Assembly: GCA_036881905.1 (NCBI GenBank) | Contig: JBAJNN010000003.1 | Coordinates: 27,448 to 91,447 of the forward strand | Direction: 5' to 3' | DNA: 64,000 nt | From: Hyphomicrobiales bacterium | Lineage (GTDB): Bacteria > Pseudomonadota > Alphaproteobacteria > Rhizobiales > Im1 | In this document: positions 1-64,000 of the stretch, piece by piece | Numbering within the stretch: position 1 is the first letter of the stretch | How the letters are laid out: each line of letters begins with the position of its first letter | Notes under the pieces: model-generated | Seen by the model: the letters and a program-made list of their open reading frames with translations, nothing else | Told to the model about the DNA's origin: nothing | Databases searched by the model: none | Made by a program: the position numbers and the translations under genes

Positions 1-1
1 A

Positions 2-526
2 AAAACAATTATCCAGAGGATATGCTTTTTTAAAATCCAACCTCTCGATAGTAGCGCCGTCATGTACTCAGGCAGCAAACTGAACTATTTGGTTTGTGTT
101 TTTATAAATGCCGCGATGGCCGAGCATCCCTTGTACTTCTGGACCGATAAGCTGGTTCACGAGGCCGCCCATCAAATGTTGCTTGCAATCATGCTTGAGG
201 AGGAGGTTGTGCTCAATCCGGATCGTGAACGTTACAAATCGCCCTTGCGAACCGAGGGGCGCACTTTAACCGGGATATACCATGCCGCGTTTGTCATATA
301 CAGAATCGTTCTTGCTTTTCATCACTTACTGCGCACATCCTGCTTATCCGATCGTGATCGCAAAGGGATCGAGCGCTCACTTTCAGACTATATCGTCAAA
401 TTCGATGCGGCCTATGAGGTCATACGGGCCAAAGGTCGGTTGACGGAATATGGATCCGCATTGATGGCGAGCTGTGAAAAAGCCGTGCGAAACTATGAGC
501 AAATGCATGATGCGACCCCTGTCTGA
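2..526 (+). CDS. HExxH-motif domain protein, 3' part (5' end outside the window). It resembles the HExxH peptide-modification family (aKG-HExxH-type peptide beta-hydroxylase-like).
   Basis: The frame is open from nt 2, with no stop before the listed Met at 62. It contains ...DKLVHEAAHQMLLAIMLEEE... (HExxH). The stop at 524-526 overlaps the start region of the next ORF. Confidence 0.5.
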   Translation, partial: KTIIQRICFFKIQPLDSSAVMYSGSKLNYLVCVFINAAMAEHPLYFWTDKLVHEAAHQMLLAIMLEEEVVLNPDRERYKSPLRTEGRTLTGIYHAAFVIYRIVLAFHHLLRTSCLSDRDRKGIERSLSDYIVKFDAAYEVIRAKGRLTEYGSALMASCEKAVRNYEQMHDATPV

Positions 527-899
527 AAAAGCAGAGGCTATGCTCAAGCGATTTTCTCCCGACGCATGCGAGCAGCTGGAACGCAAAGTAGGCCCGCTCG
601 CGCCGGAATTGGTTGACCGGTTGGTCCAGGCTCTTTACGACGATCTTTATCAAAGAAAAATATTGACGATCAGGGAGCGGCATATCGCAACCTTGTCGGC
701 CTTGGTCGCCATGGGCGACACGCAGCCGCAACTGCGGTTTCAAATGTTGGCGGCGTTTCATCTGGGCTTTACACGTTCTGAAATTGAGGAAATTCTGATA
801 CAAAACTCGGTTTTTTCCGGTTTTTCAAGGGCAATGAACGCGGCTATTATTCTAAAGGAGGTTCATGACACTTATACGGCGTTAGAAAAGGAAGACTGA
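507..899 (+). CDS. Carboxymuconolactone decarboxylase (CMD/AhpD-like) family protein
   Basis: ...LTIRERHIATLSALVAMGDTQPQLRFQMLAAFHLGFTRSEIEEILIQNSVFSGFSRAMNA... is a typical CMD-domain pattern. The start is uncertain: GTG 474, or ATG 495, 507 or 510. Confidence 0.6.
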   Translation: MMRPLSEKAEAMLKRFSPDACEQLERKVGPLAPELVDRLVQALYDDLYQRKILTIRERHIATLSALVAMGDTQPQLRFQMLAAFHLGFTRSEIEEILIQNSVFSGFSRAMNAAIILKEVHDTYTALEKED

Positions 900-900
900 A

Positions 901-2147
901 ATGGAGAGGCTTCCGGTTAAATTTTATCGGGTGCAATGTCTTTATCTCTTCTTGTCCGCCGCTCCCGATTCATTCTACCTCTATATGACACGATTTTTCA
1001 CTGAAAACAATATTTCTGAAACTTACCTTGGAACAAGTTTAAGCCTGGCTTCGGTTGCAAGTTTTAGTCAATTATTGTTGAGTTCCTTATTAAATTTATC
1101 GGGGAAGGAAAGATTCTTTAGCATTGCGTTTCCTTGCGCGGCGGCGTTTATGATCTGCGGCGCCGCTGTTATGAATCATGGGCAATCGCCGCGGGGCTGT
1201 TGACGGTTACGGCATGTTGGCTTGCCGCCGGCGGGGTCTTTGCCGCGATGGCAAGCGTTACGCTGGTTCCACGGCTTGTGGCCGACGACCGGGCCAAAAC
1301 GGCGTTTTCGCAAAAAACCGCCATATTTTCCCTTAAAGCCGTGATTGGGCCGATGCTCGGCGGGTTTGTCATATCCATGTTCGGGGGACGGTTTTTTCTG
1401 GGTTTCGTTGGAGTCGGCCTTTCTCTCATAAGTTTAATCTTTATAAGAGAAAAATTTGCTTTTTCACCAACAAATCCGCGAACCGATGAAAAATCCGTCA
1501 ATGGCTTCAATCTGGTTTTTAAAATCAAAACCGAGCTTTGCGGTTCCATCATTTCCGTGGTCTTCAACCGTGTCTTCAATCCGTTCCTGATTTTAATTCT
1601 GCCCGTCCTCATCATGGGGCATTATAAAATGACGGCGTTTCAGGTCGGCCTGCTTCAGGCGACATTCGCCGCCGGCGTCCTCCTGGGCGGCGGCTTTGTC
1701 GTCGAGCGCGTGAACGCCCTGATCGGCATGCGCAACGCCATTGCGCTCGGCGGCGCGCTGATCGCTGTTGCAATCCTGGCCTATGCTTTGACGCCAACGC
1801 CGTTTTTCGCCCTGTATGGTCTGTATCAGTTCGTTGCCGGCATGGGGCTGGCTCTGTTCAACGTCAATGTCACCACGATCCGTTGCCTGGCGACGCCGTC
1901 TCCATACAGAACCAAAATGGAATCGGCCTTTCTTCTGATCTGCATGAGTTCCATACCGGCCGGCCTGTGGCTGTTCGGCCATGTGCTCGTGAGGGGAAGT
2001 CTTTTTATGGCGTTGAGTCTGTGCGGCGTCATTCTTTTCCTCGCCGCTCTCGCCGTTCCCCATCTGTCGAAACTGGCCGTCATGGGGCAAGACGAGCTGG
2101 ATGGCGCCTATCGAAGATTTTACCCGGATGCGTTCGCCGGGCTCTAA
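901..2147 (+). pseudogene. MFS transporter split by a frameshift (ORFs 901..1203 and 1134..2147)
   Basis: ORF 901..1203 encodes N-terminal TM-like segments (..LGTSLSLASVASFSQLLLSSLL..AFPCAAAFMICGAAVMNH). The other frame continues with WAIAAGLLTVTACWLAAGGVFAAM... plus many more TM segments. Joined, this gives ~415 codons, a normal MFS length. The ATG at 901 abuts the CMD stop. Confidence 0.55.
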
Positions 2148-2241
2148 CGTGCTCTGGCCCGTATTTTGCCGAGGGCCGATTGACAAAATATCCCCGTTTT
2201 ATAAAAGATGAATTGATTCCTGTTACCGAAGATGACCATCG

Positions 2242-3243
2242 ATGATTGCAACGCCCTATCTTCTCTTCCTCGGCAATGCGCCGGACATGCTCGCGGTCAA
2301 GGTCGCCAAGGGCATTCGCGACTGGCGGCCGGAATATGCTCTCGGCCAGTTGCGCCTTGAGGGATGCAAGGCCGATCTCGGCCTGCCCGATCTGACGATC
2401 GCCGAAGCGGCGCGGCGCGGCGTCAAGACGCTGGTGATCGGCGGCGCCAATCGCGGCGGGGTGATTTTACCGGCTTGGAAATCCGTCCTGCGCGAGGCTC
2501 TGGCCGCCGGAATCGACATCGCCTCCGGTCTGCATCATCTGTTGCGCGACGACGCCGATCTGACCGGCCTTGCAAAAAAGCATGGTCGCACCCTCCATGA
2601 TGTGCGGGCGCCCTCCATGTCCTATCCCGTCGCCAACGGCAAAAAACGCCGCGGCAAAAGAATGCTCGCCGTCGGCACCGATTGCTCGGTCGGCAAGATG
2701 TATACCGGGCTTTGCCTGGAAAAGGCCATGCGCGAGAAGGGGCTGAAAGCGCATTTTCGCGCCACCGGTCAGACCGGCATTCTGATTACCGGCTCCGGCG
2801 TGCCGCTCGATGCGGTCATCGCCGATTTCATGGCCGGAGCGGTCGAAACCCTGACCCCCGATAACGACCCCGATCACTGGTACATTATCGAAGGGCAGGG
2901 AAGCTTGTTCCATGCCTCCTTTTCCGGCGTATCGCTGGCGTTGATCCACGGCGGTCAGCCGGATGCGCTGATTCTTTGTCATGTGCCGGACCGTGGGCAT
3001 ATGCGCGGCCTGCCGGATTATCCCCTGCCGAGTCTGGAGGCCTTGAGGGACATTGCGCTTAAGCTTGCCCATATGGTTAATCCGGCCTGCAAGGCGGTCG
3101 GCGTCTCGCTCAATACTTCCGCGCTCGACGAAGACGCCGCGCTGACGTGGTGTCGCGACATCGAGGCGCGGTTGAATCTCCCCACGCTTGATCCCGTCCG
3201 CCACGGGGCGCACAGGCTGGCCGAAGCCCTGGAGGCGTTATGA
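2242..3243 (+). CDS. dgcN: DUF1611-family N-acetyltransferase, DgcN-like (D-glutamate N-acetyltransferase)
   Basis: N-terminus MIATPYLLFLGNAPDMLAVKVAKGIRDWRPEYALGQLRLEGC and ...AVGTDCSVGKMYT... match my memory of DgcN/DUF1611. The stop overlaps the next start (ATGA at 3240-3243). Confidence 0.65.
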   Translation: MIATPYLLFLGNAPDMLAVKVAKGIRDWRPEYALGQLRLEGCKADLGLPDLTIAEAARRGVKTLVIGGANRGGVILPAWKSVLREALAAGIDIASGLHHLLRDDADLTGLAKKHGRTLHDVRAPSMSYPVANGKKRRGKRMLAVGTDCSVGKMYTGLCLEKAMREKGLKAHFRATGQTGILITGSGVPLDAVIADFMAGAVETLTPDNDPDHWYIIEGQGSLFHASFSGVSLALIHGGQPDALILCHVPDRGHMRGLPDYPLPSLEALRDIALKLAHMVNPACKAVGVSLNTSALDEDAALTWCRDIEARLNLPTLDPVRHGAHRLAEALEAL

Positions 3244-4223
3244 GCGGCATGACGATTAAGGCTTTTGAAGAGCGCTTCCCCGTTGCCGGTCGCTTTACCA
3301 TTTCGCGCGAAAGCCGAACCGAAATTCGCGCGGTCACGGTGGAGCTTCACGATGGCGAGGCGAGCGGGCGCGGCGAATGCATCCCCTATGCCCGCTATGG
3401 CGAAACCGTCGAGGGGGTCATCGAGGCCATTCACGACCTTAAAACGGATCTGGCGAACGGGCTTGACCGGGCCCGATTGCAATCGCGCTTGCCGGCGGGG
3501 GCGGCGCGCAATGGCGTCGATTGCGCATTTTGGGACCTTGAGGCCAAACGCGCGGGCAAGCCGGTCTGGTCCCTTGCCGGGTTGCAAAAGCCGCTGCCGG
3601 TAACCACCGCCTACACCATCTCGCTGGCGCCGCCGGAGAAGATGGCGCGTCAGGCGATGAAAAACGCCGCGCGACCGCTCCTCAAGGTCAAGCTCGGCCA
3701 TGAGGGCGATCTGGAGCGCATCGAGGCGGTGAGGGGCGCATGTCGATCGACCATCATCGTCGACGCCAATGAGGACTGGAGCGTCGAGCAGTATCTCGAA
3801 CTGGCGCCGCAATTGCTTAAACTGGGCGTCGCCATGGTCGAGCAGCCTGTGCCCGCCGCCTGCGACGACGTATTGGCCGATATAGAGCGGCCATTGCCGA
3901 TCTCAGCCGATGAAAGCTGTCATGATCGCGCTTCGCTGGCCCAGCTTGGCGGCAAATACGATCTGGTCAATATCAAGCTGGACAAGACTGGCGGGTTGAC
4001 CGAGGCTTTGGCCATGAAGCGCCAAGCCGCGCGGGCCGGTTTCGCGATCATGGTCGGCTCGATGCTTTCGACCTCGCTGGCTATGGCGCCGGCCCTTCTG
4101 GTTGCGCAAAATGCCGATTATGTTGATCTCGACGGCCCGTTGCTTTTAGCCCGCGACCGCGCCGACGGGCTGAACTACCGCGGATCGCTCATCGATCCGC
4201 CATCGCAAAAGCTTTGGGGGTGA
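3240..4223 (+). CDS. dgcA: Enolase-superfamily dipeptide-epimerase-like protein, DgcA-like (N-acetyl-D-Glu racemase)
   Basis: ...VTVELHDGEASGRGECIPYARYGETVEGV..., ...IIVDANEDWS..., ...KLDKTGGLTEAL... are typical MR/MLE-family motifs. It is coupled to dgcN. Confidence 0.6.
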   Translation: MSGMTIKAFEERFPVAGRFTISRESRTEIRAVTVELHDGEASGRGECIPYARYGETVEGVIEAIHDLKTDLANGLDRARLQSRLPAGAARNGVDCAFWDLEAKRAGKPVWSLAGLQKPLPVTTAYTISLAPPEKMARQAMKNAARPLLKVKLGHEGDLERIEAVRGACRSTIIVDANEDWSVEQYLELAPQLLKLGVAMVEQPVPAACDDVLADIERPLPISADESCHDRASLAQLGGKYDLVNIKLDKTGGLTEALAMKRQAARAGFAIMVGSMLSTSLAMAPALLVAQNADYVDLDGPLLLARDRADGLNYRGSLIDPPSQKLWG

Positions 4224-4227
4224 CTGC

Positions 4228-5082
4228 ATGCGCGTCGTTTACGTCAATGGTGATTATTTGCCGGAAAACCAGGCGAAAATCTCGATTTTCGACCGCGGTT
4301 TCCTGTTTGCCGACGCAGTCTATGAGGTGGTGTCGGTTCTTGAGGGTAAACTCGTCGATTTCCCCGGTCATATGGCGCGTCTGCGTCGTTCGTTGCAGGA
4401 ACTCTCCATGAGCTTGCCGCTCAGTGATAAAGATTTGCTCGCCATTCATCGGAAACTGGTGGCATTGAACGCGCTCGATGAAGGGCTGGTCTATCTTCAA
4501 GTCTCGCGCGGCGCAGCCGATCGCGATTTCCTGTTCCTCGAGGAGGGGCTGGAGCCGACAGTGGTGCTGTTCACCCAAGCGAGGAAGATTATCGACGCCG
4601 CGCTCGCCGCGCGGGGTCAGCGTATCATGACCGTTCTCGACCATAGATGGCGACGCTGCGACATCAAAACGGTGCAGCTGCTCTACCCTTCCTTGGCCAA
4701 GACGCTCGCCAATCGGCAGGGCGCCGATGATGTGTGGATGGTGCTGGACGGTTTTGTCACCGAAGGATCGTCGAACAACGCCTTTATCGTGCCTGACAGC
4801 AACAAAATCGTAACCCGCGATCTTTCCAACGAGATTCTCCATGGGGTTACGCGCCGTGCGGTCTTGAAATGCGCGCGCGAGCTTGGCATCAAGGTGGAAG
4901 AGCGCAAATTTACCGTCGAGGACGCCAAGACGGCGAGGGAGGCGTTTTCGACCTCGGCGACCGGCTTCGTCTGCCCGGTCGTACAAATCGACGACGCCAT
5001 GATCGGCGACGGATCTCCCGGCCTGATCGCCTCCCAACTTCGTCAAATTTATATCGATGAAAGCCGCGCCGCGGCGCTGTAA
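4228..5082 (+). CDS. dat: D-amino-acid (class IV, fold-type IV PLP) aminotransferase
   Basis: MRVVYVNGDYLPENQAKISIFDRGFLFADAVYEVVSVLEGKLVDFPGHMARLRRSL... is a classic class-IV aminotransferase N-terminus. It starts 4 nt after dgcA ends. Confidence 0.7.
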   Translation: MRVVYVNGDYLPENQAKISIFDRGFLFADAVYEVVSVLEGKLVDFPGHMARLRRSLQELSMSLPLSDKDLLAIHRKLVALNALDEGLVYLQVSRGAADRDFLFLEEGLEPTVVLFTQARKIIDAALAARGQRIMTVLDHRWRRCDIKTVQLLYPSLAKTLANRQGADDVWMVLDGFVTEGSSNNAFIVPDSNKIVTRDLSNEILHGVTRRAVLKCARELGIKVEERKFTVEDAKTAREAFSTSATGFVCPVVQIDDAMIGDGSPGLIASQLRQIYIDESRAAAL

Positions 5083-5298
5083 GTGACCTGAATGCGTAAT
5101 GGAAAAGTGAAGGGGCGGGTTTTGGCTTTTGGTCGGAATGGATGGTGAGTCCAGTTGAGCGAACAGTACGCCCACATCGCGCGCCATGTTGACGAGGGCG
5201 GGATCGTCGGAGAGCTTGCAATGACGGGAGCGAGGTGATCGCCTATAAGATTGCCATGGGTGAGGGGGACGAGCTTTTGCCGATTGCGACCCTTGCCG

Positions 5299-6585
5299 CT
5301 AGAATTTGTAGCGTTTTTTAACATGGGCGAATTGCCAGAGGTTGAGGGCCATTATCGAAAGCCCGGTCGAAATGGCCGCGCCCAGCAAACCATAAAAGGG
5401 AACCAGGGCAAGATTGCCGAAGAAATTCAGCACGCATGCGGTAAGGACGGACCAAGCGATCAACGCCGCCCCGCCGTTGATGAACATCACATTGGTGCAT
5501 GGGCCGATCATGGCGCTCGACAATTTCCCCAATGCGAGGAAAATGATGATGGAGAGGAAAATGCTCTTCCTCGGGATGGCGACCCACTGCGGCGCGAACG
5601 CGAAAACCAGCAAGAGAATCCCGAGGGCGAACACTGCCCATAGGGTCGATAGCGTTCTGGATAAATTGAACAGGTTTTTTGCATCCGGGCTTCGTTTTTC
5701 CTGGATGGATTTGGCGAAATCCGGAACGAAAATGGCGTTCACCGCCGATTTTCCAATGGCAATAAGCCCGACAATCGCCGTTATGATACCGTATTGGCCG
5801 ATTGCGGCGTCATTGACATAATAGTGCAGGATCAGGACGTCTTCGCTCAACATCAACGTATTCAGACCGGAAATCGCCAGAACCAGCATATGCTCGCGTT
5901 TTAGATTGAATCTGGTTTTTATAGCTGGATTTTCAAATAAATATGTTAATTTATATCCATGGTTTTTAATAAAAAAATTCAAAATTATTAAAATAATTAG
6001 TAAATATAATAATTGTCCATATAAAAAAGATTTGGATGGATAAATATTACCAATATAAAACATGGACACCGTAATGCCGACAGTCAGAACAGGTCGGATA
6101 ATACCCTGCATCAACCGGCTCCATATGACCTTTCGATACCCCTCCAGAGTCGCTAAAAAGAGCGAAGAAAGAATCCCCACAGCGGAAACCGGGCAAGCCA
6201 TTTTCAGGATAAAGGGGACGTCTCTACCGAACAAAGAGAGCGCAATCCATACCAAAACGCAAAAGGCAAGCAAAAGCAGCTGTGTCGAAAAAATGGCAAA
6301 GCCAAGCTGGACAATGTTTTCCGGGTCTTTTGCGATATTCCTGGTCAAGATTGCCGGCCATCCCAATGAAAAAACCATGGTCGGAATGGCGGCATAGGAC
6401 CACAGAATCGTTAATTGCCCCAGAGCGGCATGCGAGATCGACTCCGCAATCGCTATATTTCTGACATTGACCAATATTACGCCGCAGATATTGATCGCTA
6501 TAAGGAGCAATGCAGAGTTTCTAAACGACATATTTTTAGGGGCATTGGGCCGGTATTTCCAATCTCTGAAGGGTAAAACGTTCAT
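5299..6585 (-). CDS. Polytopic membrane protein, MOP/Wzx-type flippase/exporter family (polysaccharide-biosynthesis-protein-like)
   Basis: 428 aa, hydrophobic throughout with roughly 12 or more TM-like segments. It is the last gene of the minus-strand operon and contains an extremely AT-rich stretch (5941-6060). Confidence 0.5.
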   Translation of the reverse strand: MNVLPFRDWKYRPNAPKNMSFRNSALLLIAINICGVILVNVRNIAIAESISHAALGQLTILWSYAAIPTMVFSLGWPAILTRNIAKDPENIVQLGFAIFSTQLLLLAFCVLVWIALSLFGRDVPFILKMACPVSAVGILSSLFLATLEGYRKVIWSRLMQGIIRPVLTVGITVSMFYIGNIYPSKSFLYGQLLYLLIILIILNFFIKNHGYKLTYLFENPAIKTRFNLKREHMLVLAISGLNTLMLSEDVLILHYYVNDAAIGQYGIITAIVGLIAIGKSAVNAIFVPDFAKSIQEKRSPDAKNLFNLSRTLSTLWAVFALGILLLVFAFAPQWVAIPRKSIFLSIIIFLALGKLSSAMIGPCTNVMFINGGAALIAWSVLTACVLNFFGNLALVPFYGLLGAAISTGLSIMALNLWQFAHVKKRYKF

Positions 6586-6597
6586 CGGACCCGGTTC

Positions 6598-7479
6598 TCA
6601 ATCATTATGCTTTGCAGTTTCGCCATCGCCCGTATTATGGAGTATCGCACATGGGGCTTCCCATAAATCAGGGTAGGCCGGCATGGCGCTTTGCCGGCGC
6701 ACCCTTCCATCACTCGAGATGATGACGCCACCCGCCGGCGTATTCATTGCGATGTAGGTCTGCTTCTTGCCGATGAGCCTGCCATAGGCGGCGAAAGGTT
6801 GCGAATTTCGGTCTCCAGCGCCGATCTCAGGCCAACCGAAGGCGAAAAGATAAATCATGTCATCGTGCTCCGACGGCAAAGCGAGCATGTCTTGGGTGCG
6901 ATCGTCGATAATGGCCGGCGTCAGAAAAACGCCGAGTCCGGTTCGGGTGCAATGGAGACAGATATGCTGGCCGATTCGGCCCAGAGCCAGCAATCCGTCG
7001 CAATAGCTGGCCGGAGCATCGCAATCCGCCTTAACGCACAGCCACAAAACTGCTCCGGCTTTTCGCAACGGAAACTGCCCGATGCTGTTGGCGACGACTT
7101 GTTCCCGCTCCAGTTCCCCCTGTCTCTCCAGGGGTCCAGGGCCCGTTCGCGAAATATCATACAGGGTGCCGACATCCCCCTGAAACTTGGCGATCCGCGC
7201 AGAAATGGCGGGCCGGGTGAATTCTGCCGATTTTGCCACGGCCTTTACAAGATTGCCGAACACGTCACGGGACAAAGGTTCATCGCGGAAATTCCGCGTC
7301 GTGCGCCTCTTCATCGATACCGATCTGAGTTCGGCCAGTGGTGGCGTTTTTGCTGACAGTCGCCTGTTGTCCGGCGCATTTTCGTCGGAAATATCGGTGC
7401 CGCAGGCTCGGATATTGAGCCAGGCGAGCAGGCTCATATACCAGTTCGACCGGCACCATTGTTCGATATGCGCTTCCAT
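6598..7479 (-). CDS. Nitroreductase-family / SagB-like oxidoreductase (putative)
   Basis: ...PPLAELRSVSMKRRTTRNFRDEPLSRDVFGNLV... is the nitroreductase N-terminal RRS-x-R-x-F signature. The start is uncertain (TTG 7488, ATG 7479, 7437 or 7314). The N-terminal region overlaps the preceding ORF out of frame. Confidence 0.5.
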   Translation of the reverse strand: MEAHIEQWCRSNWYMSLLAWLNIRACGTDISDENAPDNRRLSAKTPPLAELRSVSMKRRTTRNFRDEPLSRDVFGNLVKAVAKSAEFTRPAISARIAKFQGDVGTLYDISRTGPGPLERQGELEREQVVANSIGQFPLRKAGAVLWLCVKADCDAPASYCDGLLALGRIGQHICLHCTRTGLGVFLTPAIIDDRTQDMLALPSEHDDMIYLFAFGWPEIGAGDRNSQPFAAYGRLIGKKQTYIAMNTPAGGVIISSDGRVRRQSAMPAYPDLWEAPCAILHNTGDGETAKHND

Positions 7480-8275
7480 ATCGCGCAATGTCGGCCAGGG
7501 TGCGGGTGGTTGTTGCTGTTGTCGAGCCGAAAGCCCGATTATGCCGGAACAGGCAATACAGTGCGATCAAGGGATCATCGATTGGCGTTACCTTAGGTTC
7601 GGCGAGGCCCTTGATATGGACCAGCTCGACGATCCGCCCGATGGGGCTTAAGGGACCTGTCTTAATTGTGGTCCGCATCTCATTTACTGACATGGGTTTT
7701 TTGGTCAAGCGGCCATTGTGTTTGCCGCAACGGACCAGAGGCGCGCGCAGGAGCGGCCAAGCCATTTTCGACCAATTCTCGATCGCCGAAGTTTCGTCGG
7801 ATAAGAGACGCCACCCGCTCCTTTGGCAGAGATGCAAAGATACCGTTGTCTTGCCGCTTTCTCTTTCCCCCAATAGCAAAGTTGCACGCCCGGTATCGGG
7901 GTTGAACACGCATCCGCCATGCAAGGCGCTGTAGCGATCGCGCAGCTGAGGCAAGCAATAGGGAAGGAGCACCGGGTCTGGGTGACGCCACTTCGCCCAG
8001 CGCCCGCCCCAGTTGCGGATGTCAACGCCGAGATCCTGGCACCGCCCGGGCGGCTGGCAGCGAAAGAGATAACGAAAGCGGTCCTTTTCAAGGGGCTCTC
8101 TCAGCCGCACGATAAAGTCCGGGGAGCGCTCCTCCGGCGGTCTTCTGTGGATATAGAGGTGATGGTCGATATGGGCCTTGGTCCGACGGCAGGCGCTCTC
8201 AAGCTGTACCCGCAAACCAAGAGTGTCGAAATGGGATATATCCGAATCGACGTTTTTGCCGACAGCCTGCTTCAT
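7280..8275 (-). CDS. HPr-kinase-related (HprK C-terminal-domain-like) P-loop kinase
   Basis: ...GRATLLLGERESGKTTVSLHLCQRSGWRLLSDETSAI... is a P-loop followed by the acidic segment seen in HprK-like kinases. The ATG at 8275 overlaps the upstream stop (ATGA). The C-terminal ~40 aa look non-native (R/K/Q-rich tail). Confidence 0.5.
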   Translation of the reverse strand: MKQAVGKNVDSDISHFDTLGLRVQLESACRRTKAHIDHHLYIHRRPPEERSPDFIVRLREPLEKDRFRYLFRCQPPGRCQDLGVDIRNWGGRWAKWRHPDPVLLPYCLPQLRDRYSALHGGCVFNPDTGRATLLLGERESGKTTVSLHLCQRSGWRLLSDETSAIENWSKMAWPLLRAPLVRCGKHNGRLTKKPMSVNEMRTTIKTGPLSPIGRIVELVHIKGLAEPKVTPIDDPLIALYCLFRHNRAFGSTTATTTRTLADIARYGSAYRTMVPVELVYEPARLAQYPSLRHRYFRRKCAGQQATVSKNATTGRTQIGIDEEAHDAEFPR

Positions 8276-8937
8276 CGGACCATTTCCATCTGACGCCGGG
8301 TTTCTTCAGGATCGCGAAACGAAAATGTCATATTCATTCGCATGCGACTTGGGTGTGAGAGATCGAAATGGGGCCGGTTGGATTTATGGAAGATCGACGG
8401 ATTGAACAGGATCGCCCGGTTGAACCGGTAAGGTATGACCACCGGCGCCTGCCTAGCATGTTCCCCGACATAGGCCCTAGACGCCTCTCCCGATGCCAGA
8501 TACGCGCTGAACGGCATATCAGCGGGCCGCCGCGCATCGTAAAGCACCAACCCGCCGGTCTCACGGTCGAGATTATACCGATCGGGCGTCAACCAATAGG
8601 TGATCGTCAAATCGCCGAAATCGGCATGGACGTTGCCGTCGGTATTTTTCGCATATAAAAGCGCCCAGTACTCCGCCAGACGGTATTGACGGCCGAAATT
8701 TCTCCTTATTGGCGTTTCCAGGGCCTCAACAACCCTCACCGCCATATCCGTTTTCGGCCTTGTATTATGCAAATGCTTTGAGATGGGATTTTTAAGTCTC
8801 CACATCTGGTTGCGAATCAACTCGTCCTGAAGACGAATCGCACCCTGCCGCGTCATGAAATCGTCAATGACGACGTGTGAATCGCCTGATTTCCAGTATT
8901 CACGCGACACCTTGTTCCAATCGATATGCTCAAACAT
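8272..8937 (-). CDS. 2OG-Fe(II) oxygenase (prolyl-4-hydroxylase-like) family protein
   Basis: ...TDGNVHADFGDLTITYWLTPDRYNLDRETGGLVLYD... gives the HxD. ...PYRFNRAILFNPSIFHKSN... gives the distal His. This is the typical facial-triad layout. Confidence 0.55.
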   Translation of the reverse strand: MFEHIDWNKVSREYWKSGDSHVVIDDFMTRQGAIRLQDELIRNQMWRLKNPISKHLHNTRPKTDMAVRVVEALETPIRRNFGRQYRLAEYWALLYAKNTDGNVHADFGDLTITYWLTPDRYNLDRETGGLVLYDARRPADMPFSAYLASGEASRAYVGEHARQAPVVIPYRFNRAILFNPSIFHKSNRPHFDLSHPSRMRMNMTFSFRDPEETRRQMEMVR

Positions 8938-9024
8938 CGAAAGATTGCGGATGATAGCCGGTCACCATAGAGAAGTCACTCTTGCCCACGCTTCTCTCAA
9001 ATCAGCGCTCGGACCGGACCCATC

Positions 9025-9048
9025 GGGCAACGACGGATGCCGTTGCCC
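9025..9048 (-). promoter_or_regulatory. Intercistronic stem-loop (GGGCAACG / CGTTGCCC, 8-nt loop) between the 158-aa ORF and the oxygenase gene
   Basis: A perfect 8-bp inverted repeat was read directly from the sequence. No U-tract follows it on the minus strand, so it is more likely an mRNA-stability or partial-attenuation element than a full terminator. Confidence 0.4.
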
Positions 9049-9055
9049 GAGAACA

Positions 9056-9532
9056 TCACCGAGAAACCGTCTCTACGCGGCTTTCCTTGTTTTTTGCAAA
9101 GTTCGGCGAACCATGGAACGGATCGACAGAACCGGACTCGCCGGATTGCAACATCGCATATTGAACCGGGCTTAAATCCTCAAGAAACTCGTTGCCGGAC
9201 GGGATCACGAAGGAAATGCCGTAGCCGCCATAGTCCGAGGGTTGCTCGATTCGATAGGCCTGAAGCTGATCATAGGTCAAAAAATACGACTTATTCCGCG
9301 CCAGATGCTGAATGATAACAGTTGGCTGGCCGGTCCCCGATGCGTTGAACGGGGGTGTCGCCTCGATCAGCTCATTGTCGGGGATCGAAAAGGTGACGAC
9401 GCCGTGATCGATGTGAACCAACTTTTCCGACGACATCTCATAATTCGCCAATGCCTGCGAATCGATGAGATAGGCGCAACCGACTCGGGGGTCTTGGATC
9501 AAAACACTTGGCAGTTGGTAAAAGCGTTGCAT
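9056..9532 (-). CDS. Hypothetical acidic 158-aa protein with no recognisable family; first gene of the modification-like operon
   Basis: ATG at 9532 (the ORF track starts at TTG 9538). It is preceded by AAGGAGG (9547-9541) with an 8-nt spacer. A consensus promoter lies upstream and a stem-loop lies 8 nt after the stop. Confidence 0.55.
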   Translation of the reverse strand: MQRFYQLPSVLIQDPRVGCAYLIDSQALANYEMSSEKLVHIDHGVVTFSIPDNELIEATPPFNASGTGQPTVIIQHLARNKSYFLTYDQLQAYRIEQPSDYGGYGISFVIPSGNEFLEDLSPVQYAMLQSGESGSVDPFHGSPNFAKNKESRVETVSR

Positions 9533-9584
9533 TTTCAAAGCCTCCTTATGGAAGTTTTTCTGCCTTGAAAAACAGATCTTCCCG

Positions 9585-9626
9585 AAGCTATAGCTTGATT
9601 ATAGCGGCCAGATTCGGTTATGTCAA
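9585..9626 (-). promoter_or_regulatory. Consensus sigma70-type promoter (TTGACA-N17-TATAAT) with a 12-bp perfect palindrome AAGCTATAGCTT over the expected transcription start
   Basis: On the minus strand the -35 TTGACA is at 9626-9621, the spacer is 17 nt, and the -10 TATAAT is at 9603-9598. The palindrome is at 9596-9585. All of this was read directly. Confidence 0.6.
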
Positions 9627-9860
9627 GCGGAAACATTCTTTTGCGCCGAATGCGCCTTATCTGCGGAAATTCTGCCCGTGGGCGCGGCAACCGGATTGAT
9701 TTTGCTCTTAAGCGCTTTCTCGTGATTCCGGCGTTTTGAGATGAGGCGCTTAAGGGGTATCCATGTGGTCTATTAAGAGAATAAATTTCATGATCGACTT
9801 GATCTGCGTGGTAATGTGGTATAAGGAGCGCTTTCGTCGTCTGCGGTGAAGAGACGGATT

Positions 9861-9936
9861 AGGGGTGTAGCTCAGTCGGTAGAGCGGCGGTCTCCAAAAC
9901 CGCAGGTCGGGGGTTCGATCCCCTCCGCCCCTGCCA
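9861..9936 (+). tRNA. trnW: tRNA-Trp (anticodon CCA)
   Basis: The cloverleaf was folded by hand. Acceptor stem: AGGGGTG/CGCCCCT. D arm: GCTC..GAGC. Anticodon loop CTCCAAA with CCA at 9893-9895. T arm: GGGGG-TTCGATC-CCCTC. A 3' CCA is encoded. The position upstream of secE-nusG is the classical one. Confidence 0.92.
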
Positions 9937-10055
9937 GATGGTCAGGGCAGGGTGGGCTGCGGACAGGTTTTCTCGATTGCGTTGCGTATAAAATGATAAG
10001 ATGGCCGGCTTGAGGTTATTCGCGGTGTCATTGGCTACTGGAATTGGCGGGAAAA

Positions 10056-10253
10056 ATGCTTAAGACGAGCCCGTTAGCGTTTATCCGGCAGGTTCGTTCC
10101 GAGGTGGCGAAAGTAACCTGGCCGACGCGCAAGGAAACCGTTATTACAACGGTCATGGTTGTGGTCATGTCGGTTTTTGCGTCGATTTTTTTCCTGGTGG
10201 CCGATAGTGTTCTTGGTGGGATGGTCGGTTACATTCTGGGAATCGGCGCCTGA
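10056..10253 (+). CDS. secE: Preprotein translocase subunit SecE
   Basis: MLKTSPLAFIRQVRSEVAKVTWPTRKETVITTVMVVVMSVFASIFFLV...; the position is tRNA-Trp/secE/nusG. The ORF track starts at TTG 10044; ATG 10056 is preferred. Confidence 0.85.
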   Translation: MLKTSPLAFIRQVRSEVAKVTWPTRKETVITTVMVVVMSVFASIFFLVADSVLGGMVGYILGIGA

Positions 10254-10272
10254 AAGCGGCGATTGGGGGGTC

Positions 10273-10803
10273 ATGGAAAAGCGTTGGTACATTGTTCATA
10301 CCTATTCCAACTTCGAAAACAAGGTCGCCGAATCGATCCGTGAGCAGACGGCGGCGGCGCATTTGGAAGACCTTATCGAGGAAGTCATGGTGCCGACCGA
10401 AGAGGTGGTGGAGGTCAAACGCGGGCGCAAGACCGTCAGCGAACGGCGTTTCCTCCCAGGTTACGTTCTGGTCAGAATGAGCATGACGGATAGGGGGTAT
10501 CACCTGATCAAAAACACGCCGAAGGTCACGGGCTTTCTTGGCGCCAACAACAAACCCGTTCCCATTTCCGACGTTGAGGCTGGGCGTATTCTCGATCAGG
10601 TCAGGGAAGGCGTGGAACGGCCGCGTCCGTCGGTCACTTTCGAGGTCGGCGAACAGGTGCGGGTTTCCGATGGGCCTTTTGCGTCATTCAACGGTCATGT
10701 GGAAGATGTCGATGAAGAGCGCGCGCGCCTGAAAGTTGCGGTTTCTATTTTCGGTCGCCCGACGCCGGTTGAGTTGGAGTTCGCTCAGGTTGACAAACTC
10801 TAG
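10273..10803 (+). CDS. nusG: Transcription termination/antitermination factor NusG
   Basis: MEKRWYIVHTYSNFENKVAESIRE... with a C-terminal KOW (...GEQVRVSDGPFASFNGHVEDVDEE..). The ATG at 10273 is chosen inside the longer ORF 10159..10803. Confidence 0.9.
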   Translation: MEKRWYIVHTYSNFENKVAESIREQTAAAHLEDLIEEVMVPTEEVVEVKRGRKTVSERRFLPGYVLVRMSMTDRGYHLIKNTPKVTGFLGANNKPVPISDVEAGRILDQVREGVERPRPSVTFEVGEQVRVSDGPFASFNGHVEDVDEERARLKVAVSIFGRPTPVELEFAQVDKL

Positions 10804-11031
10804 CGTAGGGGTTGATTCTGCGTTTGGAGTTTTGTATCGCTTGTGTACACCTTTCGGTCGGTGTAGGGATGTTCGGCGATTCGTGTAGACGAGCCTTAAA
10901 AAACGGGCCTGTTGGTTTGAGAGTGGCGGCTTGGAGATTGGCGCGCCATGACGTAGCCCTTGCGTCTGGCGGTGCCGCTATGTTTTGGTTTGTAAACGGC
11001 GGGTACGGGCCGGTAGGAGACATTTTGAACG

Positions 11032-11460
11032 ATGGCGGCGAAAATTTCCGGATACCTCAAATTGCAAGTGCCGGCCGGAAAAGCGACGCCGTCTCCCCCG
11101 ATCGGGCCCGCGCTCGGTCAGCGCGGGCTTAACATCGTGCAATTTTGTAAGGCATTCAACGCGGCTTCTCAGGATATGGAGCCGGGTGCGCCTTGCCCTA
11201 CGATCATTACGATCTATCAGGACAAGTCATTTACCTTCGATATAAAGACCCCACCGGCGAGCTATTATCTCAAAAAGGCGGCCAAAGTTGACAAAGGCTC
11301 CAAGGAACCGGGTCGCGATCCGGCCGGGCAGGTGACGATGACGCAGATTCGTGAAATCGCCGAGGCGAAACTTAGGGACATGAATGCGCGCGATATTGAT
11401 CGGGCGGCGAAAATCATCGCCGGCTCCGCACGCTCCATGGGTTTGGAGATCGCGGGGTGA
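11032..11460 (+). CDS. rplK: 50S ribosomal protein L11
   Basis: [44 protein letters not shown]... Confidence 0.95.
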
Positions 11461-11524
11461 GCGTAAGCCGGGCAATTCGGCGGCGGCAGCTTCGATATGG
11501 TGACGATGGTTTTTGGGTGACGTT

Positions 11525-12220
11525 ATGGTAAAAATGACGAAGCGTGTCAGGGCGATTCGCGAAGCGGTTGATAGGTCGAGAAAATATGCCCTTGACGAAG
11601 CGCTGCGGCACATTAAGACGCTGGCCAGTGCGAAATTTGACGAGACGGTTGAACTTGCCCTCAATCTCGGTGTCGACTCACGTCATGCCGATCAGATGGT
11701 GCGCGGCGTGTGCCGGCTGCCGAACGGCTCCGGCCGCACGGTGCGGGTTGGTGTGTTCGCCAGAGGCGATAAGGCCGATTCCGCCAGAGAAGCCGGCGCC
11801 GATGTGGTTGGCGCCGAGGATCTGGTCGAGGCGGTTGCCAAGGGTCACATTGATTTCGACCGCTGTGTCGCCTCGCCGGATATGATGCCGCTTGTGGGGC
11901 GGCTGGGCAGAGTGTTGGGGCCGCGTGGTCTGATGCCCAACCCCAAAATCGGCACGGTGACGTCCGATGTCGCTGCGGCGGTCAGGCAAGCCAAGGCGGG
12001 TTCGGTTGAGTTTCGCGTCGAGAAGTCCGGTATCGTTCATGCCGGTATTGGTAAGGTTAGTTTCTCGACAGACGATCTGGTGGGCAATGTCAAGGCGTTT
12101 GTCAAGAGTGTCGTCAAAGCTAAACCTGCGGGCGCCAAGGGCGCCTATCTCAAAAAGGTGTCCGTGACGTCCACGATGGGGCCGGGTATCGGGGTCGACC
12201 TTGCCAGCATAATGGGCTGA
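11525..12220 (+). CDS. rplA: 50S ribosomal protein L1
   Basis: [51 protein letters not shown]... aligns with E. coli L1 (MAKLTKRMRVIREKVD...). Confidence 0.93.
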
Positions 12221-12673
12221 AAGCCCTTTTGGAGGAGTAACATTCGGGTTGCTTAACCGACGCGGAATCAGGGAAATGATGTGCGTCAGGCAGTGGGTTC
12301 GGGGAGGTCGTGCTTGTTTCTGTCTTTTTGTGACCCTTTTTAAGAAGACCTGCCCCAGAGTGCAAAAGTGCGGCGTGATGAGGTCGCTTAATTGGCCAGC
12401 CGGCATGAGACGGGGAAGACAGTTCGGTTTCGGGCAAGCCGCCTTTAAGGGCGGTCGGGTTTGAGAGTCGGTTCGGACTTCGCCAGAAGCCTTTCCGGTC
12501 GCCTTCAAGATGCTGGGCGGGTGGCCAAGACAGGCGGCGAGCGCCGCTGAATGGGCCTTGCATCTGTCTGATGGCGGTTGCAACGGCTCGTTTTTACGGT
12601 TAAGTGGAATGTACCCGCAAGGCCCGTGGGTGATCGCGATGCGGGGCTATGACTTAAGAAGGAGACCAGGCAG
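12221..12673 (+). promoter_or_regulatory. Long untranslated rplJ leader (candidate L10/L12 autoregulatory leader)
   Basis: There is a 453-nt ORF-poor gap between rplA and rplJ. L10-leader regulation of rplJL is well established in bacteria. I did not fold it or match it to a covariance model. Confidence 0.3.
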
Positions 12674-13192
12674 GTGGACAGGGCTGAGAAGGAAAAGCTC
12701 GTTACAGCGTTCAACCAGGCCGTTGTGGCCGCCGGGGTGATCGTTGTAAGCCACTATAAGGGCCTGAAGGTTGGCGAAATGGATCTGTTGCGCGGCCGGA
12801 TGGCTGAAGCCGACGCTACATTGAGGGTGGTGAAGAATCGTCTAGCGAGGCTTGCTCTTGAGGGCACGCCCGCGGAGGGAATCAAGGACCTTTTCACCGG
12901 GCCCACGGTTGTTGCGATGTCCGGTGATCCGGTCGCCGCGCCTAGAGTTCTGTGCACCTTTGCCACGGACAATGACAATCTCGTCATCCTTGGCGGAGCG
13001 ATAGGCCCAACGGTCCTTGACTCCGTGGGGGTGAAGTCTCTCGCCAATCTGGCCTCGCTTGATGAACTCAGAGTTGGGCTGGTCGGTATGATCTCCACTC
13101 CGGCGAAGCGGATGGCCGGCGCTCTGCAAGCGCCTGCCGGCCAATTGGCTCGTCTGCTCAATGCCTATGCGACAAGGGATGAGGCCGCCTGA
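12674..13192 (+). CDS. rplJ: 50S ribosomal protein L10
   Basis: GTG start; MDRAEKEKLVTAFNQAVVAAGVIVVSHYKGLKVGEMDLLRGRMAEADATLRVVKNRLARLAL... Confidence 0.92.
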   Translation: MDRAEKEKLVTAFNQAVVAAGVIVVSHYKGLKVGEMDLLRGRMAEADATLRVVKNRLARLALEGTPAEGIKDLFTGPTVVAMSGDPVAAPRVLCTFATDNDNLVILGGAIGPTVLDSVGVKSLANLASLDELRVGLVGMISTPAKRMAGALQAPAGQLARLLNAYATRDEAA

Positions 13193-13256
13193 TGGCCTGT
13201 CTTGCTTGAGAGCGTGTTCCAACGTCCAACCAACCGATTGAAAAAGAGTGTAAACA

Positions 13257-13637
13257 ATGACTAATCTTGAAAAAATTGCCGATGATTTGTCCGCCCTGAC
13301 CGTTCTTGAGGCCGCCAATCTTTCCAAGCTTCTGGAAGAAAAATGGGGTGTGTCCGCCGCCGCGCCGGTCGCGCTGGCCGGTGCCGCGCCTGCGTCTAGC
13401 AGCCAGGCCGAAGCGGAAGAGGAACAGGATTCCTTCACTGTAATCCTGACAGCCGTAGGAAGCAAAAAGATTAATGTCATCAAGGAAGTACGCACTATTA
13501 CCAGTCTTGGTCTGAAAGAGGCGAAGGATCTGGTCGAGAGTGCGCCGAAACCCGTTAAAGGGGGCCTTTCCAAGGAAGAGGCCCAGGATATCAAGGCAAA
13601 AATGGAAGGGGCGGGTGCCACCGTCGAGCTGAAGTGA
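13257..13637 (+). CDS. rplL: 50S ribosomal protein L7/L12
   Basis: ...[24 protein letters not shown]... and ...[55 protein letters not shown]. Confidence 0.95.
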
Positions 13638-14061
13638 GACTTGCGCGCGTAATGTCCGCGCCTCTGCCATGGCCCTATCTCCTAGACTATGGCCGGGGCT
13701 GCGGAAAGGCCGGTGTGACAAGCAAGTTCAACGCATAACACAACCTTCGTGTTCTTCCGCTCGAGGTGTTTTGAGTTGCATGATACTGGTAGGCGGAATT
13801 TCAAACAGTGGCCATATTAGCGTTCCCGCGATCTTCATGCGCCGCGCGTGGCCATGGGATATTGGCATGATGCGTGATTTTAGGGAACACTCACGTTTTT
13901 GTGTTTCGCGGTCTCTCCGTGGGGCATGCAGGCTGCGGGGTTGGTATGGTCGGCTTGAGACAAGACCGCCCCCTCTGGGTAAGCCTCGGGGGCACCTTAG
14001 AGACAACGCATTGGTTCGTTTATATACCATACGGCCGTAGCGGTTAAGAGGGTCAACAAGA

Positions 14062-17000
14062 ATGTCGCGGACATTTAACGGAGGCGAGCGGATTCGCAAA
14101 TTTTTCGGTCATGTCAGGGAAGTGCCGGAAATGCCGAACCTCATCGAGGTTCAAAAAGGCTCCTATGATCGTTTTTTGCAAGTCGGGGAGCCGGAAGGCG
14201 GACGAGAGGATGTCGGGCTGGAGGCCGCGTTCAGATCGGTTTTTCCGATTAACGATTTTTCCGGCCAGGCCACGCTCGAATTCGTCGGTTACAGCTTTGA
14301 AAGCCCTAAATACGATACCGATGAATGCCAGCAGCGTGGCATGACGTTTGCCGCGCCTCTCAAGGCAACCCTGCGTCTGGTCGTCTTTGATATCGACGCC
14401 GATACCGGGGCGAGGTCGATCAGGGATATTAAGGAGCAAGAGGTTTATATGGGCGATATACCGCTCATGACCGATCATGGCACCTTCGTCGTGAACGGAA
14501 CCGAGCGGGTTATCGTCTCCCAGATGCATCGCTCCCCGGGTGTGTTTTTCGATCACGACGGCGGTAAGACACACGCCTCCGGCAAGCTGCTTTTCGCCGC
14601 GCGGATCATCCCTTACCGTGGTTCGTGGCTGGATTTCGAATTCGATGCCAGGGACATTGTGAGCGTTCGTATCGACCGGCGCCGCAAATTGCCGGTCACG
14701 ACATTGTTCTATGCCTTGGGTCTTGATGGCGAAGCGATTTTAGGGCAGTTTTACGACAGCATCACTTACACGCGCTCTGGCAATGATTGGCGTACACCCT
14801 TTGATGCCGCGTGCTACCGCGGTTTGAAGCCCGAGCGCGATTTGGTCGATGCGGCGACGGGCGAGGTTGCCGTCGAGGCCGGCCGCAAAATCACCCCCCG
14901 TCTTGCGCGTAAGCTCACCGATGACGGGCTTAAGGACCTCCTAATCCGCGATGAGGATATTCTAGGCCGTTTTGTGGCCGAGGAGATGGTCAACCCGTCA
15001 ACCGGCGAAATCCATGCCGAGGCCGGCGACGAGGTGACGACGGAGATGCTCGACACCCTGCGTGACGTGCACTGTACGCAGTTGCGTCTTCTCAACATCA
15101 ATAATGTCACGGTTGGGCCCTATATCCGTAACACTTTGAAAATCGACAAGGTGGAGAGTTACGAGCAGGCCCTGATCGAGATTTATCGTCTCATGCGGCC
15201 TGGCGAGCCTCCGATCCGGGAAACCGCGCAAGCGTTGTTCGAGAGCTTGTTCTTTGATCCAGAACGCTATGATCTCTCTGCCGTCGGCCGAGTCAAGCTC
15301 AATATGCGTCTTGATCTTCAATGCGAAGATACGGTTCGCACACTGCGTCGCGAAGATATTCTAGCGGTTGTCAAGACGCTGCACGATCTGCGCGACGGCA
15401 AGGGAGAGGTTGACGATATCGACCATCTCGGGAACCGTCGTGTACGCTCGGTCGGCGAATTGATGGAGAATCAGTTCCGTATCGGCCTGGTACGCATGGA
15501 ACGCGCGATCAAGGAACGAATGTCGTCGTCGAGCGAGATTGACTCCATCATGCCGCATGACCTTGTCAACGCCAAGCCAGTGGCAGCCGTGGTGCGTGAA
15601 TTCTTCGGCTCCTCGCAGTTGTCACAATTCATGGATCAGACCAACCCGCTCTCGGAGGTGACTCACAAGAGGCGTCTTTCCGCCTTGGGACCGGGCGGTT
15701 TGACCCGTGAGCGCGCGGGGTTTGAGGTGCGCGACGTCCATCCGACCCATTACGGCAGAATATGCCCGGTCGAAACGCCGGAGGGGCCCAATATCGGCCT
15801 TATCAATTCCCTTGCGACCTATGCGCGGGTCAATAAATATGGCTTCATCGAATCGCCCTATCGCAAGGTGATCGACGGCAAGGTGTCGGATCAGGTTTTT
15901 TACCTCTCTGCCCTGGAAGAATCGCGCCACCATATCGCCCAGGCCAATGTTAAACTCTCCGCGGATGGCGGCTTCGCCGATGAATTGGTCATCTGCCGCT
16001 TTGCCGGCGATGTCGGCGTGGTGCGGGCCGATCGCATCGAATATGTGGACGTCTCGCCCAAACAGCTGGTTTCGGTGGCCGCGGCGCTCATTCCGTTTTT
16101 GGAAAATGATGACGCCAACCGGGCATTGATGGCCTCAAACATGCAACGCCAAGCCGTGCCGCTGCTGCGCGCCGATGCGCCTCTGGTTGGAACCGGTATG
16201 GAGGCCGTCGTGGCTCGCGACTCCGGCGCCGCGATCCCGGCGCGCCGCTCCGGCGTGGTGGATCAGGTCGATGCGCGCCGCATCGTCATTCGCGCCACCA
16301 ATGAAACCGACCCAACCAAGTCCGGGGTGGATATTTACACCCTGTCGAAATTCCAGCGCTCCAACCAGAGCACCTGCATCAATCAGCGCCCATTGGTCAA
16401 TGTCGGCGATCGGATCGAAGCCGGCGGCATCATTGCCGATGGGCCTTCAACCGAATTCGGCGATCTTGCTCTCGGTCGTAATGTCCTGGTTGCTTTCATG
16501 CCCTGGAATGGCTATAATTTCGAGGATTCCATATTAATCTCCGAGCGCATGGTGCGCGATGATGTCTTCACCTCGATCCATATCGAGGAATTCGAGGTCA
16601 TGGCGCGCGATACCAAATTGGGACCGGAGGACATTACCCGCGATATTCCCAATGTGGGCGAAGAGGCTCTGAAAAACCTCGATGAGGCCGGGATTATCCA
16701 TATCGGAGCGCAGGTTGCGCCGGGTGACATTCTGGTTGGCAAGATCACGCCGAAAAGCGAAAGCCCGATGACGCCGGAAGAAAAGCTCTTGCGCGCCATC
16801 TTCGGTGAAAAGGCCTACGATGTGCGCGACACCTCCTTACGTCTGCCGCCGGGTGTTCGCGGTACGATCGTGGAAGTTCGGGTTTTCAATCGTCACGGTA
16901 TTGAAAAAGATGAACGTGCTCTCGCGATTGAGCGCGGTGAAATCGAGCGCCTTGCCAAGGATCGCAGCGACGAGCTGGCGATCCTTGAACGCAACATCCG

Positions 17001-18159
17001 CACCCGTCTGGCCGTTTTCCTCAATGGCAAGGAGGCTGCCGGCGGAGGTGGGGTTTTCAAGGACCTTAAGGGCCCGATTACGCCGGATATTCTAAGTGGC
17101 GTGGCGCATTCGTGCTGGTGGGATATTGCGCTTAGCGACGAGAATGCCCTGTCCGAGTTGGAGGCCATGCGCCGGCAATATGAAGATGCGAGGAAACAGC
17201 TGGAGCAACGCTTCCTAGACAAGGTGGAAAAACTGCAGCGTGGCGACGATTTGCTGCCCGGGGTCATGAAAATGATCAAGGTTTTCGTGGCGGTGAACCG
17301 CAAGATACAGCCCGGCGACAAGATGGCCGGCCGTCATGGCAATAAGGGTGTGATCTCCAGAATCGTTCCGATCGAGGACATGCCGTTCCTTGAGGATGGA
17401 ACCCATGTCGATATGGTTCTCAACCCGCTTGGCGTGCCGACCCGTATGAATGTCGGGCAGATTCTTGAAACTCATCTCGGCTGGGCCTGTGCCGGCCTTG
17501 GCCGCCAAATCAGCGAGCTCTTGGACTCCTGTCGCGAGACCAATGACACCACCGCGCTTAAAGCGAAACTTGGTCGTGTTTATGGCGCCGATCGGGTGAT
17601 TGAGACGCTGAGTGACTCCGAACTGGTTCAAACGGCGCGAACGCTCGTCAAGGGTGTGCCGATTGCAACCCCGGTCTTCGATGGGGCCAGAGAAGACGAC
17701 ATTGTCGAGATGCTCGATCAGGCGGGACTTGACGCCTCCGGGCAAGTAACCCTCTATGATGGCCGCACCGGTGAGGTTTTCGACCGAAAGGTGACGGTCG
17801 GTTATATTTACATGCTGAAATTACATCATTTGGTCGATGACAAGATCCATGCCCGCTCCATCGGTCCCTACAGCCTTGTCACTCAGCAGCCGCTGGGCGG
17901 TAAGGCGCAATTCGGCGGCCAGCGTTTCGGCGAGATGGAGGTCTGGGCGCTCGAAGCCTATGGCGCGGCCTATACGCTTCAGGAAGTGCTGACGGTGAAG
18001 TCGGATGACGTTGCCGGCCGCACCAAAGTCTATGAGTCGATCGTGCGTGGAGACGATGCGTTCGAGTCGGGCATACCGGAAAGTTTCAACGTTCTTGTAA
18101 AGGAAATGCGCTCTTTGGGGCTCAACGTCGAACTGGCCGACAGTACTATAAATGCCTGA
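14062..18159 (+). CDS. rpoB: DNA-directed RNA polymerase subunit beta
   Basis: 1365 aa. [39 protein letters not shown]..., ...[25 protein letters not shown]... Confidence 0.97.
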
Positions 18160-18266
18160 CCGGGGCGGAGAGGCCGTTAAAACCCCTTAGCTCAAAGCGC
18201 GAACCGTATCAAGGGGTCGAATCGGGAGCGTGCTCGGGATGAACTGGTGATAAGGAAGCGGAAATC

Positions 18267-21200
18267 ATGAACCAGGAGATTATAAATATCTTCGGCTCTG
18301 GCGAGCAGATGCAGAATTTTGACTCGATCAAGATCAGTGTGGCCTCTCCGGAGAAGATTCTGTCGTGGTCCTACGGCGAGATCAAGAAACCCGAAACCAT
18401 CAATTATCGCACCTTCAAGCCGGAGCGTGACGGGCTGTTTTGCGCGCGCATCTTCGGTCCGATCAAGGATTATGAGTGCCTGTGCGGCAAATACAAGCGG
18501 ATGAAGTATAAGGGGATTATTTGCGAGAAGTGCGGGGTTGAGGTCACCTTGTCGCGGGTGCGCCGCGAGCGCATGGGACATATCGAGTTGGCTGCTCCCG
18601 TCGCCCATATCTGGTTTTTGAAATCGTTGCCGAGCCGTATCGGCCTTTTGCTCGATATGACGCTGAAAGAAATCGAGCGGGTTCTCTATTTCGAGAGCTA
18701 TATCGTGCTTGAACCCGGCTTGACGCCCCTCAAATCCCGCCAATTGCTCACGGAGGAAGAGTTTGTCTCCTTGCAGGAAGAGTATGGCGAGGACACATTC
18801 AGGGCCTCGATCGGCGCCGAAGCCGTGCGCGAATTGCTGGCGGGCATCGAGCTTGAGCGATTGCGCGATGATTTGCGTCGTGACATTGTCGCGACCAATT
18901 CCGAACTCAAGCAGAAGAAACTCACCAAAAGACTCAATATTGTGGAAGCCTTTATCGCCTCGCATAATCGTCCCGAATGGATGATTCTGACCGTCCTGCC
19001 GGTTATTCCCCCCGAATTGCGCCCTCTGGTGCCATTGGATGGTGGACGGTTCGCGACCTCCGATCTCAACGACCTTTACCGCCGGGTCATCAACCGCAAT
19101 AATCGTTTGAAGCGATTGATCGAGCTTAAGGCGCCGGATATTATCGTGCGCAATGAGAAGCGGATGTTGCAGGAATCCGTCGATGCCCTGTTCGACAATG
19201 GCCGGCGCGGGCGCACGATTACCGGTGCCGGCAAGCGGCCTTTGAAGTCGCTGTCCGATATGCTGAAGGGTAAGCAGGGCCGGTTCAGGCAGAATCTGCT
19301 CGGCAAGCGCGTCGATTATTCGGGGCGTTCGGTTATTGTCGTGGGTCCGGAATTGAAGCTGCATCAATGCGGCCTACCGAAGAAAATGGCGCTCGAATTG
19401 TTCAAACCCTTCATCTACTCCAGGCTTGACGCCAAGGGGCTTTCTCACACGGTCAAACAGTCGAAAAAGCTGGTTGAGAAGGAAAAGCCGGAGGTCTGGG
19501 ACATTCTCGATGAGGTGATCCGCGAGCATCCGGTTATGCTGAATCGGGCGCCGACCTTGCATCGCTTAGGGATACAGGCTTTCGAGCCGGTTTTGATCGA
19601 GGGCAAGGCCATTCAGTTACACCCCTTAGTTTGCGCTTCCTTCAACGCCGATTTCGATGGCGATCAGATGGCCGTTCACGTTCCCCTGTCGCTTGAGGCC
19701 CAGCTTGAAGCACGCGTCTTGATGATGTCCACCAACAACATCCTGCACCCCGCCAATGGTACGCCGATCATCGTGCCATCGCATGATATTGTCCTTGGCC
19801 TTTATTATCTGTCGCATACACGCCAAAATGAACCGGGCGAGGGCATGGTCTTCGCCAATATGGATGAAATCGAACATGCGCTGAATGTCGGCGCGGTGAC
19901 GCTGCATTCCAAAATCAAGGCGCGTTACACCGGTGTCGATTCACAGGGCAACACGGTCACCAGACTTTATGAAACCTCTCCGGGGCGCATGAAGGTCGCC
20001 GATCTTCTGCCGCACCGGCCGGGAATCGGTTTCGATCTGGCCAATCGCCTGCTCGCCAAGCGCCAGATTACCGAAATGATCGATGTCGTTTACCGCCATT
20101 GCGGCCAAAAGGAGACGGTTATCTTCTGCGACCGGATTATGGCTCTTGGTTTCAGCTACGCTTTCAAGGCCGGCATTTCCTTCGGCAAGGACGACATGGT
20201 GATCCCCGAAACCAAGGAGGGGCTGGTTGACGAAGCCCGCCAGCTCGTCAAGGAGTATGAGCGGCAATATGTCGATGGTCTGATCACCCGGGGGGAAAAA
20301 TACAACAAGGTGATTGATGCTTGGGCCAGATGCACCGACAAGGTCGCCGATGAGATGATGGAGAGAATTTCGGCACGGGAAACCGAGTCCGACGGGCGGC
20401 GCGAAAAGCCGGTCAATTCGATTTATATGATGTCTCACTCCGGCGCGCGCGGCTCGCCGGCGCAAATGAAACAGCTCTCGGGCATGCGCGGCCTGATGGC
20501 GAGGCCCGACGGTTCGATCATCGAAACGCCGATTACCTCCAATTTCAAGGAGGGGCTGTCGGTTTTGGAGTATTTCAACTCGACTCATGGCGCTCGTAAG
20601 GGGTTGGCCGATACCGCGTTGAAAACAGCGAATTCGGGTTATCTGACCCGTCGTCTGGTCGATGTCGCACAGGATTGTATCGTGACCGAGTTTGACTGCG
20701 GCACCAAGGCCGGTATCAAATGCGTGCCGTTGGTCGATTCCGGCAAGGTGGTCGTGCCCTTGGCGCGGCGCGCTCTCGGCCGGACCGCGGCTGAAGACGT
20801 CATCGATCCGGTGACGGGCGATGTTATCGTGAAGGCCCATGATGAGATTCTCGAAGAGCATATCGGGCGGATTACGGCCTCGGGCATTCAGGAATTGCGC
20901 ATTCGCTCGGTGTTGACCTGCGAGACTGGATTCGGGGTCTGCGCCAAATGCTACGGGCGCGATCTCGCCCGCGGTACGCCGGTCAATCTCGGCGAGGCCG
21001 TCGGGGTCATTGCGGCGCAGTCGATTGGCGAGCCCGGCACCCAGCTGACCATGCGCACCTTCCATATCGGCGGCACCGCTCAGGTTCTTGACCAATCTTT
21101 CGTGGAAGCCTCTCAGGACGGTGTCGTTGCATTGCGCAACAAGGCCGTGGTGCGCGATTCTTCCGGCAGGCTCGTCGTCATGGGCCGCAACATGGTGCTG

Positions 21201-22436
21201 GCTATCCTTGACGACAAGGGCAATGAGCGCGCCGCGCACAAGGTTGTTTACGGCACCAGGTTGCATGTCAATAATGGTGACAAGGCCAAGCGGGGCGTTC
21301 GGCTGGCCGAGTGGGATCCCTATACTCGCCCGATTATCACCGAGGTTGCGGGCCGTATCGCCTTTGAAGATGTGGTTGAGGGGATTTCGATCAAGGAAGT
21401 GGCCAATGAGGCGACCGGCATTACCAGCCGCGTGGTCATGGACTGGCACGATACGCCGAGGGGGGCGGGGCTGCGGCCCGCCATCGTTGTGCGCGACGGA
21501 GACGGTTCGGTGGCCAAGCTGCCGCGTGGCGGCGAAGCGCGCTATCTTCTCTCGGTCGATGCGGTTTTGTCGGTCGAGCCGGGCGCTCGCGTCAATCCGG
21601 GCGATGTAGTCGCCCGGATCCCGACCGAAAGCGCCAAAACCCGTGACATCACCGGCGGTCTGCCGCGGGTGGCGGAGTTGTTCGAGGCGCGCCGTCCGAG
21701 AGATCATGCCATTATCGCCGAAATCGGCGGCATCGTGGAGTTCGGGCGGGACTACAAGAACAAGCGCCGTATTCGCATTCTCCCTGATGATGGCGGCGAT
21801 CCGGCGGAATATCTCATTCCGAAGGGCAAACATCTCCCGGTTCAGGAGGGCGATCGCATCGAAAAGGGGGAGTATCTCATGGATGGACATCCAGCACCCC
21901 ATGATATTCTGGCCATCAAGGGCGTCGAGGAGCTGGCGCGTTACATTATCGGCGAAATTCAGGAGGTCTATCGGCTCCAGGGTATGAACATCAATGACAA
22001 GCATATCGAGGTGATTGTCAGCCGGATGTTGCAGAAAGTCGAAGTTGAACATCCTGGAGGTAGTCTCCTGATTCGGGGCGAACAGATCGATCGCGCCGAA
22101 TTCGACGCGGTTAACGAGGCCTTGGAAAAAGAGGGCAAGGAGACGGCGACAGCTCGTCCGGTTCTTCTCGGCATCACCAAAGCCAGCTTGCAAACCCGCA
22201 GTTTCATTTCCGCCGCATCGTTTCAGGAGACGACCCGCGTTCTCACCGAGGCCGCCGTGACCGGCAAGGTCGATATGCTGAACGGGCTGAAGGAAAACGT
22301 GATTGTCGGTCGTCTTATTCCGGCGGGAACCGGCCGCGTTCTCGACAGTTACCGCCAAATCGCGGACAAGCGCGACAGGCTCATTCTTGAGGAAAGTCGA
22401 AAAGAGGATTTGGGGGACGTCGTCACTCAACACTGA
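18267..22436 (+). CDS. rpoC: DNA-directed RNA polymerase subunit beta'
   Basis: 1389 aa with a zinc-binding [20 protein letters not shown] and the catalytic [12 protein letters not shown] motif. Confidence 0.97.
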
Positions 22437-23392
22437 TTCGAAGCCCTGCTCTTATCAGGGGTGTGATTCTGGGGTCGGGCAATGCCGACGCCATTGCAGC
22501 CGGGTGCAAAATAAAGGCCCCCACACATTCTTTGGTGCGACAGATCCCGCCGCCTTTCTGCAACATGGCTCGAGGAGTGGGTCGCTCCAGCTGGTGTCGA
22601 TCAGCCGAATCTGATGCGAAAGCGTTGGTTATGCCTGCTTTTCTTTTCTATTTTCGAGCAGTAAACCTCACCGATTTCCGATGTCGCTTTCACAAGGGGG
22701 CCGTCACAGGGTTCGCGTATCAATGCCGGCGATTTCAACGATCCGCACGCCCCCGTCAATGACCGGCGGCATTGCCGAAGCGGTTCGGGTCGGACGTTTG
22801 AATCTCCTCATTTACGTTTTCCCTGATGATGAAGCTGGAAATGAGCCTGTCCATTGCTATGAGACGGTTTAATTCCTCAAGTGATCGTCGCTTTGTTGCA
22901 AGGTTGCAATGGGGAAGGTCGGAATCAAGGCGGCCCTTCGCCTCGCCGATCGCACGGCCGGTAACCGATGCCTCGATGACGCCGCACGGAAGATGAAGGC
23001 AGCCTATGCACCCTTATCAGCCGGTATCGGCGCTCCCAGTCGATCCGGTGGCTTAAGTTCACCCCCGCTGCAATGCTTAGAGTCAGTATCTATTAATCCG
23101 GTCGAAATGGTGTGCGGCCATCGGCAAGACGGCACCACATGAGGCCACGGCGATTCCGGTCCCGGTACGTATTAAACTCATTTTTCTAACTCCCCATAGT
23201 GGGGAATGTTGGCCCCTCGGATGAAAAAACCGTTAAGCTTGTAAATTAAGCGGAACCTTAAGACCGGACGAAACGGTTGAGTGTACTTCACCCAGACGAT
23301 TGTCGCGGCGACACCGACCGTTGTCGCCTATAATTTATCCACCCCCTGCGTCCTGAAGGCGGACTGATAAGCCGGGTCGTCCCTCGGCTCGG

Positions 23393-24187
23393 TTATACCG
23401 CGACCGGGGCAGTAATAGGTGGGTGCGAGCGGTAGTTGACGACTTCAATGTCGTCGAAGCGGAAATCATCGATTCGTTTGCGGTCATTGTTCAAGACGAG
23501 CTTTGGCAACGGATAGGGTTGGCGTGAGAGCTGCTCACGGGCCTGATCGACATGATTAAAGTAGAGGTGAGCGTCGCCGATGGTATGGATCAATTCGCCG
23601 GCTGCAAGCCCACTCACCTTGGCCACCATATGGGTGAGCAACGCATAGGATGCGATATTGAACGGCAGTCCGAGAAAGATGTCGGCCGAGCGTTGGTAAA
23701 GCTGGCAGGATAACCGGCCTTCGGTGACGGAGAACTGGAACAGGCAGTGACAGGGCGGCAGCGCCATTCGGGTCATATCGGCCGGATTCCATGCCGAAAC
23801 CACCAATCTGCGCGAATCGGGGTCCTTGATGATCGCCTTGATGACGTCGGCCAACTGATCAATACTCTTGCCGTCTCCACCAGGCCATGACCGCCATTGC
23901 CGGCCGTAAACCGGGCCGAGATCACCATTTTCATCGGCCCATTCATCCCAAATGCCGACGCCGTTTCGTTTAAGGTAAGCGATATTGGTATCGCCACGGA
24001 TAAACCATAACAGCTCGTGAATGATGGACCGCAGATGCAGCTTCTTTGTGGTCACCAAGGGCAGACCGCGGGCCAGATCGAAACGCATCTGATGGCCGAA
24101 CAAGGATAATGTGCCGGTGCCAGTGCGGTCATTCTTCACCGGCGCATGGGTAAGACACCGGTCGAGGAGATCGAGATATTGCCTCAT
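23393..24187 (-). CDS. thyA: Thymidylate synthase (ThyA type)
   Basis: [38 protein letters not shown]... and ...[11 protein letters not shown].... The ATG at 24187 gives 264 aa; the ORF track starts 22 codons upstream. Confidence 0.93.
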
Positions 24188-24454
24188 CGCGTTGAGCATG
24201 TCTCCTGAGGGAACGTTTCGTGAATGACTACGATTTTCGTGACTTTTTCGCAAGCTTCAAAGATACGATTTTCGTATATTAAGGTGTGCATTTTTTATTC
24301 GCAATGAGTATGATCGCGGCCAAGATCGGGGGCGTCGGTTGATTGGATGCCCCTTTCAAGAGAGTCCGATAGGGGGAGACAGAGGTGGAATCCCGCTTTT
24401 AGCGGACAGGCTTGAGCGTTTCGGGCCGATCCCGTTGGCCCGCATGGAGAAGAA

Positions 24455-26254
24455 ATGCGCATTCGACGGTTACCCGAGGGGCTTGTCAGCCGGATTGCCG
24501 CCGGCGAGGTCATCGAGCGTCCGGCCAGCATTGTCAAGGAACTGGTCGAGAATGCCATCGACGCCGGCGCGAAGGTGATTGATGTGGTGTTCGCGCAAGG
24601 CGGGCGCGGCCTGACCAGAGTAAGCGACGACGGTTGCGGCATGAGCGCCGAGGAGCTGGTTTTGGCGGTCGAACGCCATGCAACCTCCAAACTCGTCGAT
24701 GAGGCGCTGTTGCGGATCGAGACTTTAGGGTTTCGCGGCGAGGCCTTGCCCTCGATCGGCGCGGTGAGCCGGCTGTCCATTGCCTCAAGACCGCTGGATG
24801 CTGAAGCTGCTTACGAGATTTTTGTCGAGGGCGGGGTCGTGAGAGCGCCGAAACCGGTAGCCCTTGGCAGCGGGACCCGAGTGGAGGTTCGCGATCTTTT
24901 CTTCGCCGTACCGGCGCGGCTTAAATTTCTCAAATCACATCGCGCGGAAACGATTGCCGCCGGCGACGCGGTCAAACGTCTGGCCATGGCTCACCCCGAA
25001 ATCGCCTTTACGCTGACCGGCAATGAGCGCAATATCCTCAATTATGCGGCGACACCGCGTGACGATGCCGGTTTTCGCCGGCGGCTCGGCGATATTATGA
25101 GGCGTGAATTCATCGATAATGCCATATCGGTGTCGGCCGAGCGTGGCGGCATAAGGCTTAGCGGCTTCGCCGGGCTGGCGACGCTGAACCGGGCCTATGC
25201 CAATATGCAGTTTCTCTACGTCAATGGCCGCCCGGTACGCGACCGCCAACTGACGGGCGCGGTGCGCGCTGCTTATGGCGATGCGGTGCCGCGTGGACGT
25301 TACCCCATGATCGTGCTGTTTGTCGAATGCGCGCCCGAAGAGGTGGATGTGAATGTGCATCCCACCAAGGCGGAAGTCCGCTTTCGCGATCCGGGCCTGG
25401 TTCGTGGGCTGATCATTAGCGCCTTGCGCGCGGTTGTGGCCGAATCCGGCCATCGCACCTCGACCAGCCTTGCCGATTCCGCGCTTGATACTCTCAAAAC
25501 CGCGATGTCAAACCGCTCAATTGATCCGACCCGGCATTCCTCTGGTGGCGACAAGCGGCCCGGTATGGCCGGAGTCCGGCAAGCAATCTCGGCCCATAAC
25601 GCCCCTCTGCCCGGCTTTCACGAGGTCTCGGCGCAGGATGCGTCCTTGAAGGCGATTGACGATGCCGATATCGCGCGGCCACTCGGCGCGGCGCGCGCGC
25701 AGCTTCACGAAAACTATATCGTCGCCCAGACCGAGGATGGGATCGTGATCGTCGATCAGCACGCGGCTCATGAGCGCCTGGTTTATGAGCGCATGAAGCG
25801 CGCGCTTGAGCGCGATGGTATCGAGCGCCAGCCCTTGCTGGTGCCGGAGGTGGTGGAGTTGGACGAGGAGGCGGCGGAGCGCGTTCTCGCCGTCGCGGAC
25901 AGGCTGGCCCAACTGGGGCTGACCATTGAGGATTTCGGCGCCGGCAGCGTGATCGTCCGCGAAATTCCGGCCCGGCTCGGTAAGATCGACGCCAAGGGGC
26001 TTTTGCGCGATATTGCCGATGAGCTCGCGGAGGAGGGCGAAAGCCTGGCGCTGAAGGAAAAGCTAGACCATCTGCTCGCCACCATGGCCTGTTACGCGGC
26101 GGTGAGATCGGGCAGGCGGCTGAGGATCGAGGAGATGAACACTCTGTTGCGTGAAATGGAACGAACACCACTCTCGGGCCAGTGCAATCATGGCCGTCCG
26201 ACTTACATCAAGCTCAAACTCTCAGACATTGAACGGCTGTTTTCGCGGCGATAG
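24455..26254 (+). CDS. mutL: DNA mismatch repair endonuclease MutL
   Basis: MRIRRLPEGLVSRIAAGEVIERPASIVKELVENAIDAGA... and a C-terminal ...ACYAAVRSGRRL...CNHGRPTYIKL... Confidence 0.93.
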   Translation: MRIRRLPEGLVSRIAAGEVIERPASIVKELVENAIDAGAKVIDVVFAQGGRGLTRVSDDGCGMSAEELVLAVERHATSKLVDEALLRIETLGFRGEALPSIGAVSRLSIASRPLDAEAAYEIFVEGGVVRAPKPVALGSGTRVEVRDLFFAVPARLKFLKSHRAETIAAGDAVKRLAMAHPEIAFTLTGNERNILNYAATPRDDAGFRRRLGDIMRREFIDNAISVSAERGGIRLSGFAGLATLNRAYANMQFLYVNGRPVRDRQLTGAVRAAYGDAVPRGRYPMIVLFVECAPEEVDVNVHPTKAEVRFRDPGLVRGLIISALRAVVAESGHRTSTSLADSALDTLKTAMSNRSIDPTRHSSGGDKRPGMAGVRQAISAHNAPLPGFHEVSAQDASLKAIDDADIARPLGAARAQLHENYIVAQTEDGIVIVDQHAAHERLVYERMKRALERDGIERQPLLVPEVVELDEEAAERVLAVADRLAQLGLTIEDFGAGSVIVREIPARLGKIDAKGLLRDIADELAEEGESLALKEKLDHLLATMACYAAVRSGRRLRIEEMNTLLREMERTPLSGQCNHGRPTYIKLKLSDIERLFSRR

Positions 26255-26345
26255 GGGGTCTTCCGCGCCTTTTGCGTAAAGGTCAAACCCGGGAGGTGGC
26301 GCTCGAGGGACAATCCCCCTGTATAAGGTCATCACTGAGAGGGTC

Positions 26346-27314
26346 ATGGAGGACAGATCGCATATGGACACGAACAGAGCGGACATTTCACCCTATAATG
26401 TGTTTTCGCGCGCCGAATGGGCGCGGCTCAGGGCCGATACGCCGCTGACATTGAATGAAGCCGATCTCGACAGGCTCCATGGGTTCAATGATCAGGTCTC
26501 CATGGCCGAGGCGATCGAGATTTACCTGCCTTTATCGCGTCTCTTAAGCCTTTACGTCGGCGCAACCCTGTCATTGTTCAAGGCGACGCAACACTTCCTC
26601 GACAGCAATAATGGCAAGGTTCCCTATATCATCGGCATCGGCGGTTCGGTTGCCGCCGGCAAGACCACAACGGCGCGCCTTTTGCGCGAGTTGCTGACAC
26701 ATTGGCCTCATCACCCGCAAGTGGAGCTGGTGACAACGGATGGTTTTCTCCTTCCCAATCGAGCGCTTGAACAAGAAGATCTGATGGCGCGCAAGGGATT
26801 TCCGGAAAGCTATGATCTTGCCGCGCTTTTGCGGTTTTTATCGCAGGTCAAGTCAGGCCGACACCGGGTGAAGGCACCGATTTATTCTCATCTCGCCTAT
26901 GACGTGCTCGATGGCAAGTGGATCACGATCGACCGGCCCGATATTCTAATCGTTGAGGGGCTGAACGTCTTGCAGCCCGCCAAATTGCCACGTGAGGGGC
27001 GAACCATCCCCTTCGTCTCGGATTTTTTCGATTTTGCGATCTATATCGATGCCGACGAGACCTTGTTGCGGCAATGGTACATCGAGCGGTTTTTGCGGTT
27101 GCGCGACACGGCTTTTCGCGATCCGCGCTCTTATTTTCATCATTTTGCGACGATGGATGATGGCGAGGCTGAAAAAACCGCCAATCGGATTTGGGAGAGC
27201 ATCAATCTGGTTAACTTGCGCGATAATATCCTGCCCACCCGCCAGCGCGCCGATTTAATCCTGTGTAAAACGCAAGGTCATGAAGTCGGTCAAGTCTGGC
27301 TGAGAAAATTATGA
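26346..27314 (+). CDS. coaA: Type I pantothenate kinase
   Basis: It aligns along its whole length with E. coli CoaA, with P-loop [18 protein letters not shown] and C-terminal ...[13 protein letters not shown].... The start could instead be ATG 26364. Confidence 0.9.
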
Positions 27315-27363
27315 GCGAGAAGGCACGGGATCAAGACGCTGCCATGCGGTCATGTGGCTTTGT

Positions 27364-27981
27364 TCACGCGGTGGCGACGCTAATATGCATAAAAGTGGGC
27401 GGCGCGCACAGGCTCAAAATCTTCACCATGGCGGGGCGCGACAACGCGACGCAACCTTGCGTCGGCGCGTCATTCGGCCGTGCGATGTGGAAAAAGATCG
27501 CGCTGCCGCGACCGGGCCTTACCGGATCGTCATTGTAACCCAAAATCACCATGAGGTCGTAAAGCCCGTCTTCGCGCCACAAAGCTTCCGCATGGGTCGG
27601 GCAGGGCAGTTTGGCCGGACGGTTGTAACGAGGATCGCTGGGGTCGTCGCACCAGCCACAATTTGGAGCAAGCGGTCGGAACGGTAACGCCGTTTGCGGC
27701 AGGCCTAAGCGATCCGGTCGGTAATAGCCTTGGCGCAGAGGCCATACTCCGATAGGAGTGGCGCCGTCGCCTTCGTGTTTGTCGTCGGTGAGACCACTAC
27801 GGCCGAGGGCGCAGGGAAACTCAAGCGGCGATAGGCGCAGCCGGCCCCGGCTTGTCCCGAGCGTGGCGGCGGTGACGTAAATGTCATGGACTTTATCCGA
27901 GCCCATCTTCCGATCTTCCCTGGGGACCGAGCAAAATCCATCAGAAATTAAATATGCTGCCTTTCCTGCCCGGTCCGTCAC
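27364..27981 (-). CDS. L,D-transpeptidase (YkuD-like) family protein
   Basis: ...PGRGSAIFFHIARPNDAPTQGCVALSRPAMVKIL... is the catalytic His...Gly-Cys motif. An alternative start is ATG 27906. Confidence 0.6.
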   Translation of the reverse strand: MTDRAGKAAYLISDGFCSVPREDRKMGSDKVHDIYVTAATLGTSRGRLRLSPLEFPCALGRSGLTDDKHEGDGATPIGVWPLRQGYYRPDRLGLPQTALPFRPLAPNCGWCDDPSDPRYNRPAKLPCPTHAEALWREDGLYDLMVILGYNDDPVRPGRGSAIFFHIARPNDAPTQGCVALSRPAMVKILSLCAPPTFMHISVATA

Positions 27982-28064
27982 GCTGACCTCAAGTTGAAAA
28001 TGCTATTATAATATACGGATTATGTCACCCGGATCCAACGCTTTATATCTTGCGGGAAAAAGCC

Positions 28065-28817
28065 ATGATGGACGCAAAACGGCTGCTGATGGTTGAAAGC
28101 GACGATACGCTCGGCGAAGCGCTGAGCGAGCAATTGACCCTGTCGGGTGAATTCACTGTCCAGACCGTTGCCGCCATTGCCGATGCGATCGAGATTGCCA
28201 AGAGAAATCGCTTCGATCTTGTGTTGATCGACGCCGACCCGCCCGCGGCGGATGAACAGGGCAACCAAGGGCAAAAGGGAGAGCCGGAGCGTATCTGTGA
28301 CTCTGTGCTCATGAACGGCGTCAAAGCCCCGATCATTATGCTTGTTGCCCAAGGGCCTTCGCCCGAGGCCATCTCCTGCACCGGCGAAAGCGCCTGTCAC
28401 TGTGTCGCCAAACCCTTGCGTTTCAGCGTTTTGCTTGCGCGTATTCGCGCCGCTCTCGATCCTCACGGGCGCAGAGACGCGGCATGCTCGACCATCGGAC
28501 CCTACCGGTTTCAACCGGCGATGAACCGCCTGATCCATGATGATGGCAGTGTCATTCAACTCACAAGCAAGGAAACGGCGATCCTGCAATTCCTCAACAA
28601 GGCCGAAGCCGGGATCGTCAATCGCGAGGTTCTGCTGCGTGAGATTTGGGGATACAATGAGAGGGTTATGACGCACACGCTGGAGACCCACATTTATCAT
28701 TTGCGCCGGAAAATGCAAGGCGGACAGCCATGCCGGGACATTGTGCTCAGTGAAGCCGGCGGCTATAGGCTTTGCCGCCAGCATGAAGGCAACTCTCGAA
28801 TGGAAACCGAATCATGA
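28065..28817 (+). CDS. OmpR/PhoB-type response regulator (receiver plus winged-helix domain)
   Basis: MMDAKRLLMVESDD...FDLVLIDAD...CVAKPL is the receiver domain. ...LTSKETAILQFLNKAEAGIVNREVLLREIWGY...THIYHLRRKM...GGYRL is the trans_reg_C domain. The stop overlaps the holA ATG (ATGA, 28814-28817). Confidence 0.75.
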   Translation: MMDAKRLLMVESDDTLGEALSEQLTLSGEFTVQTVAAIADAIEIAKRNRFDLVLIDADPPAADEQGNQGQKGEPERICDSVLMNGVKAPIIMLVAQGPSPEAISCTGESACHCVAKPLRFSVLLARIRAALDPHGRRDAACSTIGPYRFQPAMNRLIHDDGSVIQLTSKETAILQFLNKAEAGIVNREVLLREIWGYNERVMTHTLETHIYHLRRKMQGGQPCRDIVLSEAGGYRLCRQHEGNSRMETES

Positions 28818-29905
28818 TGGAATTCAAGGCTGCGCGCATCGATGCTTTTATGAAAAATCCGGTTCCGGCGGTCAAGGCGGTTCTGATTCACGGTTCCGAT
28901 GAGGGGATGGTGCGCGAATATGCCTGCAAGCTGGTGGCGGTGGTCGCCGGAGCCGTGGATGATGTTTTCAATATTGCGAGACTCGATGACAAGGCTCTTT
29001 TGACCGATCCGGGCCTGCTCGCCGACGAGGCGCGCGCGATCTCGCTCATGGGGGGGCGGCGCGTGGTGTGGATCGGCAATGCGGGAAAAGGCCTTGCCCG
29101 CGCCGCCGGCAATTACCTGCCCGAGGCTCTCGGAGACAGCCTGATCGTCGCCGAGGCGGGCTGGCTGCGCAAGACCGATCCGTTACGGCGGCTTTTCGAG
29201 CGACGCGCCAACGCGCTCGCCGTGGCCTGTTACCCTGACGACACCGCTTCATTGCGCACATTGATCCTCGGCCAGCTCGAAGAGCACGGGCTGACGATCG
29301 CCGCCGATGCGCTGGCGCGTCTTCAGTCCCGGGTTGGGGCCGATCGGATGTTATCACGCTCGGAGGTGGAAAAACTCGTCCTTTATTGCCACGGCCAAAA
29401 TCGGGTCACGCTGCGCGATGTTGACGCCATTGGCGTCGATACCTCGTCTCTCGCCCTCGAATCGATGCTTGACGCGGTGTTTGAGGGCAATCCGAACGGC
29501 GCCGAGAAAACGTATGAACGGCTGACCGGCGCGGGCCTACCGGTGACGTCGATTACTATTACCGCAGCCAATCACATTGCCCTGTTGCAACGCTTGAAAG
29601 CAAGGATCGCCGCGGGGCAATCGGCGCAAACGGTCGTCGCCAGTGCCCGGCCGCCGATATTTTTTGCACGGCGCACTTCGTTTCTGCGCCAGCTCGGCCT
29701 CTGGACTATCGAGGCATTATTCATCGCCGCGGACAATATCGGCGATGCCGAACTCAAAACCCGCGAGCATGCGGCGCTCGCGGCCGACATCGTCGGCCAT
29801 GCGCTTCTCAATCTTGCGTGTCTTGCACAAAGTCGCTCAAGGCGCGGATCTGGTGTTCACTCTAGCGCGCCATTCGATCCGATTGAATCGAACCGGCGCT
29901 TTTAA
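28814..29905 (+). CDS. holA: DNA polymerase III subunit delta
   Basis: MMEFKAARIDAFMKNPVPAVKAVLIHGSDEGMVREYACKLV... is a typical HolA N-terminus at ~340-360 aa. The last ~15 codons lie inside repeat copy A. Confidence 0.7.
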   Translation: MMEFKAARIDAFMKNPVPAVKAVLIHGSDEGMVREYACKLVAVVAGAVDDVFNIARLDDKALLTDPGLLADEARAISLMGGRRVVWIGNAGKGLARAAGNYLPEALGDSLIVAEAGWLRKTDPLRRLFERRANALAVACYPDDTASLRTLILGQLEEHGLTIAADALARLQSRVGADRMLSRSEVEKLVLYCHGQNRVTLRDVDAIGVDTSSLALESMLDAVFEGNPNGAEKTYERLTGAGLPVTSITITAANHIALLQRLKARIAAGQSAQTVVASARPPIFFARRTSFLRQLGLWTIEALFIAADNIGDAELKTREHAALAADIVGHALLNLACLAQSRSRRGSGVHSSAPFDPIESNRRF

Positions 29906-29971
29906 ACTCTTTATTTCGTCTGCATAATCTTGATCGTCCTCGCTTTGCTTGTGGCTCGGATTATGCTCTAG
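29860..29971 (+). repeat. Bipartite palindromic intergenic repeat, copy A (RIME/REP-like)
   Basis: It is bounded by CTCTAG...CTCTAG and contains GATTGAATCG inside a first palindrome. A second hairpin is GCATAATC-N30-GATTATGC. It is similar to copies at 32293, 48004 and 53250. Confidence 0.8.
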
Positions 29972-32283
29972 CGCCGGACGGGCCCTCGATTCTGACGATT
30001 TTCATGAAGACGCTGGGCTTCGACCACCGACAGGGCGGTCATGTTGATCACGCCGCGCACGGTGACCGATGGCGTCAGAATATGGGCCGGCCGCGCCGGA
30101 CCGAGCAGGATCGGTCCGATGGGCAGGGCGTCCGCCATGCTTTTGATAAGCTGGTAGGAAATGTTGGCGGCATCGAGCGTCGGCATAATCAGCATATTGG
30201 CCCGGCCCCTGAGAATGGAATGAGGGAAGATTCGTGTTCTGAGCGTTTCGTCGATGGCGGCGTCGCCATGCATTTCCCCCTCGACTTCAAGGTCTGGCGC
30301 GGTTTTTCGCAGAATGTCCAGGACGTCACGCATTTTGATCGCGGTTTCGGTATCGGCGCTGCCGAAACTCGAATGCGACAGTAGGGCAATCTTCGGTTCC
30401 ATGCCGAAAGCGCGAACCTGCTCGGTGGCAAGCCGGGTCATCTTTGCGAGTTCTTCGGCGCCGGGGTTGGGCTGGACGTAGGTGTCGGCGAGGAAATAGA
30501 CTCCACTCGCCACGATGATCAAGCTGAGAGCGGCGAAATTATCGGCATTGGGGGCGAGCCCGATGACGTCGCGAATATCGCTAAGATGGCGGTCAAAACG
30601 GCCCTCGAGCCCGCAGATCATGGCGTCCGCCTCGCCGCGATGAACGGCCAGCGCGGCAATGACGGTGGTGTTGGTGCGCACGATGGTGCGGGCCAGATCG
30701 GGCGTGACGCCGCGCCGATCGGTTTGCTCAAGGTAGCTTTCGACATACTGGCGATAGCGCGGATCGTCGTTGGGATCGATAATCTCAAAATCCCGCCCTG
30801 GCCGGATCGACAGGCCGTAGCGCTTAAGGCGCGTATCGATCACATTGGGCCTGGCGATCAGGATCGGCTCGGCGATTTTTTCCTCGATCAAGGTCTGGGC
30901 CGCGCGCAAAATGCGTTCATCTTCTCCTTCGGCGTAAATCACCCGTTTCGGTTCGAGCCTCGCCCTGGTAAAGACCGGCTTCATGATCAAACCGGAACGA
31001 AACACAAAGCGGACGAGGCCTTCGTTATAGGCGGTAAAGTCCTCGATCGGGCGGCGCGCCACGCCGGATTCCATGGCGGCCCTGGCGACGGCGGGGGCAA
31101 TTCTCAAGATCAGTCGGGGATCGAACGGCGTCGGGATCAGATAATCGGGTCCGAACAGGCGCACCTCGCCGCCATAAGCCTGTTCGGCAATCTCGGAGGA
31201 GGCTTCATGCGCAAGTTCGGCGATAGCGTTGACAGTCGCCAGTTTCATCTCTTCATTGATCGCGGTTGCGCCGGTATCGAGCGCGCCGCGAAAGATATAG
31301 GGAAAACATAAGACATTATTGACCTGATTGGGATAATCGGAGCGGCCGGTGCAGATCATCGCTTCGGGATTCGCCGCGCGCGCCTCCTCGGGCATGATTT
31401 CCGGCGCCGGATTGGCCAGCGCCATGATCAGCGGGCGCGGCGCCATGCGTTTCACCATCTCGGGGTTCAAGACATTGCCGGCCGAGAGCCCTAGGAAAAT
31501 ATCCGCCCCATCGATAATCTCGCCGAGGCCGCGCTTGTCGGTGTCCTGGGCATAGGCCGCCATCCAGCGATTCATGGTCTCGTCGCGGCCCTTATAAACC
31601 ACACCGTCAATATCGCTGACCCAGATATTGCCTCGGCTGACGCCAAGCGAAACCAGAAGATTGAGGCAGGCGATCGCCGCCGCCCCCGCCCCCGATGTCA
31701 CGACCTTGATGTTGCCGAGGGATTTTTTGGTCAGGATCATGGCGTTGGTCACCGCGGCGGCGACAATGATCGCGGTGCCATGCTGGTCGTCATGAAAAAC
31801 GGGAATATCCATCTTCTCACTCAGCCTGGCCTCGACATCGAAACATTCCGGCGCCTTGATGTCTTCGAGATTGATCCCGCCGAAGGTCGGTTCCAGCGCC
31901 GCCACCACATCGCACAGATGATCGACATTGCGCGAGGAGACTTCTATGTCGAACACATCGATACCGGCGAATTTCTTGAACAGAACCGCCTTGCCCTCCA
32001 TCACCGGCTTTGCGGCGAGCGGGCCAATAGTGCCGAGGCCCAGAACCGCCGTGCCGTCGGAGATGACGGCGACCAGATTGCCGCGCGCCGTCAATTCGGC
32101 GACTTGATCGGGGCGCTCCACGATCTCTTCGCATGCGGCCGCCACGCCCGGGGAATAGGCGAGAGCCAAATCATGCTGGTTGCTCAAAGGCTTGGTCGGA
32201 ACAACCTCGATTTTCCCCGGCCTGGTGTTGCGGTGATAGCCGAGCGCCTGAAGTTTCGTATCCTTCGACATGCTTGATACCAT
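29968..32283 (-). CDS. maeB: NADP-dependent malic enzyme (malic enzyme domain plus C-terminal phosphotransacetylase-like domain)
   Basis: 771 aa. ...[39 protein letters not shown]... plus a PTA-like C-terminal half. Confidence 0.9.
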
Positions 32284-32292
32284 ATCCTCAAT

Positions 32293-32399
32293 TTAGAGCG
32301 GATTGCGTTCAGATTGAATCGCAATACCGCTCTAACATTCTATTTTATAAGCATAATCTTGATCGTCCTTGGCTCTCTCCGGATCGGATTATGCTTTAG
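32293..32399 (+). repeat. Bipartite palindromic intergenic repeat, copy B
   Basis: TAGAGCGG...GATTGAATCG...CCGCTCTA followed by GCATAATCTTGATCGTCC...GGATTATGC. It has the same orientation as copy A and sits immediately upstream of the maeB start. Confidence 0.8.
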
Positions 32400-32639
32400 T
32401 GTTTCGTCTGGATGCAGACCCGTTCGCTTTGTCCAAACGGAGGGTGCGGGAAACAGCTCCATGATCGGGCGGTTTATCGGTGCAAGCCGCCATGGCCACG
32501 ATGACGACATTACCCCTTACATCATAGCGTAATCGGGCCTGGCGACAAACTTATATGTTGAAACTGTGCAGCGCCCATTTTATAATGACCGCATTCCTGT
32601 TTTCCCACCAGAAAAATCGATCCGAAAGGCCTCCCCAAT

Positions 32640-33875
32640 ATGGAGCAGAAATTGCCCCGTAAGCACAAACGTCGCTTTCCTTCGGTGATGGAATTTATCG
32701 CCCTCATGGCCGCGATGATGGCGATGGTGTCGTTGCCCATCGACATTACTCTTCCTGCCTTTCCTACATTGACGCGTGATTTTTCCCTGGCCGGCGCCAA
32801 TACGGCTCAAACCACCGTCACAATCTACACGTTGGGGTTTGCGCTCGGACAAATGTTCTATGGCCCGCTTTCCGACGCTTTAGGGCGCAAGCCGCTCTTG
32901 ATGGTCGGTTTTGCCGTCTCCTGCCTCGCCTCGCTCTTTATTGTCTTCAATAGTAATTTTACATTCCTTCTCGTGGGTCGTTTTTTCCAGGGGGTTGGGT
33001 GCGCCGCCCCCAGAATCATCGCGATAGCAGTGATCCGCGATATGTTCGGCGGACGCCGAATGGCTAAGGTCATGTCCACGATCATTACCGTTTTCGTTCT
33101 GGCGCCGATGTTTGCCCCGAGTATCGGTGGCGTGCTGCTCGCCCTTGGCGACTGGCGATGGATCTTCTGGTTTTTGTTCGTTGTTTCATTGGCCGTTATG
33201 CTCTGGACCAACCTTCGCCTGCCGGAAACCAAACCATCCTACAAGCGCAAATCGTTCTCCATGGCCGCGATGGCGGAAGCGTTCGCCGCGATGTTGGCCA
33301 TCCGTCAGACGCTTGGGTATAGCCTGGCCATCATGTTCATGTTTGGCTGTCTGCTGAGCTGGATCACCTCCGCCCAACAGATTTTCGCCGATATTTACGA
33401 CGTGCATGGAAGCTTTCCGGCCTTTTTCGCCATGATCGCGGGCTGTGCGGCTGTCGGCTCTTTCGTGAACAACCGTCTCGTTATGCGTCTGGGTACGCGC
33501 TTGCTCTCCCACTCGGCGCTCATCGGCATAATCGCCATGGGAGCACTCTTGGTCCTGCTTGCTTCAGCCGGCGTTGTCCCGCTGGTCGGGTTTTGCATCA
33601 TGATAGGCGCGATTTTGTTTGCCTATGCCCTCGCCGTGTCGAACTTCACCCCCCTGGCCATGCATAAGGTGGGCCATATCAGCGGGATGGCCTCGTCTTT
33701 CATCGGTTTTACCCAAACCGCCGGCGGCGGGGTTCTGGGCTACCTTGTCGGTCAAGCCTATAACCACACCATCATCCCCATGACGCTCGGTTTCGTGGTT
33801 TTCGGCCTTGCCTCGCTATTGAGCATCCTGTTTGCCGAGAAAGGGCGGTTTATGAACACTTCGCGAGGCGAATGA
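32640..33875 (+). CDS. MFS transporter, Bcr/CflA-type drug-resistance family
   Basis: 411 aa, 12 TM-like segments, ...GFALGQMFYGPLSDALGRKPLLMVG... (MFS motif A region). Confidence 0.7.
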   Translation: MEQKLPRKHKRRFPSVMEFIALMAAMMAMVSLPIDITLPAFPTLTRDFSLAGANTAQTTVTIYTLGFALGQMFYGPLSDALGRKPLLMVGFAVSCLASLFIVFNSNFTFLLVGRFFQGVGCAAPRIIAIAVIRDMFGGRRMAKVMSTIITVFVLAPMFAPSIGGVLLALGDWRWIFWFLFVVSLAVMLWTNLRLPETKPSYKRKSFSMAAMAEAFAAMLAIRQTLGYSLAIMFMFGCLLSWITSAQQIFADIYDVHGSFPAFFAMIAGCAAVGSFVNNRLVMRLGTRLLSHSALIGIIAMGALLVLLASAGVVPLVGFCIMIGAILFAYALAVSNFTPLAMHKVGHISGMASSFIGFTQTAGGGVLGYLVGQAYNHTIIPMTLGFVVFGLASLLSILFAEKGRFMNTSRGE

Positions 33876-33896
33876 CAGCCATCGACAGAGGGGCGC

Positions 33897-35639
33897 TCAC
33901 CCTTTACCGGTTTTGGGCCCGTAATTCGGCTTGTCCCTCGATCGATCGCGAAACGCCACATTCGCCGCGTTGAGAACGGCTTTGAGCGAGGCCGTCGCGA
34001 TGTCCGCGTCGATACCGACGCCAAAAACCGTGGAGCCGTCGCCGGTGCGGCATTCGATATAAGCGGCGGCGGGGGCGTCTGTGCCTTTCCCCAGCGCATG
34101 TTCTTGATAATCGACAACCGCCAGAGCGACGCCGCAATCGTTCTTGAGCGCGTCCAGCGCTGCGGATACGAGGCCGGTCCCGGCGCCGGAGATAATATGT
34201 TCCTCATTGCCGGCTCGGATGCGACCTTTAAAAGCTCGCGCCCGATCGGGTGTGTCAGCACCGCTCTCGGTATAATCGATGAGCGAGAAACGCTGCGGCG
34301 CGTCAAGGCAATAGGTTTTCGTGAACGCATCCCAGACGTCCCGAACCGTCAGTTCCCTGCCGGTTGCATCGGTGATGGCCTGGACCTTGTGGCTGAAATC
34401 CTGTTGCAGATGGCGCGGTAGTTTCAGACCCTTGTCACGCCATAGAACCCAAGCCACACCGCCTTTGCCCGACTGGCTGTTCACGCGGATGACCGCCTCG
34501 TAAGATCGCCCCAGATCCGCCGGATCGACGGTAAGATAGGGAATGTTCCAGATGGAATCATTGCGCTTCTCGCGGGCCTCGAAGCCTTTTTTGATCGCAT
34601 CTTGATGTGAACCGGAAAAAGCGGTGAACACGAAATCGCCGGCATAAGGGTGGCGTGGATGAACCGGGATTTGCGTACAGCATTCCACCATATTCACAAC
34701 CTCGTCGATATTGGAAAAGTCGAGGCCGGGAGCGACGCCTTGAGAGTAAAGATTGAGGGCTTGGGTTACCAGATCGACATTGCCGGTGCGTTCGCCATGG
34801 CCGAACAGGCACCCTTCCACGCGATCGGCACCGGCCATGACGGCAAACTCGGAGGCCGCCACCGCCGTTCCGCGGTCATTATGTGGGTGGGCGCTGATCG
34901 TCACGCAATCGCGTCTTGAAATGTTGCGGCAAAACCATTCGATCTGATCGGCGTAAATATTCGGCGTGGCGCTCTCCACCGTTGCCGGCAGGTTGAAAAT
35001 CACTGGGTGATCCGGCCTCGGTCGCCAAACCTCCAGCACGGCTTCGCAGATTTCCAGGGCAAATTCGGGTTCGGTCGATGAAAAGGCCTCCGGCGAATAT
35101 TCAAAAGTCCATTGTGTGGCGGGTCGTCTGGCGCTTTCGTCCGCAATCCGCTTCGCGCCGGAAACGGCCAGTTGTATGATCGCCGATTTATCCATGCCGA
35201 ACACCGTGCGGCGGAAAACCGGCGCGGTGGCGTTGTAAAAATGAACGATGGCTCTGCCGACACCATCCAAAGCGTCGAAAGTGCGCGAAATCAGATCGTC
35301 GCGAGATTGGGTGAGAACCTGAATGCTCACGTCTTCGGGGATTAGCACCGTATCGATCAAATGGCGAATGAAATCGAAATCGGTTTTCGAGGCCGAGGGG
35401 AAACCGACTTCTATCTCCTTGAAACCGGTTTTGACCAGAAGGTCGAAAAGCCGCAGCTTTTTCTCAATGGTCATGGGATTAACGAGAGCCTGATTGCCGT
35501 CGCGCAGATCGACCGAACACCATCTTGGCGCGGAGTTTATACGTTTCGAGGGCCAAGTACGCTCGGGCAAATCGATTCCAGAATCGAATGGCCGGTATTT
35601 AGTGTCCGGATTGCTCAACATAAGACAAGAAGCTCCCAT
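33897..35639 (-). CDS. leuA: 2-isopropylmalate synthase (long LeuA form)
   Basis: ...[42 protein letters not shown]..., ...[11 protein letters not shown].... The probable start is ATG 35621. Confidence 0.9.
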
Positions 35640-35757
35640 GGTTATTGTTTCGTAGTGACCGGTAAAGTTCAGAAAAAATCCCTAGACTTCAGTTTATATG
35701 AATATCCAGCATAGCACAACACGAATGACAACCACCATGGGCCGCTGGTCTGGTCTT

Positions 35758-37812
35758 CTATATCCTATCTCGGCAGGAAGGGCCCGACACGGCGGTCAGA
35801 CGGTGGAACCGTATCAGACCGATCGCGATAAACATGGTCGCAAGCCCGGCGACCGGCCCGACAATCCGGTAATCGGGACAAAAGATCGTCACGCCGCACA
35901 GCCCGGCCAGAGCGAGGCGCAGCGCAATATCAAGGATACGGCGTTGATGGAGTCGCGCCTGAAAGGCCAGAGACAAGCCCAGCGTGGCGATACTCACGAC
36001 GAGACAAGCGGGAATTTGGCCGAATCCGGGTGCTACGACCAACTCCGGTCGCGCGAATATTGCGGCCATCATCACCATCAGCGGCATACATATGACAAGC
36101 GCCGCCATCATGGTACGGATGAAAGAGGCGTTGGCGATGCGTGAGGTAACCGCGGCCACAACCGAGGTCGGCGGCGACAATTCACCGAAGACCGCGACGA
36201 AGAAGGCAAAGAAGTGAACCACCCAAGGGTCGAGACCGGCCTTGATCATGAAGGGTGCAATCACCACGGCGGTGATGATATAGGTGGGCGAGACCGGTAG
36301 CCCCATGCCGACGATATAACCGAAACCGAAAGCCACCAGCGCCAGAACGGCGATGTTGACGCCGGCACCTGCCATAAGCAGGGTTCCCAGCTTGGTGGGA
36401 ACCCCGGTTATGGTGAACAGCGCCGTCAGAATGCCGAGCGTGGCGAGGAGATGGGTCAGTTCGGCGGTAATGACGGAAAAGAATTCGATCAGTTTCAGGA
36501 ACGGCCGCACCAGTGTTTTCAGGCTGAATATACCCTCTCGCCGGACACGCCATAAAAACTGGGCTGTCAGGGCCATGGTCATGACGATGAAGACACGCCG
36601 CGCCGAGGCCATGGCGGGTTGTTGCATCACCCCCATGAGCCAGATCAGCCCGATAACGCTCATGGCATAGATTGCGAGGTTGAGTTTATCGACGCCGGTC
36701 AGCTCCGCCATCTCTGGCACTGTGGCATGGCGGTGGTATCTGGTCGCAAGCAGATAAACCGAGAAGGCGACGCCGATAAAATAAACCAGGGCCGGCGCGA
36801 AGCCACGCGCGACAACGTCAAAATAGCTTTTGCCGAGATAGTCCGCCATGATGAAGGCGGCGATTCCCATCAATGGCGGAGTGATCTGGCCGCCGAGTGA
36901 GGCTGCGGTTTCCACCGCCGCGGCTGTTGTGCGCGGAAATCCGGCCTTGATCAGCACCGGGATGGTGGCCGAACCGGTGATTGCGGCATTGGCCGCGCCG
37001 GACCCGCTGACGGCGGCCACACATAGCGAGCCGATGACGGCGGTCTGGGGCAAAAGACGCGGGCGACGCCGGGCAATGCGCGACGACGCGGTGAGAATCG
37101 AATCGATACAACCGAATGCCCTGAGCGCGGCCAGCACCAGAATGAAAGACCCGATAAGGGTCAGGGCGAGTTGGGGAAGACGTGAAAAAATGCCGGTCGA
37201 CATTTCCACGCTGGTGGCGCTCAAAACCCGCGCCCATGGCATGCCGGGATGGTGAAATAATCCCGGTATGACGAAGCCGTAAACCGTATAGGCGATAAGA
37301 ATGAGATTGAAGACAAACAGGATAAAATAGTGTCGCCTCGTGTATTCAAGAACCAGCGCCACCATGAGGCCGCCGACCGCGAGGTCATGGTTATTCCACA
37401 CCCCGATGCGATAAATGCGTATGACGTCGAACTCATGGGTAAGATACCATGCCGAATAAACGCAGAGCAGACTATAGGCCAGAGCGACACCGTACCGGAC
37501 CCCCACCCTCCAGCGAGGGTAGAACCGGCCTGTCGCCAGATCATTCACTATCAGAATGATCATGACCATCGGCACGGCCATGACGGCAAGCCGCGATGAG
37601 CCACCATGGCCCGTCATATAATAGTAGAATAGAGAGCAAGAGAAGGCGGTGGAGACGAGGTAAAAGGTAACGCGACTTGCGACCCGAAGAGCCTGAACGG
37701 ACGGTGATTTGCTGCCCGCGGCAGTGTTTAGGGAGGTGGTATCCATCGCATTGCCGTCAATATGAACGGGCCCGTTACTCACCTCGCGCATTCCCTTGCG
37801 GGTTATGACCAT
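35758..37812 (-). CDS. TRAP transporter fused permease (TAXI-associated, DctQM-like fusion)
   Basis: 684 aa and highly hydrophobic. It lies directly downstream of a TAXI-type binding protein gene (12-nt gap). Confidence 0.7.
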   Translation of the reverse strand: MVITRKGMREVSNGPVHIDGNAMDTTSLNTAAGSKSPSVQALRVASRVTFYLVSTAFSCSLFYYYMTGHGGSSRLAVMAVPMVMIILIVNDLATGRFYPRWRVGVRYGVALAYSLLCVYSAWYLTHEFDVIRIYRIGVWNNHDLAVGGLMVALVLEYTRRHYFILFVFNLILIAYTVYGFVIPGLFHHPGMPWARVLSATSVEMSTGIFSRLPQLALTLIGSFILVLAALRAFGCIDSILTASSRIARRRPRLLPQTAVIGSLCVAAVSGSGAANAAITGSATIPVLIKAGFPRTTAAAVETAASLGGQITPPLMGIAAFIMADYLGKSYFDVVARGFAPALVYFIGVAFSVYLLATRYHRHATVPEMAELTGVDKLNLAIYAMSVIGLIWLMGVMQQPAMASARRVFIVMTMALTAQFLWRVRREGIFSLKTLVRPFLKLIEFFSVITAELTHLLATLGILTALFTITGVPTKLGTLLMAGAGVNIAVLALVAFGFGYIVGMGLPVSPTYIITAVVIAPFMIKAGLDPWVVHFFAFFVAVFGELSPPTSVVAAVTSRIANASFIRTMMAALVICMPLMVMMAAIFARPELVVAPGFGQIPACLVVSIATLGLSLAFQARLHQRRILDIALRLALAGLCGVTIFCPDYRIVGPVAGLATMFIAIGLIRFHRLTAVSGPSCRDRI

Positions 37813-37824
37813 GCTCTCCCGGCG

Positions 37825-38898
37825 CTATCGCGCAATTCGATCATTCCAGGCGTCGTCCCAGCCATTGTTTTCACGCAGGAAACGAGCAAGCCCCGGATGA
37901 ATGGCGACCGTCTCGCCGGTCGCCATGATGGCGCGACGTTGCAGACCGACCATATCGGCGGCAGTCTGGGAGAAACTGGGATCGGAGGCGGCTAGCGCAG
38001 CGGCATTGTCTTTGATGGTGTTCAGCATGGCGTAGACATCCTCTTCCGGTATGTCGAGACCGAGATGAAAGCCCACATACAGGGGCACGAATTTGGCGGT
38101 CCCGACGCCGACATCGCCATTGAAGACATGGGCGTCAACGTCCACGACGTCGATTCCGGCGGCGTTCAGCTTTGCAATCTCTTTATCACAGGGGTTGAGG
38201 ATGCCGATATCGGCGGCGAGCATCGCCTCGGCAATCCACGGTGCGGGGCCGCGACGACCGGCCGTGTAGATAATCATGCCATCGATCGTCCCCTCGTTTA
38301 GGAAAGAACCCGCAAGCCCCTTGTCGATCTCGACATATTTATGCCCGACGCCGACGGCGTTCATGGCCCCTTCCAGCGCGGCGCGCGTGTCCCATGGCGC
38401 GGGCGAGGTGTAGACCGGCCTGCCCCGCAAATCGCTCCAGCAGGAATATTTGTCGGCCTCTTCCTTGCGCACGCCGAGGCCAACCTCGTAGGTAAAGGCC
38501 CAGAATGACTGGACCAATGGCCTTTGCGCCTTAAACCCCTTGTAACGGCCGGTATCATGAGCGATTTCATGAAATGCAATATCGGCGGCGGTATAGCCGT
38601 CAAACTGCCCGGCGGCGAATCCACGCAAACTCGCCGCATTTCCAGCTGTCGGCAATACGGTTATATCGTAGCCGTCGAATTTTCGGTTGAGAAGCGTGGA
38701 CAGCGACACCAATGCACGATAGGCCGACGTCCCCACCGATGATGTCGCCCAGCGCAATGGCTTGGCTTCTTCGGCCATGACAGTCCCGCCCGCCCATGCT
38801 GAGAACACGGAAAGCGCGAACGCCACCACGCCGGCGGAAACGACACGAGGTTGCATACTACCATCCTCAGACTTTTGGCTTACCGGAGGATTTGCCAC
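37825..38898 (-). CDS. TAXI-family TRAP transporter solute-binding protein
   Basis: A signal-peptide-like N-terminus (...VVAFALSVFSAWAGGTVMA) and ...DITVLPTAGNAASLRGFAAGQFDGYTAADIAFHEI... (TAXI pattern). Confidence 0.65.
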   Translation of the reverse strand: MANPPVSQKSEDGSMQPRVVSAGVVAFALSVFSAWAGGTVMAEEAKPLRWATSSVGTSAYRALVSLSTLLNRKFDGYDITVLPTAGNAASLRGFAAGQFDGYTAADIAFHEIAHDTGRYKGFKAQRPLVQSFWAFTYEVGLGVRKEEADKYSCWSDLRGRPVYTSPAPWDTRAALEGAMNAVGVGHKYVEIDKGLAGSFLNEGTIDGMIIYTAGRRGPAPWIAEAMLAADIGILNPCDKEIAKLNAAGIDVVDVDAHVFNGDVGVGTAKFVPLYVGFHLGLDIPEEDVYAMLNTIKDNAAALAASDPSFSQTAADMVGLQRRAIMATGETVAIHPGLARFLRENNGWDDAWNDRIAR

Positions 38899-38977
38899 GA
38901 ACCGTTTAACAATTTACCACTCCCCATTCCCTGTAAGCAAGAGAATAATTTCTTTATCAAGACCGTGGCGACAAGGC

Positions 38978-39484
38978 TTAAGAGTCTCGTACGATCTCGC
39001 CATCATTCATGGTAAGATAGATGAGAACGCCCAGCAAGGTCACAAAAAAGCGGAAAGCGGATTGAGTCCCGTTCCAGATATCGGACATCCACATTCCGAA
39101 CCATTCGCCGCCGATCGACACGAAGCCGACCTGCCACATCAGGAAGCCCAGCGTCAGACCGACAACGGCGCAAGACTTGGCGGTGTTGAACGCGGAGGCG
39201 GCACTGTGGCGGGCGTGCCATAACCGCCATGCTCCAGCCCAGCATAAAACAGCTGTCAGGCCCTCGATCGCAATGATGAAAGTATAGGCGGCATGATGGA
39301 ATTGTGTGCTTTCGATGGCGCGGTATTTTATCGTGCTGTCGGGAAAGATGGTGTCCATCAACAGAACATGGCGAACAAACGCAAAATTGCTTCCATAGTC
39401 CGTGATGTTGCCAAACGTCACCAGCGTGGCGAAAAACGCCATCGCGGCAACCATCGAAATCTTGGAAAGGCGCACAATAAGCAT
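38978..39484 (-). CDS. DUF2165-family small integral membrane protein
   Basis: MLIVRLSKISMVAAMAFFATLVTFGNITDYGSNFAFVRHVLLMDTIFPDSTIKYRAI... matches my memory of DUF2165. The ORF track starts 15 codons upstream. Confidence 0.55.
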   Translation of the reverse strand: MLIVRLSKISMVAAMAFFATLVTFGNITDYGSNFAFVRHVLLMDTIFPDSTIKYRAIESTQFHHAAYTFIIAIEGLTAVLCWAGAWRLWHARHSAASAFNTAKSCAVVGLTLGFLMWQVGFVSIGGEWFGMWMSDIWNGTQSAFRFFVTLLGVLIYLTMNDGEIVRDS

Positions 39485-39965
39485 TTTTAGTCTCCTCAAG
39501 TTCAATGATGGGGCATTGCCTGGAACCACCCCTTAAAATATGCGGATTTGCGGTTATCCGCGCTTAAGAGGCTCATGCCCGCGCCCCGTCGGATCGCGTT
39601 ATGTCAGTGTAAGGCACGGGGAGGGGGCCGTCACGAACATGCGCTCACAATCAGTCAATCATGCACCGGGCCGCAATTATACGCAATTTCAGGTTGTTTT
39701 CCAAGCGAATCTGCTCTTCCGTGGTGCAAAAACCACTCACGTGGGTACCCGCTTGCCAAGGTGAGCAATGAAAAGATGAGTTGTGAAAGCAGCGCCGGTA
39801 GTGCAAACATCTGGCGCCGGACGCGCCTTCAATGCCGTCCGGACTCCACGATTGCCGAGGCCAGCGAAGTCAATCGCGAAGATACATGTCGCACGGTTGG
39901 CGACATTACCACCTGACGGTCTGCCAATACTCAAGGGTTATGGGCAGCACGCCGCGCCAATCGCT

Positions 39966-40283
39966 CTAGTGGACGCTGATTGGCTTGAGATCGTGCTCCA
40001 GGGCATTGGCCAGCGCGCCTTCGCGACTGTCGGCAATGGCCACAGGCGTACCATTCGCGGAGTAAAGGGCAAACAGGGTCGTCCCGCCGGGGATTCTGAC
40101 CGCCGGTCCCAGCAATTCCGTGGCCTTATCCAGATCGATCTCGCGAACATAGCCGATTTCCCCGCCACCCAGCGAGGCCAGTTCGGCAGGTGTCATGGAC
40201 GTCCTGTTCTTGCTCACCACTATATTCATCACACGACCTTCCTGAAGGTTATGGTTCCACACCACATTCATCGTTTTTGCCAA
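39966..40283 (-). CDS. DUF1150-family protein
   Basis: ...EIGYVREIDLDKATELLGPAVRIPGGTTLFALYSANGTPVAIADSREGALANALEHDLKPISVH is typical of alphaproteobacterial DUF1150. The likely start is ATG 40229. Confidence 0.55.
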   Translation of the reverse strand: MAKTMNVVWNHNLQEGRVMNIVVSKNRTSMTPAELASLGGGEIGYVREIDLDKATELLGPAVRIPGGTTLFALYSANGTPVAIADSREGALANALEHDLKPISVH

Positions 40284-40507
40284 CGCTGCTTGCGAATGGC
40301 GTCGATTCCAGGCGGAACATCCGCCAGGCCGTCTCCTGGATCACCGGACGCCTCGGCAGAACTGAGGTAAGCGTAACACTTTTCATCCGGCTTTTGCAAA
40401 GATATAATCGCCATGACCGGAATTCAAGACAGGCAAGGATTGCCAAGCTGGTATCACACTGCCAAGGTTTACATTCTGAAAGCGATTATGGGGAGTTGTG
40501 CGCCGCC

Positions 40508-41212
40508 ATGCCGAACCCGCCGTCACAATCATCACACTGCTCGCCTCGATCCAGGCAGGCTGTGGACGACAACACTATCGACAATCGCCGTATCCAGCTT
40601 TTGATGCAGCTGCGCAACCAGGGTATTCGCAGCACCAGAGTTCTCGAGGCGATTGAGAAGGTGCCGCGCGATGCGTTCGTACCTCAAGCCTTCGCCGATC
40701 AGAGCTATACCGATCAACCCCTGCCCATTGCCTGTGGCCAGACCATAAGCCAGCCCTATATTGTCGCTTTCATGAGCGAGCACTTGAAGCTCACGGATCG
40801 TATGAAAGTTCTGGAAGTGGGCACGGGATCGGGCTACCAGACCGCTATCCTGGCTTATCTGGCCCGCCGGGTTTATACGCTTGAACGCTATGGTCGGCTT
40901 TTGCACAGCGCAGAGCAGGCGTTCAAGACGCTGAGGATCAACAATGTCGTGTGTATGGTTGCCGACGGGCTCAATGGCTGGCCTGCCCAGGCCCCGTTCG
41001 ATCGCATCATCGTGACCGCCGCGGTGCGCGATGTGCCGCGATCTCTGGTCGATCAGCTCGATATTGGTGGAATCATGATAATCCCTCTGGACATCTCGCC
41101 GGGCAAACAGGAACTTCGGCGCATCACCCGCACCGACGAGGGGGTGCAGTTTGAAGCGCTTCTGCCCGTGCGGTTCGTTCCCATGATCAAGGGGGTCGCA
41201 AAGGAAAGCTGA
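40508..41212 (+). CDS. pcm: Protein-L-isoaspartate O-methyltransferase
   Basis: ...GQTISQPYIVAFMSEHLKLTDRMKVLEVGTGSGYQTAILAYLARRVYTLER... is the SAM-binding motif. The ATG at 40508 is chosen inside the long ORF 40190..41212. pcm-nlpD synteny supports the call. Confidence 0.85.
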   Translation: MPNPPSQSSHCSPRSRQAVDDNTIDNRRIQLLMQLRNQGIRSTRVLEAIEKVPRDAFVPQAFADQSYTDQPLPIACGQTISQPYIVAFMSEHLKLTDRMKVLEVGTGSGYQTAILAYLARRVYTLERYGRLLHSAEQAFKTLRINNVVCMVADGLNGWPAQAPFDRIIVTAAVRDVPRSLVDQLDIGGIMIIPLDISPGKQELRRITRTDEGVQFEALLPVRFVPMIKGVAKES

Positions 41213-41351
41213 TTTTACAATGCCGATGGTCAGTCTTAATGCCAGCATATCTATATTTCTGAACGGTTGGACATGCAAGGATTTTGTGTAAAACTTTATT
41301 AACCCCACTGTGTCACTATCCACCTCAGCGATGACGTATCGGGGTACGGTT

Positions 41352-42680
41352 ATGCGTGAAGTTGTTTTGAAGACGATGACTGCCGGACGCCTTTTGGCTT
41401 TTGCGGAGCTTGTGGCCTTGGCGGGTCTTCTGGCGGCCTGTTCCAGCTCTGCCGAGCGATTCGAGACGCTCGCCAAGCCGGCGCGGTCGGCCGCGGTGAA
41501 TGATGACGTCGTTTATAGCGCGCCGATCAGCGTCAAAGGCAAGGCGGATGGGCCGGAGAGGTTGTCCGATAGCTCGATTCCCGGTGTCTGTTCCGGTTGT
41601 GGGAAAAACGCGGGCGGTGCGAATAGTGTGGGCCACCAGCCTTATAGCGGTACTGGCTCCGTCGGGAATGGTCGTAGTGTAATTGTGGGTATGGGGCAGA
41701 CCCTTTACGCCGTCGCCAGACAAAATGGTGTGCGCACCGAGGACGTTATTAAGGCCAATGGGTTGCTTCCGCCTTACCATCTCAAAGCGGGTCAACGTCT
41801 TTGGATCCCTCTTTCAACCCACCGCTCGGCAATGCCGGCGCAAAGCGCCAGGACCTTAGCGCCACCGGCATCTTCCGCGCAATCTTCTGTTGGGTCAAGG
41901 GCGCACATCGTGTGTCCGGGCGAAACACTCTACAGTCTCGGCCGAAGCTACGGTTTGCCGCCAAGTGAGATAGCAGCGTTCAACGGGTTTGAAAAATCCC
42001 GCCATCTTCGCATTGGCGAGACTGTCCTCATTCCGATGCGTCACTCTGATCCCAACTCAAATCTCCCGACAAGTGTAACCGACAGGCAGCAAGGGACGAG
42101 GGTGAAAACGGTTTCTTCCATGCCCATTGCCGGCGGTGCTTCCAACCAGCCGGAGACCACGGCCGTAACCGGTCAAATCGCCGCTTCAGGCGTTGCAACG
42201 GCCTCGGGCGCCACTGCGACCACTGCCACTCCGCCCGGTTCTCATCACACATCTAGCCAGACACCAGCCCTGACACGCGGATCCATTTCCAATTTCCGCT
42301 GGCCGGCCAAGGGGCGTATCATATCGCGCTACGGGCCGAAGGACGACGGATCGTCCAATGATGGTATCAACATCGCCGTTCCCGTGGGAACAAAAGTCCA
42401 TGCGGCGGAAAAGGGCGTTGTCGTCTATGCCGGCAATGAGCTGAAAGGATACGGCAATCTTGTCTTGATCCGTCATCTGGATAATTGGGTAACGGCTTAT
42501 GCCCATAATGACAAGCTGCTCGTGAGCCAGGGCGACAAGGTCAGGCGTGGAGATATTATCGCCAAGGCAGGTCGGTCCGGTTCAGTGACAAGTCCACAGA
42601 TTCATTTTGAGATTCGCAAAGGCTCGCAAACCGTCGATCCGCTGGATTATCTCGCTGATTCGGGGTTGTCCGCCAACTGA
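41352..42680 (+). CDS. nlpD: LysM-domain / M23-peptidase lipoprotein (NlpD-like murein hydrolase activator)
   Basis: Lipobox ...LAGLLAACSSS, two LysM-like segments (..GQTLYAVARQNGVRTEDVIKANGL.. and ..GETLYSLGRSYGLPPSEIAAFNGF..), and a C-terminal M23 domain (..GINIAVPVGTKVHAAEKGVVVYAG...HNDKLLV..PQIHFEIRKG). The start is uncertain (41310 GTG, or 41331, 41352, 41373). Confidence 0.8.
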   Translation: MREVVLKTMTAGRLLAFAELVALAGLLAACSSSAERFETLAKPARSAAVNDDVVYSAPISVKGKADGPERLSDSSIPGVCSGCGKNAGGANSVGHQPYSGTGSVGNGRSVIVGMGQTLYAVARQNGVRTEDVIKANGLLPPYHLKAGQRLWIPLSTHRSAMPAQSARTLAPPASSAQSSVGSRAHIVCPGETLYSLGRSYGLPPSEIAAFNGFEKSRHLRIGETVLIPMRHSDPNSNLPTSVTDRQQGTRVKTVSSMPIAGGASNQPETTAVTGQIAASGVATASGATATTATPPGSHHTSSQTPALTRGSISNFRWPAKGRIISRYGPKDDGSSNDGINIAVPVGTKVHAAEKGVVVYAGNELKGYGNLVLIRHLDNWVTAYAHNDKLLVSQGDKVRRGDIIAKAGRSGSVTSPQIHFEIRKGSQTVDPLDYLADSGLSAN

Positions 42681-42905
42681 AACGGCGAGGCTTGGGGTGC
42701 CGGAAACTATATTCCACGTCAATGTTTCACGTGAAACGCCCCTTTTCGTGGAACGGATAACATAAAGGGAGGTCTCAGCCCGAACACCACGCAAAAACAC
42801 ATTGTCGAAAGGCTCGACTTGCAAACGTCGCCAGTGTCGCTATAGTCATGCCCACGCTTCCCGCCAAGTGCGATAACGAGATGGTCAATTTCAGGAGTTG
42901 ATTGA

Positions 42906-43253
42906 ATGTTTGTGACCCCAGCCTACGCTCAGGGCCTCCTCGCAGGCGGCGGCCAGAATAATTGGCTGTTGCAGATCATGCCCATCATTTTGATCATGAT
43001 CATCTTCTATTTTCTGTTGATCCGCCCACAACAAAAGCGGGCCAGGCAGCACCAGGAAATGGTCGATGGCATTCGCCGTGGCGACATGGTCGTGACCGGC
43101 GGTGGACTTGTCGGCAAGGTGACCAAAATCACCGACGACACTGAAATTCAAGTCGAACTGGCTGAAAATGTTCGTGTTCGTGTGCTCAAAAACGTCGTCT
43201 CGGATGTCCGCGCAAAAAGCAAACCGGCCGCCAAAAACGAAAACGCCGGTTAG
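42906..43253 (+). CDS. yajC: Preprotein translocase subunit YajC
   Basis: ...IMPIILIMIIFYFLLIRPQQKRARQHQEMVDGIRRGDMVVTGGGLVGKVTKI... with an AGGAG RBS upstream. Confidence 0.9.
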   Translation: MFVTPAYAQGLLAGGGQNNWLLQIMPIILIMIIFYFLLIRPQQKRARQHQEMVDGIRRGDMVVTGGGLVGKVTKITDDTEIQVELAENVRVRVLKNVVSDVRAKSKPAAKNENAG

Positions 43254-43338
43254 CCGAGTTGGCGATTGAGCGGCCTCCAGCCCCATGGCGAAAAACGTTA
43301 GTTCCCCGCTCGGGGAAGGATGGGGCACGGAACGATCA

Positions 43339-44949
43339 ATGCTTTATTTCAGCAGATGGAAAATTGCCCTGATTGTCGCTGTCGTCGGTTTCGGCGCATT
43401 GCTGGCGGCGCCGAATGTTTTGCCCGCGAATTTTCGCGCCGCATTGTCAGGATGGTTGCCCTCCGACACGGTCAATCTTGGTCTTGACCTTAAAGGAGGC
43501 TCTTACCTTCTGCTTGAGGTTGATCGTAAGGATCTCGTCGCGCATTTGGCTAAACAACTTCAAGGTGATGTGCGCCAAATCTTGCGCAAGAATCATATAG
43601 GCTATGTCGATTTAAAGCGTGGCACCCAGGGTGTGAGTGTACGAATCCGTAATGCCTCCGACGTTGAAAAGGCCCTTGACGCAATCAAGGGACTTGCCGA
43701 ACCGATCTCCCCAAGGGGTATCGGACCCCTCGCCGGGGAGCGCGATGTTGACGTGTGCAGTGATGGTCGGATGATCACGCTGCAATTCACCGCTAAGGGA
43801 GTGGATGCCAAAATCTCCGGCGCGGTCGAGCAGGCGATTGAGGTGATCCGCCGTCGAATCGACGCGCTGGGCACGACCGAGCCGACGATACGGCGTCAAG
43901 GTACAAACCGGATCGTTGTACAGGTGCCGGGCTTCCAGGAGCCTGAGCGATTGAAAGAGCTCTTAAGTGCAACGGCAAAGTTACAATTCAGACTGCTTTG
44001 CCGGGACCAACCAAAAAGTGCAAAGCCCCGGCGCGCGCCACCGGGCTGCGAGTTGCTGTATTCGCGCGATCCCGCCGGAAGGCCCTATTTCGTTCAGACC
44101 GCCAGCAGTGCCGGTGTGGATGGTGAGGATTTGGTTCTGGCTCGACCGGATTTTGCCGGGCGAACCAACGAACCTGTTGTTACATTTCTTTTCAACCAGC
44201 ATGGCGCGATGCGCTTTGGCCGCCTGACACAAGCCAATGTCGGGCGTCGCTTCGCCATTATTCTTGATAATTCCGTTATTTCGGCTCCGGTCATTCATGA
44301 GCCGATTCTCGGCGGGACCGGTCAGATCAGCGGCAACTTCACGCTACAGAGCGCCAATGACCTGGCAATCTTGTTGCGTTCGGGCGCACTGCCGGCGAAA
44401 CTTGTCATCATTCAAGAACGCACGGTCGGAGCGACCCTTGGCGCCGACTCGATCGCCGCGGGTGAGTTGGCCTCGATCATTGCCATCATCGCTGTTGTCC
44501 TGTTCATGGTGATAACCTATGGGCTGTTTGGGATGTTTGCCGATATTGCCCTGGCGGCGAACCTTGTTGTCCTGCTTGGTCTTTTGTCATTCCTGCGGGC
44601 AACGCTGACATTACCCGGAATTGCCGGTATCGTTTTAACGGTCGGCATGGCTGTCGATGCCAATGTCCTGATTTTCGAGCGTATTCGTGAAGAATGGCGG
44701 GCCGGACGTTCTCCGATCAATGCCATTGATACCGGGTTCAAACGGGCATTGGGCACAATCTTTGATGCCAATATCACAACCCTGATCGTCGCCGCCATTC
44801 TCTTCTGTCTGGGCTCCGGTCCTGTACGCGGCTTTGCCGTGACCCTTGCTCTTGGCATCATGACCTCGGTCTTCACCGCCTTCACCCTGACAAGATTGCT
44901 GGTTGCCCTGTGGGTTGGCAGAACCCGGCCCAAAACCATCCCATTTTAG
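43339..44949 (+). CDS. secD: Protein translocase subunit SecD
   Basis: MLYFSRWKIALIVAVVGFGALLAAPN...LGLDLKGGSYLLLEVD... plus C-terminal TM bundle. The ORF track starts at 43285. Confidence 0.9.
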   Translation: MLYFSRWKIALIVAVVGFGALLAAPNVLPANFRAALSGWLPSDTVNLGLDLKGGSYLLLEVDRKDLVAHLAKQLQGDVRQILRKNHIGYVDLKRGTQGVSVRIRNASDVEKALDAIKGLAEPISPRGIGPLAGERDVDVCSDGRMITLQFTAKGVDAKISGAVEQAIEVIRRRIDALGTTEPTIRRQGTNRIVVQVPGFQEPERLKELLSATAKLQFRLLCRDQPKSAKPRRAPPGCELLYSRDPAGRPYFVQTASSAGVDGEDLVLARPDFAGRTNEPVVTFLFNQHGAMRFGRLTQANVGRRFAIILDNSVISAPVIHEPILGGTGQISGNFTLQSANDLAILLRSGALPAKLVIIQERTVGATLGADSIAAGELASIIAIIAVVLFMVITYGLFGMFADIALAANLVVLLGLLSFLRATLTLPGIAGIVLTVGMAVDANVLIFERIREEWRAGRSPINAIDTGFKRALGTIFDANITTLIVAAILFCLGSGPVRGFAVTLALGIMTSVFTAFTLTRLLVALWVGRTRPKTIPF

Positions 44950-44997
44950 TGCGTATCCACACTCAAAAGGCTCAAGCCCAGCATAGGGAAACCCGTC

Positions 44998-45945
44998 ATG
45001 CGTTTGCTTCGCTTCGTTCCGGACAATACAGCCATCGCCTTCATGCGCCTGTCGCGTGTGGCCTATCTGTGTTCCAGCCTTGGCCTTCTTGCCTCACTTG
45101 TCTTGTTTTTCACCATGGGACTAAACTATGGCATCGATTTTCGCGGTGGAACTCTAGTCGAGATCAAAACGAAAACCCCGGCCCGAATTGCCGAGCTGCG
45201 CTCAACGCTTGCGACGCTCGGCCTTGGCGAGGTTGAAATACAGCAGTTTGGCGCCAGCGACGACATACTTATAAGATTGGTGCGCCAACCGGGGGGCGAT
45301 GACGCCCAACAAGACGCCGTCGGCCGGCTCAAACAGGCCCTCGGGCCCGACGTCACCTATCGTCGCACCGAGGTTATCGGCCCGAAGGTCTCCAAAGAGC
45401 TTGCCCGTCAGGGTACCATTGCCGTTTTGGCAGCCGTGATGGCGGTCCTGATTTACATCTGGTTGCGCTTCGAATGGCAGTTTGCCATTGGCGCGGTGCT
45501 GGCGCTGGTGCATGATATCACGCTGACCATTGGAATATTCTGTGTTTTTCAGTTCCAGTTCACTTTATCGATCATTGCCGCGTTGCTCACCATTGTCGGC
45601 TATTCTCTGAACGACACCGTGGTCGTTTATGACCGCATTCGTGAAAATCTGCGTAAATATAAAAAGAAGCCACTGCCGGAGCTCATCGATCTCTCGATCA
45701 ACGAAACCCTGTCACGCACGACATTGACCTCGTTCACGACAGTGCTGGCCTTGCTTGCTTTGTACATTTTCGGCGGGGAGGTGATCCGTGATTTTACCTT
45801 CGCCATGCTCTGGGGAGTGGTTGTTGGGACGTATTCATCGATTTTCGTGGCTTCGCCGCTCCTGATCACGCTGGGTATGATGAAGCGTAATAGGGGGCAG
45901 GGTGATCTTTCACCGCAAAAACAAACCCATACCTCGCAGTGCTAA
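44998..45945 (+). CDS. secF: Protein translocase subunit SecF
   Basis: ...GLNYGIDFRGGTLVEIKT..., ...GYSLNDTVVVYDRIRENLRKYKK... Confidence 0.9.
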   Translation: MRLLRFVPDNTAIAFMRLSRVAYLCSSLGLLASLVLFFTMGLNYGIDFRGGTLVEIKTKTPARIAELRSTLATLGLGEVEIQQFGASDDILIRLVRQPGGDDAQQDAVGRLKQALGPDVTYRRTEVIGPKVSKELARQGTIAVLAAVMAVLIYIWLRFEWQFAIGAVLALVHDITLTIGIFCVFQFQFTLSIIAALLTIVGYSLNDTVVVYDRIRENLRKYKKKPLPELIDLSINETLSRTTLTSFTTVLALLALYIFGGEVIRDFTFAMLWGVVVGTYSSIFVASPLLITLGMMKRNRGQGDLSPQKQTHTSQC

Positions 45946-45972
45946 CGGTTTTGCCCGCTCGCCGCCACAATC

Positions 45973-46863
45973 ATGTTTTTATCCAGCTTATTCATGAGGG
46001 CCACTAGGATTGCAGATGGGGCAGGGAAGGGCGAGGCTTGGCGCTACTGCCTCGATCTGGTGCGCAAAACCGATAAGGACCGCTTCCTGTCGGCCCTGTT
46101 TGCTCCGGACCAACACCGCATGCCGCTTCTGGCGCTTTATGCCTTCAATGTCGAGACGGCGCGTATATGCGAACATATCAGCGAGCCGATGCTGGGAGAA
46201 ATTCGGCTGGAATGGTGGCATGGCGAGGTGGCCGGGCTTTTTGCCGGCCGGGTTGGCGATCACCCGGTTCTGCGCGCGCTCTCTGGCCCGGCGATGAGCG
46301 GAAGACTGTCGCGGCGAGGGCTGGAGACTCTGCTGCAAGCCCGCCGTTTCGACCTCTATGATGATTCTATGCCGACAGTTGATGATCTTGAGAGCTACCT
46401 TGACAAGACATCGTCGTCGCTGATTGAAATGGCCTGCTCCATTCTTGCCGGAGAGGGTGGGGCGACGGCCGCGCGAGCAGCCGGCGTTGCCTACGGTCTT
46501 GTCGGGCTGATGCGGGCTTTGCCGATCCATAACCGGCATGGACAATGTTACATACCAGCCGATCTGCTCAAAATGCACGCGATGACCCGCGCCGACATTG
46601 TCTCCGGCCTGTGGAGCAGGCCCTATGGCGAGGTCCTGGCAACGCTGCGCCGCATCGTGCGCGATCGGCTGTCACAAGCGCGGATGTATGCACAAAACCT
46701 GCCGCCCCGCCTGCTACCGGCGTTTCTACCGGTCAGTCTGGTTGATCTTTATCTCAAACAGTTGGAAAGCGCGGTAGCGCAATCTGTAAAACAGACAGGC
46801 GATGTGTCGCAACTGCGAAAACAGTGGCGGTTATGGTCTTGTGCATTACGTGAAAGATTTTAA
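45973..46863 (+). CDS. Phytoene/squalene-synthase-family protein (NDUFAF6-like)
   Basis: ...YCLDLVRKTDKDRFLSALFAPDQHRMPLLALYAFNVETARI...; the position downstream of secDF is common in Rhizobiales. Confidence 0.65.
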   Translation: MFLSSLFMRATRIADGAGKGEAWRYCLDLVRKTDKDRFLSALFAPDQHRMPLLALYAFNVETARICEHISEPMLGEIRLEWWHGEVAGLFAGRVGDHPVLRALSGPAMSGRLSRRGLETLLQARRFDLYDDSMPTVDDLESYLDKTSSSLIEMACSILAGEGGATAARAAGVAYGLVGLMRALPIHNRHGQCYIPADLLKMHAMTRADIVSGLWSRPYGEVLATLRRIVRDRLSQARMYAQNLPPRLLPAFLPVSLVDLYLKQLESAVAQSVKQTGDVSQLRKQWRLWSCALRERF

Positions 46864-47542
46864 AATCGCGCGAGGGTGGCATCTTCGGTCTGAAAAACAG
46901 CTTTTCAGACTGCCTCCACAGGCACTATCGCGTTCGGCGGCTTCGCGTGAGGGAACCAGACGGCGCAACAGTCCGAATGGAGCGAGCGGAACGAAAGCGA
47001 CGCTCAGTTTCACGTAAAAATCGCCGCCGGCCCAACCTGTCCAAATCGGTGCATCAATGTTAAACCAACCAAGGGAATAGGTGGTCGTCTCAAGGTCGGT
47101 ACCGGCGAAAGCCAAGGTAAAAAACCAGACAGTGTCGATCAATGATCCGAGTATGGATGATGCCAAAGGCCCCTCCATTTTTCGTGTCCGAGGCGATCGA
47201 ATATGAAAACGTCAAGCAGCTTAAGCGATCGAGAAAGTACCGGCCGAGGCGAATGCGATGCGCATTGTGGCCAGGATCGTTGATAAAATTGCCGCCGGCG
47301 CGAACCCGGCATAAACCATATAACGCGCAATAGCCGGTCCACAGCGGCGATTGGTCAGATCGGTGACGAAAAGGCCGGCGGATAGGTGAACGCTCCCCAG
47401 GTTAGCCGGTTTTCAAGCCCAAAGGGTTCAAACCGGTATTGCACCGGAATATTCGAGGTGATGACCACGATGGCCATGGCGCCGATCGCAACCATGGAAA
47501 GGACTTTACCAGGTATCGAAGCACCTGTTTTCTACGTCTCAT
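46846..47542 (-). pseudogene. yhhQ: Queuosine-precursor transporter (YhhQ/DUF165 family) disrupted by 3-4 frameshifts
   Basis: Homology to E. coli YhhQ is spread over different frames. The fragments are [15 protein letters not shown]; MVAIGAMAIVVITSNIPVQYRFEPFGLENRLTWGAFTYPP; LFVTDLTNRRCGPAIARYMVYAGF...SAGTFSIA; LLDVFIFDRLGHEKWRG; and PLASSILGSLIDTVWFFTLAFAG... The total span of ~232 codons matches family length. The ATG at 47542 overlaps the rpmB stop (ATGA). Confidence 0.65.
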
Positions 47543-47844
47543 GGTCTGTCTGGAGAAGAATTGGCGATGACACTCTTGTGAATACGGCGTTTGAGGCGGC
47601 GCGCTTTTAGGGATAAGGTCTGCTCGCGGGCCTTGACCAGAAAGGCATCGAGCCCGCCGCAATGCTCCACATCTCTTAAGGCCTTGGCGCTGATGCGGAA
47701 ACGATAAGATTGCCCGATGGCATCGCTCACAAGGTGCACATTGGACAAATTGGGCAGAAAACGGCGGCGCGTCCTGTTATTCGCATGGCTGACATTATTG
47801 CCTGCGAGTACGCCTTTTCCGGTCAATTCGCAACGACGGGCCAT
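47539..47844 (-). CDS. rpmB: 50S ribosomal protein L28
   Basis: [41 protein letters not shown]... Confidence 0.92.
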
Positions 47845-48003
47845 GACAATACTCCTCAATCTCCTGGTACAAGGATGTTCAGTTCCTCAAATCCTCTGCC
47901 GGTCGGCGTCGACATGAGCAACCCGACCAAGCTGAACGCACTCGCGGCCGGCAGAGAATTTTAACAGTTTACTCCTATAGGACGTGCGACCGTTATCGTC
48001 AAG

Positions 48004-48110
48004 CTAGAGCATAATCCAACCGGAGCGGAGCGAGGATCGACAAGATTATGCTTAAAAAACAATCAATTATGGTATTTTCCGTGGCAATGGAATCATGGAA
48101 AATGCCCTAG
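48004..48110 (-). repeat. Bipartite palindromic intergenic repeat, copy C (inverted relative to A/B)
   Basis: CTAGAGCATAATCC...GATCGACAAGATTATGC, then a different second palindrome GGTATTTTCC...GGAAAATGCC, ending in CCTAG. Confidence 0.75.
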
Positions 48111-48171
48111 TGCCGAATGGCGTGTCGACTTATGCGGCGTCGGCCCCGAAAATATACTAGGACTCTCGACC

Positions 48172-49035
48172 ATGACGTTTTTTTCATCGAACCATTTTTT
48201 ATCGAAGCGCCGCCTTTTTCTGTTCAGTTCCGCCCTTATCGCCATCGGGCTTTCGCAACCGGCCGCTACGGCGGAGATCGAACCCATATCCCTGGCTTAT
48301 GACGTCTCCATCAGAGGGATACGCGTTTCCACCATCGACCTTAAGATTGACCTCAAGCCACAAGGTTACGACGCTACCTTGGAAACCGACACAGTCGGGC
48401 TTGCCGGCTGGTTTTTCGACGAGGCCATCTCTTCAAGTGTGTCGGGAACCTTCATTAACGGCAACCCCCGTGCGGCACACTATCATCTGGAGGACAGCAA
48501 AGGTAGTCGAACGAAACTCATCGACGTTGATTGGTCGGGTACAGAGGTGAGGACCAGACGCTCCTACACACTTGATTCCAAGAGGGCTTCCGCCATCCGC
48601 AAAGTGTTGAAACCGGATATGTTCGATCCCATTTCGACCGTATTGCGGCATGCGCTTGAGGCGGAGAATATATCGTGCAAAGGCAAAAGGCGCATTTATG
48701 ACGGCAAGGAAGTGTTCGACCTTGAGTTCAAATTTTTGCAAGCAGACACTTTCGGTGTCGGCGATGCCGGTGTTTACCGCGGACCTTCTTTTGTTTGCCG
48801 GGTGGCATATAAGCCGGTCGCCGGGCAATCGAAGCGTAAACTGGAACGCATTGCCAAAAATCCGATACGCTACCGGGTCTGGTTTGCGCTGGTCTATGCT
48901 CAATCTCTCGGCCGTAATCTGATTTTGCCGGTCGCGGCCACCGGTAAAATCAAGGGCTATGACGCCGTCATCGTCACTCGCGCGGCCACCATCGGCGGCA
49001 AGCCGTTAAACGGGCAATCCCTGACGAAACGTTGA
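48172..49035 (+). CDS. DUF3108-domain protein (secreted, beta-rich)
   Basis: It has a signal-peptide-like N-terminus (...LFLFSSALIAIGLSQPAATAE) and a beta-strand-like composition. The rpmB-adjacent position is what I recall for Rhizobiales DUF3108. Confidence 0.5.
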   Translation: MTFFSSNHFLSKRRLFLFSSALIAIGLSQPAATAEIEPISLAYDVSIRGIRVSTIDLKIDLKPQGYDATLETDTVGLAGWFFDEAISSSVSGTFINGNPRAAHYHLEDSKGSRTKLIDVDWSGTEVRTRRSYTLDSKRASAIRKVLKPDMFDPISTVLRHALEAENISCKGKRRIYDGKEVFDLEFKFLQADTFGVGDAGVYRGPSFVCRVAYKPVAGQSKRKLERIAKNPIRYRVWFALVYAQSLGRNLILPVAATGKIKGYDAVIVTRAATIGGKPLNGQSLTKR

Positions 49036-49044
49036 TACGGCCGT

Positions 49045-50286
49045 TCACATCGGCCAGGTTCGTTCGTCTTCGGGGTTGACGATTGCGCCGTTCTGTCCAT
49101 CGGATTTCTGTTCGACAAACAGAAGACAGGCCGGAATGGCAATTCCCATGACGACCAGCCCGGTCAAGGGGAAGATCACGCTGCCGAAGCTGGCCGGGAC
49201 ATTGAATAACGCCAGAGCGAACACAAGCGGCAGCCCGGCATTGACGGCCCTGAACGCCACGGTGATCCGACCGCCCCACAACGCCGAGTCCCTGTGGCTC
49301 CGCAGCTGCCCGAAAACACCGCGGCGGATTCTGATGCGGGTCGAATTGAAGCCGAAACCGATGATGAAGGAAAAAAGGAGCGCCAATTCCGTTCCAAGCG
49401 GCCAGACGACACCCACATCGCCCACCACCACGGCGAAACAGGCCGCATAGGCGAGATATTTCCACGAGGACAGGGGGATGAAGGTCGCAATCAACGCACC
49501 CACCCCGGCGGCGGCGCTCACCAAGCCATAATCGGCCGCCGTCATGCTCTCCCGGCTTTCGTAAATAAGCGGAACGAAAAAGTTGAATCCACCGATCTGA
49601 ATGGCCAGAATGCCCATGCAGGCCGTGAGAATCCAAAGAATTTGCCTTCTGCCCTTGCTGTCTGAAGGATTCTCCGGACCATCGTCATGAGGTTGGGCGC
49701 GCGATTGGTGAGCCGCCGAGTGAAACGCATCGGCAAAAAACAGAAGCAACAGACTGGCGGCGAAACTCGCGGCAATGGCGATGAAGACATAGCGGGTGCC
49801 GAATTGGGCGATCAGCAGACCGGCCAGGGCATTGCCGGCAAAGACGCCAAGCTGAATCGCCGTTTGCGATAATCTTGAAGCCTGGTCCGCATCAAGCACT
49901 CCGGCAATGGTCAACTGCCCCATCAGGGTTTCAATGCATTGCTGGCTGATAAAGATAATAAAGGTCAGATAAGCGGCGATGATCACCAGAGACAAGAGGG
50001 TGTAGTCACTGATGGCCAGACCGGCGTAAAGCGCCGCGGGAATGCCGACAATACGGGAGAAAACGATCATCGACAGCGGTCGCCGGTCGATGGCGTTGCG
50101 CAATGGCTTGAACAGAAACTGCGCCAGAAAGGGAACGATATTCATCACGAAAAGGGTCACGCCGATCACGAAAGGCGATTGGCCGAGCCTGGCGCTGGTC
50201 CACAAAAGCCCGACCGTGACCATTCCTTCACCGAGCATGGTGACCGCCAGCAGAAAGACAAAGATGAAAATGGATTTTTTGCTCAT
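49045..50286 (-). CDS. MFS transporter (last gene of the YqcI/cupin/ATP-grasp operon)
   Basis: MSKKSIFIFVFLLAVTMLGEGMVTVGLLW..., 413 aa, about 12 TM-like segments. The ATG at 50286 overlaps the ATP-grasp stop (ATGA). The upstream part of the listed 492-aa ORF is Arg-rich and non-membrane. Confidence 0.7.
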   Translation of the reverse strand: MSKKSIFIFVFLLAVTMLGEGMVTVGLLWTSARLGQSPFVIGVTLFVMNIVPFLAQFLFKPLRNAIDRRPLSMIVFSRIVGIPAALYAGLAISDYTLLSLVIIAAYLTFIIFISQQCIETLMGQLTIAGVLDADQASRLSQTAIQLGVFAGNALAGLLIAQFGTRYVFIAIAASFAASLLLLFFADAFHSAAHQSRAQPHDDGPENPSDSKGRRQILWILTACMGILAIQIGGFNFFVPLIYESRESMTAADYGLVSAAAGVGALIATFIPLSSWKYLAYAACFAVVVGDVGVVWPLGTELALLFSFIIGFGFNSTRIRIRRGVFGQLRSHRDSALWGGRITVAFRAVNAGLPLVFALALFNVPASFGSVIFPLTGLVVMGIAIPACLLFVEQKSDGQNGAIVNPEDERTWPM

Positions 50287-51560
50287 CGCTTCATGTCCTC
50301 CATCGTGAATATGAGGTTTTGTCGTTCGAGGTCCCGAATCCGTGCAATGTCGGTTTCGACAATTGCCGGATTGTCGTGAGACAATTCGATCATGGCCGGG
50401 CAGGTGACAAGATCGACGGTTTCGGCGATGGCTTCTCCTCGCCTGACAAGCCAGCACGCTTTCACAAAAGAAGGCAGCGACTCGATAACTTTTCGGCCTG
50501 GAATATCCGACAGAAGGCCGCAACGCTCATTGCCAAGAAAACACACCGATGCCGCGCGGATTTTTCTGATGGTAAGCGGATCGCGCCCGCGCTGTCGCGA
50601 GGGGAGAGAGGCGTCGATCAACGCATCAAGGAAAGACGGCTGAATATTGGAATCGATCACGCAAGCCCCGATACCGCCATGGGCGCGGGCGGCGATTTCA
50701 ACCAGCAAAGGCCCGCTCGCAGTCAGCATGATTTCCGCGTGAACCGCTCCAACCTCGATGTCAACCGCCCTTGCCACCGTCTCGCAATAGGCAATGATTC
50801 TCGGGTCGATGGCCGGATCATTGGGAGCGTGGAAGTCGATCCGGTCATAGATCATCGCCCCCTCGCGATCGAGCTTGCGATACCGACCCACGGCGAAGAC
50901 CGTCAGCCCCGCCGCGGACATGATCCCGTCCACCGTGTGTTCAACGCCGCGCATGAATTCCTGGACCAGAACCCCGCCGGTGTTGTTGGCGTATTTATCG
51001 CCATGTTCAAGAATGAAGGCGGCATGTCGTTCGAGACAACGCCGATCATGGCAAATGCGAACCAGATCGCTTCCCGAACTGGCTTCCGGCTTGACTACGA
51101 CCGGAAATCCCACCTTTTCGGCCCATGCCAGGCAAGCGCGAACCGAATCGCAGCGCCTCTGCGCGCAAATTTCGATTCCGTTTGCCTGAACCACCGCCAT
51201 CATCCGGGTCTTGTTGCGGCGTTTGTCGGTGGTTTTTGGATCGTTGCCGGGCAGGCCGAAGCGTGAAGCCAGCTCTTCGGCGAGGCGAACGCCGCTTTCA
51301 GCCCCGGGAATAACGGCATTCAGACCGACCCGGTCGAGTTTGGCAATGAAATCGGGATCGGTTTGACGATAGATGGCCGGAAAGACACTCTCGGTTCCTT
51401 CAAAATCGCGGGTGAAGATCGCCACGCAATCGGCATTCCTCTCCATCAGGCGTTTGGCGATGAAGGCACCGGCGGAGTTAGGATCGACGACGCCGACCGC
51501 CAGCCCGGACAAATCGCGGCCATCCAACGACCGGGGCGGAGAGGGAGAGTGTCGCGTCAT
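50283..51560 (-). CDS. ATP-grasp domain protein (amino-acid/carboxylate-amine ligase-like)
   Basis: ...GFPVVVKPEASSGSDLVRICHD..., ...GGVLVQEFMRGVEHTVDGI..., ...GAVHAEIMLTASGPLLVEIAARAHGG... give the canonical ATP-grasp motif order. Confidence 0.7.
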   Translation of the reverse strand: MTRHSPSPPRSLDGRDLSGLAVGVVDPNSAGAFIAKRLMERNADCVAIFTRDFEGTESVFPAIYRQTDPDFIAKLDRVGLNAVIPGAESGVRLAEELASRFGLPGNDPKTTDKRRNKTRMMAVVQANGIEICAQRRCDSVRACLAWAEKVGFPVVVKPEASSGSDLVRICHDRRCLERHAAFILEHGDKYANNTGGVLVQEFMRGVEHTVDGIMSAAGLTVFAVGRYRKLDREGAMIYDRIDFHAPNDPAIDPRIIAYCETVARAVDIEVGAVHAEIMLTASGPLLVEIAARAHGGIGACVIDSNIQPSFLDALIDASLPSRQRGRDPLTIRKIRAASVCFLGNERCGLLSDIPGRKVIESLPSFVKACWLVRRGEAIAETVDLVTCPAMIELSHDNPAIVETDIARIRDLERQNLIFTMEDMKR

Positions 51561-51566
51561 GGCCTG

Positions 51567-51884
51567 TCACCGCGCGCCAATGGGAAGGTCGCGAAAGGCA
51601 ATGATATAGATGGCGCCTTGCGATCCCGCCGTCGATTTGTGCAATGCGTCGGCCGAAAGGCGCAAAACATCGCCCGGACCACAGCGATGATCGCCCCCTT
51701 CAAGCGAAAACGTCATTTCACCTTCCAGGACGATCAGCGTTTCCGCATTGGCGTGGTGGTGCCAGTCATGGACTTTCCCGGGCGCATCGCGTTGAATCTC
51801 GACGCAACCCTGCTCGGGGAGCATCCCGATGATGCGGTCGATGGAGGAAAAACCGATAGCGGCGTTTTTGACGATCTCGGTCAT
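51567..51884 (-). CDS. Cupin-domain protein
   Basis: ...GKVHDWHHHANAETLIVLEGEMTFSLEGGDHRCGPGDVLRLSADALHKS... matches cupin motifs 1 and 2. The ATG at 51884 overlaps the upstream stop (ATGA). Confidence 0.65.
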   Translation of the reverse strand: MTEIVKNAAIGFSSIDRIIGMLPEQGCVEIQRDAPGKVHDWHHHANAETLIVLEGEMTFSLEGGDHRCGPGDVLRLSADALHKSTAGSQGAIYIIAFRDLPIGAR

Positions 51885-52567
51885 GGTGTCGCCCACTCTC
51901 CATGATGATGATTCGCGCGGTTCGTCTCGAACAGTGTGCGAAACGGACAAGCGGTCCGCTCATTGTCGTCACCGAGGAAATATTGTTGATATTCATAAAC
52001 ACCGGGGGCGCCGTATTTGCCAAGAGAAGGCGACACCGGCACCAAATCATAAGGGGCCAGCCGTTTCCGGACCGTGGAAAATGCCTGCTCGGCCGCCTTG
52101 TCGGTGCCCAGAATCTTATCGAACACCCATCGCGGCTGAAACGTCACCATAAAACAACTGGACCGCCGGCTCTGCCGCAACAGATGCGCGGGCGTGTTGC
52201 AAATGACGAAGACGGGTTCCCCGGCGAAGCTGAACTCCCACAGCGGATCGCAGAGCTCGACGGGGATATGATCCGGCCACGGGCGGTTGTCTTGCCGAAC
52301 AAGCTCACGCAGCAGGGACCAGAATTTCTTGCGATAAACATCGAGAGGCAGGATCGCGTCCGGCTTGGTGAACAAAACCAGGGAGGTATTGGGGCCGAAG
52401 GATCGCGCTTGGCTTAGAAACGCGCCGAGGGAGACCGCCAGCGAGCGAACATCGACACTGTCATGAAAGACATAGCGCAACTGGTCGCCTTTGTAACCCC
52501 GGACCCCGAAAATACACGGGAACGGGCGCTCCACGCTCCCCATCAACGAGGAAAACTCCGAAAACAC
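51881..52567 (-). CDS. YqcI/YcgG-family protein (DcsA-like; putative heme-dependent N-hydroxylase family)
   Basis: ...ERPFPCIFGVRGYKGDQLRYVF..., ...PLWEFSFAGEPVFVICNTPAH..RQSRRSSCFMVTFQPRWVF..., ...VRKRLAPYD... match my memory of PF08892. The start is uncertain: GTG 52567 or ATG 52543. A further 24 family-like codons (..GEGTWQRI) are open upstream but contain no canonical start codon. Confidence 0.6.
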   Translation of the reverse strand: MFSEFSSLMGSVERPFPCIFGVRGYKGDQLRYVFHDSVDVRSLAVSLGAFLSQARSFGPNTSLVLFTKPDAILPLDVYRKKFWSLLRELVRQDNRPWPDHIPVELCDPLWEFSFAGEPVFVICNTPAHLLRQSRRSSCFMVTFQPRWVFDKILGTDKAAEQAFSTVRKRLAPYDLVPVSPSLGKYGAPGVYEYQQYFLGDDNERTACPFRTLFETNRANHHHGEWATP

Positions 52568-52648
52568 AATTCGCTGCCATGTCCCTTCGCCATGGCGACG
52601 TTCGATATCGCAACGGGCCAGAATGCGCGGCTCACTGAATTACCTTCC

Positions 52649-53201
52649 CTAGCGAATTACCATTAAGAACACCGTAGCATTATAAAATCCTTCAAACAAG
52701 CGTCTCGAAAACTGCATGGCGATCATACCGAGCACGGCGCCAAGGTCGGCGGCGGCAATGTCAGGGCCGATTATGAAACCGCGTTGCCCACGGCGTGCCG
52801 CCAGGGTCACGTAAGCCATGAAGAGCGAGAAAACCATGGCAAGCGCTCAGCACCCGGGCCAATAATGATGCGGCAAGAACAGCCACCGTCGTGAAAATCG
52901 CCATATAGGAAAAATAATCGCGTAACAGTAGAGCAAACTGCCGGCGTGAAAACCGAAGGCGCCATGATGCCGCTGGACAACGAGGCGCGCGCCGCTTTCC
53001 CAATCGGATGTGACGGCCATGAAGGGTCATATGAACATGGCCAGCATAAAGCTCGGAGAAATTGACCAACCGATTCTTGGGAAAGCTGTATCCCGGATCG
53101 ACGACAAGAAAGAGCGCCAGAACGGCTGACGTCTGGGAAAGCGTCGAGAAAATGAAAGGAGCCAGCAGAATCAGCCGGAATTGCGCGCCGTTATCGCTCA
53201 T
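52649..53201 (-). pseudogene. Hypothetical membrane protein, apparently split by a frameshift (ORFs 52761..53201 and 52649..52837)
   Basis: Two overlapping minus-strand ORFs each carry TM-like segments (LILLAPFIFSTLSQTSAVLALFLVV; YMAIFTTVAVLAASLLARVL; MVFSLFMAYVTLAA; LGAVLGMIAM). No family was recognised. Confidence 0.25.
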
Positions 53202-53249
53202 GCCAATATCGCCCGTTGGGCCATTCGCCTCACATCACCACCTGAGAAT

Positions 53250-53357
53250 CTAGAGTATAATCCGACCAAAGCGCGAGCGAGGATCGACAAGATTACGCGG
53301 TCGAAATCAAGAGTTAAGGGTGCCGACTCGATTCAATCAAATCGAACGGTGCTCTAG
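53250..53357 (-). repeat. Bipartite palindromic intergenic repeat, copy D (same orientation as C; closest to the reverse complement of A)
   Basis: CTAGAGTATAATCCGACC...GATCGACAAGATTACGC...CGATTCAATCAAATCGAACGGTGCTCTAG aligns almost end to end with the reverse complement of copy A. Confidence 0.8.
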
Positions 53358-53469
53358 GTGGCAGCGTTCGGCCCGTTGTGTCTTCTTGAAGCATGAATGG
53401 CATTGGTCTTGAGCAACTTAACCCGATACGCAGTCACCACTTTGCGATGGGAAAGACAATGACTTACTC

Positions 53470-53826
53470 TCATATCCTCTCATTTTTTGGCGGCAATTGT
53501 AGTCTGACTGGCCCCAACTGGCAACCGTAAATGACAGGCCTGGCTTCACCAGGGCCTTTGACGGAAACAGTCACCGTCGCCGCCGGTTCCGCCTTGCCGG
53601 TAATCGTCGCGGTGGTGTCGGAAATCGTCGCGCCGTCATCTGGCTCTATAACACTGTTATCCTCCGCCAACCCAATATCCCTCGGGGCTGGTCGCTCCTC
53701 TCCTCTCGCGCAAGACGACCCACCGCTATCCAAATCATTGCCGGGCAAATCCGTCTCCCGTGACCCGGTTTGCGCGGTGACGGCGCTGCCGACGACCGTG
53801 CCGGCAAGGAATGGTGATGGTATCAC
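53470..53826 (-). pseudogene. Remnant of a bacterial Ig-like-repeat (large adhesin-type) protein
   Basis: ...DDGATISDTTATITGKAEPAATVTVSVKG... looks like a single Ig-like repeat unit. The ORF is only 118 aa, with no signal sequence or further repeats. Confidence 0.25.
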
Positions 53827-54327
53827 CGGCCCGCCGCTTCGGCATGCGGATCACCGCTATGGAGTTGGCCGCCGCGCGGGACCCCTTACCATCTTCCCTG
53901 AGATGACGATAGTTGCGAAAAGCGCGCCTTGCTCCAGGTGAATTCCGCGAGTCCAGATGTCCGTGCGGTTCATAAGGGAGCTACCCTATGGGCCGTTCAG
54001 GCCCGTTGTTTCTAAATTCCGTAGCCTCTACTCTGAAAATACGCCTCCCATGATGGCGCAACCTTAGGGGGCGTCTCTCGATTCAAGATTTTCCTAATCC
54101 TTGCCAAGCGACGGATTCTGTCTGGGCGTATTAGGTGGAAAACGTCCGTGAGATTTGCTTTTGTTACAACTTTGATGGTCGTTCCCTCCCCAGCCCAAGG
54201 CGGAGACCCCGTCTTGCGAAATGCGATTCGAGGCGACGCCTGGAGAATCCTGACGCCGTAAATAAGTCGTGATACGGGGCGCGCGAAGCTGGTATGGTGG
54301 TCAGGTCTTGAATCTTCTTGCGGGAGA

Positions 54328-55011
54328 ATGATTATGGTTGAAACCAGCTTTTGCGACATGGCCTGGCAGGCCACCGCCGACAATTACGCCAAAATCCTCA
54401 ACCTGCCTTTCATTCGGGAATTGGCTGAAGGTACGCTCGATGCCGCTCGGTTCCGCTTTTATGTGATTCAGGACTGGCTTTATTTGGAAGAATTCGCCCG
54501 CGCATTATCGATTGCGGCGGCCAGAGCACCGGACGCGGAAGCCATGGATGTGTTCGGCAAATCCGCCCAGGGCGCCATCCTGGTCGAGCGCAGCCTTCAT
54601 GGCGGTTTTTTTAAACGGTTTGGCGTGAACCGAAAGGAAATGGCGCAGGCACGGCCGACGCCGACCTGCCATGGCTACAGCAATTTTCTTCTGGCGCTGG
54701 CATGTCGGTCCTCTTATGGCCAACTGATCGCCGGTCTTTTGCCCTGCTTTTGGATTTACCAGGCGGTCGGCGGCCACATTGCCGCGCAGGCTGGGCCCGA
54801 CAACCCTTACGATGCCTGGATCGAAACCTACTCCGATCCCGATTTCGCCGCGTCAACAGATGCAGTCAAAGCCATCGTCGATCGCGTGGCCGCGCTGGAG
54901 AGCAGGGCCGAGCGTGACGTAATGCTGGCCGCCTACAAATATGCGGTGCGGTTTGAATGGATGTTTTGGGACAGCGCCTATCGTTTTGAGGATTGGCCCA
55001 TCACGCTCTGA
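54328..55011 (+). CDS. tenA: TenA-family aminopyrimidine aminohydrolase (thiaminase II)
   Basis: ...PFIRELAEGTLDAARFRFYVIQDWLYLEEFARAL..., ...LPCFWIYQAVG..., ...YAVRFEWMFWDSAY.... The start is 54328, 54334 or 54358. Confidence 0.8.
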   Translation: MIMVETSFCDMAWQATADNYAKILNLPFIRELAEGTLDAARFRFYVIQDWLYLEEFARALSIAAARAPDAEAMDVFGKSAQGAILVERSLHGGFFKRFGVNRKEMAQARPTPTCHGYSNFLLALACRSSYGQLIAGLLPCFWIYQAVGGHIAAQAGPDNPYDAWIETYSDPDFAASTDAVKAIVDRVAALESRAERDVMLAAYKYAVRFEWMFWDSAYRFEDWPITL

Positions 55012-55058
55012 AAGCGCTAAAGTCGGCGGTTGAGGGCAATTCAACAAAAGCAAGCCGC

Positions 55059-55595
55059 CTAGCATGGCGTCACGGAGGACGGGGCTACGGATGGCGGGGT
55101 TGAGTGTGACGACGTCTCGCGGCAGCTTCTGCATCGGCCATAAATTTCCACAACGCGGTGTCTTGTTCGAAAGCCGCGATTCCCGGTTGCGCGTCGAAGC
55201 GAGGTCAGAACGTCCGGCGCCGGGAACTCGGTGACGCTGCTGCACTCATCGCAAATCATGAACATCGTATCCCGGCCGTGGCAATGGTCTTGTTTGCACG
55301 CCACAAAGGCTTTCTTGCCTTCCAACCTGTGGATCAGCTCATGTTCGCGGAGAAAATCAAGGATGCGGTAAATGACGATCGGCGCCGGGCGGCGACCATT
55401 GAGGGCGCCCATATGCTCGATAATGTCATAGGCCCCGACCGCCTTTTGACCCGATGCGATGATACTCAATATTTCACGGCGCAATTGGGTCAGACGAACG
55501 CCCGACCGGACGCATTTTCGCTCCGCCCGCCGCAAAATCTCCCTCAAAGCGTCGGTTTGATCGCTCCGCGATGTGACCGATTCGGGTTGGTTCAT
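55059..55595 (-). CDS. Fur-family metalloregulator (Zur-like)
   Basis: ...RLTQLRREILSIIASGQKAVGAYDIIEHM....IVIYRILDFLREHELIHRLEGKKAFVACKQDHCHG..MFMICDECSSVTEF...CRSC gives a winged helix plus CxxC metal sites. Confidence 0.7.
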   Translation of the reverse strand: MNQPESVTSRSDQTDALREILRRAERKCVRSGVRLTQLRREILSIIASGQKAVGAYDIIEHMGALNGRRPAPIVIYRILDFLREHELIHRLEGKKAFVACKQDHCHGRDTMFMICDECSSVTEFPAPDVLTSLRRATGNRGFRTRHRVVEIYGRCRSCRETSSHSTPPSVAPSSVTPC

Positions 55596-55776
55596 GATCT
55601 TACGAGACTCCCGACAAGCAGCCTTTTCATCGAAATCTGTCGCTTAGTCTGCCATATTGGTAGGGAAAATACAAGGAACCTGAAGATCGTAAACGAAGTC
55701 CGCGCGGCGGTCGGGTCCGGTGCGTGTTCCAGCAATATTGGCCCAAGAACTGAAGACCTAGCGCAACCGAGAGTTA

Positions 55777-56508
55777 CTACGGCCATGACGAGACCATTCG
55801 GCGGGCGGAGTGCAAATCGGCTGGTGTATCGACCTCACACCAGTCATGCCCGTCGATGGCGCAGCTTGCCACTTCGGTGCTTTCGGCGATCGTGGCAACC
55901 GCGGAAGGGAACCACAGGCTTAGTCCCGAACCGTCGCGCATGGTGCGTTCAAGAACATCGCGATAAAGCCCCGCCCCGTCTTCGCCGAATCGGTAGAGAC
56001 CGATCGCTTCAGCATCGACGCTGTCTGATGGCAGGGTCTTGCCGATCCGCACGATACACCCCCCTTTGAGCATGACTTTCATATCGTCATTGTCATAGTG
56101 TTCTTTGTGGTTTATCGCCACACGGATAGGGGCCGACGGGCAGGACAGAAAATGTCTGACCAGCTCCGCGCGAAATATCGTATCGCCATTCACCTGGATA
56201 AAACCGGTTTTCATCTCATGACGCGCCATCCAGCAACTGGCCAAATTATCCACCACCCTATAGAACGGGTTGAAGATGGTTCGAATTTCGACCGACAAGT
56301 CACGCGCGAGCCTGCCCAGCATCTCCTCCACCAGTTCGGTGCCATAACCGGTTATGACGACGAATTCTTCAATGCCGCATGCCGCGAAGGCGTCGATCTG
56401 CCGGGCGATCAGCGCGCGCGCGCCTATTTTCAGCAGTGCCTTGGGAAGAGCGTTAGTCAATGGCAAAAGCCGCTTGCCTTGGCCCGCGGCGAGGATCAAA
56501 ACCTTCAT
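55777..56508 (-). CDS. Nucleotidyltransferase (NTP-transferase family; sugar-phosphate or phospho-alcohol cytidylyl/uridylyl-transferase-like)
   Basis: MKVLILAAGQGKRLLPLTNALPKALLKIGARALI... is the canonical GxGxRL...PK signature. Confidence 0.7.
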   Translation of the reverse strand: MKVLILAAGQGKRLLPLTNALPKALLKIGARALIARQIDAFAACGIEEFVVITGYGTELVEEMLGRLARDLSVEIRTIFNPFYRVVDNLASCWMARHEMKTGFIQVNGDTIFRAELVRHFLSCPSAPIRVAINHKEHYDNDDMKVMLKGGCIVRIGKTLPSDSVDAEAIGLYRFGEDGAGLYRDVLERTMRDGSGLSLWFPSAVATIAESTEVASCAIDGHDWCEVDTPADLHSARRMVSSWP

Positions 56509-56614
56509 GACGCTACCTTATCTCTCGATCGACGGACCGCCCCCGGCCAGTTTTCGATTGCATCGTAACCTCACCGAAGTCAAGCCCCCAAAACCGGTAT
56601 CGGATCTTTTGCCA

Positions 56615-57532
56615 ATGTTCACTCTGGCCCATCTCTCCGATCTTCATCTCGCCCCGATTCCCCGGCCATCTTTGCGGGAACTGGCGACGAAACGATTTTT
56701 CGGCCACCTGTCCTGGCGCGGGCGACGCCGTCATATCCATTGTCGCCACGTTGTCGATCTGATGGCCGAGGATATTCGCCGTCACACCCCGGACCATGTC
56801 GCCCTGACCGGAGACCTCGTCAATCTCGCGCTCCGGCGGGAATTTGACAATGCCGCGCAATGGCTGAAGAGATTCGGGCCGCCCGAGTGGATCAGTGTGG
56901 TGCCCGGCAATCACGATGCCTATGTCTCCGCCCCGTATGATGAGGGTGTCGGTTTGTGGGCGGATTACATGCGCGGCGACCTTGCGTTGGAGAGTTTACC
57001 CGAACAAGGCCGTTTTCCCTTCGTGCGGGTGCGACGCAATATAGCGCTAATCGGCCTGTCGACCGCGGCGCCGACAGCGCCGTTCATCGCATCGGGCCGG
57101 CTTGGATCGGTTCAAACGGACGCTCTGGGCAAAATTCTGTCCATCCTGCGCGAGCGCGGTTTTTTTAGGATTATCCTTATCCATCATCCCCCGGCGCCTG
57201 GCATGAATCCAAAACGCAGAGGACTGGTTGACGCTAAACGCCTTGCTGCTATCGTGGAACAAGACGGTGTGGAACTCATAGTTCATGGTCACACTCATCG
57301 TGGCTCGGTAAAACAGCTACGGTCCCGGTATGGTCGCGTGCATGTGGTTGGTGTACCGTCGGCTTCAGCGGTTGCCCATGGAGGGCGGCCGGGCGCCGCC
57401 TGGAATCGGTATATAATTCGCCGCGGCAAGGGGTTATGGCGATGTACCATGAGCACACGGACTTACGACGAGACCAATGATCGTTTCGTGGCGGGGGAGA
57501 GTGTGGAGTTCGATCTGTCTACGAGGCAATAA
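56615..57532 (+). CDS. Calcineurin-like metallophosphoesterase
   Basis: The motif series is LSDLHL, TGDLVN, VPGNHD, LIHHPP and HGHTH. The ATG at 56615 is chosen inside ORF 56354..57532. Confidence 0.75.
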   Translation: MFTLAHLSDLHLAPIPRPSLRELATKRFFGHLSWRGRRRHIHCRHVVDLMAEDIRRHTPDHVALTGDLVNLALRREFDNAAQWLKRFGPPEWISVVPGNHDAYVSAPYDEGVGLWADYMRGDLALESLPEQGRFPFVRVRRNIALIGLSTAAPTAPFIASGRLGSVQTDALGKILSILRERGFFRIILIHHPPAPGMNPKRRGLVDAKRLAAIVEQDGVELIVHGHTHRGSVKQLRSRYGRVHVVGVPSASAVAHGGRPGAAWNRYIIRRGKGLWRCTMSTRTYDETNDRFVAGESVEFDLSTRQ

Positions 57533-57599
57533 GGTACCGGTGGATTTATGTTTGATCACATAGGCTCATGTCTTTTTCAACAAAGCTCAAGGTGAATCC

Positions 57600-58052
57600 A
57601 TGACCAACCGGACAATGTTGAAATTCGGCTATCCGGAGAGTTTGATTGCTGATTACCAGCATTGGCGCGTCTTGCTGCGCCCCCAACAGGTCACATTCGG
57701 CGCTCTGGTGCTGATTTGCAAGGGCGAAGCCCGCGCCCTGCCGGGAATCCCGCGTGACGCCTTTACCGAACTGGCCGAGGTCACGGCCGATATCGAGACC
57801 ACGCTCTCAGCCTTGTGTCCTTATGACAAGATCAATTATCTCATGCTGATGATGGTCGATTGCGATGTGCATTTTCATGTCTTGCCGCGCTATGCGCGCG
57901 CGCGGGAATTCGACGGCGTCACCTATCGCGATCGCGGCTGGCCCGGACCGCCGGAACTGGGCGAAGCGATCACGCTTGCCCCCCTTAAGCGCGATCGCTT
58001 GCTCGCGGCTCTCGCCGCATTATGGCCCGGCGGCAAGGCGCTAACAGGCTGA
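57600..58052 (+). CDS. HIT-superfamily-like protein
   Basis: ...INYLMLMMVDCDVHFHVLPRYAR... is a HIT-like HxHxx motif in a 150-aa protein. Confidence 0.45.
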   Translation: MTNRTMLKFGYPESLIADYQHWRVLLRPQQVTFGALVLICKGEARALPGIPRDAFTELAEVTADIETTLSALCPYDKINYLMLMMVDCDVHFHVLPRYARAREFDGVTYRDRGWPGPPELGEAITLAPLKRDRLLAALAALWPGGKALTG

Positions 58053-58058
58053 TCCGCG

Positions 58059-59219
58059 ATGCCGGTTATGAGTATAATGTCACGCTATATCATCCGCCAG
58101 GTGAGAGGTCCGCTCCTTGCCGCCGGGCTCATCGGCCTTATGGTGCTTTTGGCGGAACGCATGGTGAGATTGCTCGATATAACGCTTGGCAAGAGCAATT
58201 CTCTGGCGATCGTCCTCAAGATGCTGGCTTATCTGATCCCGCATTATCTGGGGCTTGCCATTCCGGGTGCGTTGTTTATCGGCTTGCTGTTCGGCTTCAG
58301 CCGACTGTCGAGGAATGGCGAAATCGACGCTTTCCTTGCCGCCGGAATAGGGCTGCACCGGCTGACCCGACCGGTCTTTGCCCTGGCCTGCGCTTTGATG
58401 CTTGTGGCTTTCGTCGTTTTTGGCTGGATTCAACCCTATGCGCGCTACGCCTATCGCGCCTTGCTCTATACAGTAAAGAATATCGATGTGTTTTATCTTG
58501 CCGAAGAAGGCGTGTTCATGAAAGTGGGCAAGCGGACCTTCATTCTCGATACGCTCAAGAAAAACGCCAATGTGTTTGAGCATATTTTTCTGTTTGAGGA
58601 CAATGGAGAAAGGGGAAGCGAAACCATTACCGCCGAACGTGGAGCGCTGATTGAAACGCCGGATGGACAACGCCCCCTGTTGCGCCTTGAAAATGGCCGT
58701 CGGCTGAAAATCCGGCCGGCATCGCCCGAGCAAAAGCCACTTGCCCCGGTGACCGGCCGTTTCAAGACCGCCGAGGTGCCCATCGGCAGAGAACGGTTCG
58801 CTCTGTTTCGCGATCGCGGCAAGAATCAACGTGAATTGACATTGCCTGAACTTGTGAACCGGCTTGACGACCCGCCGGCGAAGACCACGCGCAATGAAAT
58901 GCGCGCGGAATTGCACAAACGCCTCGTCAATATCCTGTCTCTGCCGATTTTGCCGTTCCTCTCCATTCCCTTTGCCCTCGCGCGTCGACGTGCCACCAGT
59001 GCCTATCGTTTCGGCGCGGCCATTGTCATTCTGGTCGGCTACTATGAGATTGTGGAGCAGGCCACATTGCTCGTGCAAACCGGACGGGCCTCGCCCTATG
59101 TCGCCTTATGGACGCCATTCGCCCTGCTTGGCGTATTTTCCGCCTGGCGCTACTGTCAGGCTAGTCGTATTATTCCAACCCGCCGGTTGGGGCGCGTTGC
59201 CGGTCGGTCAGGGACATAA
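58059..59219 (+). CDS. lptF: LPS export ABC transporter permease LptF
   Basis: ...MSRYIIRQVRGPLLAAGLIGLMVLLAERMVRLLD... is a YjgP/YjgQ-family N-terminus and the gene is paired with lptG. The start could be 58068 or 58077. Confidence 0.8.
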   Translation: MPVMSIMSRYIIRQVRGPLLAAGLIGLMVLLAERMVRLLDITLGKSNSLAIVLKMLAYLIPHYLGLAIPGALFIGLLFGFSRLSRNGEIDAFLAAGIGLHRLTRPVFALACALMLVAFVVFGWIQPYARYAYRALLYTVKNIDVFYLAEEGVFMKVGKRTFILDTLKKNANVFEHIFLFEDNGERGSETITAERGALIETPDGQRPLLRLENGRRLKIRPASPEQKPLAPVTGRFKTAEVPIGRERFALFRDRGKNQRELTLPELVNRLDDPPAKTTRNEMRAELHKRLVNILSLPILPFLSIPFALARRRATSAYRFGAAIVILVGYYEIVEQATLLVQTGRASPYVALWTPFALLGVFSAWRYCQASRIIPTRRLGRVAGRSGT

Positions 59220-59257
59220 ATCTTGCCTCGCCACGTCGCCAAAAACCTGTTAAACTA

Positions 59258-60337
59258 ATGATGAAAACCCTCTCAGTGATGCTGACGCGTCTGTTTATCG
59301 TGCGCTTTGTCGCGATCTTGCTCGGCGTCTCGGTGTTCGTCGTCACCCTTGACGCCATCGCCCGGTCGGGCGAGATTCTCGTGCTTAAGGCAAACGCCGT
59401 CAGCGCGGTTATCGCTTACGCGCTGCTGCGCCTTCCCGAAATCATGTCGAGTTTCATCGCCATTTCCACGATGCTGGCCATGCTGCTCATGTTGAGCGAA
59501 CTGGGCGCTCATAGCGAGTTGATCATGATTTGGGGGGTGGGCCTGTCGCCATTTAAGGTGATCGTCATGCTCGCGCCCGTCGCGCTCTTGGTCGGTGGCC
59601 TGCATTTTCTGCTCGAGGACCGCGTCATTCCCTATACGGCGCGGATATTGCATGAATGGGGTATCGGGGACTATAGCCGCAAGAAACTCAATATCGGCGA
59701 GGGAGATCAGATATGGCTGCGCCAGGGCACGGACATTCTACATGCGCGCAAAAGCAATCCCGAGACGACCAAACTCGAAAATGTCATTATTTTCAAACGC
59801 AACCATGACGGCACATTGTCGCAACAAATCATGGCCAGGCAGGCAGAGCTTACAAATGGCCACTGGATGCTGTTTGACGTCACAATCTATTATCAGGATA
59901 ACCGGGAGCCGGACCGGATCACCACTCTGCGCTATGACGGCGAATTTTTGCGTCCCGCGGCGGTCGGGGCGCGCTCGGGCGAGCCTGAAGAAATGTCGAT
60001 CGCGGATCTTGGTGGGTTCATTGAGAATCTGGGCTTCGGGATTCGTCCCGTCAGGATTTACCAGAGCTGGTGGCACAACCGCCTGACCTTGCCGTTCATC
60101 TGCCTGTTGATGGTCGCGCTTGCCGTTCCGCTTGCAGCGAAATTCCGGCGCTGCGGGGGGCTTGGCGTCATGTTCGCTCTTGGCGTCGCTCTCGGTTTCG
60201 GTTTCTTCATCCTTGACGGGCTGTGCATGACGCTCGGCGAAGTCGGGTTTCTGGCGCCATGGATCGCCGCCTGGGCGCCGATCTTTATCTTTGCGGCAAG
60301 TGCGGCCATAATGACATTTCGCGTTGAGAGATTATAG
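59258..60337 (+). CDS. lptG: LPS export ABC transporter permease LptG
   Basis: It has YjgP/YjgQ-family topology (3 TM, a periplasmic beta-jellyroll region, 3 TM) and lies directly after lptF. Confidence 0.8.
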   Translation: MMKTLSVMLTRLFIVRFVAILLGVSVFVVTLDAIARSGEILVLKANAVSAVIAYALLRLPEIMSSFIAISTMLAMLLMLSELGAHSELIMIWGVGLSPFKVIVMLAPVALLVGGLHFLLEDRVIPYTARILHEWGIGDYSRKKLNIGEGDQIWLRQGTDILHARKSNPETTKLENVIIFKRNHDGTLSQQIMARQAELTNGHWMLFDVTIYYQDNREPDRITTLRYDGEFLRPAAVGARSGEPEEMSIADLGGFIENLGFGIRPVRIYQSWWHNRLTLPFICLLMVALAVPLAAKFRRCGGLGVMFALGVALGFGFFILDGLCMTLGEVGFLAPWIAAWAPIFIFAASAAIMTFRVERL

Positions 60338-60432
60338 CCTTACGGGATGCTTTCCGGGGTCTTTCGTCGCTCGCTCGTTTTCGCGCCCATATTCGGGTTG
60401 CCTATGGGGAGTTAAGGTAAAAAAACGACGCC

Positions 60433-61641
60433 ATGGCCACAAAAACCACCAAATCGCGCATGCGGGAAACGGACAAAACCAGCCGGTATCCGGCCCTGTG
60501 CATCATTGGTGACGGTAACGCCCGTTTATGGGGGCGAATGCTCGGCGAGCGCCTTAAAAAACAATTCTCCGAAGCCGGTGTCGGGCGGTTCATCGTCGTT
60601 AGCCAGGCGGCGTATGAGGACGGGACCGTCATTTTCGTGCGTGGCGACGCGATCATCGACCAGCCTCTGATTGCAGTTCTGGTCAGGGAAAAGGGACTGG
60701 TGCTTACCGGCGAGGGCACCGGTGGGACCATTGCGCTTGCCGCGCATGTCACCCCTGAACAGGGTGGCCGGATCCGCGCCTTGCTGACAAGAGGGGGAAT
60801 GCCGGACACCGACCTCGATCTGACGGCGCGCGGCCCGGGTGAACTCGGAGCAAATTTCCGGAAATCATTGCGCAAACGCGAAATGCCCTACGCCATGACA
60901 GTAAGTAGCGCGGATCGTGCCACCATTGAGTGGCGCATGTTTATGGGGACTTATAAAGGCGCGACCGATTTCGTCACCAAATATATCTGGCCATGGCCAG
61001 CCTTCATGGTGACGCGGTGGTTGGCGACGCGTCGGGTGACGCCGAATATGGTCACTACAGTGGGTGCAATCCTGATGGTTGCTGCTTTTTTCCTGTTTCT
61101 TAAGGGCGTGTGGGCGGAAGGTCTGACTTGCGCCTGGGCAATGACGTTCCTTGACACGGTCGATGGCAAATTGGCGCGGGTGACTCTCACCTCCAGCAAG
61201 TGGGGCGATATTTTCGACCATGGCATCGACCTTATCCATCCGCCTTTCTGGTATATGGCCTGGGGGTTTGGGCTTGAGCACGGCGGTTTTATACTGCCTT
61301 CGGGGGCTATGGTCTGGCTGTTGGTGGTCATTTTTGCCGGTTACATACTTCAACGTCTGATGGAAGGTGTAGCCATCAAGGTGTTACGCCTTAACATCCA
61401 TATCTGGCGCCGCATCGATTCCATGTTTCGACAGGTCACGGCGCGGCGCAACCCCAATCTCGTTCTTCTGACCGTCAGCGCACTGGTCGCCCGACCGGAT
61501 TGGGGGGTTGAGGCCGTTGCCCTATGGACGGGACTGTGTCTGATTTTGCATGGCCTCCAACTCATTCAGGCCCTGGGGGAGAAAAGGCGTAAAGGCGCGT
61601 TGTCTTCATGGCTGGACCAAGCAACCTCCTCGCGCTCATGA
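60433..61641 (+). CDS. CDP-alcohol phosphatidyltransferase-family membrane protein with a ~170-aa N-terminal cytoplasmic, nucleotidyltransferase-like extension
   Basis: The CDP-OH-P motif is D-TV-DG-KL-AR-VTLTSSKW-G-DIF-D-HGI-D (FLDTVDGKLARVTLTSSKWGDIFDHGID). The N-terminal ...ALCIIGDGNARLWG... resembles a degenerate GxGxRL NTP-transferase loop. Confidence 0.7.
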   Translation: MATKTTKSRMRETDKTSRYPALCIIGDGNARLWGRMLGERLKKQFSEAGVGRFIVVSQAAYEDGTVIFVRGDAIIDQPLIAVLVREKGLVLTGEGTGGTIALAAHVTPEQGGRIRALLTRGGMPDTDLDLTARGPGELGANFRKSLRKREMPYAMTVSSADRATIEWRMFMGTYKGATDFVTKYIWPWPAFMVTRWLATRRVTPNMVTTVGAILMVAAFFLFLKGVWAEGLTCAWAMTFLDTVDGKLARVTLTSSKWGDIFDHGIDLIHPPFWYMAWGFGLEHGGFILPSGAMVWLLVVIFAGYILQRLMEGVAIKVLRLNIHIWRRIDSMFRQVTARRNPNLVLLTVSALVARPDWGVEAVALWTGLCLILHGLQLIQALGEKRRKGALSSWLDQATSSRS

Positions 61642-62621
61642 CAACCGGCCTCATCATCAACCCGGCCGCGGGCGGTAAAAACCTCAAAGGTCTGAAACTA
61701 GCCCGGCTCGTGGCTGGAAAAGCGGATGTAAAACTTGCCATTCTGGACGATTTCGCCGGTTTGTCGCGAATCCTTGAAGAGTTTGCCGGAGCAGAAGTTA
61801 AGACGCTGTTCATCAGCGCCGGCGACGGCACCGCGCAGGCGATTCAAACGCTGATCGCAGAGGAAAAACCATTCGAAACACAGCCTCCCCGGCTCGCGCT
61901 TTTGTCCCATGGCACCACCAATATGACGGCGGCGGAGCTCGGCTTCCAATATCGTTCTCTGCAGAGAATTGCCGATATGATCACTCATCCGGCATGCCTG
62001 CGCCACGCCACGGCGATCAAGAGACGGGCGACATTGCGCATCGTCAATCCCCGCAATACCCCCCCCCAACATGGCATGTTTCTCGGCGCGGGCGCCTTAT
62101 GGCGCGGCGCGGTTGCGTGCCAGAAACTGACCGGCGGGACACCGATCGACGGCCGGTTTTCCGCCCCGGCCTTGATCCTTGCCAAAGCCCTTGTTGGAGT
62201 GCTTTTCTTCAAACCGACCACATCCGGTGGCGGGACTCGTATCGATTTCCCATGCCCCATGACCATCGCCATCGACAAAACACCGTGGGTTGACGGCGAC
62301 CAGTTACTGTTTCTGGCCACCACGCTCAACAGGCTGGTGCTGAGAGCAAGGCCGTTCTGGGGGGGCGAGAGGGCCAAGCCGGGGGCAATCCGGGCCACGG
62401 CGATCGCCTCTCCGCCACCGGCGATTGCTCGCCATGCCCTATCCGTCCTGTATGGCGGCGAGGAGCGCGGTTTGCCCGATGGCTATTTCAGCATGCGAGC
62501 ACAGCACATATCGCTTGAGCAGAACGACCCTTTCATTGTCGATGGGCAGTATTTTGAAGCCCCTCATGATGGCCCTCTGATCATCGAACAGGGCTATGAG
62601 TTCGAGTATCTGTGCGGGTAA
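61638..62621 (+). CDS. Diacylglycerol-kinase-catalytic-domain (DAGK/YegS/NAD-kinase-like) lipid kinase family protein
   Basis: ...GLIINPAAGGKNLKG... and ...LFISAGDGTAQAI... (GDGT). The ATG at 61638 overlaps the upstream stop (ATGA, 61638-61641). Confidence 0.6.
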   Translation: MTTGLIINPAAGGKNLKGLKLARLVAGKADVKLAILDDFAGLSRILEEFAGAEVKTLFISAGDGTAQAIQTLIAEEKPFETQPPRLALLSHGTTNMTAAELGFQYRSLQRIADMITHPACLRHATAIKRRATLRIVNPRNTPPQHGMFLGAGALWRGAVACQKLTGGTPIDGRFSAPALILAKALVGVLFFKPTTSGGGTRIDFPCPMTIAIDKTPWVDGDQLLFLATTLNRLVLRARPFWGGERAKPGAIRATAIASPPPAIARHALSVLYGGEERGLPDGYFSMRAQHISLEQNDPFIVDGQYFEAPHDGPLIIEQGYEFEYLCG

Positions 62622-63005
62622 AACACATCAGGTTGTTTCAGCTATTATGTTCCTGTTAACGGCATTGCTATTGGATCATTATGGCGCAACGAAAATTTTA
62701 GCTTGACAAGTAGCTCAGGAGCAGAATACGATTACCCCAATTATAAGAAGATAGTTTGTAGGCCATGGGAGAATTTCGGCGTTCACCGGCTCGTGCGTAT
62801 GGTGAAAAACGGCTAAGAGCATAAGGAAGATGATCAAATGGAAAAACGCCATCGGTTCAAGCGTTACGGCTTTGTCAAAGTGCAGGACATACTTCCGCGC
62901 TGTGCCCGAAACCTAAGTGTCAACAAGCCTTAATTCGGGGACGCCCTTTGGGAAAAATGTTGCATACAGCCCTTGCACTCCCTGACTGAAATCGATGACA
63001 ATCCA

Positions 63006-64000
63006 ATGGATAATGATTTTATAAACTCTGCAACTCGCCTTCTTGTTCGGGATTTCGACAATCTCATCCGTAGCCGTCAAGATTTTTTCGAAAGCCGTGT
63101 TGTGGTGGACAGCTTCGCCGCGTTTCGCCGAACCTGCGCCACAATGCCGTCGATTGTCGGCTATGTTGATGGGAGAATCAAAAACGCCCCGGCGGACAGG
63201 ATCGCGTTTTCGCCAGAACAGTTGGAACTCATGATGCTGGGGATGATCGCACGCTCGTCTTCGACCTATGGCACGATCCCCGGCGTTGTTGCCCATCTCG
63301 CTCTCGTTGGTGAGCATGCGGATGCGGCGATCCTCAACGAGAACGCAAAGAACGAGACCGGCGACAGAATACACACACCTCACTCGACTCTGCTCTATGA
63401 TTGCTTCGCCGTGATCGGGGAGGCCTTGCACATCCCGGTTCTTACCCCAGCGCGTTATCACATCATGCGCCTGATTCTGCTCGGACGGCGGCGGACCGCA
63501 ACCAACCTCACCGGCGTCGATGCTATCCAAATCTATCTCGATAACGCCGATCTGCATGCCCCGAATTATGATCGAAATGATATTCACATTGCGCTTCACT
63601 ACGCAAACAAGTATGGTCCTGAGTTGATTAAGCTTCATTCTGTGGTGATAAAGGCAGAGACGCGTCTCGACGAGCGTGGCGATACTGTCGCCGAACGAAA
63701 TCCATATGATCGCGGTTGGCTCGCGATTCGTTGTCTCGAACTGGCGATGCGGGAGGCCAGTTCGGTCGATGAGCACGAGACGAATCGTCTTTCCTTCATT
63801 GGTGCATGGGGTCAAGTGGTCGAACATTTGGCGCCGAAACTATCGTCTTGCCAGCTTGAACGTGCGCGTGCCTGGACCGAGGCACACAACGATGAGGAGG
63901 CCGGTCAGGCGGTGGGTTGGGAAGGCGCGGCGGAAGAAGGCCATGCGGAGGATGCCCGGGACCAGGCGTTGAAGGTGATGACCAAGCTTTTACCGGAGAC
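63006..64000 (+). CDS. Heme-oxygenase-like fold, 'iron-containing redox enzyme' (HDO-type) family protein, partial (3' end outside the window)
   Basis: I translated this by hand; it is absent from the ORF track because no stop occurs before the window end. MDNDFINSATRLLVRDFDNL...HLALVGEHADAAILNENAKNETGDRIHTPHSTLLYDCFAVIGEAL... carries an E...E-x(n)-H..L pattern typical of the CADD/PqqC/HDO fold. The listed minus-strand ORF 62913..63827 is its shadow. Confidence 0.45.
   Translation, partial: MDNDFINSATRLLVRDFDNLIRSRQDFFESRVVVDSFAAFRRTCATMPSIVGYVDGRIKNAPADRIAFSPEQLELMMLGMIARSSSTYGTIPGVVAHLALVGEHADAAILNENAKNETGDRIHTPHSTLLYDCFAVIGEALHIPVLTPARYHIMRLILLGRRRTATNLTGVDAIQIYLDNADLHAPNYDRNDIHIALHYANKYGPELIKLHSVVIKAETRLDERGDTVAERNPYDRGWLAIRCLELAMREASSVDEHETNRLSFIGAWGQVVEHLAPKLSSCQLERARAWTEAHNDEEAGQAVGWEGAAEEGHAEDARDQALKVMTKLLPE

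Follow-up and report, generated by a model that had tools for sequence, protein, structure and literature searches.

What do the five minus-strand genes at positions 5299-9532 of this stretch make, and is the set complete? The first-pass annotation of the window (the whole 64,000-nucleotide stretch of DNA that was analysed) had proposed a single unit that would hydroxylate, phosphorylate, oxidise and export one of its own products and that fits no known class. On balance we favour a reading in which the five genes are a damaged copy of a rare, horizontally mobile cluster of six or seven genes, which would represent a divergent branch of the tiarins, or trifolitoxin-like RiPPs. The intact cluster consists of g1, g2, g3, a double flavoenzyme of 644-704 aa, a GNAT acetyltransferase and an exporter. 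The genes do form a conserved unit, as had been claimed, although the window holds an incomplete version of it, with a truncated g4 and no GNAT. The idea that no known class applies is refuted by the TfxB-TfxC fusion present in the relatives, together with a tiarin motif containing an invariant Gln in g1.

The basic layout was confirmed, with all five open reading frames at the positions first given, a 4-nt ATGA overlap between g2 and g3, a 12-nt gap at 6586-6597, a stem-loop after g1, and the motifs previously cited in g3 (LLLGERESGKTT), g4 (RRTTRNF) and g2 (HAD...FHKS). The first gene, g1 (9056-9532, minus strand), encodes 158 aa from its ATG, or 160 aa from a TTG at 9538. Its sigma-70 promoter (9598-9626, minus strand; TTGACA, 17 nt, TATAAT) agrees with the consensus at 12 of 12 positions and is the only perfect one within 5000-10000, and a Shine-Dalgarno sequence, AAGGAGG (9541-9547, minus strand), can be read directly 8 nt 5' of the ATG. 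The hairpin 3' of the g1 stop codon (9023-9050, minus strand) is a predicted GC-rich fold of 12 bp with no U-tract, and its probable role is to set the precursor-to-enzyme ratio, either by attenuating read-through or by stabilising the transcript. Hairpins equivalent in place and unrelated in sequence lie directly 3' of g1 in L001, L004, L006, L008 and L013, making this a recurrent feature of loci that share the gene order of the window. Beside the inserted cluster stands a tRNA-Trp gene (9861-9936, plus strand), followed by secE, nusG, rplK, rplA, rplJ and rpoB.

As previously stated, g1 lies outside known families, with no match in Pfam, NCBIfam or PADLOC, and its own family is rare, with 19 close members among 5.8 billion proteins and 80 clusters among 1.8 billion. 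The AF2 model of g1 (pLDDT 65), which has no match among PDB folds, shows a fold over roughly the first 110 residues and disorder past residue 114. Residues 9-110 or thereabouts comprise two tandem beta-beta-alpha-beta repeats of ~55 aa each, downstream of which come a conserved disordered motif, with the family consensus ELIEELPxxxxA[LM]LQ[ST], and then a variable tail. In the window the tiarin-like leader/core junction spans residues 113-132 (GNEFLEDLSPVQYAMLQSGE; 9137-9196, minus strand). Across 59 diverse g1 homologues the sole invariant column is Gln129 (codon 9146-9148), directly preceded by Leu128, and many homologues terminate 2-6 residues past it. A scoring matrix derived only from 56 published tiarin precursors picks this Gln in about 18 family members, not mutually independent, at 8.7-19 bits, compared with a maximum of 8.6 bits for a background of 1397 Gln sites in the window and a leave-one-out median of 10.3 bits for true tiarins. 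Since the window's own g1 scores poorly (-4.2 bits, in the top 2% of the background), the tiarin link rests on the wider family consensus. Its place as first gene, its expression signals, the hairpin and an invariant Gln within the disordered tail make g1 the strongest candidate for the substrate, the role originally suggested for it.

This combination of genes is shared by at least 11 independent loci in four phyla, so the arrangement is no chance effect. Pseudomonas, for example strain 4810-S13 with an intact cluster (CP146205.1, about 1,376,900-1,382,850), Fischerella and Kroppenstedtia contribute loci, as do metagenomes, and in every locus that is sufficiently long (L001, L002/3, L004/5, L006, L007, L008/9, L013, L014, L016, L020 and L021) g1 adjoins the full-length flavoenzyme and g3. 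An oxygenase and a GNAT acetyltransferase are usually present too, as is an exporter of varying type; the GNAT, weakly similar to TfxH, accompanies the cluster, inside it or next to it, in the complete loci of proteobacteria and in L007 and L016. Many of the related loci adjoin integrases, resolvases or IS elements. At no g1 locus did we find a YcaO cyclodehydratase, a leader protease, a glycosyltransferase or sugar-nucleotide gene, or a nearby aminoacyl-tRNA synthetase (aaRS) gene. In Fischerella-type loci a conserved ORF of 60-85 aa, with neither a C-terminal Gln motif nor a family assignment and absent from window-type loci, lies between the flavoenzyme and g3, directly upstream of the latter.

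The enzyme that links these loci to the tiarins is g4, which in all relatives is a protein of 644-704 aa. The nitroreductase call made for the window copy stands above the Pfam threshold (PF00881, 34.4 versus 23.5 bits). When the full-length family was aligned by hhalign with three TfxB orthologues, columns 66-293 matched 73-329 (99.8%, E=3e-29), a match that spans the motif preceding the SagB domain (YHxxV..YPF..Y...KD..M.EY) as well as PSGGARHP and ERxMWRYRE.R..R....D.GH; with three TfxC orthologues, columns 380-649 matched 23-353 (98.5%, E=3e-15). Judged by these profile alignments, the large enzyme is predicted to be TfxB and TfxC, the two FMN dehydrogenases by which tiarin clusters are defined, joined colinearly in one chain. 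The g4-family HMM scores 69-100 bits against TfxB orthologues, whereas two solved SagB-type oxidases reach 22 bits (CyaGox, the cyanobactin oxidase) and 11 bits (McbC). CyaGox is itself a SagB-type dehydrogenase domain protein, SagB-family dehydrogenases are present in several RiPP classes, and TfxB, TfxC and the fusion match the same generic SagB models with similar scores.

In the window this enzyme has been cut down by a deletion of ~1.3 kb, which took out the last part of g3 along with some 430 codons from the start of g4. At the junction (7457-7500, minus strand) the homology of g3 to its orthologues stops, near residue 265-275, and that of g4 restarts at the equivalent of residue 431 of a 702-aa orthologue, as seen in the junction sequence and by tblastn against L008. 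The g4 protein of the window aligns to residues 425-694 of orthologues of 645-702 aa and matches the g4 HMM only at positions 431-650. The remnant (6598-7488, minus strand; 296 aa from a TTG, with an ATG at 7479) retains, from the TfxC-like half, only the nitroreductase domain at its C-terminus. It has lost the TfxB-like half and the greater part of the second recognition domain, that of TfxC type, and the NCBI annotation gives it as a 238-aa protein. Some 60 codons at the end of g3 are not native, running through the g4 remnant in another frame. The 200-nt overlap of g3 and g4, correctly placed at 7280-7479 by the first-pass annotation, is the scar of the deletion and not an instance of gene packing. 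The GNAT of the relatives is absent as well, and the window copy is probably non-functional, unable to make the product. An assembly error in this metagenome-assembled genome (MAG) could instead be the source of the apparent deletion.

The remaining genes would supply tailoring and export. The product of g2 (8272-8937, minus strand; 221 aa) has no Pfam match, but the earlier 2OG-Fe(II) oxygenase call is upheld by the invariant residues H104, D106, H184 and R200 and by an AF2 model (pLDDT 90.6) with 356 PDB fold matches, the top ones all 2OG oxygenases (best Foldseek matches HygX, ColD, proline hydroxylase, PHD2 and EctD). The model thus points to a 2OG/Fe(II)-dependent oxygenase, a putative tailoring enzyme specific to this sub-family. 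For g3 (7280-8275, minus strand; 331 aa) the proposed likeness to HPr kinases holds in that TIGR04352 is the best match (E=7.6e-7 in the window) and ranks first in 9/9 orthologues tested, although the relationship is distant, at 25-35 bits versus a family cut-off of 200, and confined to the P-loop region. With invariant G136, G141, K142, T144 and D160-E161-T162, its sequence suggests a distant HPr-kinase-like P-loop protein. The multi-pass membrane exporter g5 (5299-6585, minus strand; 428 aa) has no Pfam match of its own; it is 51% identical to the orthologue in L008, and that in L001 matches PF01943 at 32.1 bits (cut-off 28.2). These orthologues bear out the MOP/Polysacc_synt type. A Wzx-type flippase function for g5 does not stand, since the exporter is swapped between lineages, being of MOP type in some, MFS in Kroppenstedtia and ABC-2 in Fischerella, with g1-g4 constant. 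GC content drops to 45-50% over g5, which has no detectable similarity to TfxD.

How far does the cluster resemble the tiarins themselves? The trifolitoxin genes of Rhizobium are tfxABCDEFG plus tfxH, and described tiarin precursors have 23-65 aa (Travin et al., bioRxiv 10.64898/2025.12.02.691738). As in tiarins, FMN dehydrogenase modules like TfxB and TfxC are present in identical order in the relatives of the window cluster, which also have a precursor with an acidic/aliphatic segment followed by A-[LM]-x-Q with an invariant Gln, a GNAT comparable to TfxH and an efflux pump. Unlike tiarins, they fuse the two dehydrogenases in one chain, have a precursor some 155 aa long whose folded tandem-repeat domain is well conserved, lack YcaO and aaRS genes, and count a dedicated 2OG oxygenase and the HprK-like P-loop protein among their core genes, both of which in the window-type order lie between precursor and dehydrogenase. 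The window copy differs further in having neither the TfxB-like half nor the GNAT. Tiarin clusters often carry 2OG oxygenases as accessory genes; the three we examined contained no homologues of g2 or g3. None of the hosts of g1 clusters is in the preprint's list of 79 tiarin clusters, and the branch looks undescribed.

Precursors of the NHLP and Nif11 types (proteusins, prochlorosins) have long leaders derived from folded proteins, with a short C-terminal core that is modified. We take g1 to be comparable in having a long, conserved, protein-like N-terminus before a short C-terminal core, but it shows no sequence relationship to them and its clusters lack the ABC transporter for Gly-Gly cleavage and export. 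The full-length g4 relatives belong to the same flavoenzyme superfamily as the SagB/McbC-type azoline dehydrogenases of TOMMs and linear azol(in)e peptides (50-78 bits against TIGR03605). Unlike TOMM systems, however, the g1-family cores show no richness in Cys, Ser or Thr, YcaO is missing, and the g4 relatives resemble McbC and the cyanobactin oxidase far less than they do TfxB. In other RiPPs, Ser is phosphorylated by HprK-like kinases that work with a stand-alone recognition domain (PMC13381572). The P-loop core of g3 resembles that of such kinases (paeninodin-type lasso peptides, the LPP family of PMC13381572 and HprK-related kinase A, TIGR04352), and the small ORF of Fischerella-type loci occupies the position of a recognition-domain partner. 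By contrast, g3 scores far under the cut-off, that small ORF is missing from the window, and the g1 clusters lack a lasso cyclase, a leader peptidase and a nucleotidyltransferase.

Several other explanations were weighed. The end product could be the whole g1 protein, exported with a Gln-derived chromophore or cofactor at its C-terminus plus hydroxyl and phosphate groups, essentially the model of the first-pass annotation, and we regard this as possible if unlikely. The N-terminal domain is predicted to fold and is conserved far above the usual level of leaders, and Tat-like (twin-arginine) N-terminal signal peptides occur in at least six g1 homologues (P0022, P0036, P0046, P0047, P0057 and P0066), two of them within the full cluster; since the Tat pathway exports folded proteins, these signals favour an exported modified protein over a small peptide. 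The GNAT and the swappable MOP, MFS and ABC-2 efflux pumps are, however, typical of small toxic products, and the variable tail of g1 and its frequent end soon after the Gln resemble tiarin cores. The lack of a leader protease at every locus fits a whole-protein product but says little, because housekeeping peptidases trim trifolitoxin itself (preprint 10.64898/2025.12.02.691738). Quite unlikely, in our view, is that the window copy works in a reduced form, with the nitroreductase domain, the oxygenase and the kinase modifying g1 in the absence of the TfxB-like half and the GNAT. The perfect promoter, the above-threshold nitroreductase match and the intact ORFs of g1, g2, g5 and the g4 remnant, free of internal stops, speak for this, yet the short architecture is found in no other locus (11/11 others keep the 644-704 aa enzyme), the remnant has no RBS-equipped start codon where homology begins and little of its recognition domain, and g3 has no native C-terminus.

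A role for g1 as an accessory protein (chaperone, scaffold or immunity factor), with the true precursor a small unannotated ORF or located elsewhere in the genome, appears very unlikely. It would account for the size of g1, much larger than known tiarin precursors, and small ORFs do exist, one of 39 aa called 5' of g1 in L004/L005 and the 60-85 aa ORF described above. Scanning all frames of ten g1 loci with the tiarin matrix nevertheless revealed no conserved alternative small precursor ORF, the 60-85 aa ORF lacks the Gln motif and is absent from window-type loci, and it is g1 that comes first, with the strongest expression signals, the hairpin and the invariant Gln. There is only a very slight chance that the locus modifies a cell-surface polysaccharide or lipid, with g5 as a Wzx-type flippase: the Polysacc_synt matches of g5 orthologues and the low GC over g5, as in many O-antigen loci, are countered by the lack of glycan genes at every locus and by an exporter that is interchangeable with g1-g4 unchanged.

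Under the divergent-tiarin reading, the consensus promoter and the hairpin would lead to surplus production of g1, an exceptionally large precursor in which some 110 aa of folded tandem repeats stand in for the customary short leader. The enzymes would act on its disordered C-terminal segment, where, by analogy with trifolitoxin, the TfxB-TfxC fusion may form a heterocyclic chromophore or warhead from the invariant Gln and adjacent residues, and g2 and g3 would add lineage-specific tailoring, probably hydroxylation and Ser/Thr phosphorylation near the Gln. The product would then be exported, with the GNAT shielding the producer by acetylating the processed toxin. All of this chemistry is transferred by homology from the tiarin family, known only from one 2025 preprint. 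In tiarins the residue that precedes the Gln determines the target (Travin et al., bioRxiv 10.64898/2025.12.02.691738), a rule reproduced by the neighbours of two tiarin clusters, that of Pseudomonas chlororaphis with ...CLQHGD adjoining a LeuRS gene and that of Bacillus with ...LRQQ adjoining an ArgRS gene. Since Leu precedes the Gln here, the product of the intact cluster is predicted to be an inhibitor of leucyl-tRNA synthetase.

Five minus-strand genes make up the cluster in the window: g1, encoding a candidate precursor (9056-9532, 158 aa), g2, encoding a 2OG oxygenase (8272-8937, 221 aa), the HprK-like gene g3 (7280-8275, 331 aa), the nitroreductase-like gene g4 (6598-7488, 296 aa) and the exporter gene g5 (5299-6585, 428 aa). 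The first-pass annotation, made from the sequence alone, had proposed that they form an undescribed modification system with g1 as its substrate, and the ORF positions, the protein motifs, the ATGA overlap of g2 with g3 and the 12-nt gap between g4 and g5 on which it drew were all borne out. A perfect TTGACA-17-TATAAT promoter lies at 9626-9598 (minus strand) and is the sole 12/12 match in the region; on the same strand, a Shine-Dalgarno sequence, AAGGAGG, was found 8 nt before the g1 ATG, and a GC-rich 12-bp hairpin without a U-tract (9023-9050) follows the g1 stop codon.

Related loci came from three Pseudomonas species or strains, from Fischerella sp. PCC 9605 and Kroppenstedtia guangzhouensis, and from a number of metagenomes; examples with an intact cluster are Pseudomonas sp. 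4810-S13 (CP146205.1, about 1,376,900-1,382,850) and the Fischerella strain (ALVT01000034.1). The ORFs of these loci were classed with HMMs built from orthologues; for two loci, L011 and L012, the contigs were too short for gene context. In every locus long enough to judge we found g1, a g4 homologue of 644-704 aa and g3, accompanied by g2 in all except two. Since this gene set recurs in related loci, its co-localisation is not confined to the window and the unit is real. Searching for loci with a closer g1 alignment (A1) yielded just two genome and five metagenome loci, and the sole return of a homologue search with the window g4 was g4 itself. A gene for a GNAT acetyltransferase is part of the cluster or adjoins it in the proteobacterial loci, L007 and L016 (L001, L004-L009, L013, L014 and L016), and integrases, resolvases or IS elements adjoin several of the related loci. 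A strong hairpin directly 3' of g1 recurs in the loci that share the window gene order, its sequence differing from locus to locus, which argues for a conserved role in setting the precursor-to-enzyme ratio.

These relatives resemble the clusters for tiarins, a class of trifolitoxin-like RiPPs that dates only from late 2025 and acts on aminoacyl-tRNA synthetases (aaRS) by Trojan-horse inhibition, the target being evident from the sequence of the precursor (10.64898/2025.12.02.691738, the single preprint on which our comparison draws). What defines a tiarin cluster is the presence of two paired FMN dehydrogenases, TfxB and TfxC, which both have peptide-recognition domains; the precursor is short, with a conserved Gln that becomes part of a fluorophore, and the residue before this Gln determines which synthetase is inhibited; a GNAT (TfxH) that protects the producer is often present, and an efflux pump too (10.64898/2025.12.02.691738). 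For comparison we used the tfx locus of Rhizobium and a further two tiarin clusters. By hhalign, columns 66-293 of the large g4-type enzyme of the relatives match columns 73-329 of three TfxB orthologues (99.8%, E=3e-29), and in a profile-profile comparison its columns 380-649 match columns 23-353 of three TfxC orthologues (98.5%, E=3e-15). The TfxB match takes in a motif outside the generic SagB domain, and an HMM of the enzyme scores the TfxB orthologues at 69-100 bits versus 22 for cyanobactin oxidase and 11 for McbC. Judged from these alignments, the large enzyme is TfxB and TfxC fused colinearly. Among solved structures, PDB 3eo7, an uncharacterised 511-aa 'putative nitroreductase', matches it best (72.7 bits) and may be of use as a structural template for TfxB-type enzymes.

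The view that the gene combination belongs to no known class was therefore not upheld, as the relatives share with the tiarin pathway both the TfxB-TfxC pair, here fused, and the Gln motif. The YcaO cyclodehydratase that partners the SagB-type dehydrogenase in TOMM/linear azol(in)e peptide pathways was found neither in the window cluster nor in any related locus (Pfam tables), and the Asn-synthetase-like macrolactam synthase and B2 leader peptidase of lasso peptide pathways were absent from all loci.

The candidate precursor itself had no match in Pfam, NCBIfam or PADLOC scans. Its family is rare: 5.8 billion proteins contained 19 members, and 1.8 billion representatives contained 80 clusters. 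The window protein itself carries the annotation 'hypothetical' in a Hyphomicrobiales MAG, and tblastn of g1 against plasmids gave no match. The moderately confident AlphaFold2 model (19 homologues, pLDDT 65) has a tandem pair of beta-beta-alpha-beta repeats that reaches to residue ~110, and its C-terminus is disordered; with a query model of that pLDDT, Foldseek found no PDB match for the fold (best E=0.4). Together g1 and its homologues span 123-202 aa, with the folded domain. One listed homologue, P0063 (2208 aa, "10-repeat homologue", E=1e-17), proved to be a fish immunoglobulin-like repeat protein and was discarded as a false positive; its E-value is low because ten stretches of about 9 bits each are summed, an example of how repeats inflate a whole-sequence E-value. 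L020 carries a second g1-like paralogue of 167 aa downstream in the same cluster (14223-14726), in which the N-terminal repeat domain alone is matched (HMM positions 12-115) and which is without the C-terminal Gln motif; it adjoins a methyltransferase gene, and a methyltransferase is present in L021 too.

When 59 diverse g1 homologues are aligned, Gln129 is the one column that does not vary, and it sits in a motif of the disordered C-terminus. The family consensus there, G.ELIEELPxLMRxLLQ[ST][GN][ET], matches tiarin precursors such as FMIEELPPLPLALEQGD and FKIEEISEMPMALRQQS position for position, and a Gln in the precursor core after an aliphatic/acidic leader motif is thus common to tiarins and the g1 family. 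A scoring matrix built solely from 56 non-identical published tiarin precursors picks the Gln129 equivalent in most g1 family members, about 18 of which score 8.7-19 bits against a maximum of 8.6 among 1397 background Gln sites from the window; the leave-one-out median of true tiarin sites is 10.3. The window g1 belongs to a derived subgroup (GNEFLEDLSPVQYAMLQSGE) and reaches only -4.2 bits, so that the tiarin link rests on the g1 family as a whole. Many homologues stop 2-6 residues past the Gln, as tiarin cores do. The variable C-terminal tail was rejected as a conserved core because it is missing in many homologues, and the form of it present in the subgroup of the window is not conserved; nor did the g1 loci contain a conserved alternative small precursor ORF.

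The residue preceding the Gln in the g1 family is mostly Leu, occasionally Val or Ile, and under the published rule this Leu predicts a product directed against leucyl-tRNA synthetase (LeuRS). The rule is independently reproduced by the aaRS genes that neighbour two tiarin precursors: in L018 a LeuRS gene (6861-9461) adjoins the precursor ...CLQHGD (10001-10162), and in L019 an ArgRS gene (8186-9856) adjoins the precursor ...LRQQ (10001-10150), with a second ArgRS copy 8 kb away (17801-19471). No aaRS gene, in contrast, was found near the g1 loci.

The g1 clusters differ from tiarin clusters in several further respects. Tiarin precursors have 23-65 aa, whereas g1 proteins have about 155 and include a folded, conserved tandem-repeat domain. 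The tiarin precursor gene lies immediately upstream of tfxB, while in the window-type order g2 and g3 stand between g1 and the dehydrogenase gene, and the TfxB and TfxC proteins, separate in tiarin clusters, are fused here. Moreover g2 and g3 are core genes of the g1 clusters, and HMMs found no homologues of either in the three tiarin clusters compared. We also considered g5 as a TfxD orthologue and rejected this, since hhalign detected no similarity; the exporters are therefore analogous, not orthologous. None of the host organisms of g1 clusters is among the 79 clusters of the preprint (10.64898/2025.12.02.691738).

For g2, no Pfam model matched at threshold, NCBIfam and PADLOC gave nothing, and a PDB profile search returned a chance 30-residue match only. 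Foldseek with its AF2 model (pLDDT 90.6, pTM 0.88) gave 356 PDB matches (E<=1e-3), of which the highest-ranking are without exception 2OG/Fe(II) oxygenases (HygX, ColD, proline hydroxylases, PHD2 and EctD); H104, D106, H184 and R200 do not vary across 14 homologues, nor across a set of 9. This predicted double-stranded beta-helix fold, the HxD...H iron triad and the 2OG-binding Arg confirm the first-pass assignment of g2 to the 2OG-Fe(II) oxygenases. The HPr-kinase-like label given to g3 stands in the sense of a distant relationship and not of family membership: the best NCBIfam match, in g3 and in 9/9 orthologues tested, is TIGR04352 (HprK-related kinase A), but the g3 family scores only 25-35 bits against a cut-off of 200, over the P-loop region alone (model positions ~87-162). 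Matches to g3 in a PDB profile search were likewise at P-loop level only, with HPr kinase 1ko7 at E=0.014. A Walker A P-loop is present, and an acidic motif comes after the strand that follows it, with G136, G141-K142-x-T144 and D160-E161-T162 invariant in eight orthologues.

In loci with the Fischerella-type order the genes for the fusion enzyme and the kinase-like protein are separated by a conserved ORF of 60-85 aa (L002 13555-13782; L020 11803-12060; L021 6612-6812; L007 ~5350-5566; L016 ~5960-6146); it carries the motif GW...//..V.D....//..SL.ELL, has no NCBIfam match and is absent from window-type loci. HprK-like RiPP kinases work with a separate recognition domain (PMC13381572), and by analogy this ORF may encode a separate peptide-recognition partner of g3. 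The exporter varies with lineage: proteobacteria have one of the MOP/Polysacc_synt type, Kroppenstedtia one of the MFS type and Fischerella a divergent ABC-2 system. The window g5 has no Pfam match; among its orthologues that of L001 scores 32.1 bits against Polysacc_synt (cut-off 28.2) and that of L013 20.8. No glycosyltransferases were found near g5, and a PADLOC scan of the five window proteins gave no defence-system match.

Set beside its relatives, the window copy is incomplete. In L008, its closest relative (g1 75% identical), homology to the window g3 stops near residue 312 and homology to the window g4 starts at residue 431 (of 702 in all); in the window, the point where one gives way to the other lies at ~7457-7500. 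The window g4 accordingly matches the g4 family HMM at about positions 429-650 only and lacks the first ~430 residues of the enzyme, and with the end of g3 about 1.3 kb has gone. As a consequence g3 reads out of frame through the g4 remnant for ~60 codons, to 7280; the roughly 200-nt overlap of g3 and g4 that had been taken as tight packing is thus real in its coordinates and arises from this loss. A TfxB homologue, found in 11/11 related loci (hhalign 99.8%, E=3e-29), is missing from the window cluster, and no second copy of the TfxB-like part was found within the 64 kb. Of the TfxC-like half only the C-terminal ~220 residues remain, with 30 bits to TfxC (BLASTP); they pass the Pfam nitroreductase threshold (34.4 versus 23.5 bits), in keeping with the original nitroreductase-like call. 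The GNAT gene that sits between g4 and g5 in L008 has no counterpart between the window g4 and g5, nor elsewhere in the 64 kb (cluster GNAT profile), and with no LeuRS match in the window either, neither type of self-immunity gene (GNAT or resistant aaRS) was found there. This short architecture was seen in no other locus, and the apparent deletion could be an assembly artefact of the MAG.

The surroundings bear on how the cluster came to lie here. GC content falls to 45-50% over g5, compared with 58-60% in the flanks, and on one side the cluster is bordered by genes for tRNA-Trp, secE, nusG, rplK, rplA, rplJ and rpoB; the low GC and the tRNA-Trp neighbour are the pattern of an island inserted beside a tRNA gene. 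The other flank, just outside the island, holds three adjoining plus-strand genes (2242-5082) for a DUF1611 P-loop protein, an MR_MLE-type dipeptide epimerase and a class IV (D-amino-acid) aminotransferase, which have the look of a small module for the recycling of D-amino acids or dipeptides. A 332-aa minus-strand ORF (4189-5187) antisense to the aminotransferase gene (4228-5082, plus strand; Pfam Aminotran_4, E=6e-44) is almost certainly not a gene, its translation being Arg-rich and low-complexity in appearance. Elsewhere in the window ARAGORN called a tRNA-Ala(GGC) at 30328-30418 (plus strand) with its anticodon at position 28; at 91 nt it is unusually long for a bacterial tRNA-Ala, and it may either carry an insertion or have been called in error. 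We infer that the window locus has lost its function and is a decayed island beside tRNA-Trp, not a working system.

The cluster in the window is probably, then, a degenerate copy of a mobile cluster that encodes an undescribed variant of the tiarin pathway. The earlier reading had the observation and the conserved unit right; it stands corrected in that the system resembles a described pathway and that this copy is damaged. What the intact cluster makes can be put forward tentatively, as a new RiPP sub-class. Here a folded tandem-repeat leader domain of ~110 aa, without known relatives, would offer a C-terminal Leu-Gln-Ser/Thr site to the single-chain TfxB-TfxC fusion, and a dedicated 2OG oxygenase and HprK-like kinase would carry out tailoring, giving a tiarin-like warhead, hydroxylated, phosphorylated or both, whose predicted target of inhibition is LeuRS. 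Another possibility is that the whole modified g1 protein is the product. Twin-arginine (Tat-like) signal peptides start at least six homologues (P0022, P0036, P0046, P0047, P0057 and P0066; e.g. RRHFLGAVVGSVAGVAVAA), and two of these still belong to complete clusters that also hold the fusion enzyme and the kinase-like gene (L020 9001-9561; L021 3363-3950). Such features are compatible with this possibility and hint at export of certain family members in folded, modified form. The proposed sub-class would accommodate such members if their product were perhaps a protein-borne chromophore exported whole.

The g1 clusters would widen the tiarins in three ways: by fused TfxB-TfxC enzymes, which perhaps fell outside the design of a published search for separate neighbouring genes, by a protein-sized precursor with a new folded domain, and by two new core tailoring enzymes. 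They also yield a concrete and testable prediction, a Leu-Gln warhead against LeuRS, and cultured strains of Pseudomonas, Kroppenstedtia and Fischerella (PCC 9605) carry intact clusters.

Follow-up and report, generated by a model that had tools for sequence, protein, structure and literature searches.

A full match to the housekeeping promoter consensus faces the first gene of a rare five-gene cassette that, most likely, is of a peptide-modification type and was acquired horizontally. We hold it probable, with somewhat better than even confidence, that this stretch is the housekeeping-sigma (sigma-70 type) expression signal of the acquired operon, that it drives gene 1, and that the perfect palindrome lying over the expected start site is incidental. 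In the proposed mechanism, gene 1 would be driven by a sigma-70 type promoter whose transcript opens with about 59 nt of leader and carries a near-ideal ribosome-binding site; as read from the sequence, the promoter and ribosome-binding site most likely switch this gene on, with an activity and a start site that are predicted. All coordinates refer to the window, the 64,000-nt stretch of DNA that was analysed (C3:27448-91447 of a 2.03-Mb draft genome with 57% GC).

Promoter, leader and start codon of gene 1

On the minus strand, the window sequence and a promoter scan place the −35 hexamer TTGACA at 9621–9626 and the −10 hexamer TATAAT at 9598–9603, separated by the 17-nt spacer TAACCGAATCTGGCCGC (9604–9620). 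This 12/12 match to TTGACA-17-TATAAT was the sole such site that the promoter scan found in the first 20 kb. Its −10 hexamer ends 65 nt ahead of the gene 1 ATG, inside a 328-nt intergenic region, and is oriented toward gene 1. The site therefore has what is asked of a sigma-70 promoter, namely near-consensus hexamers 16–18 nt apart (here 12/12 and 17 nt) in non-coding DNA that lies upstream of a gene and faces it. It resembles the canonical TTGACA-17-TATAAT promoter in its hexamers, its spacing and its fitting distance to the gene, but differs in that the spacer holds no TG extension of the −10, an UP element is replaced by no more than a weakly AT-rich tract (AAAAGAATGTTT, about −51 to −40), and the start site and activity are predicted. 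The spacer contains one GANTC site (GAATC, 9615–9611). C9627 and the −35 hexamer together give CTTGAC, the rhizobial −35 consensus, and C9597 is the only base that separates the −10 hexamer from the palindrome.

From promoter geometry, transcription would be expected to start 7–10 nt past the −10 hexamer (9588–9591, minus strand), which predicts a leader of roughly 59 nt (9533–9591, minus strand). Near the end of this leader, the Shine-Dalgarno sequence AAGGAGG (9541–9547, minus strand) stands 8 nt ahead of the ATG (9532–9530) and is complementary to the 16S 3′ end (...CACCUCCUUUC). A TTG at 9538 was considered as the start of gene 1 and ruled out: all homologues start at the equivalent methionine (MQRF...), which argues that the ATG at 9532 is the right start. 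Each motif position given in the preliminary description of this DNA, from the hexamers and spacer to the palindrome, Shine-Dalgarno sequence and ATG, proved exact in the window sequence; the hexamers, their spacing and the Shine-Dalgarno sequence are indeed perfect, and their placement and orientation are correct for the 158-residue gene.

A Logan assembly of run SRR27962760, possibly built from the same reads, is 100% identical to the window across 12.2 kb that include the promoter, which argues against an error of a single assembler. We likewise discount an origin from a vector or a synthetic construct: the region lies within a 136-kb contig and is reproduced in that Logan assembly, and the spacer is unlike any standard synthetic promoter known to us.

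The full consensus in the host genome

The exact consensus TTGACA-N16-18-TATAAT occurs once in the 2.03-Mb genome, where independent hexamer frequencies predict 0.33 copies, or about 0.11 if the spacing is fixed at N17. In a set of 31 genomes from the order, the exact N17 consensus has a single match and a reversed control pattern has five, so that the count is above neither chance nor the control. The full consensus had been described as rare; this is correct, with a single exact copy in this genome and in the 31 genomes of the order, but it is about as rare as composition predicts. Rarity alone proves little, and one exact consensus in the genome is only mildly unexpected. The site is credible because of its place, being intergenic, facing the gene, 65 nt before the ATG and followed by a seven-base Shine-Dalgarno sequence that matches the 16S rRNA. 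By a rough estimate, a chance match that also faced a gene from 15–200 nt upstream would be expected about 0.03–0.1 times per genome.

The sequence further suggests that the host polymerase would use this consensus. There are 22 sites with an 11/12 match in the genome against 12.7 expected, and one of them, CTTGACA-N18-TATAAC, is situated about 370 nt ahead of the 16S gene with an AT-rich tract before it and is likely the rRNA promoter; it is this candidate, together with the excess of 11/12 sites, that points to use of the consensus by the host, whose strongest native promoter would accordingly belong to this type. The rhizobial sigma-70 consensus is CTTGAC-N17-CTATAT (PMC2873474), which the window promoter matches at 11/12 positions with the same 17-nt spacing.

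The promoter lies where collinearity ends

The nearest relative is a Tara metagenome contig (L018), which has 94% nucleotide identity to the window over 10.4 kb of the tRNA-Trp/secE/rpoBC block. Collinearity between L018 and the window is confined to the part that runs rightwards from 9624, and to the left of the break L018 bears an unrelated transporter gene. The alignment places the synteny breakpoint at 9621–9627 with a resolution of about ±3 nt, as defined by this one close relative, whose own left flank is also rearranged. On the promoter strand, L018 reads ...CCGC-CTG-CAC... where the window has ...CCGC-TTG-ACA.... Thus the −35 hexamer straddles the end of collinearity, and the spacer, −10 hexamer, palindrome, leader and operon are all non-syntenic. 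Because L018 is collinear only from 9624, the promoter appears to sit at the very edge of non-syntenic, acquired DNA, a breakpoint that had escaped the preliminary description. DNA upstream of the gene is not conserved in family-level relatives, in which the tRNA alone is conserved. A search around the cassette revealed neither terminal repeats, direct or inverted, nor the ends of a mobile element.

To the right of the break, tRNA-Trp (CCA; 9861–9936, plus strand) is the first gene of the conserved secE-nusG-rplKAJL-rpoBC block. A divergent candidate for the native tRNA-Trp/secE promoter (9798–9825, plus strand), composed of CTTGAT, 16 nt ending in TGG, and TATAAG, is conserved in L018.

Hybrid promoters can form at insertion junctions, for example when an outward-facing −35 element of an insertion sequence joins a resident −10. 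The window is similar in that collinearity breaks in or at the −35 hexamer, and the two halves of the promoter may differ in origin. It differs from hybrid promoters made by insertion sequences in that no insertion sequence, terminal repeat or target duplication was found, and in that the −10 hexamer is on the acquired side, with at most ‘TTG’ being native; a resolution of ±3 nt proves no hybrid. The promoter may have arrived as the first bases of the insert, or it may have been completed by the junction.

Gene 1 heads a rare cassette

Gene 1 (9056–9532, minus strand; 158 aa, defined by its ORF and homologues) had been taken for an orphan. This is not the case, since it heads the same conserved cassette in eleven other loci. 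Its family is small: there are 19 close homologues among 5.8 billion clustered proteins, and a profile search returned 80 clusters at 50% identity among 1.84 billion. The hosts of these homologues include Pseudomonas, Fischerella, Kroppenstedtia and metagenome bacteria, and the gene is absent from 40 genome relatives. Searches of Pfam, NCBIfam and PDB sequences with gene 1 gave no match. The predicted fold consists of two beta-beta-alpha-beta repeats (pLDDT 65 overall, 85–90 in the core), and no PDB fold matched this model (best Foldseek E-value, 0.4). Among close relatives, residues 1–135 are conserved and the tail is hypervariable. The conserved motif is ...MLQSGE, or (L/M)LQS(G/N)(E/T) in the wider family, many members of which end 2–10 residues past it, which makes the tail unlikely to be a classical core.

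Across loci, the core of the cassette comprises the 158-residue protein, a 2OG oxygenase, an HprK-like kinase, a double SagB-like dehydrogenase and an exporter. Gene 2 (8272–8937, minus strand) is assigned as a 2OG/Fe(II) oxygenase by its fold and by the invariant residues H104, D106, H184 and R200; its AlphaFold model (pLDDT 83) matches ColD, TlxI, HygX and PhyH with a Foldseek probability of 1.0. Gene 3 is of the P-loop kinase type, with matches to HprK_rel_A (HprK-related kinase A) and to ScmC, the NCBIfam SynChlorMet cassette protein, that fall below the curated cut-offs. In relatives, gene 4 encodes 645–719 aa with two SagB-like nitroreductase domains, and its matches to TIGR04511 and TIGR03605 are likewise below the curated cut-offs. 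Gene 6 (5299–6585, minus strand), the last gene of the operon, encodes a MOP/Polysacc_synt-type exporter. No YcaO, lanthionine, radical-SAM or recognition-element domain was found in the cassette, and a literature search turned up nothing relevant on ‘ScmC’ or on this combination of enzymes. Several of the cassette loci adjoin integrase or IS66 genes.

Many of the cassettes carry one further gene. A GNAT acetyltransferase is present in L002, L004, L006, L007, L008 and L011, and a gene for leucyl-tRNA synthetase (LeuRS; 760 bits to leuS_bact) in L005, L010 and L013. L010 encodes a LeuRS with only 34% identity to those of L005 and L013, whereas the gene 1 proteins are 63–72% identical, which indicates that LeuRS was recruited at least twice. 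Producers of aminoacyl-tRNA-synthetase inhibitors are known to protect themselves from their own product by means of a GNAT or a resistant synthetase copy, such as MccE2 and AgnB2 (PMC8323819); the relatives of the window cassette, with their GNAT or additional aminoacyl-tRNA synthetase, resemble microcin C and agrocin 84 in this type of immunity (PMC8323819).

These associations lead to a bolder reading, tentative and in our estimation doubtful, in which the loci form an undescribed family of cassettes for a peptide-derived antimetabolite: a scaffold of about 135 aa, made in excess, would be tailored and exported and would inhibit leucyl-tRNA synthetase, and in this genome the cassette would be disarmed with its promoter still firing. 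Tailoring would take place near the C-terminal (L/M)LQS(G/N)(E/T) motif and would be carried out by the 2OG oxygenase, the HprK-like kinase and the double SagB-like dehydrogenase. LeuRS is proposed as the target because the cassettes carry either GNAT or LeuRS, with LeuRS recruited from two unrelated lineages.

Gene 1 has a shared expression design

We compared the cassette of the window with eight others, giving nine loci in all. Beyond the Shine-Dalgarno sequence, the upstream regions of the nine loci share no common motif; SD-like sequences (AAGGAGA, AAAGGAG, GGAG, AAGGA) precede the ATG in all loci compared. Good promoters stand ahead of gene 1 in three host lineages. L005 has TTGAAA-17-TATACT 60 nt ahead of the gene 1 ATG, and L007 and L011 have TTGACA-18-GATATT 40–43 nt ahead of it. 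In L002, the closest cassette (gene 1 75% identical), no good promoter was found in the 298 nt upstream, the best site matching at 8/12 positions.

The other side of gene 1 is marked by a hairpin. In the window, a 10-bp GC-rich hairpin (TCGGGCAACG / CGTTGCCCGA, 8-nt loop; 9023–9050, minus strand) lies just past the stop codon, and a GC-rich hairpin with a stem of 8–16 bp is found directly 3′ of gene 1 in all nine loci. Eight of the nine fold at least 2 sd better than shuffles, and that of the window is the weakest (z about −1). Neither the window hairpin nor those of the other loci have a U-tract, which suggests that they may serve RNA stability or processing and not termination. Structure between gene 1 and the enzyme genes is thus present in 9/9 loci, and a role in setting transcript ratios is predicted. 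By this design, the message and protein of gene 1 should exceed those of the enzymes by far.

This design, with a strong Shine-Dalgarno sequence before gene 1 and a GC-rich hairpin after it, is kept across unrelated hosts without conservation of sequence. In the proposed mechanism, the product of gene 1 would be made in large excess over the enzymes, as in operons where the later enzymes act on what the first gene encodes (RiPP precursors, mccA). In the case of microcin C, the mccA transcript is short and very abundant owing to a terminator between the genes and to ribosome-dependent stabilisation (PMC4231749). The window operon is similar to that of microcin C in having a small first gene with strong translation signals (PMC4231749), a hairpin between gene 1 and the enzyme genes, and the enzymes and exporter downstream in the same operon. 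It differs in several respects: mccA encodes a heptapeptide and gene 1 a 158-residue protein that is predicted to fold; the hairpins of the cassette have no U-tracts; the cassette has no MccB-like adenylyltransferase; and the mcc promoter depends on sigma-S and CRP, whereas the window promoter is a full sigma-70 consensus.

The cassette copy in this genome is broken

A second, diverged copy of the cassette (68–69% DNA identity) is located on contig C14, where 1,276 nt separate two blocks that directly adjoin each other in the window, near 7494. These extra nucleotides indicate that the window copy has undergone a deletion of about 1.28 kb, with its junction at 7493–7495. Lost with it were the end of gene 3 and, from gene 4, the first ~430 codons with the first SagB-like domain. 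As a result, the last ~59 residues of gene 3 (7280–8275, minus strand; P-loop kinase, HprK-related/ScmC-like) are non-native, and the deletion accounts for the long overlap out of frame at 7280–7488. Gene 4 survives as a remnant (6598–7488, minus strand) of its last ~265 codons, which encode the C-terminal nitroreductase/SagB-like domain alone. The C14 copy is a pseudogene array with many stop codons; it begins only within the tail of gene 2 and so has neither gene 1 nor the promoter.

Neither a GNAT gene nor a second LeuRS gene accompanies the window copy. With the N-terminal 430 codons of gene 4 missing and no GNAT or LeuRS immunity gene, the window cassette probably cannot make the original product. 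The preliminary description overlooked this damage, both the 1.28-kb deletion and the missing immunity gene.

We also note that the strongest-looking promoter of the genome fronts an operon that is probably non-productive.

The state of the operon bears on the possibility that the 12/12 match arose by chance or is a relic, placed at a rearrangement junction before a decaying operon, and that transcription from it is weak, silenced or irrelevant. By chance, a genome should hold 0.11–0.33 such matches, and across the order the exact consensus shows no enrichment; the operon is damaged, with a second copy that has decayed into pseudogenes; and, from work in E. coli, full-consensus promoters can be limited at promoter escape. 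We nevertheless regard this explanation as unlikely, given that the placement, orientation, distance to the ATG and seven-base Shine-Dalgarno sequence all fit together, that cassette relatives also have good promoters at this place, and that genes 1, 2 and 6 of the window operon are intact. Moreover, polymerase should bind a full consensus in non-coding DNA even if selection had no part in it.

The palindrome over the expected start site

The perfect 12-bp palindrome AAGCTATAGCTT (9585–9596) covers the expected start site, and its symmetry stops at 12 bp. Palindromes with arms of at least 6 number 826 in the genome (4.1e-4 per nt), and the chance of such a palindrome in any 30-nt stretch is about 1.2%. 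Dyad symmetry that overlaps the promoter core or +1, as it does here, is what would be looked for in an operator, and the promoter had been described as probably repressor-gated through this element. That claim is unsupported, the dyad being unconserved and unrepeated and having no gene for a DNA-binding protein next to it. No second copy of AAGCTATAGCTT and no 11/12 copy exists elsewhere in the genome, and 10/12 matches number 30 against 44 expected; the genome search for further sites that had been suggested therefore reveals no regulon. The palindrome does not occur upstream of gene 1 in any of the eight cassette loci that were compared with the window, nor does another dyad take its place there. 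A metagenome scan for the −10 hexamer joined to the palindrome (TATAATNNAAGCTATAGCTT) gave 56 matches, all on unrelated AT-rich contigs, none with a homologue of gene 1 and none with TTGACA at the −35 position. Finally, neither the operon nor its flanks contain an HTH or RHH gene, the neighbour being tRNA-Trp, and the earlier remark that no regulator gene is visible in the operon holds here and in the cassette relatives.

Taken at face value, the dyad could be the operator of a dimeric repressor that is encoded elsewhere and that occludes the start of a very strong promoter. Its centre falls on the expected +1, where steric repression classically acts, its chance occurrence is low (~1.2% per 30 nt), and a strong promoter on a possibly toxic cassette would profit from gating. 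In its perfect symmetry and its position it also resembles lacO1, tetO, and phage and toxin-antitoxin operators, but it differs from them in being only 12 bp long with no spacer; it is also neither conserved nor repeated, and no gene for a cognate regulator accompanies it. The missing DNA-binding gene in or beside the operon, the missing dyad in the other cassette loci, the missing second or near copy in the genome and the missing related promoter-dyad module in metagenomes all weigh against an operator. In addition, the DNA is foreign, so that a host repressor with a single perfect site in it would be surprising. On balance, we consider a dedicated operator improbable.

A less specific form of control is about equally improbable, namely that the promoter is real but is held down by the xenogeneic silencer MucR/Ros, with the palindrome as no more than part of an AT-rich patch. 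MucR/Ros is an alphaproteobacterial silencer that coats acquired DNA which is AT-rich and rich in T-A steps. One MucR/Ros protein is encoded in this genome (172.9 bits), the operon has 50–54% GC against 57% for the genome, and both the −10 hexamer and the dyad are rich in TA steps. The drop in GC is modest, however, and binding is predicted; furthermore, MucR needs no dyad, so that silencing would leave the perfection of the dyad unexplained. If the promoter is held down at all, MucR/Ros is as good a candidate as a dedicated repressor.

The dyad might also act in cis. The left half of AAGCTATAGCTT repeats the GCTATA of the −10 region 11 nt downstream, and in the predicted minimum-energy fold of the leader (−15.2 kcal/mol), AGCUUC (9589–9584) pairs with GAGGCU in the Shine-Dalgarno region (9544–9539), enclosing an inner hairpin (9582–9550). 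The TATAGC half could thus serve as a −10-like sigma-70 pause element, or AGCUUC and the Shine-Dalgarno region (GGAGGCU) could form a 5′ stem that stabilises the message or tunes its translation. We consider either role very unlikely. TATAGC lacks the critical final T of a −10 element, which is needed for a sigma-dependent pause; the leader fold is not clearly above shuffles (z = −1.3 with dinucleotide and −2.4 with mononucleotide shuffles); and no comparable leader structure was found in L005, L007 or L011. An Rfam scan of 8800–10100 found tRNA-Trp only and no leader RNA family.

Most likely, then, the palindrome is an incidental, copy-specific feature and not a dedicated operator, although to call it incidental is not safe, as a perfect 12-bp dyad over +1 has a chance expectation of only ~1%. 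The promoter of gene 1 is probably constitutive or only globally modulated, and would have no specific repressor.

Implications

The promoter locates the edge of the acquired block with a precision of a few bases, and it illustrates how a foreign operon can bring a maximal promoter along or gain one at the junction. The dyad, for its part, calls for caution, since perfect symmetry over +1 is not sufficient to name an operator. As a compact natural module of promoter, leader and Shine-Dalgarno sequence, the stretch is a possible expression part for alphaproteobacteria.

The promoter itself is of an ordinary housekeeping type, if unusually perfect, and the cassette is the more novel object. Together, the promoter and the position-conserved hairpin mark gene 1 as a product made in excess, which supports the view that an uncharacterised modification cassette uses the 158-residue protein as its substrate or scaffold, and the association of this cassette with LeuRS and GNAT suggests a compound directed at an aminoacyl-tRNA synthetase.

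State of the cassette in the source genome

In the window, a deletion of about 1.28 kb at 7493-7495 has fused the HprK-like kinase gene (7280-8275) with what is left of the double SagB-like gene, its last third (6598-7488). The deletion accounts for the overlap of about 200 nt between these two genes, which are out of frame with each other, and also explains why the kinase ORF ends in a non-native tail. A diverged second copy of the cassette (68-69% nucleotide identity) is found on another contig of the same genome (C14:43577-47929, corresponding to 4578-8930 of locus L009). This copy comprises the tail of gene 2 followed by genes 3, 4 and 6, with numerous in-frame stops, and neither gene 1 nor an equivalent promoter is present in it.

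In L018, a Tara metagenome contig from a close relative, the place of the cassette is occupied by a membrane-transporter-like gene (1-1011, minus strand). No orthologue of this gene was found in the source genome, where contig C10 carries four tandem paralogues (64-74% identity).

The acquired promoter and candidate native promoters

The motif methylated by CcrM in alphaproteobacteria is GANTC, and one such site (GAATC, window 9611-9615) lies within the spacer of the acquired promoter of gene 1; we take this site not to match the extended context of the GcrA type. When 31 genomes of the order were searched, exact TTGACA-N17-TATAAT occurred in 0/30 of the other genomes, whereas the reversed control pattern occurred five times, which hints at avoidance of the full consensus in this order rather than preference for it.

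Divergent from the acquired promoter, and about 170 nt from it, is a candidate native promoter for tRNA-Trp/secE (window 9798-9825, plus strand; CTTGAT-16-TATAAG with TGG before the -10), which is kept in the 94%-identical L018. For rRNA, the candidate is CTTGACA-N18-TATAAC with an AT-rich tract upstream (C9:55108-55137, plus strand), about 370 nt 5' of the 16S gene. Separately, positions 1-120 of contigs C34 and C46 are identical, including TTGACA-18-TAGAAT (11/12), and diverge thereafter; this common start probably belongs to a repeated element at which the assembly was interrupted.

The gene 1 family and genes linked to the cassette

Many members of the wider gene 1 family (P0031-P0102) share a conserved (L/M)LQS(G/N)(E/T) motif 2-10 residues before the end of the protein. 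One member, P0074 (2208 aa), repeats the half-domain ten times. In two Pseudomonas loci, gene 1 is immediately preceded by a Fic-domain gene in the same orientation (L004 7094-7873; L006 7095-7874).

Leucyl-tRNA synthetase (LeuRS) genes adjoin the cassette in three loci from other hosts (L005 12272-14803; L013 4510-7032; L010 2508-5252, minus strand). They occur in two arrangements and represent two LeuRS lineages, with 34% identity between them. In the remaining loci from other hosts, a GNAT gene takes the place of LeuRS. This pattern of LeuRS or GNAT beside the cassette suggests that LeuRS may be the target of the cassette product.

Follow-up and report, generated by a model that had tools for sequence, protein, structure and literature searches.

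Four palindromic repeats in a Hyphomicrobiales contig are probably miniature transposable elements of the Bru-RS/RIME type

The RUP elements of Streptococcus pneumoniae (IS630-Spn1) and the Correia elements of Neisseria are TA-duplicating MITEs: non-coding units of about 100-150 bp with inverted ends, which occur in high copy number adjacent to genes and are mobilised in trans. In rhizobia, RIME1 and RIME2, reportedly described by Osteras, Stanley and Finan in 1995, are said to be intergenic mosaics of 108-109 bp with two large palindromes. The palindromic repeats Bru-RS1 and Bru-RS2 of Brucella are attributed to Halling and Bricker (1994) in PMC10800456, PMC3163539, and PMC2266754. They measure 103 bp and 105-106 bp (103 and 106 bp in PMC10800456) and have a reported role as insertion hot spots of IS711, an element whose insertion at YTAR duplicates the TA. 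Repeats of this family have been known since 1994-95, and their mode of spread was not found described in the literature searched; a search with sequence words of the element returned nothing relevant.

We analyzed a stretch of 64,000 nucleotides (positions 27,448 to 91,447 of contig JBAJNN010000003.1, assembly GCA_036881905.1; hereafter the window), in which the initial annotation had described four copies, A to D, of a bipartite palindromic intergenic repeat. An HMM built from the four recovered all of them, each 105-110 bases long, and no others in the window; only the start of copy A was revised (Table 1). The alignment of A to D spans the whole length, with a mean column identity of 70%. 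All the parts proposed for them are present, including CTAG/TTAG-type ends, a GCATAATC...GATTATGC hairpin, an A/T-rich linker, and a second palindrome that is centered on GATTGAATCG in A, B, and D and differs in C. Copy A opens with TAGCGCG, not TAGAGCG.

Table 1. Positions of the repeat copies and their parts within the window; minus-strand parts are given in the direction of the element where the order is reversed.
Feature	Position	Strand	Remark
Copy A	29862-29971	+	left-arm variant L1
Copy A ends	C-TA 29862-29864; TA-G 29969-29971	+	TA-flanked
Copy A GAATC	29885-29889	+	
Copy B	32293-32399	+	left-arm variant L2; best preserved of the four
Copy B ends	T-TA 32293-32295; TA-G 32397-32399	+	
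Copy B left hairpin	32294-32335	+	GAATC at 32316-32320
Copy B T-rich linker	32336-32349	+	
Copy B right hairpin	32351-32358 with 32387-32394	+	GCATAATC pairs with GATTATGC
Copy C	48004-48110	-	left-arm variant L3 (GCATTTTCC...GGAAAATAC); eroded; without GAATC
Copy C ends	C-TA-G 48110-48107; TA-G 48006-48004	-	
Copy D	53250-53357	-	left-arm variant L1; eroded
Copy D right stem		-	reads GCGTAATC/GATTATAC
Copy D GAATC	53334-53330	-	
Copy D ends	C-TA-G 53357-53354; TA-G 53252-53250	-	

The count of four holds for the window and not for the genome. In the 2.03-Mb assembly, the same HMM matched 92 copies in full length, with E values between 1e-26 and about 1e-5, and another 38 in part, and a chance resemblance is therefore excluded. 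Together these copies amount to 13.2 kb, or 0.65% of the assembly. Measured from TA to TA, the unit is 102-114 bp long and has the layout Y-TA-GAGC...GCTC-TA-R, with a left hairpin, a T-rich linker, and the conserved right hairpin. TA-GAGC and GCTC-TA are about 85-95% conserved, a pyrimidine precedes the left TA in 86 of 91 copies, and a purine follows the right TA in 70 of 92; beyond these two positions conservation drops to background. The ends are YTAR words, mostly CTAG. The terminal inverted repeat consists of GAGC plus one base in units with left arms L1 and L2, and of about 12 bp in those with L3.

The left hairpin comes in three sequence variants (L1, L2, and L3). The deviating palindrome of copy C is not a one-off, since 13 or more copies carry L3, which makes up a third subfamily of left arms. 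A stem of 13-16 bp is kept in all three variants despite their differing sequences; because they pair in different registers, this covariation was judged by inspection, without a formal count, and RNAalifold on the mixed alignment recovered the outer right stem only. Usually located at the loop/stem junction, GAATC has a fixed position in the left hairpin that 64-70 of 91 copies show, whichever of the three variants they carry; most copies from other genera have it as well. Even between distant genera the right hairpin hardly varies, and the right module sometimes occurs in tandem, giving the layout L-(R)n with a fixed junction of about 12 nt (TCTCCTTAYAGCC).

Homologous units of about 104 bp were found in Rhizobium, Allorhizobium, Agrobacterium, Sinorhizobium, Shinella, Chelatococcus, and many Brucella/Ochrobactrum species. 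When 301 genomes from 129 genera of the order were searched with a covariance model, for which copy B was the top match (115 bits), full-length units were matched in 56 of the genomes and 34 of the genera; within the host's own family, the model gave weak matches in one relative only. An earlier search of 60 relatives with an exact right-module pattern had found nothing outside the host genome, and was evidently too strict given the covariance model matches. All 14 genomes queried from the Brucella/Ochrobactrum clade, classical B. abortus and B. melitensis not among them, carry dozens of units each. These units are 85-93% identical to one another; the copies in the genome studied here are only about 73-76% identical to the common Rhizobiaceae/Brucella type. 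The megaplasmid of S. fredii NGR234 carries one full-length homologue, and the plasmid records of S. meliloti had no match to the family.

Searching for target-site duplications, as the initial annotation had proposed, revealed a duplicated TA at two loci in Brucella/Ochrobactrum species. At the first, the filled site of B. pecoris reads TTT[TA]GAGCG...GCTC[TA]GCTGG, and the empty site in B. cytisi and B. oryzae reads TTT[TA]GCTGG. At the second, a B. tritici isolate and B. pecoris carry CCCGC[TA]GAGCAT...GCGCTC[TA]ACAAAAAAGCGCC, and three other species have the empty counterpart CCCGC[TA]ACAAAAAA; the target at this locus is a TAA stop codon immediately before a terminator. A third comparison (L081) was dropped, its spacer being complex and non-collinear. 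In both orthologous pairs the insertion is precise and the TA is duplicated, at TTAG and at CTAA, which argues for a non-autonomous transposon (MITE) and against a REP unit moved by a RAYT. We consider the four stretches of the window to be miniature non-coding transposable elements of the Bru-RS/RIME type of Rhizobiales, with a probability of roughly 0.78. A duplication of TA in the host genome itself is suggested by the Y-TA...TA-R ends and by abutting copies that have one TA in common (C5:80672-80673 and C4:8803-8804).

The filled and empty sites permit a clean mechanistic reading, with TA duplicated at YTAR and stop codons as safe targets. A unit of about 101-110 bp, GAGC...GCTC with TA on both sides and one of three interchangeable left stems, would target YTAR words (CTAG, TTAG, or CTAA), inserting at their TA and duplicating it, as seen in the relatives and presumed for the genome studied here. 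Because the first base of the element is G, each end would recreate TAG, so that a gene hit in a TAA or TAG stop codon would stay properly terminated; this would explain why many copies lie exactly on gene ends and why new copies are stacked on the CTAG ends of old ones. In the host genome, about 19 open frames of at least 190 codons take their TAG stop from an element end, and crude gene calling places the stops of 25 genes in all within elements. The description of the repeats as intergenic needs qualifying, since about one fifth of the copies abut a gene and provide its TAG stop. The stop codons of about 20-25 genes, plus a few C-terminal residues, come from these units.

The reported position of copies A and B, both on the plus strand, on either side of maeB was borne out, with A at the stop of the gene and B before its start. 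The minus-strand TAG stop of maeB, whose product has malic and PTA_PTB domains, is the terminal CTA of copy A (29968-29970), where a 774-codon open frame ends; on the other side of this copy, a convergent 363-aa ORF reaches 46 nt into the element. Copy B lies within the divergent spacer between maeB and an MFS transporter gene, and the maeB start codon follows 10 nt downstream. Copy C is located 63 nt upstream of a DUF3108 gene (48172-49035).

Movement of such elements would need a transposase supplied in trans. The likeliest enzyme would be a DDE transposase of the IS630 or IS5/IS427 type, because both types duplicate TA at CTAG/YTAR. The assembly contains neither a transposase matching the element ends nor an insertion sequence with terminal inverted repeats like those of the element. 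As an IS630 partner, no PF13358 (DDE_3) match was present in the assembly, and the one IS5/IS427 candidate, a single decayed copy (C2:97975-98795), has unrelated ends (GGGTCCGG). A terminal inverted repeat this short is unusual for DDE-mobilised MITEs, and the tandem arrays of the right module are unexplained by TA insertion.

The state of the copies points to an old family in this genome, most of it in decay and probably immobile by now. Mean pairwise identity among the copies is 64%, and the median identity to the nearest neighbor is 85%, against 91% in R. paknamense. Folded as single-stranded DNA, copy B reaches -25.2 kcal/mol (z -7.0 versus shuffles) and is the only one of the four that still folds far better than its shuffles; copies A (z -1.8), C (-2.2), and D (-0.2) are eroded, and the hairpins of D are largely gone. 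By exact pattern, the density of 20 copies per Mb is the highest seen, with other genomes at 9 per Mb or fewer. The coding density of this 2-Mb genome is low, at about 79% by crude ORF calling; together with the burden of 0.65%, this would fit an expansion of selfish DNA under relaxed selection. Effects on neighboring genes, for example of copy B just before the maeB ribosome-binding site, would be incidental. In practical terms, short-read assemblies break at the units, and many contigs of this genome end in a copy; in annotation, a unit may pass for a small RNA or a terminator.

Several of these properties could also be expected of structures selected by the host, such as terminators, mRNA 3'-end stabilisers, or nucleoid-protein binding sites of the sort suggested for BIMEs, in which function and not mobility would explain conservation. 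Each element has two strong hairpins (median fold z of the family -3.5) with a T-rich tract after the left one, many copies directly follow stop codons, the right module is near-identical in sequence across genera, and the left stem is kept in three variants of differing sequence. We nevertheless consider this explanation unlikely. Elements in tandem gene pairs showed no preference of orientation, 24 pointing the same way as the upstream gene and 26 the opposite way. The use of convergent, tandem, and divergent spacers follows the abundance of each type; convergent gene ends are not enriched, and copies at divergent promoters (B and C) are only as common as by chance. A strand-specific RNA was rejected, as the elements lack an orientation bias, the two strands fold alike (the forward strand has the lower energy in 43 of 91 copies, p = 0.24), and the counts of G-U pairs differ little (274 forward, 237 reverse). 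The T tract is not immediately adjacent to the stem, the hairpins have been lost in many copies, including A, C, and D, and an Rfam scan of the window at the gathering threshold matched a tRNA only and none of the repeats. The invariance of the right hairpin and the fixed GAATC do suggest a constraint that pure junk DNA would not need; recognition by a transposase would produce an equal pattern.

GAATC also matches the CcrM site GANTC. The CIR repeats of Caulobacter, reportedly described by Chen and Shapiro in 2003, are said to carry a CcrM site centrally in one inverted repeat, and methylation of the left hairpin might similarly couple the element or its neighboring genes to the cell cycle. 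The fixed position of GAATC in all three left variants and in other genera fits this idea, as does the same left module at 85% identity on a plasmid of Asticcacaulis (Caulobacteraceae). We regard such a link as very improbable: the genome has 12 PF01555 methyltransferase matches, of which none resembled CcrM by eye, a motif of the ADPPYN type was absent from all six frames, and the site is missing from copy C and from about a quarter of all copies.

A REP/BIME-like origin, in which a RAYT (HUH/Y1) acting on single-stranded DNA hairpins spread and maintained the units, would suit palindromic, high-copy, extragenic mosaics with repeated modules in a genome with one PF01797 (Y1_Tnp) gene, but is largely refuted by the target-site duplications and scarcely credible, since both filled/empty pairs carry TA duplicated at YTAR and Y1/RAYT-type transposition is not known to leave such a duplication, REPIN-like pairs of identical inverted REPs were not found, and the PF01797 gene, the only candidate for the RAYT or IS200-like gene that the initial annotation had suggested seeking, is a frameshifted IS200/IS605-type tnpA of 130-140 aa with no repeat copy nearby.

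Within the MITE interpretation, we tentatively offer a more specific proposal, about which we have more doubt than confidence: that the elements are stop-codon-safe MITEs with exchangeable hairpin cassettes, recognised by their transposase through GAATC and the outer stem, and that they shape gene ends. The TA|G ends may permit harmless insertion into TAA and TAG stop codons and into the CTAG ends of other copies. The hairpin modules (three left stems and, across Alphaproteobacteria, three or more inner right stems) may be exchangeable cassettes, which nested insertion and recombination may have built up. A putative transposase may recognise the unit by its conserved loop GAATC and its outer GCATAATC/GATTATGC stem. 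If this is true, the family now shapes gene 3' ends and a few C-terminal tails in a reduced 2-Mb genome.

Compared with the known systems, the elements resemble RUP and Correia in being short non-coding units with inverted ends, a TA target duplication, and high copy number next to genes. They differ from both in that the terminal inverted repeat is very short, the body consists of two distinct hairpins instead of a single long inverted repeat, and modules are exchanged and form tandem arrays; the assembly yielded no parent insertion sequence. With BOX of pneumococcus and BIME of enterobacteria they share a modular mosaic with one module in tandem, here as L-(R)n. The REP/BIME side of the original comparison falls with the TA duplication, as BIME/REP elements depend on a RAYT and lack a target duplication; its RIME side stands, the family being high-copy, modular, and two-hairpinned, with rhizobial and Brucella homologues. 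The likeness to RIME1/2, drawn from the description of their architecture and not from sequence, lies in size, in the two-palindrome layout, and in the occurrence of homologues in Rhizobium, Allorhizobium, Agrobacterium, and S. fredii NGR234. Given the lack of a match on the S. meliloti plasmid records, RIME1/2 are probably different sequence families, or rare on megaplasmids. Bru-RS repeats are likewise palindromic, intergenic, and high-copy, at 103-106 bp there versus 102-114 bp here, and homologous units are abundant in every Brucella/Ochrobactrum genome tested; the identity of Bru-RS with the present family is deduced from host and size only, not from sequence. Since the element ends are YTAR words, mostly CTAG, they would be targets for IS711, which fits the reported role of Bru-RS as IS711 hot spots. 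Relative to the common Rhizobiaceae/Brucella type, the copies here have two additional left-arm variants (L2 and L3) and a variant inner right stem. With about 130 copies in this genome and wide occurrence among Rhizobium and Brucella relatives, the family is therefore real but ordinary selfish DNA, a diverged branch of the known Bru-RS/RIME kind.

The initial annotation described four copies of a bipartite palindromic repeat in the window, and these were present as described: the copies align over their full length with a mean column identity of 70%, and each consists of a left palindrome, a T-rich linker, and a right palindrome. The left palindrome is ATTGAATCG-centred in copies A, B, and D and a different one, GCATTTTCC...GGAAAATAC, in copy C. 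Read in the orientation of the element, all four copies have the ends Y-TA-GAGC...GCTC-TA-G, and the right palindrome is GCATAATC-N26-35-GATTATGC. An nhmmer profile built from copies A-D was used to search the assembly (2.03 Mb in 48 contigs, 57% G+C, completeness 96%), in which the window occupies C3:27448-91447. The window contained only A-D, and the whole assembly contained 92 full-length and 38 partial matches, together 13.2 kb or 0.65% of its length. The existence of further copies, proposed as the test of the family, is clearly supported; the family is real and large. About a dozen contigs start or end in a copy, which indicates that the repeat breaks the assembly. Coding density, determined by crude ORF calling, is only ~79%, low for a 2-Mb genome. 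The coordinates are summarized in the table.

Positions of the repeat copies and associated features (C numbers denote contigs of the assembly)
Feature	Location	Strand	Remark
Copy A	window 29862-29971	+	left arm L1
Copy B	window 32293-32399	+	left arm L2
Copy C	window 48004-48110	-	left arm L3
Copy D	window 53250-53357	-	left arm L1
363-aa ORF	window 28814-29905	+	convergent; ends within copy A
Right-arm array	C45:2560-3510		outside window
Right-arm array	C2:78420-78690		outside window
Right-arm array	C25:26850-27100		outside window
Right-arm array	C21:16930-17200		outside window
Abutting copies	C5:80672-80673		single common TA
Abutting copies	C4:8803-8804		single common TA
IS5/IS427-like copy	C2:97975-98795		decayed
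IS200/IS605-type tnpA	C46:1560-1923		frameshifted
pASEM-1 homologue	L007 1500-1605		Asticcacaulis excentricus plasmid

Measured from TA to TA, the units of this genome are 102-114 bp long. Three left-arm types can be distinguished, L1 (TAGAGCGCCGTTCGATCCGATTGAATCGAACCGGCGCTCTTAA, ~26-30 copies), L2 (TAGAGCGGATTGCGTTCAAATTGAATCGCAATCACGCTCTA, ~46 copies), and L3 (TAGAGCATTTTCCGTGGCAATGGAATCACGGAAAATTCTCTA, at least 13 copies); their stems are unrelated in sequence, each forms a 13-16-bp hairpin, and all three carry GAATC at the 3' loop/stem junction, where it is found in 64-70 of 91 copies. The right arm is common to all the left-arm variants, with a nearly invariant outer stem of 8-9 bp and a variable inner part. 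In most copies folding is far more stable than for shuffled sequence (median z -3.5), but in about one fifth it is not; in the window, B alone is intact (z -7.0), and A, C, and D are eroded. At some loci, a single left arm precedes 2-4 right arms, which recur every 56-60 bp with a fixed junction of ~12 nt, TCTCCTTAYAGCC, between the modules. These arrays resemble BOX/BIME mosaics. Their junction is not explained by insertion at TA; it may have arisen by unequal recombination or represent a separate mini-module.

In 91 aligned copies, the terminal TAGAGC and GCTCTA are ~85-95% conserved. The 5' TA is preceded by C in 57 copies and by T in 29, the 3' TA is followed by G in 48 and by A in 22, and outside these end positions the composition is that of the background. 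The borders of the unit are thus YTAR words, in most cases CTAG, which is otherwise very scarce in this genome. Its 826 sites correspond to 0.41 per kb, whereas 3.7 per kb would be expected, an approximately nine-fold under-representation; repeat ends make up a sizeable share of these sites. At two places, abutting copies have a single TA in common.

The check for target-site duplications, also proposed initially, revealed precise insertion with a duplicated TA at two orthologous Brucella/Ochrobactrum loci, the target words being TTAG and CTAA. At the first, B. pecoris is filled (...GATTATTT-TA-GAGCGCG...(101 bp)...ATGCTC-TA-GCTGGCTGG), and B. cytisi and B. oryzae are empty (...GATTGTTT-TA-GCTGGCTGG). 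At the second, a B. tritici isolate and B. pecoris are filled (...TTTCCCGC-TA-GAGCATAATCC...GCGCTC-TA-ACAAAAAAGCGCCGG), and B. tritici LMG 18957, B. cytisi, and B. rhizosphaerae are empty (...CCCGC-TA-ACAAAAAAGCGCCGG, or with small differences). Here the insertion hit the TAA stop codon of the gene upstream, immediately 5' of its terminator, and the first G of the element turns this stop into TAG. Precise insertion with TA duplication is the signature of a TA-targeting cut- or copy-and-paste DNA transposon; it is not that of Y1/RAYT elements.

IS630 and the IS5 elements of the IS427 group, among them IS711 of Brucella, typically duplicate TA at CTAG or YTAR, and an enzyme of either kind is a reasonable candidate for the putative partner. 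No DDE_3 match, as for IS630, was found in the assembly. Its single IS5/IS427-like insertion sequence has frameshifts and stops, and the inverted repeats start GGGTCCGG; the element ends are unrelated to it, and this copy was rejected as the partner. It lies directly 3' of the CTAG of a gene. The single IS200/IS605-type tnpA has HUH and Y motifs and is split by a frameshift, and its contig carries no repeat copies. No mobilising partner was detected among the contigs >10 kb; short-read bins often lose insertion sequences.

The use of stop codons recurs in this genome. About 19 element ends provide an in-frame TAG that terminates an open frame of at least 190 codons, and 25 genes (crude calls) terminate within an element. 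Copy A supplies the stop of maeB, and a convergent 363-aa ORF, which has no Pfam match at E <= 1e-5, ends 46 nt within the same copy. Landings on a stop account for ~15-20% of copies, compared to 254 free stop-codon YTAR sites versus 2,682 intergenic YTAR sites; stop use is thus roughly twice that of a random choice of harmless YTAR sites, and far above expectation for random placement within spacers.

A selected role as terminator or small RNA was not supported. In tandem gene pairs there is no orientation preference (24 copies are codirectional with the genes and 26 are opposed); convergent, tandem, and divergent spacers (crude gene calls) are used 15:50:11, near their abundance of 282:987:293; folding does not differ between strands (p = 0.24); and there is no Rfam match. 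The copies are old, with a mean pairwise identity of 64% and a median nearest-neighbour identity of 85%, and many have lost their hairpins. The family is probably no longer active in this genome. Individual copies may still have an effect, for example B, which ends 10 nt 5' of the maeB start, adjoining its Shine-Dalgarno sequence. GAATC is a CcrM-type word. Among 12 matches to PF01555 (N6/N4 DNA methyltransferase) in the 2-Mb assembly, three are ParB-methyltransferase fusions and none looks CcrM-like, and the ADPPYN motif is absent from all frames; CcrM may be missing or lie within the unassembled 4%. Because no CcrM-like methyltransferase was recognised in the assembly, we consider GAATC and the invariant outer right stem to be a likely transposase recognition feature.

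BLAST searches of plasmid records recovered full-length homologues in Agrobacterium tumefaciens pAt plasmids and a Rhizobium sp. ACO-34A plasmid; the common consensus as query added Rhizobium daejeonense, Allorhizobium pseudoryzae, Sinorhizobium fredii NGR234, and S. sojae. The exact right-arm pattern, scanned in one genome per prokaryote species, matched >110 stretches, with hosts including Rhizobium, Allorhizobium, Shinella, Mesorhizobium, Chelatococcus, and a dozen Brucella/Ochrobactrum species, and in these genera the unit is strikingly uniform (TAGAGCGCGTTTCGATCTGATTGAATCAGATCGGCGCTCTAAC...AAGCATAATCTTATCGATCCTCGTTTCACTCCGGTCGGATTATGCTCTAR). Exact-pattern density is highest in the present genome (40 copies in 2.0 Mb), followed by the genomes of R. 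paknamense (5.3 Mb with 49 copies), A. undicola (4.1 Mb with 22), and B. pecoris (5.1 Mb with 24). Across the order, a covariance model based on 36 copies matched full-length units in 56 of 301 genomes, or 34 of 129 genera; within the genome's own taxonomic family (five species), one relative alone matched, with two weak hits. The Asticcacaulis excentricus plasmid pASEM-1 shares the left arm and linker but has another right hairpin, and two uncultured alphaproteobacterial genomes (G083 and G086) keep the outer right stem around a different inner hairpin. The same layout with differing or hybrid right hairpins (GATTCCGAAAA...TTTTCGGAAT; GCATAATCTTGTCCGAAAAGT...ACTTTTCGGGATTATGC) indicates that modules were exchanged across orders of Alphaproteobacteria. 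In Bartonella sp. HY plasmids the left arm alone (positions 1-43) was matched, at 4-7 places per plasmid; these may represent a solo left-module family.

The family is of a known kind, a Bru-RS/RIME-type miniature transposon, and in this small genome it forms a diverged branch, unusually dense, whose left arm has three variants. This membership rests on host, length, and architecture. No S. meliloti plasmid record matched, and RIME1/2 proper may therefore be sequence families apart from this repeat; RIME1/2 is a structurally equivalent relative. The closest named family is Bru-RS1/2, by size, two-palindrome build, and hosts (Brucella/Ochrobactrum, Rhizobium).

Follow-up and report, generated by a model that had tools for sequence, protein, structure and literature searches.

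A conserved YqcI–cupin–ATP-grasp–MFS gene cassette that may direct synthesis of an N-oxygenated arginine-derived dipeptide, and its probably inactivated copy in a Hyphomicrobiales genome

We have analysed a stretch of 64,000 nucleotides from a Hyphomicrobiales bacterium, referred to below as the window. Reading of open reading frames and their junctions identified four translationally coupled minus-strand genes (49045-52639):

51881-52639, minus strand: frame of a predicted YqcI/YcgG heme-thiolate guanidine N-hydroxylase, 252 codons plus stop (PF08892 and AglA matches)
51567-51884, minus strand: predicted metal-binding cupin of 105 aa, dedicated to YqcI (Cupin_2 match, His/Glu conservation, YqcI linkage)
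50283-51560, minus strand: ATP-grasp protein of L-amino-acid-ligase type, 425 aa (Pfam, NCBIfam and PDB matches)
49045-50286, minus strand: MFS transporter of 413 aa, presumed exporter (MFS_1 match; about 11-12 transmembrane segments predicted from hydropathy)

The YqcI stop and cupin start share an ATGA (51884-51881), the cupin stop TGA (51569-51567) is followed after a 6-nt gap (51566-51561) by the ATP-grasp ATG at 51560, and the ATP-grasp stop and MFS start share a second ATGA (50286-50283). This is the layout given in the first-pass annotation, whose domain assignments also hold in Pfam: 215.1 bits to PF08892 YqcI_YcgG (cut-off 27), 41.2 to Cupin_2 (27.2), 42.5 to ATP-grasp_4 (27) and 43.6 to MFS_1 (33.4). 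All four genes are under purifying selection, with dN/dS of 0.15-0.25 across the cassette (YqcI 0.19 against the related contig L087, ATP-grasp 0.20, MFS 0.155). A repeat beside the operon had been taken as consistent with an acquired locus. The repeat itself is real, an exact 20-nt match between 53275-53294 and 48028-48047 where shuffled sequences lead one to expect none, and it forms part of a palindromic element of about 120-160 nt that occurs again near 32340. However, comparison of the locus (G+C 0.55-0.59) with its flanks gave no difference and no compositional sign of recent acquisition, and the TenA-YqcI neighbourhood is common to the window and its relative L085.

The operon had further been described as an orphan, a view that comparison with other genomes overturns: the YqcI-cupin core is present in more than 400 species-level genomes, and alpha- as well as betaproteobacteria, together with metagenomes, contain the unit. 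The cupin gene directly follows YqcI in 80 of 80 species-representative genomes and in four other loci (84/84), with an overlap of exactly 4 nt in 77 of the 84. A set of 1.84 billion proteins contains only 34 cluster representatives that match this cupin at E<=1e-10, and natural YqcI-cupin fusions form at least ten protein clusters. All ten long cupin matches tested were fusions of an N-terminal YqcI to a C-terminal cupin (nine at E<=2e-9), and all ten retain His42, His44, Glu48 and His82. Among 81 unique cupin orthologues, each of these residues, and His39 as well, is conserved in 95% or more, and all five are invariant in a subset of 15 sequences. The best match of the cupin is a bacterial quercetin 2,3-dioxygenase (2e-12); no specific similarity to SznF was found, which ranks with generic cupins at E = 2e-3.

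Beside the core, orthologues of the ATP-grasp and MFS genes occur in Neorhizobium, Rhizobium (including UBA8348, with the full arrangement), Allorhizobium (likewise A. undicola), Verminephrobacter and several metagenome contigs. Contig L086 carries YqcI, cupin and ATP-grasp contiguously and in window-like order. In Neorhizobium and Verminephrobacter the two neighbours are 51-57% identical to the window proteins, 53-54% for the ATP-grasp protein and 55-57% for the transporter encoded after it. A Bradyrhizobium-type cassette carries a GNAT-fold protein in place of the ligase and a different MFS transporter of its own, and thus pairs the core with another candidate amide-forming enzyme and transporter. 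In a third context, found in two genera, an APC amino-acid permease replaces the MFS protein. The locus probably represents a conserved cassette for accessory biosynthesis, with YqcI and its dedicated cupin as the invariant core.

There are also arguments for a non-biosynthetic role, namely inducible uptake, catabolism or detoxification of a guanidino compound or toxic arginine analogue from the environment. The transporter would then import or expel the compound, YqcI and the cupin would oxidise it, and GNAT acylation or ligation would neutralise it. Most genomes with the cassette encode a divergent DJ-1/AraC regulator resembling FtrA/GbdR, a class that often controls catabolism; a very large number of species-level Bradyrhizobium genomes carry the cassette, a distribution closer to that of a core trait than to that of an antibiotic cluster found only sporadically; the APC permease would also fit uptake; and no self-resistance gene is evident in the cassette. 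On the other hand, the window version contains no regulator gene, and the only named MFS subfamily matched by the transporter, though at 24 bits and far below cut-off, is TIGR00900 'H+ antiporter protein'. ATP-consuming L-amino-acid ligases are moreover known as anabolic enzymes, characteristic of pathways to dipeptide antimetabolites (for example bacilysin, rhizocticin, dapdiamide and tabtoxin). As all six characterised YqcI enzymes are also biosynthetic (PMC12866846), we regard a catabolic or protective role as unlikely and retain the biosynthetic interpretation.

The first-pass annotation knew of DcsA and GntA as the only characterised YqcI/YcgG proteins. Six have been described (DcsA, GntA, AglA/AlpD, ChmN, AmbT and Mhr24), all of them guanidine N-hydroxylases, and crystal structures exist for AglA (PMC12866846; bioRxiv 10.1101/2024.01.24.577118). 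The window YqcI matches the AglA crystal-structure chains at 8e-30 and the GntA equivalog model at 38 bits (cut-off 145). It keeps every residue with which AglA binds heme and the side chain of arginine, with equivalents of Cys44, Phe152, Arg166, Gln177, Arg179, Phe182, Arg200 and Gln228. The phosphonate-binding Lys196 and Lys225 of AglA are replaced by Phe187 and Glu216, and Glu216 is invariant in an alignment of 14 YqcI sequences. The corresponding K225E exchange enables AglA to hydroxylate free L-Arg at N-delta, and the introduced Glu holds the alpha-amino group in place (PMC12866846).

The ATP-grasp protein scores 255 bits against NCBIfam PRK07206, below that model's cut-off, 143 bits (1.3e-41) against DdaF, the best named model (cut-off 840), and 16 bits against BacD (cut-off 850). 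All of its matches in the PDB are to L-amino acid ligases: 30vh (1e-39), BL00235 (7e-13) and RizA (2e-10). The scores lie far below every equivalog cut-off, so no characterised ligase is its orthologue. Ligation or cyclisation had both been proposed for this enzyme, and its L-amino-acid-ligase-type matches, to PDB entries and DdaF, favour ligation over a DcsG-like cyclisation. These data bear on a D-cycloserine-like pathway, in which YqcI would act as DcsA, forming N-omega-hydroxyarginine as a source of hydroxyurea, and the ATP-grasp protein would close the ring as DcsG. Both systems combine a YqcI protein, an ATP-grasp enzyme and an exporter. Yet no arginase-like DcsB and no equivalents of DcsC, DcsD or DcsE lie in or beside the cassette, its ligase is a 425-aa protein of another type, and its invariant partner is a cupin, which the dcs pathway is not known to use. 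Such a pathway is extremely improbable here, and the compact route also put forward from the sequence (N-oxygenation, a cupin step, ATP-dependent ligation, export) is consistent with the evidence.

The N-terminus of the window YqcI deserves special attention. It had been noted as unclear, with 24 family-like codons open upstream of a GTG at 52567. The codons are genuine: alignments with homologues of about 251 aa cover 97-98% of the extended frame of 252 codons. A TAA (52642-52640) closes this frame, which contains no canonical start. The unclear N-terminus goes back to a 1-nt deletion at codon 5; close relatives start at the GTG at 52635. The features concerned are:

52679-52708, minus strand: promoter-like TCGAGA-18-TATAAT (consensus scan only, 10/12 matches)
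52643-52648, minus strand: Shine-Dalgarno-like GGAAGG, 7 nt before the GTG at 52635 (sequence reading)
52633-52635, minus strand: ancestral GTG start of YqcI, no longer in frame with the rest of the gene (comparison with L085 and L087)
52622-52623, minus strand: 1-nt deletion, TT here and TTT in relatives, causing the codon 5 frameshift (DNA alignments with L085 and L087)
52543-52635, minus strand: frameshifted leader ORF of 30 codons (sequence reading)

In L085 the same GTG opens a full family-like N-terminus (MSRAFLNRSDV...) in frame, with GGGAGG at the position of the window's GGAAGG, and L087 shares both the GTG and the TTT run. About 44 nt separate the promoter-like site from the ancestral start downstream of it, and the block around the site is conserved in L085. 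In the window the leader stop TGA (52545-52543) overlaps an in-frame ATG (52543-52541) as TGATG. Reinitiation at this ATG could yield the 220-aa product called in the Logan assembly (P0001); the other possible residual product has 228 aa and starts at GTG 52567. The longer form lacks Trp21, and the shorter one also the invariant Phe26 and Glu28, residues conserved across homologues. In the AlphaFold model, helices 9-15 and 21-34 precede the FPC motif, and in AglA helix alpha1 belongs to the three-helix face that holds the heme. A YqcI of 220-228 aa would therefore be predicted to lose all or most of the helices preceding the heme-binding Cys.

Because the loss of one T at codon 5 leaves only a truncated protein, the window copy has probably been inactivated recently, as have, probably, the copies in related marine contigs. 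Three of these carry different lesions in the gene or lack part of it: a 16-nt and a 1-nt deletion in L087, truncation at about residue 177 in L085, and in L091 a deletion that fuses YqcI at residue ~149 to the ATP-grasp protein at residue ~28. Alternatively, the operon could still be functional here, the T having been lost through assembly or consensus error, or the truncated N-hydroxylase being active through reinitiation at TGATG or a start at GTG 52567. The leader GTG is well placed behind GGAAGG, the TGA/ATG overlap suits reinitiation, the three genes after YqcI remain intact, the NCBI annotation has a 228-aa protein here and not a pseudogene, and dN/dS of YqcI shows no relaxation. As this value is as low as those of the neighbours, inactivation, if real, must be very recent. 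Against a functional operon, an independent Logan assembly (L001) matches the MAG contig at 100% identity across 13,782 nt, although the two may share reads; TT/TTT is not an error-prone homopolymer; the different lesions in three relatives argue for real, repeated loss; and the truncated forms lack the conserved residues and part or all of predicted helix 21-34, beside the heme ligand. A sequencing error in the TT/TTT run, judged without reads, keeps a residual chance, but a functional operon in the window appears improbable, and we continue to treat this copy as probably inactivated.

Given the demonstrated domain assignments, conserved catalytic residues, gene linkage and fusions, purifying selection and frameshift, we lean slightly towards a cassette that makes and exports a small N-oxygenated dipeptide derived from Arg, with the window copy probably inactivated. 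YqcI would act on free L-arginine, or on a guanidino amino acid much like it, and N-hydroxylate its guanidino group. The cluster contains no gene for a redox partner, and electrons would come from a housekeeping ferredoxin and its reductase. The cupin would convert the resulting hydroxyguanidine oxidatively, with the cupin domain of SznF, GrbD and ChmM as closest precedent. The ATP-grasp enzyme would then join the modified amino acid to a second one, and the MFS protein would export the dipeptide. Ligation and hydroxylation may occur in either order; action after ligation, as by AglA, is a feature of argolaphos.

With DcsA and GntA the YqcI protein shares its family and the theme of guanidine N-hydroxylation, but no other dcs or gnt genes occur at the cassette, as had been observed before, and to our knowledge neither pathway has a cupin partner. 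Better precedents than the D-cycloserine genes, the comparator originally chosen, are AlpC with AlpD/AglA (PMC8976061) and the pairs of YqcI with a cupin-containing SznF homologue in the graminine and chalkophomycin systems. By sequence, the cassette appears to be an uncharacterised variant of this known YqcI chemistry. In the argolaphos cluster of Streptomyces monomycini the ATP-grasp amide ligase AlpC is encoded beside the YqcI heme enzyme AlpD/AglA (PMC8976061), an N-hydroxylase acting on the guanidino group of an arginine (PMC8976061; PMC12866846). The proteobacterial cassette resembles this actinomycete cluster in that pairing, but has no phosphonate genes and carries Phe and Glu in place of the aminomethylphosphonate-binding Lys pair, whereas AglA has no cupin partner.

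In gramibactin (GrbE/GrbD) and chalkophomycin (ChmN/ChmM) biosynthesis a YqcI N-oxygenase is combined with a SznF-like partner, and it has been proposed that the cupin domain of this partner makes the N-N bond of graminine. ChmN converts free L-Arg to N-delta-hydroxy- and N-delta,N-omega-dihydroxy-arginine (bioRxiv 10.1101/2024.01.24.577118). By analogy, the heme YqcI of the cassette would supply N-hydroxylated arginine to its cupin partner, and the YqcI-cupin fusions mirror the order of SznF, N-oxygenase and then cupin. Unlike GrbD and ChmM, this partner is a stand-alone 105-aa cupin without a degenerate HDO domain; its site is His/His/Glu/His, whereas SznF has three conserved His ligands, and its similarity to the SznF cupin is generic only. 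The cassette has no NRPS or PKS, and an ATP-grasp ligase or GNAT-fold protein stands instead. This ligase, though far below the DdaF and BacD equivalog cut-offs, has the same ATP-grasp architecture of about 420 aa as DdaF, RizA/RhiM, BacD and BL00235. Where their pathways are known, such ligases couple a carrier amino acid to a non-proteinogenic one that is toxic.

Four minus-strand ORFs are present in the window where the first-pass annotation had placed them, and the coupling proposed for them was also found. One ATGA (51884-51881) contains both the YqcI stop and the cupin start, 6 nt separate the cupin stop (51569-51567) from the ATP-grasp ATG at 51560, and the ATP-grasp stop and MFS start share a second ATGA (50286-50283). 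The source is a Hyphomicrobiales MAG, for which the submitters named the four genes MEG9883379 to MEG9883376. The family assignments are as follows:

51881-52639 (-), YqcI frame: Pfam YqcI_YcgG (PF08892), 215.1 bits (cut-off 27), profile positions 7-211 of 211 covered
51567-51884 (-), cupin: Pfam Cupin_2 (PF07883), 41.2 bits (cut-off 27.2)
50283-51560 (-), ATP-grasp protein: Pfam ATP-grasp_4, 42.5 bits
49045-50286 (-), MFS transporter: Pfam MFS_1, 43.6 bits (cut-off 33.4)

The assignment of the first gene product to PF08892 thus holds. PDB chains of AglA (also AlpD), the YqcI enzyme of argolaphos biosynthesis, match it at 8e-30. It scored 38.4 bits against a cut-off of 145 with the GntA model NF041366 and does not qualify as a GntA orthologue; other gnt or dcs genes were not found near the cassette.

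The first-pass annotation had pointed to 24 family-like codons upstream of the GTG at 52567 and considered the true start unclear; a 1-nt deletion at codon 5 accounts for both. YqcI homologues of ~251 aa align with 97-98% of a 252-codon window frame that starts just after TAA 52642-52640, and since they span its upstream part, the 24 codons were formerly coding. We aligned the window to two Tara Oceans contigs with related cassettes, L085 and L087, each ~86% identical to it in DNA. Both carry a GTG that corresponds to window 52635-52633; a Shine-Dalgarno-like site precedes it in L085 (GGGAGG) and in the window (GGAAGG). Where L085 reads GCG TTT CTG and encodes the family N-terminus MSRAFLNRSDV, the window has GCA-TT-CTG and is short of one T at 52623-52622, in what is a TTT run in L085. 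No intact full-length YqcI coding sequence therefore exists in the window, the deletion having parted the GTG start from the gene body. Translation from GTG 52635 runs for 30 codons out of frame to TGA 52545-52543, which overlaps an in-frame ATG at 52543-52541 (TGATG), and the possible products are limited to truncated forms of 220 or 228 aa. The non-canonical in-frame starts ATT, CTG and ATC were rejected for their overly long spacing to the ribosome-binding site, and programmed frameshifting for want of a slippery heptamer in the sequence.

The AlphaFold model of the window YqcI (mean pLDDT 66.7, but 75-92 across the first 30 residues) has two helices, 9-15 and 21-34, ahead of the FPC motif (40-42). 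Crystallised AglA holds its heme with a face of three helices, one of them helix alpha1. All or most of the helices preceding the motif are missing from the 220- and 228-aa products, as is Trp21, and the 220-aa form is also devoid of the invariant Phe26 and Glu28. Judging from these losses, the truncated protein has probably become non-functional. Survival of a working window copy, through an assembly error or through reinitiation at the TGATG overlap, seems improbable to us; the sequences of the MAG contig and of an independent Logan assembly do not differ over 13,782 nt.

Decay is not confined to the window. YqcI of L087 carries a 16-nt deletion and another 1-nt deletion, its cupin, ligase and MFS genes being intact; homology of the L085 YqcI ends after residue ~177 at an in-frame stop. 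Further decayed ligase-type cassettes were seen on two other contigs, L091 (5435-7182), where a deletion fuses YqcI residue ~149 to ligase residue ~28 and the cupin is gone, and L090 (1787-2952), where the MFS gene seems frameshifted. Between the window and L087, dN/dS is low in all four genes (YqcI 0.19, cupin 0.245, ligase 0.20, MFS 0.155), which indicates purifying selection through most of their divergence and recent lesions. The window copy is thus probably a fresh, newly inactivated pseudogene cluster, whose damaged YqcI gene annotation pipelines currently take for a normal protein of 220 or 228 aa.

The cassette has a history at this site. A TenA/THI-4 family gene (54328-55011, +) lies upstream of YqcI in both the window and L085, and hence the cassette was already there in their common ancestor. 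A Fur-family regulator (55059-55595, -) is encoded close by, also on the upstream side. Relative to L085, the window has an extra ~1 kb (52750-53900) separating TenA from the promoter of YqcI, which looks like decayed or inserted DNA: its short ORFs have no family, and ORF 53473-53826 has a sub-threshold fragment of Big_6 (bacterial Ig), the only Pfam signal among the ORFs upstream of the window YqcI. No remnant of an AraC/DJ-1 regulator turned up when the 1.7 kb ahead of YqcI was searched with tblastn, and there was no Rfam match to a riboswitch or RNA leader at E<=0.1 within 46000-56000. A palindromic intergenic repeat of ~120-160 nt occurs at three places:

47960-48120, past the gene for DUF3108, which comes after that for MFS
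53210-53370, within the extra ~1 kb
32290-32440

It consists of nested inverted repeats, CTAGAGCAT...AAGCATAATC...GATTATGCT...ATGCTCTAG, and the first two copies listed, which lie on the same strand, have in common a 20-nt exact core, AATCTTGTCGATCCTCGCTC. These two bracket the DUF3108 gene and the cassette; they may reflect mobility of this block, or the repeat may be an ordinary REP/MITE-like element. Apart from this short palindrome, no long repeats or IS elements flank the cassette. The nearby repeat, which had been put forward in favour of an acquired locus, is real; composition gave no sign of horizontal transfer, the G+C content being unremarkable.

The four-gene content recurs in other genomes, as had been expected of a functional unit, with YqcI and cupin as its core. 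A one-genome-per-species scan gave 402 loci encoding a relative, of which the best 80 were analysed together with four other loci. Four contexts were distinguished:

Context A (Bradyrhizobium, Bordetella, Gluconacetobacter and others; ~75 of the 84 loci): divergent DJ-1/AraC regulator (FtrA/GbdR-like), 236-aa protein, MFS, YqcI, cupin
Context B (Neorhizobium, Rhizobium UBA8348, Allorhizobium undicola, Verminephrobacter eiseniae): YqcI, cupin, opposite-strand regulator of the DJ-1/AraC kind, ATP-grasp, MFS-like protein
Context C (window, L087 and the related contig L086): the four genes contiguous, no regulator
Context D (Hoeflea, Lichenihabitans): YqcI and cupin followed by an APC amino-acid permease (L022 8780-10315; L079 8914-10290) in place of MFS

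The ATP-grasp and MFS proteins of Neorhizobium and Verminephrobacter are 51-57% identical to those of the window. The V. eiseniae cassette has as its immediate upstream neighbour, on the opposite strand, a gene (L089 6373-7719) that resembles N-acetylglutamate synthase (AA_kinase and acetyltransferase domains) and, by its domains, would belong to arginine biosynthesis; the adjacency may be a coincidence. The 236-aa protein of context A (e.g., L003 5975-6682) always sits between the DJ-1/AraC regulator and the MFS-YqcI-cupin operon in the ~75 Bradyrhizobium-type loci. It has no match in Pfam, NCBIfam or PDB sequences (PDB profile search, none at E<=10), its predicted structure (pLDDT 70.5) retrieved only GNAT acetyltransferases with Foldseek, and one family member in UniRef is named N-acetyltransferase domain protein; on the strength of the model, it appears to represent an undescribed GNAT subfamily. 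Neither a ligase nor a GNAT-like gene was detected near YqcI-cupin in the Hoeflea and Lichenihabitans loci, where ORFs upstream of YqcI have no family, are unlike the GNAT-like protein and are probably not genes. The YqcI-cupin core is thus usually joined with a transporter and a candidate amide-forming enzyme. The ligase orthologue was never found away from YqcI-cupin or its remnants, except that L090 cannot be judged, as the contig ends just upstream of the regulator; a plasmid collection contained no ligase orthologue (best match 33% identical).

Published AglA active-site residues were mapped onto the window YqcI.

AglA active-site residues and their window counterparts
Cys44 (heme ligand, FPC motif): Cys42, conserved, invariant in 14 homologues
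Arg166 (heme propionate): Arg158, conserved, invariant in 14 homologues
Arg200 (heme propionate): Arg191, conserved, nearly invariant in 14 homologues
Phe152 (side-chain sandwich): Phe144, conserved
Phe182 (side-chain sandwich): Phe173, conserved
Gln177: Gln168, conserved
Arg179: Arg170, conserved
Gln228: Gln219, conserved
Lys196 (phosphonate-binding): Phe187, replaced
Lys225 (phosphonate-binding): Glu216, replaced, Glu invariant in the 14-sequence alignment A1

All five residues that sandwich or orient the arginine side chain in AglA are kept, and both phosphonate-binding lysines are replaced. The native AglA substrate is an already ligated Arg-aminomethylphosphonate; with K225E, and also with substitutions of Lys196, the enzyme hydroxylates free L-arginine, and K225E yields N-delta-hydroxyarginine, with the alpha-amino group anchored by the introduced Glu (PMC12866846). 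Given that Glu216 occupies the Lys225 position here, we infer from these residues that the substrate of the window subfamily is a guanidino amino acid in free form, L-arginine being the simplest candidate.

The cupin goes with YqcI throughout: its orthologue directly follows YqcI in 84 of 84 loci, with an overlap of exactly 4 nt in 77. A word-index search with the cupin gave only 6 close matches; when 1.84 billion representative proteins were searched exhaustively, only 34 matched at E<=1e-10, and fusions came up, all ten long matches tested being YqcI-cupin proteins with their domains ordered as the genes. A further fusion (P0089, 359 aa, L088 3464-4543) stands alone, without ligase or MFS, on a contig that resembles a conjugative element (relaxase, NikA-like protein, TraG/TrwB coupling protein), its neighbours having no known family. 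The window cupin shows the hallmarks of a metal-dependent cupin: a Cupin_2 match, two motifs and His/His/Glu ... His ligands. His39, His42, His44, Glu48, His82 and several other residues are each at least 95% conserved among 81 unique orthologues, the five named are invariant in a 15-sequence subset, and His42, His44, Glu48 and His82 are retained in all 11 fusions examined; this conservation points to a catalytic metal site.

The constant adjacency and recurrent fusion demonstrate functional coupling, but not the reaction performed. The nearest functional precedent for the pairing is that of GrbE and ChmN, YqcI enzymes that work with homologues of SznF; in these homologues the cupin domain is the proposed site of N-N bond formation for graminine (bioRxiv 10.1101/2024.01.24.577118), and the fusions have the same N-oxygenase-then-cupin order as SznF. 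In a PDB profile search, however, bacterial quercetin 2,3-dioxygenase came first (2.4e-12) and the SznF cupin (E = 2e-3, 21 bits) ranked behind quercetinase and more than 30 unrelated small cupins. With this weak score, the window cupin is not an SznF-family member by sequence; no specific relationship beyond the generic fold was detected, the ligands aligning as in any cupin.

The ATP-grasp protein is, by its matches, of the L-amino acid ligase type. Its PDB matches are all such ligases (30vh 1e-39, BL00235 7e-13, RizA 2e-10), and the Verminephrobacter orthologue has a weak LAL_C2 match. The nearest NCBIfam models are PRK07206 (255 bits, cut-off 302) and dapdiamide synthase DdaF (142.8 bits, cut-off 840); scores against the named equivalogs (DdaF, BacD, PylC and others) are all far below their cut-offs. 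This ligase type, together with the lack of arginase-like or other dcs genes, leaves essentially no support for a route like that to D-cycloserine. A ligation step would be well precedented, as the ATP-grasp gene alpC adjoins that of AlpD/AglA in the argolaphos cluster (PMC8976061); in the window cassette it could come before or after hydroxylation. The MFS protein has eleven hydrophobic segments by a simple hydropathy scan (~11-12 transmembrane segments predicted), and the only named NCBIfam subfamily that it matches, weakly, is one of H+ antiporters; it may serve as an exporter.

Instead of making a product, the cassette might take up, catabolise or detoxify some guanidino compound. The DJ-1/AraC type of regulator, the occurrence in nearly all Bradyrhizobium and the variant with an APC permease would fit this reading; the ligase speaks against it, as do all characterised YqcI enzymes (PMC12866846), and we regard it as doubtful. 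Alternatively, YqcI and its dedicated mini-cupin, separate or fused, may amount to a minimal, heme-based equivalent of SznF. Free arginine would be di-hydroxylated at its guanidine by the heme enzyme, and the 105-aa cupin would rearrange the product into an N-N-bonded, N-nitroso or diazeniumdiolate amino acid like graminine. Ligation (ATP-grasp versions) or acetylation (GNAT versions, most Bradyrhizobium) would come next, followed by export. This SznF-like scheme is tentative and, taken as a whole, unlikely; oxidative C-N cleavage, release of NO or nitrite, and isomerisation are other possible outcomes of the cupin step. Were N-N bond formation true, hundreds of plant-associated proteobacteria would possess an unrecognised NRPS-independent pathway to a small metal-binding or NO-releasing metabolite.

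YqcI/YcgG proteins are thiolate-heme N-oxygenases, recognised as a class only recently and with six characterised members (PMC12866846), and we found no description of a YqcI and small-cupin system in the literature searched. Our analysis delimits a large subfamily, as yet uncharacterised, that is present in more than 400 species-level genomes and especially common in Bradyrhizobium. In its interchangeable versions the YqcI-cupin pair, sometimes fused, is accompanied by a ligase, by a protein of GNAT fold or by a permease. This family is a good target for enzyme discovery, and the cassette a testable entry to new guanidine N-O, possibly N-N, chemistry in plant-associated bacteria. With argolaphos the cassette has in common the theme of YqcI and an ATP-grasp ligase, and with graminine that of YqcI and a cupin; it combines both anew, in a compact, NRPS-free form with a cupin subfamily dedicated to YqcI.
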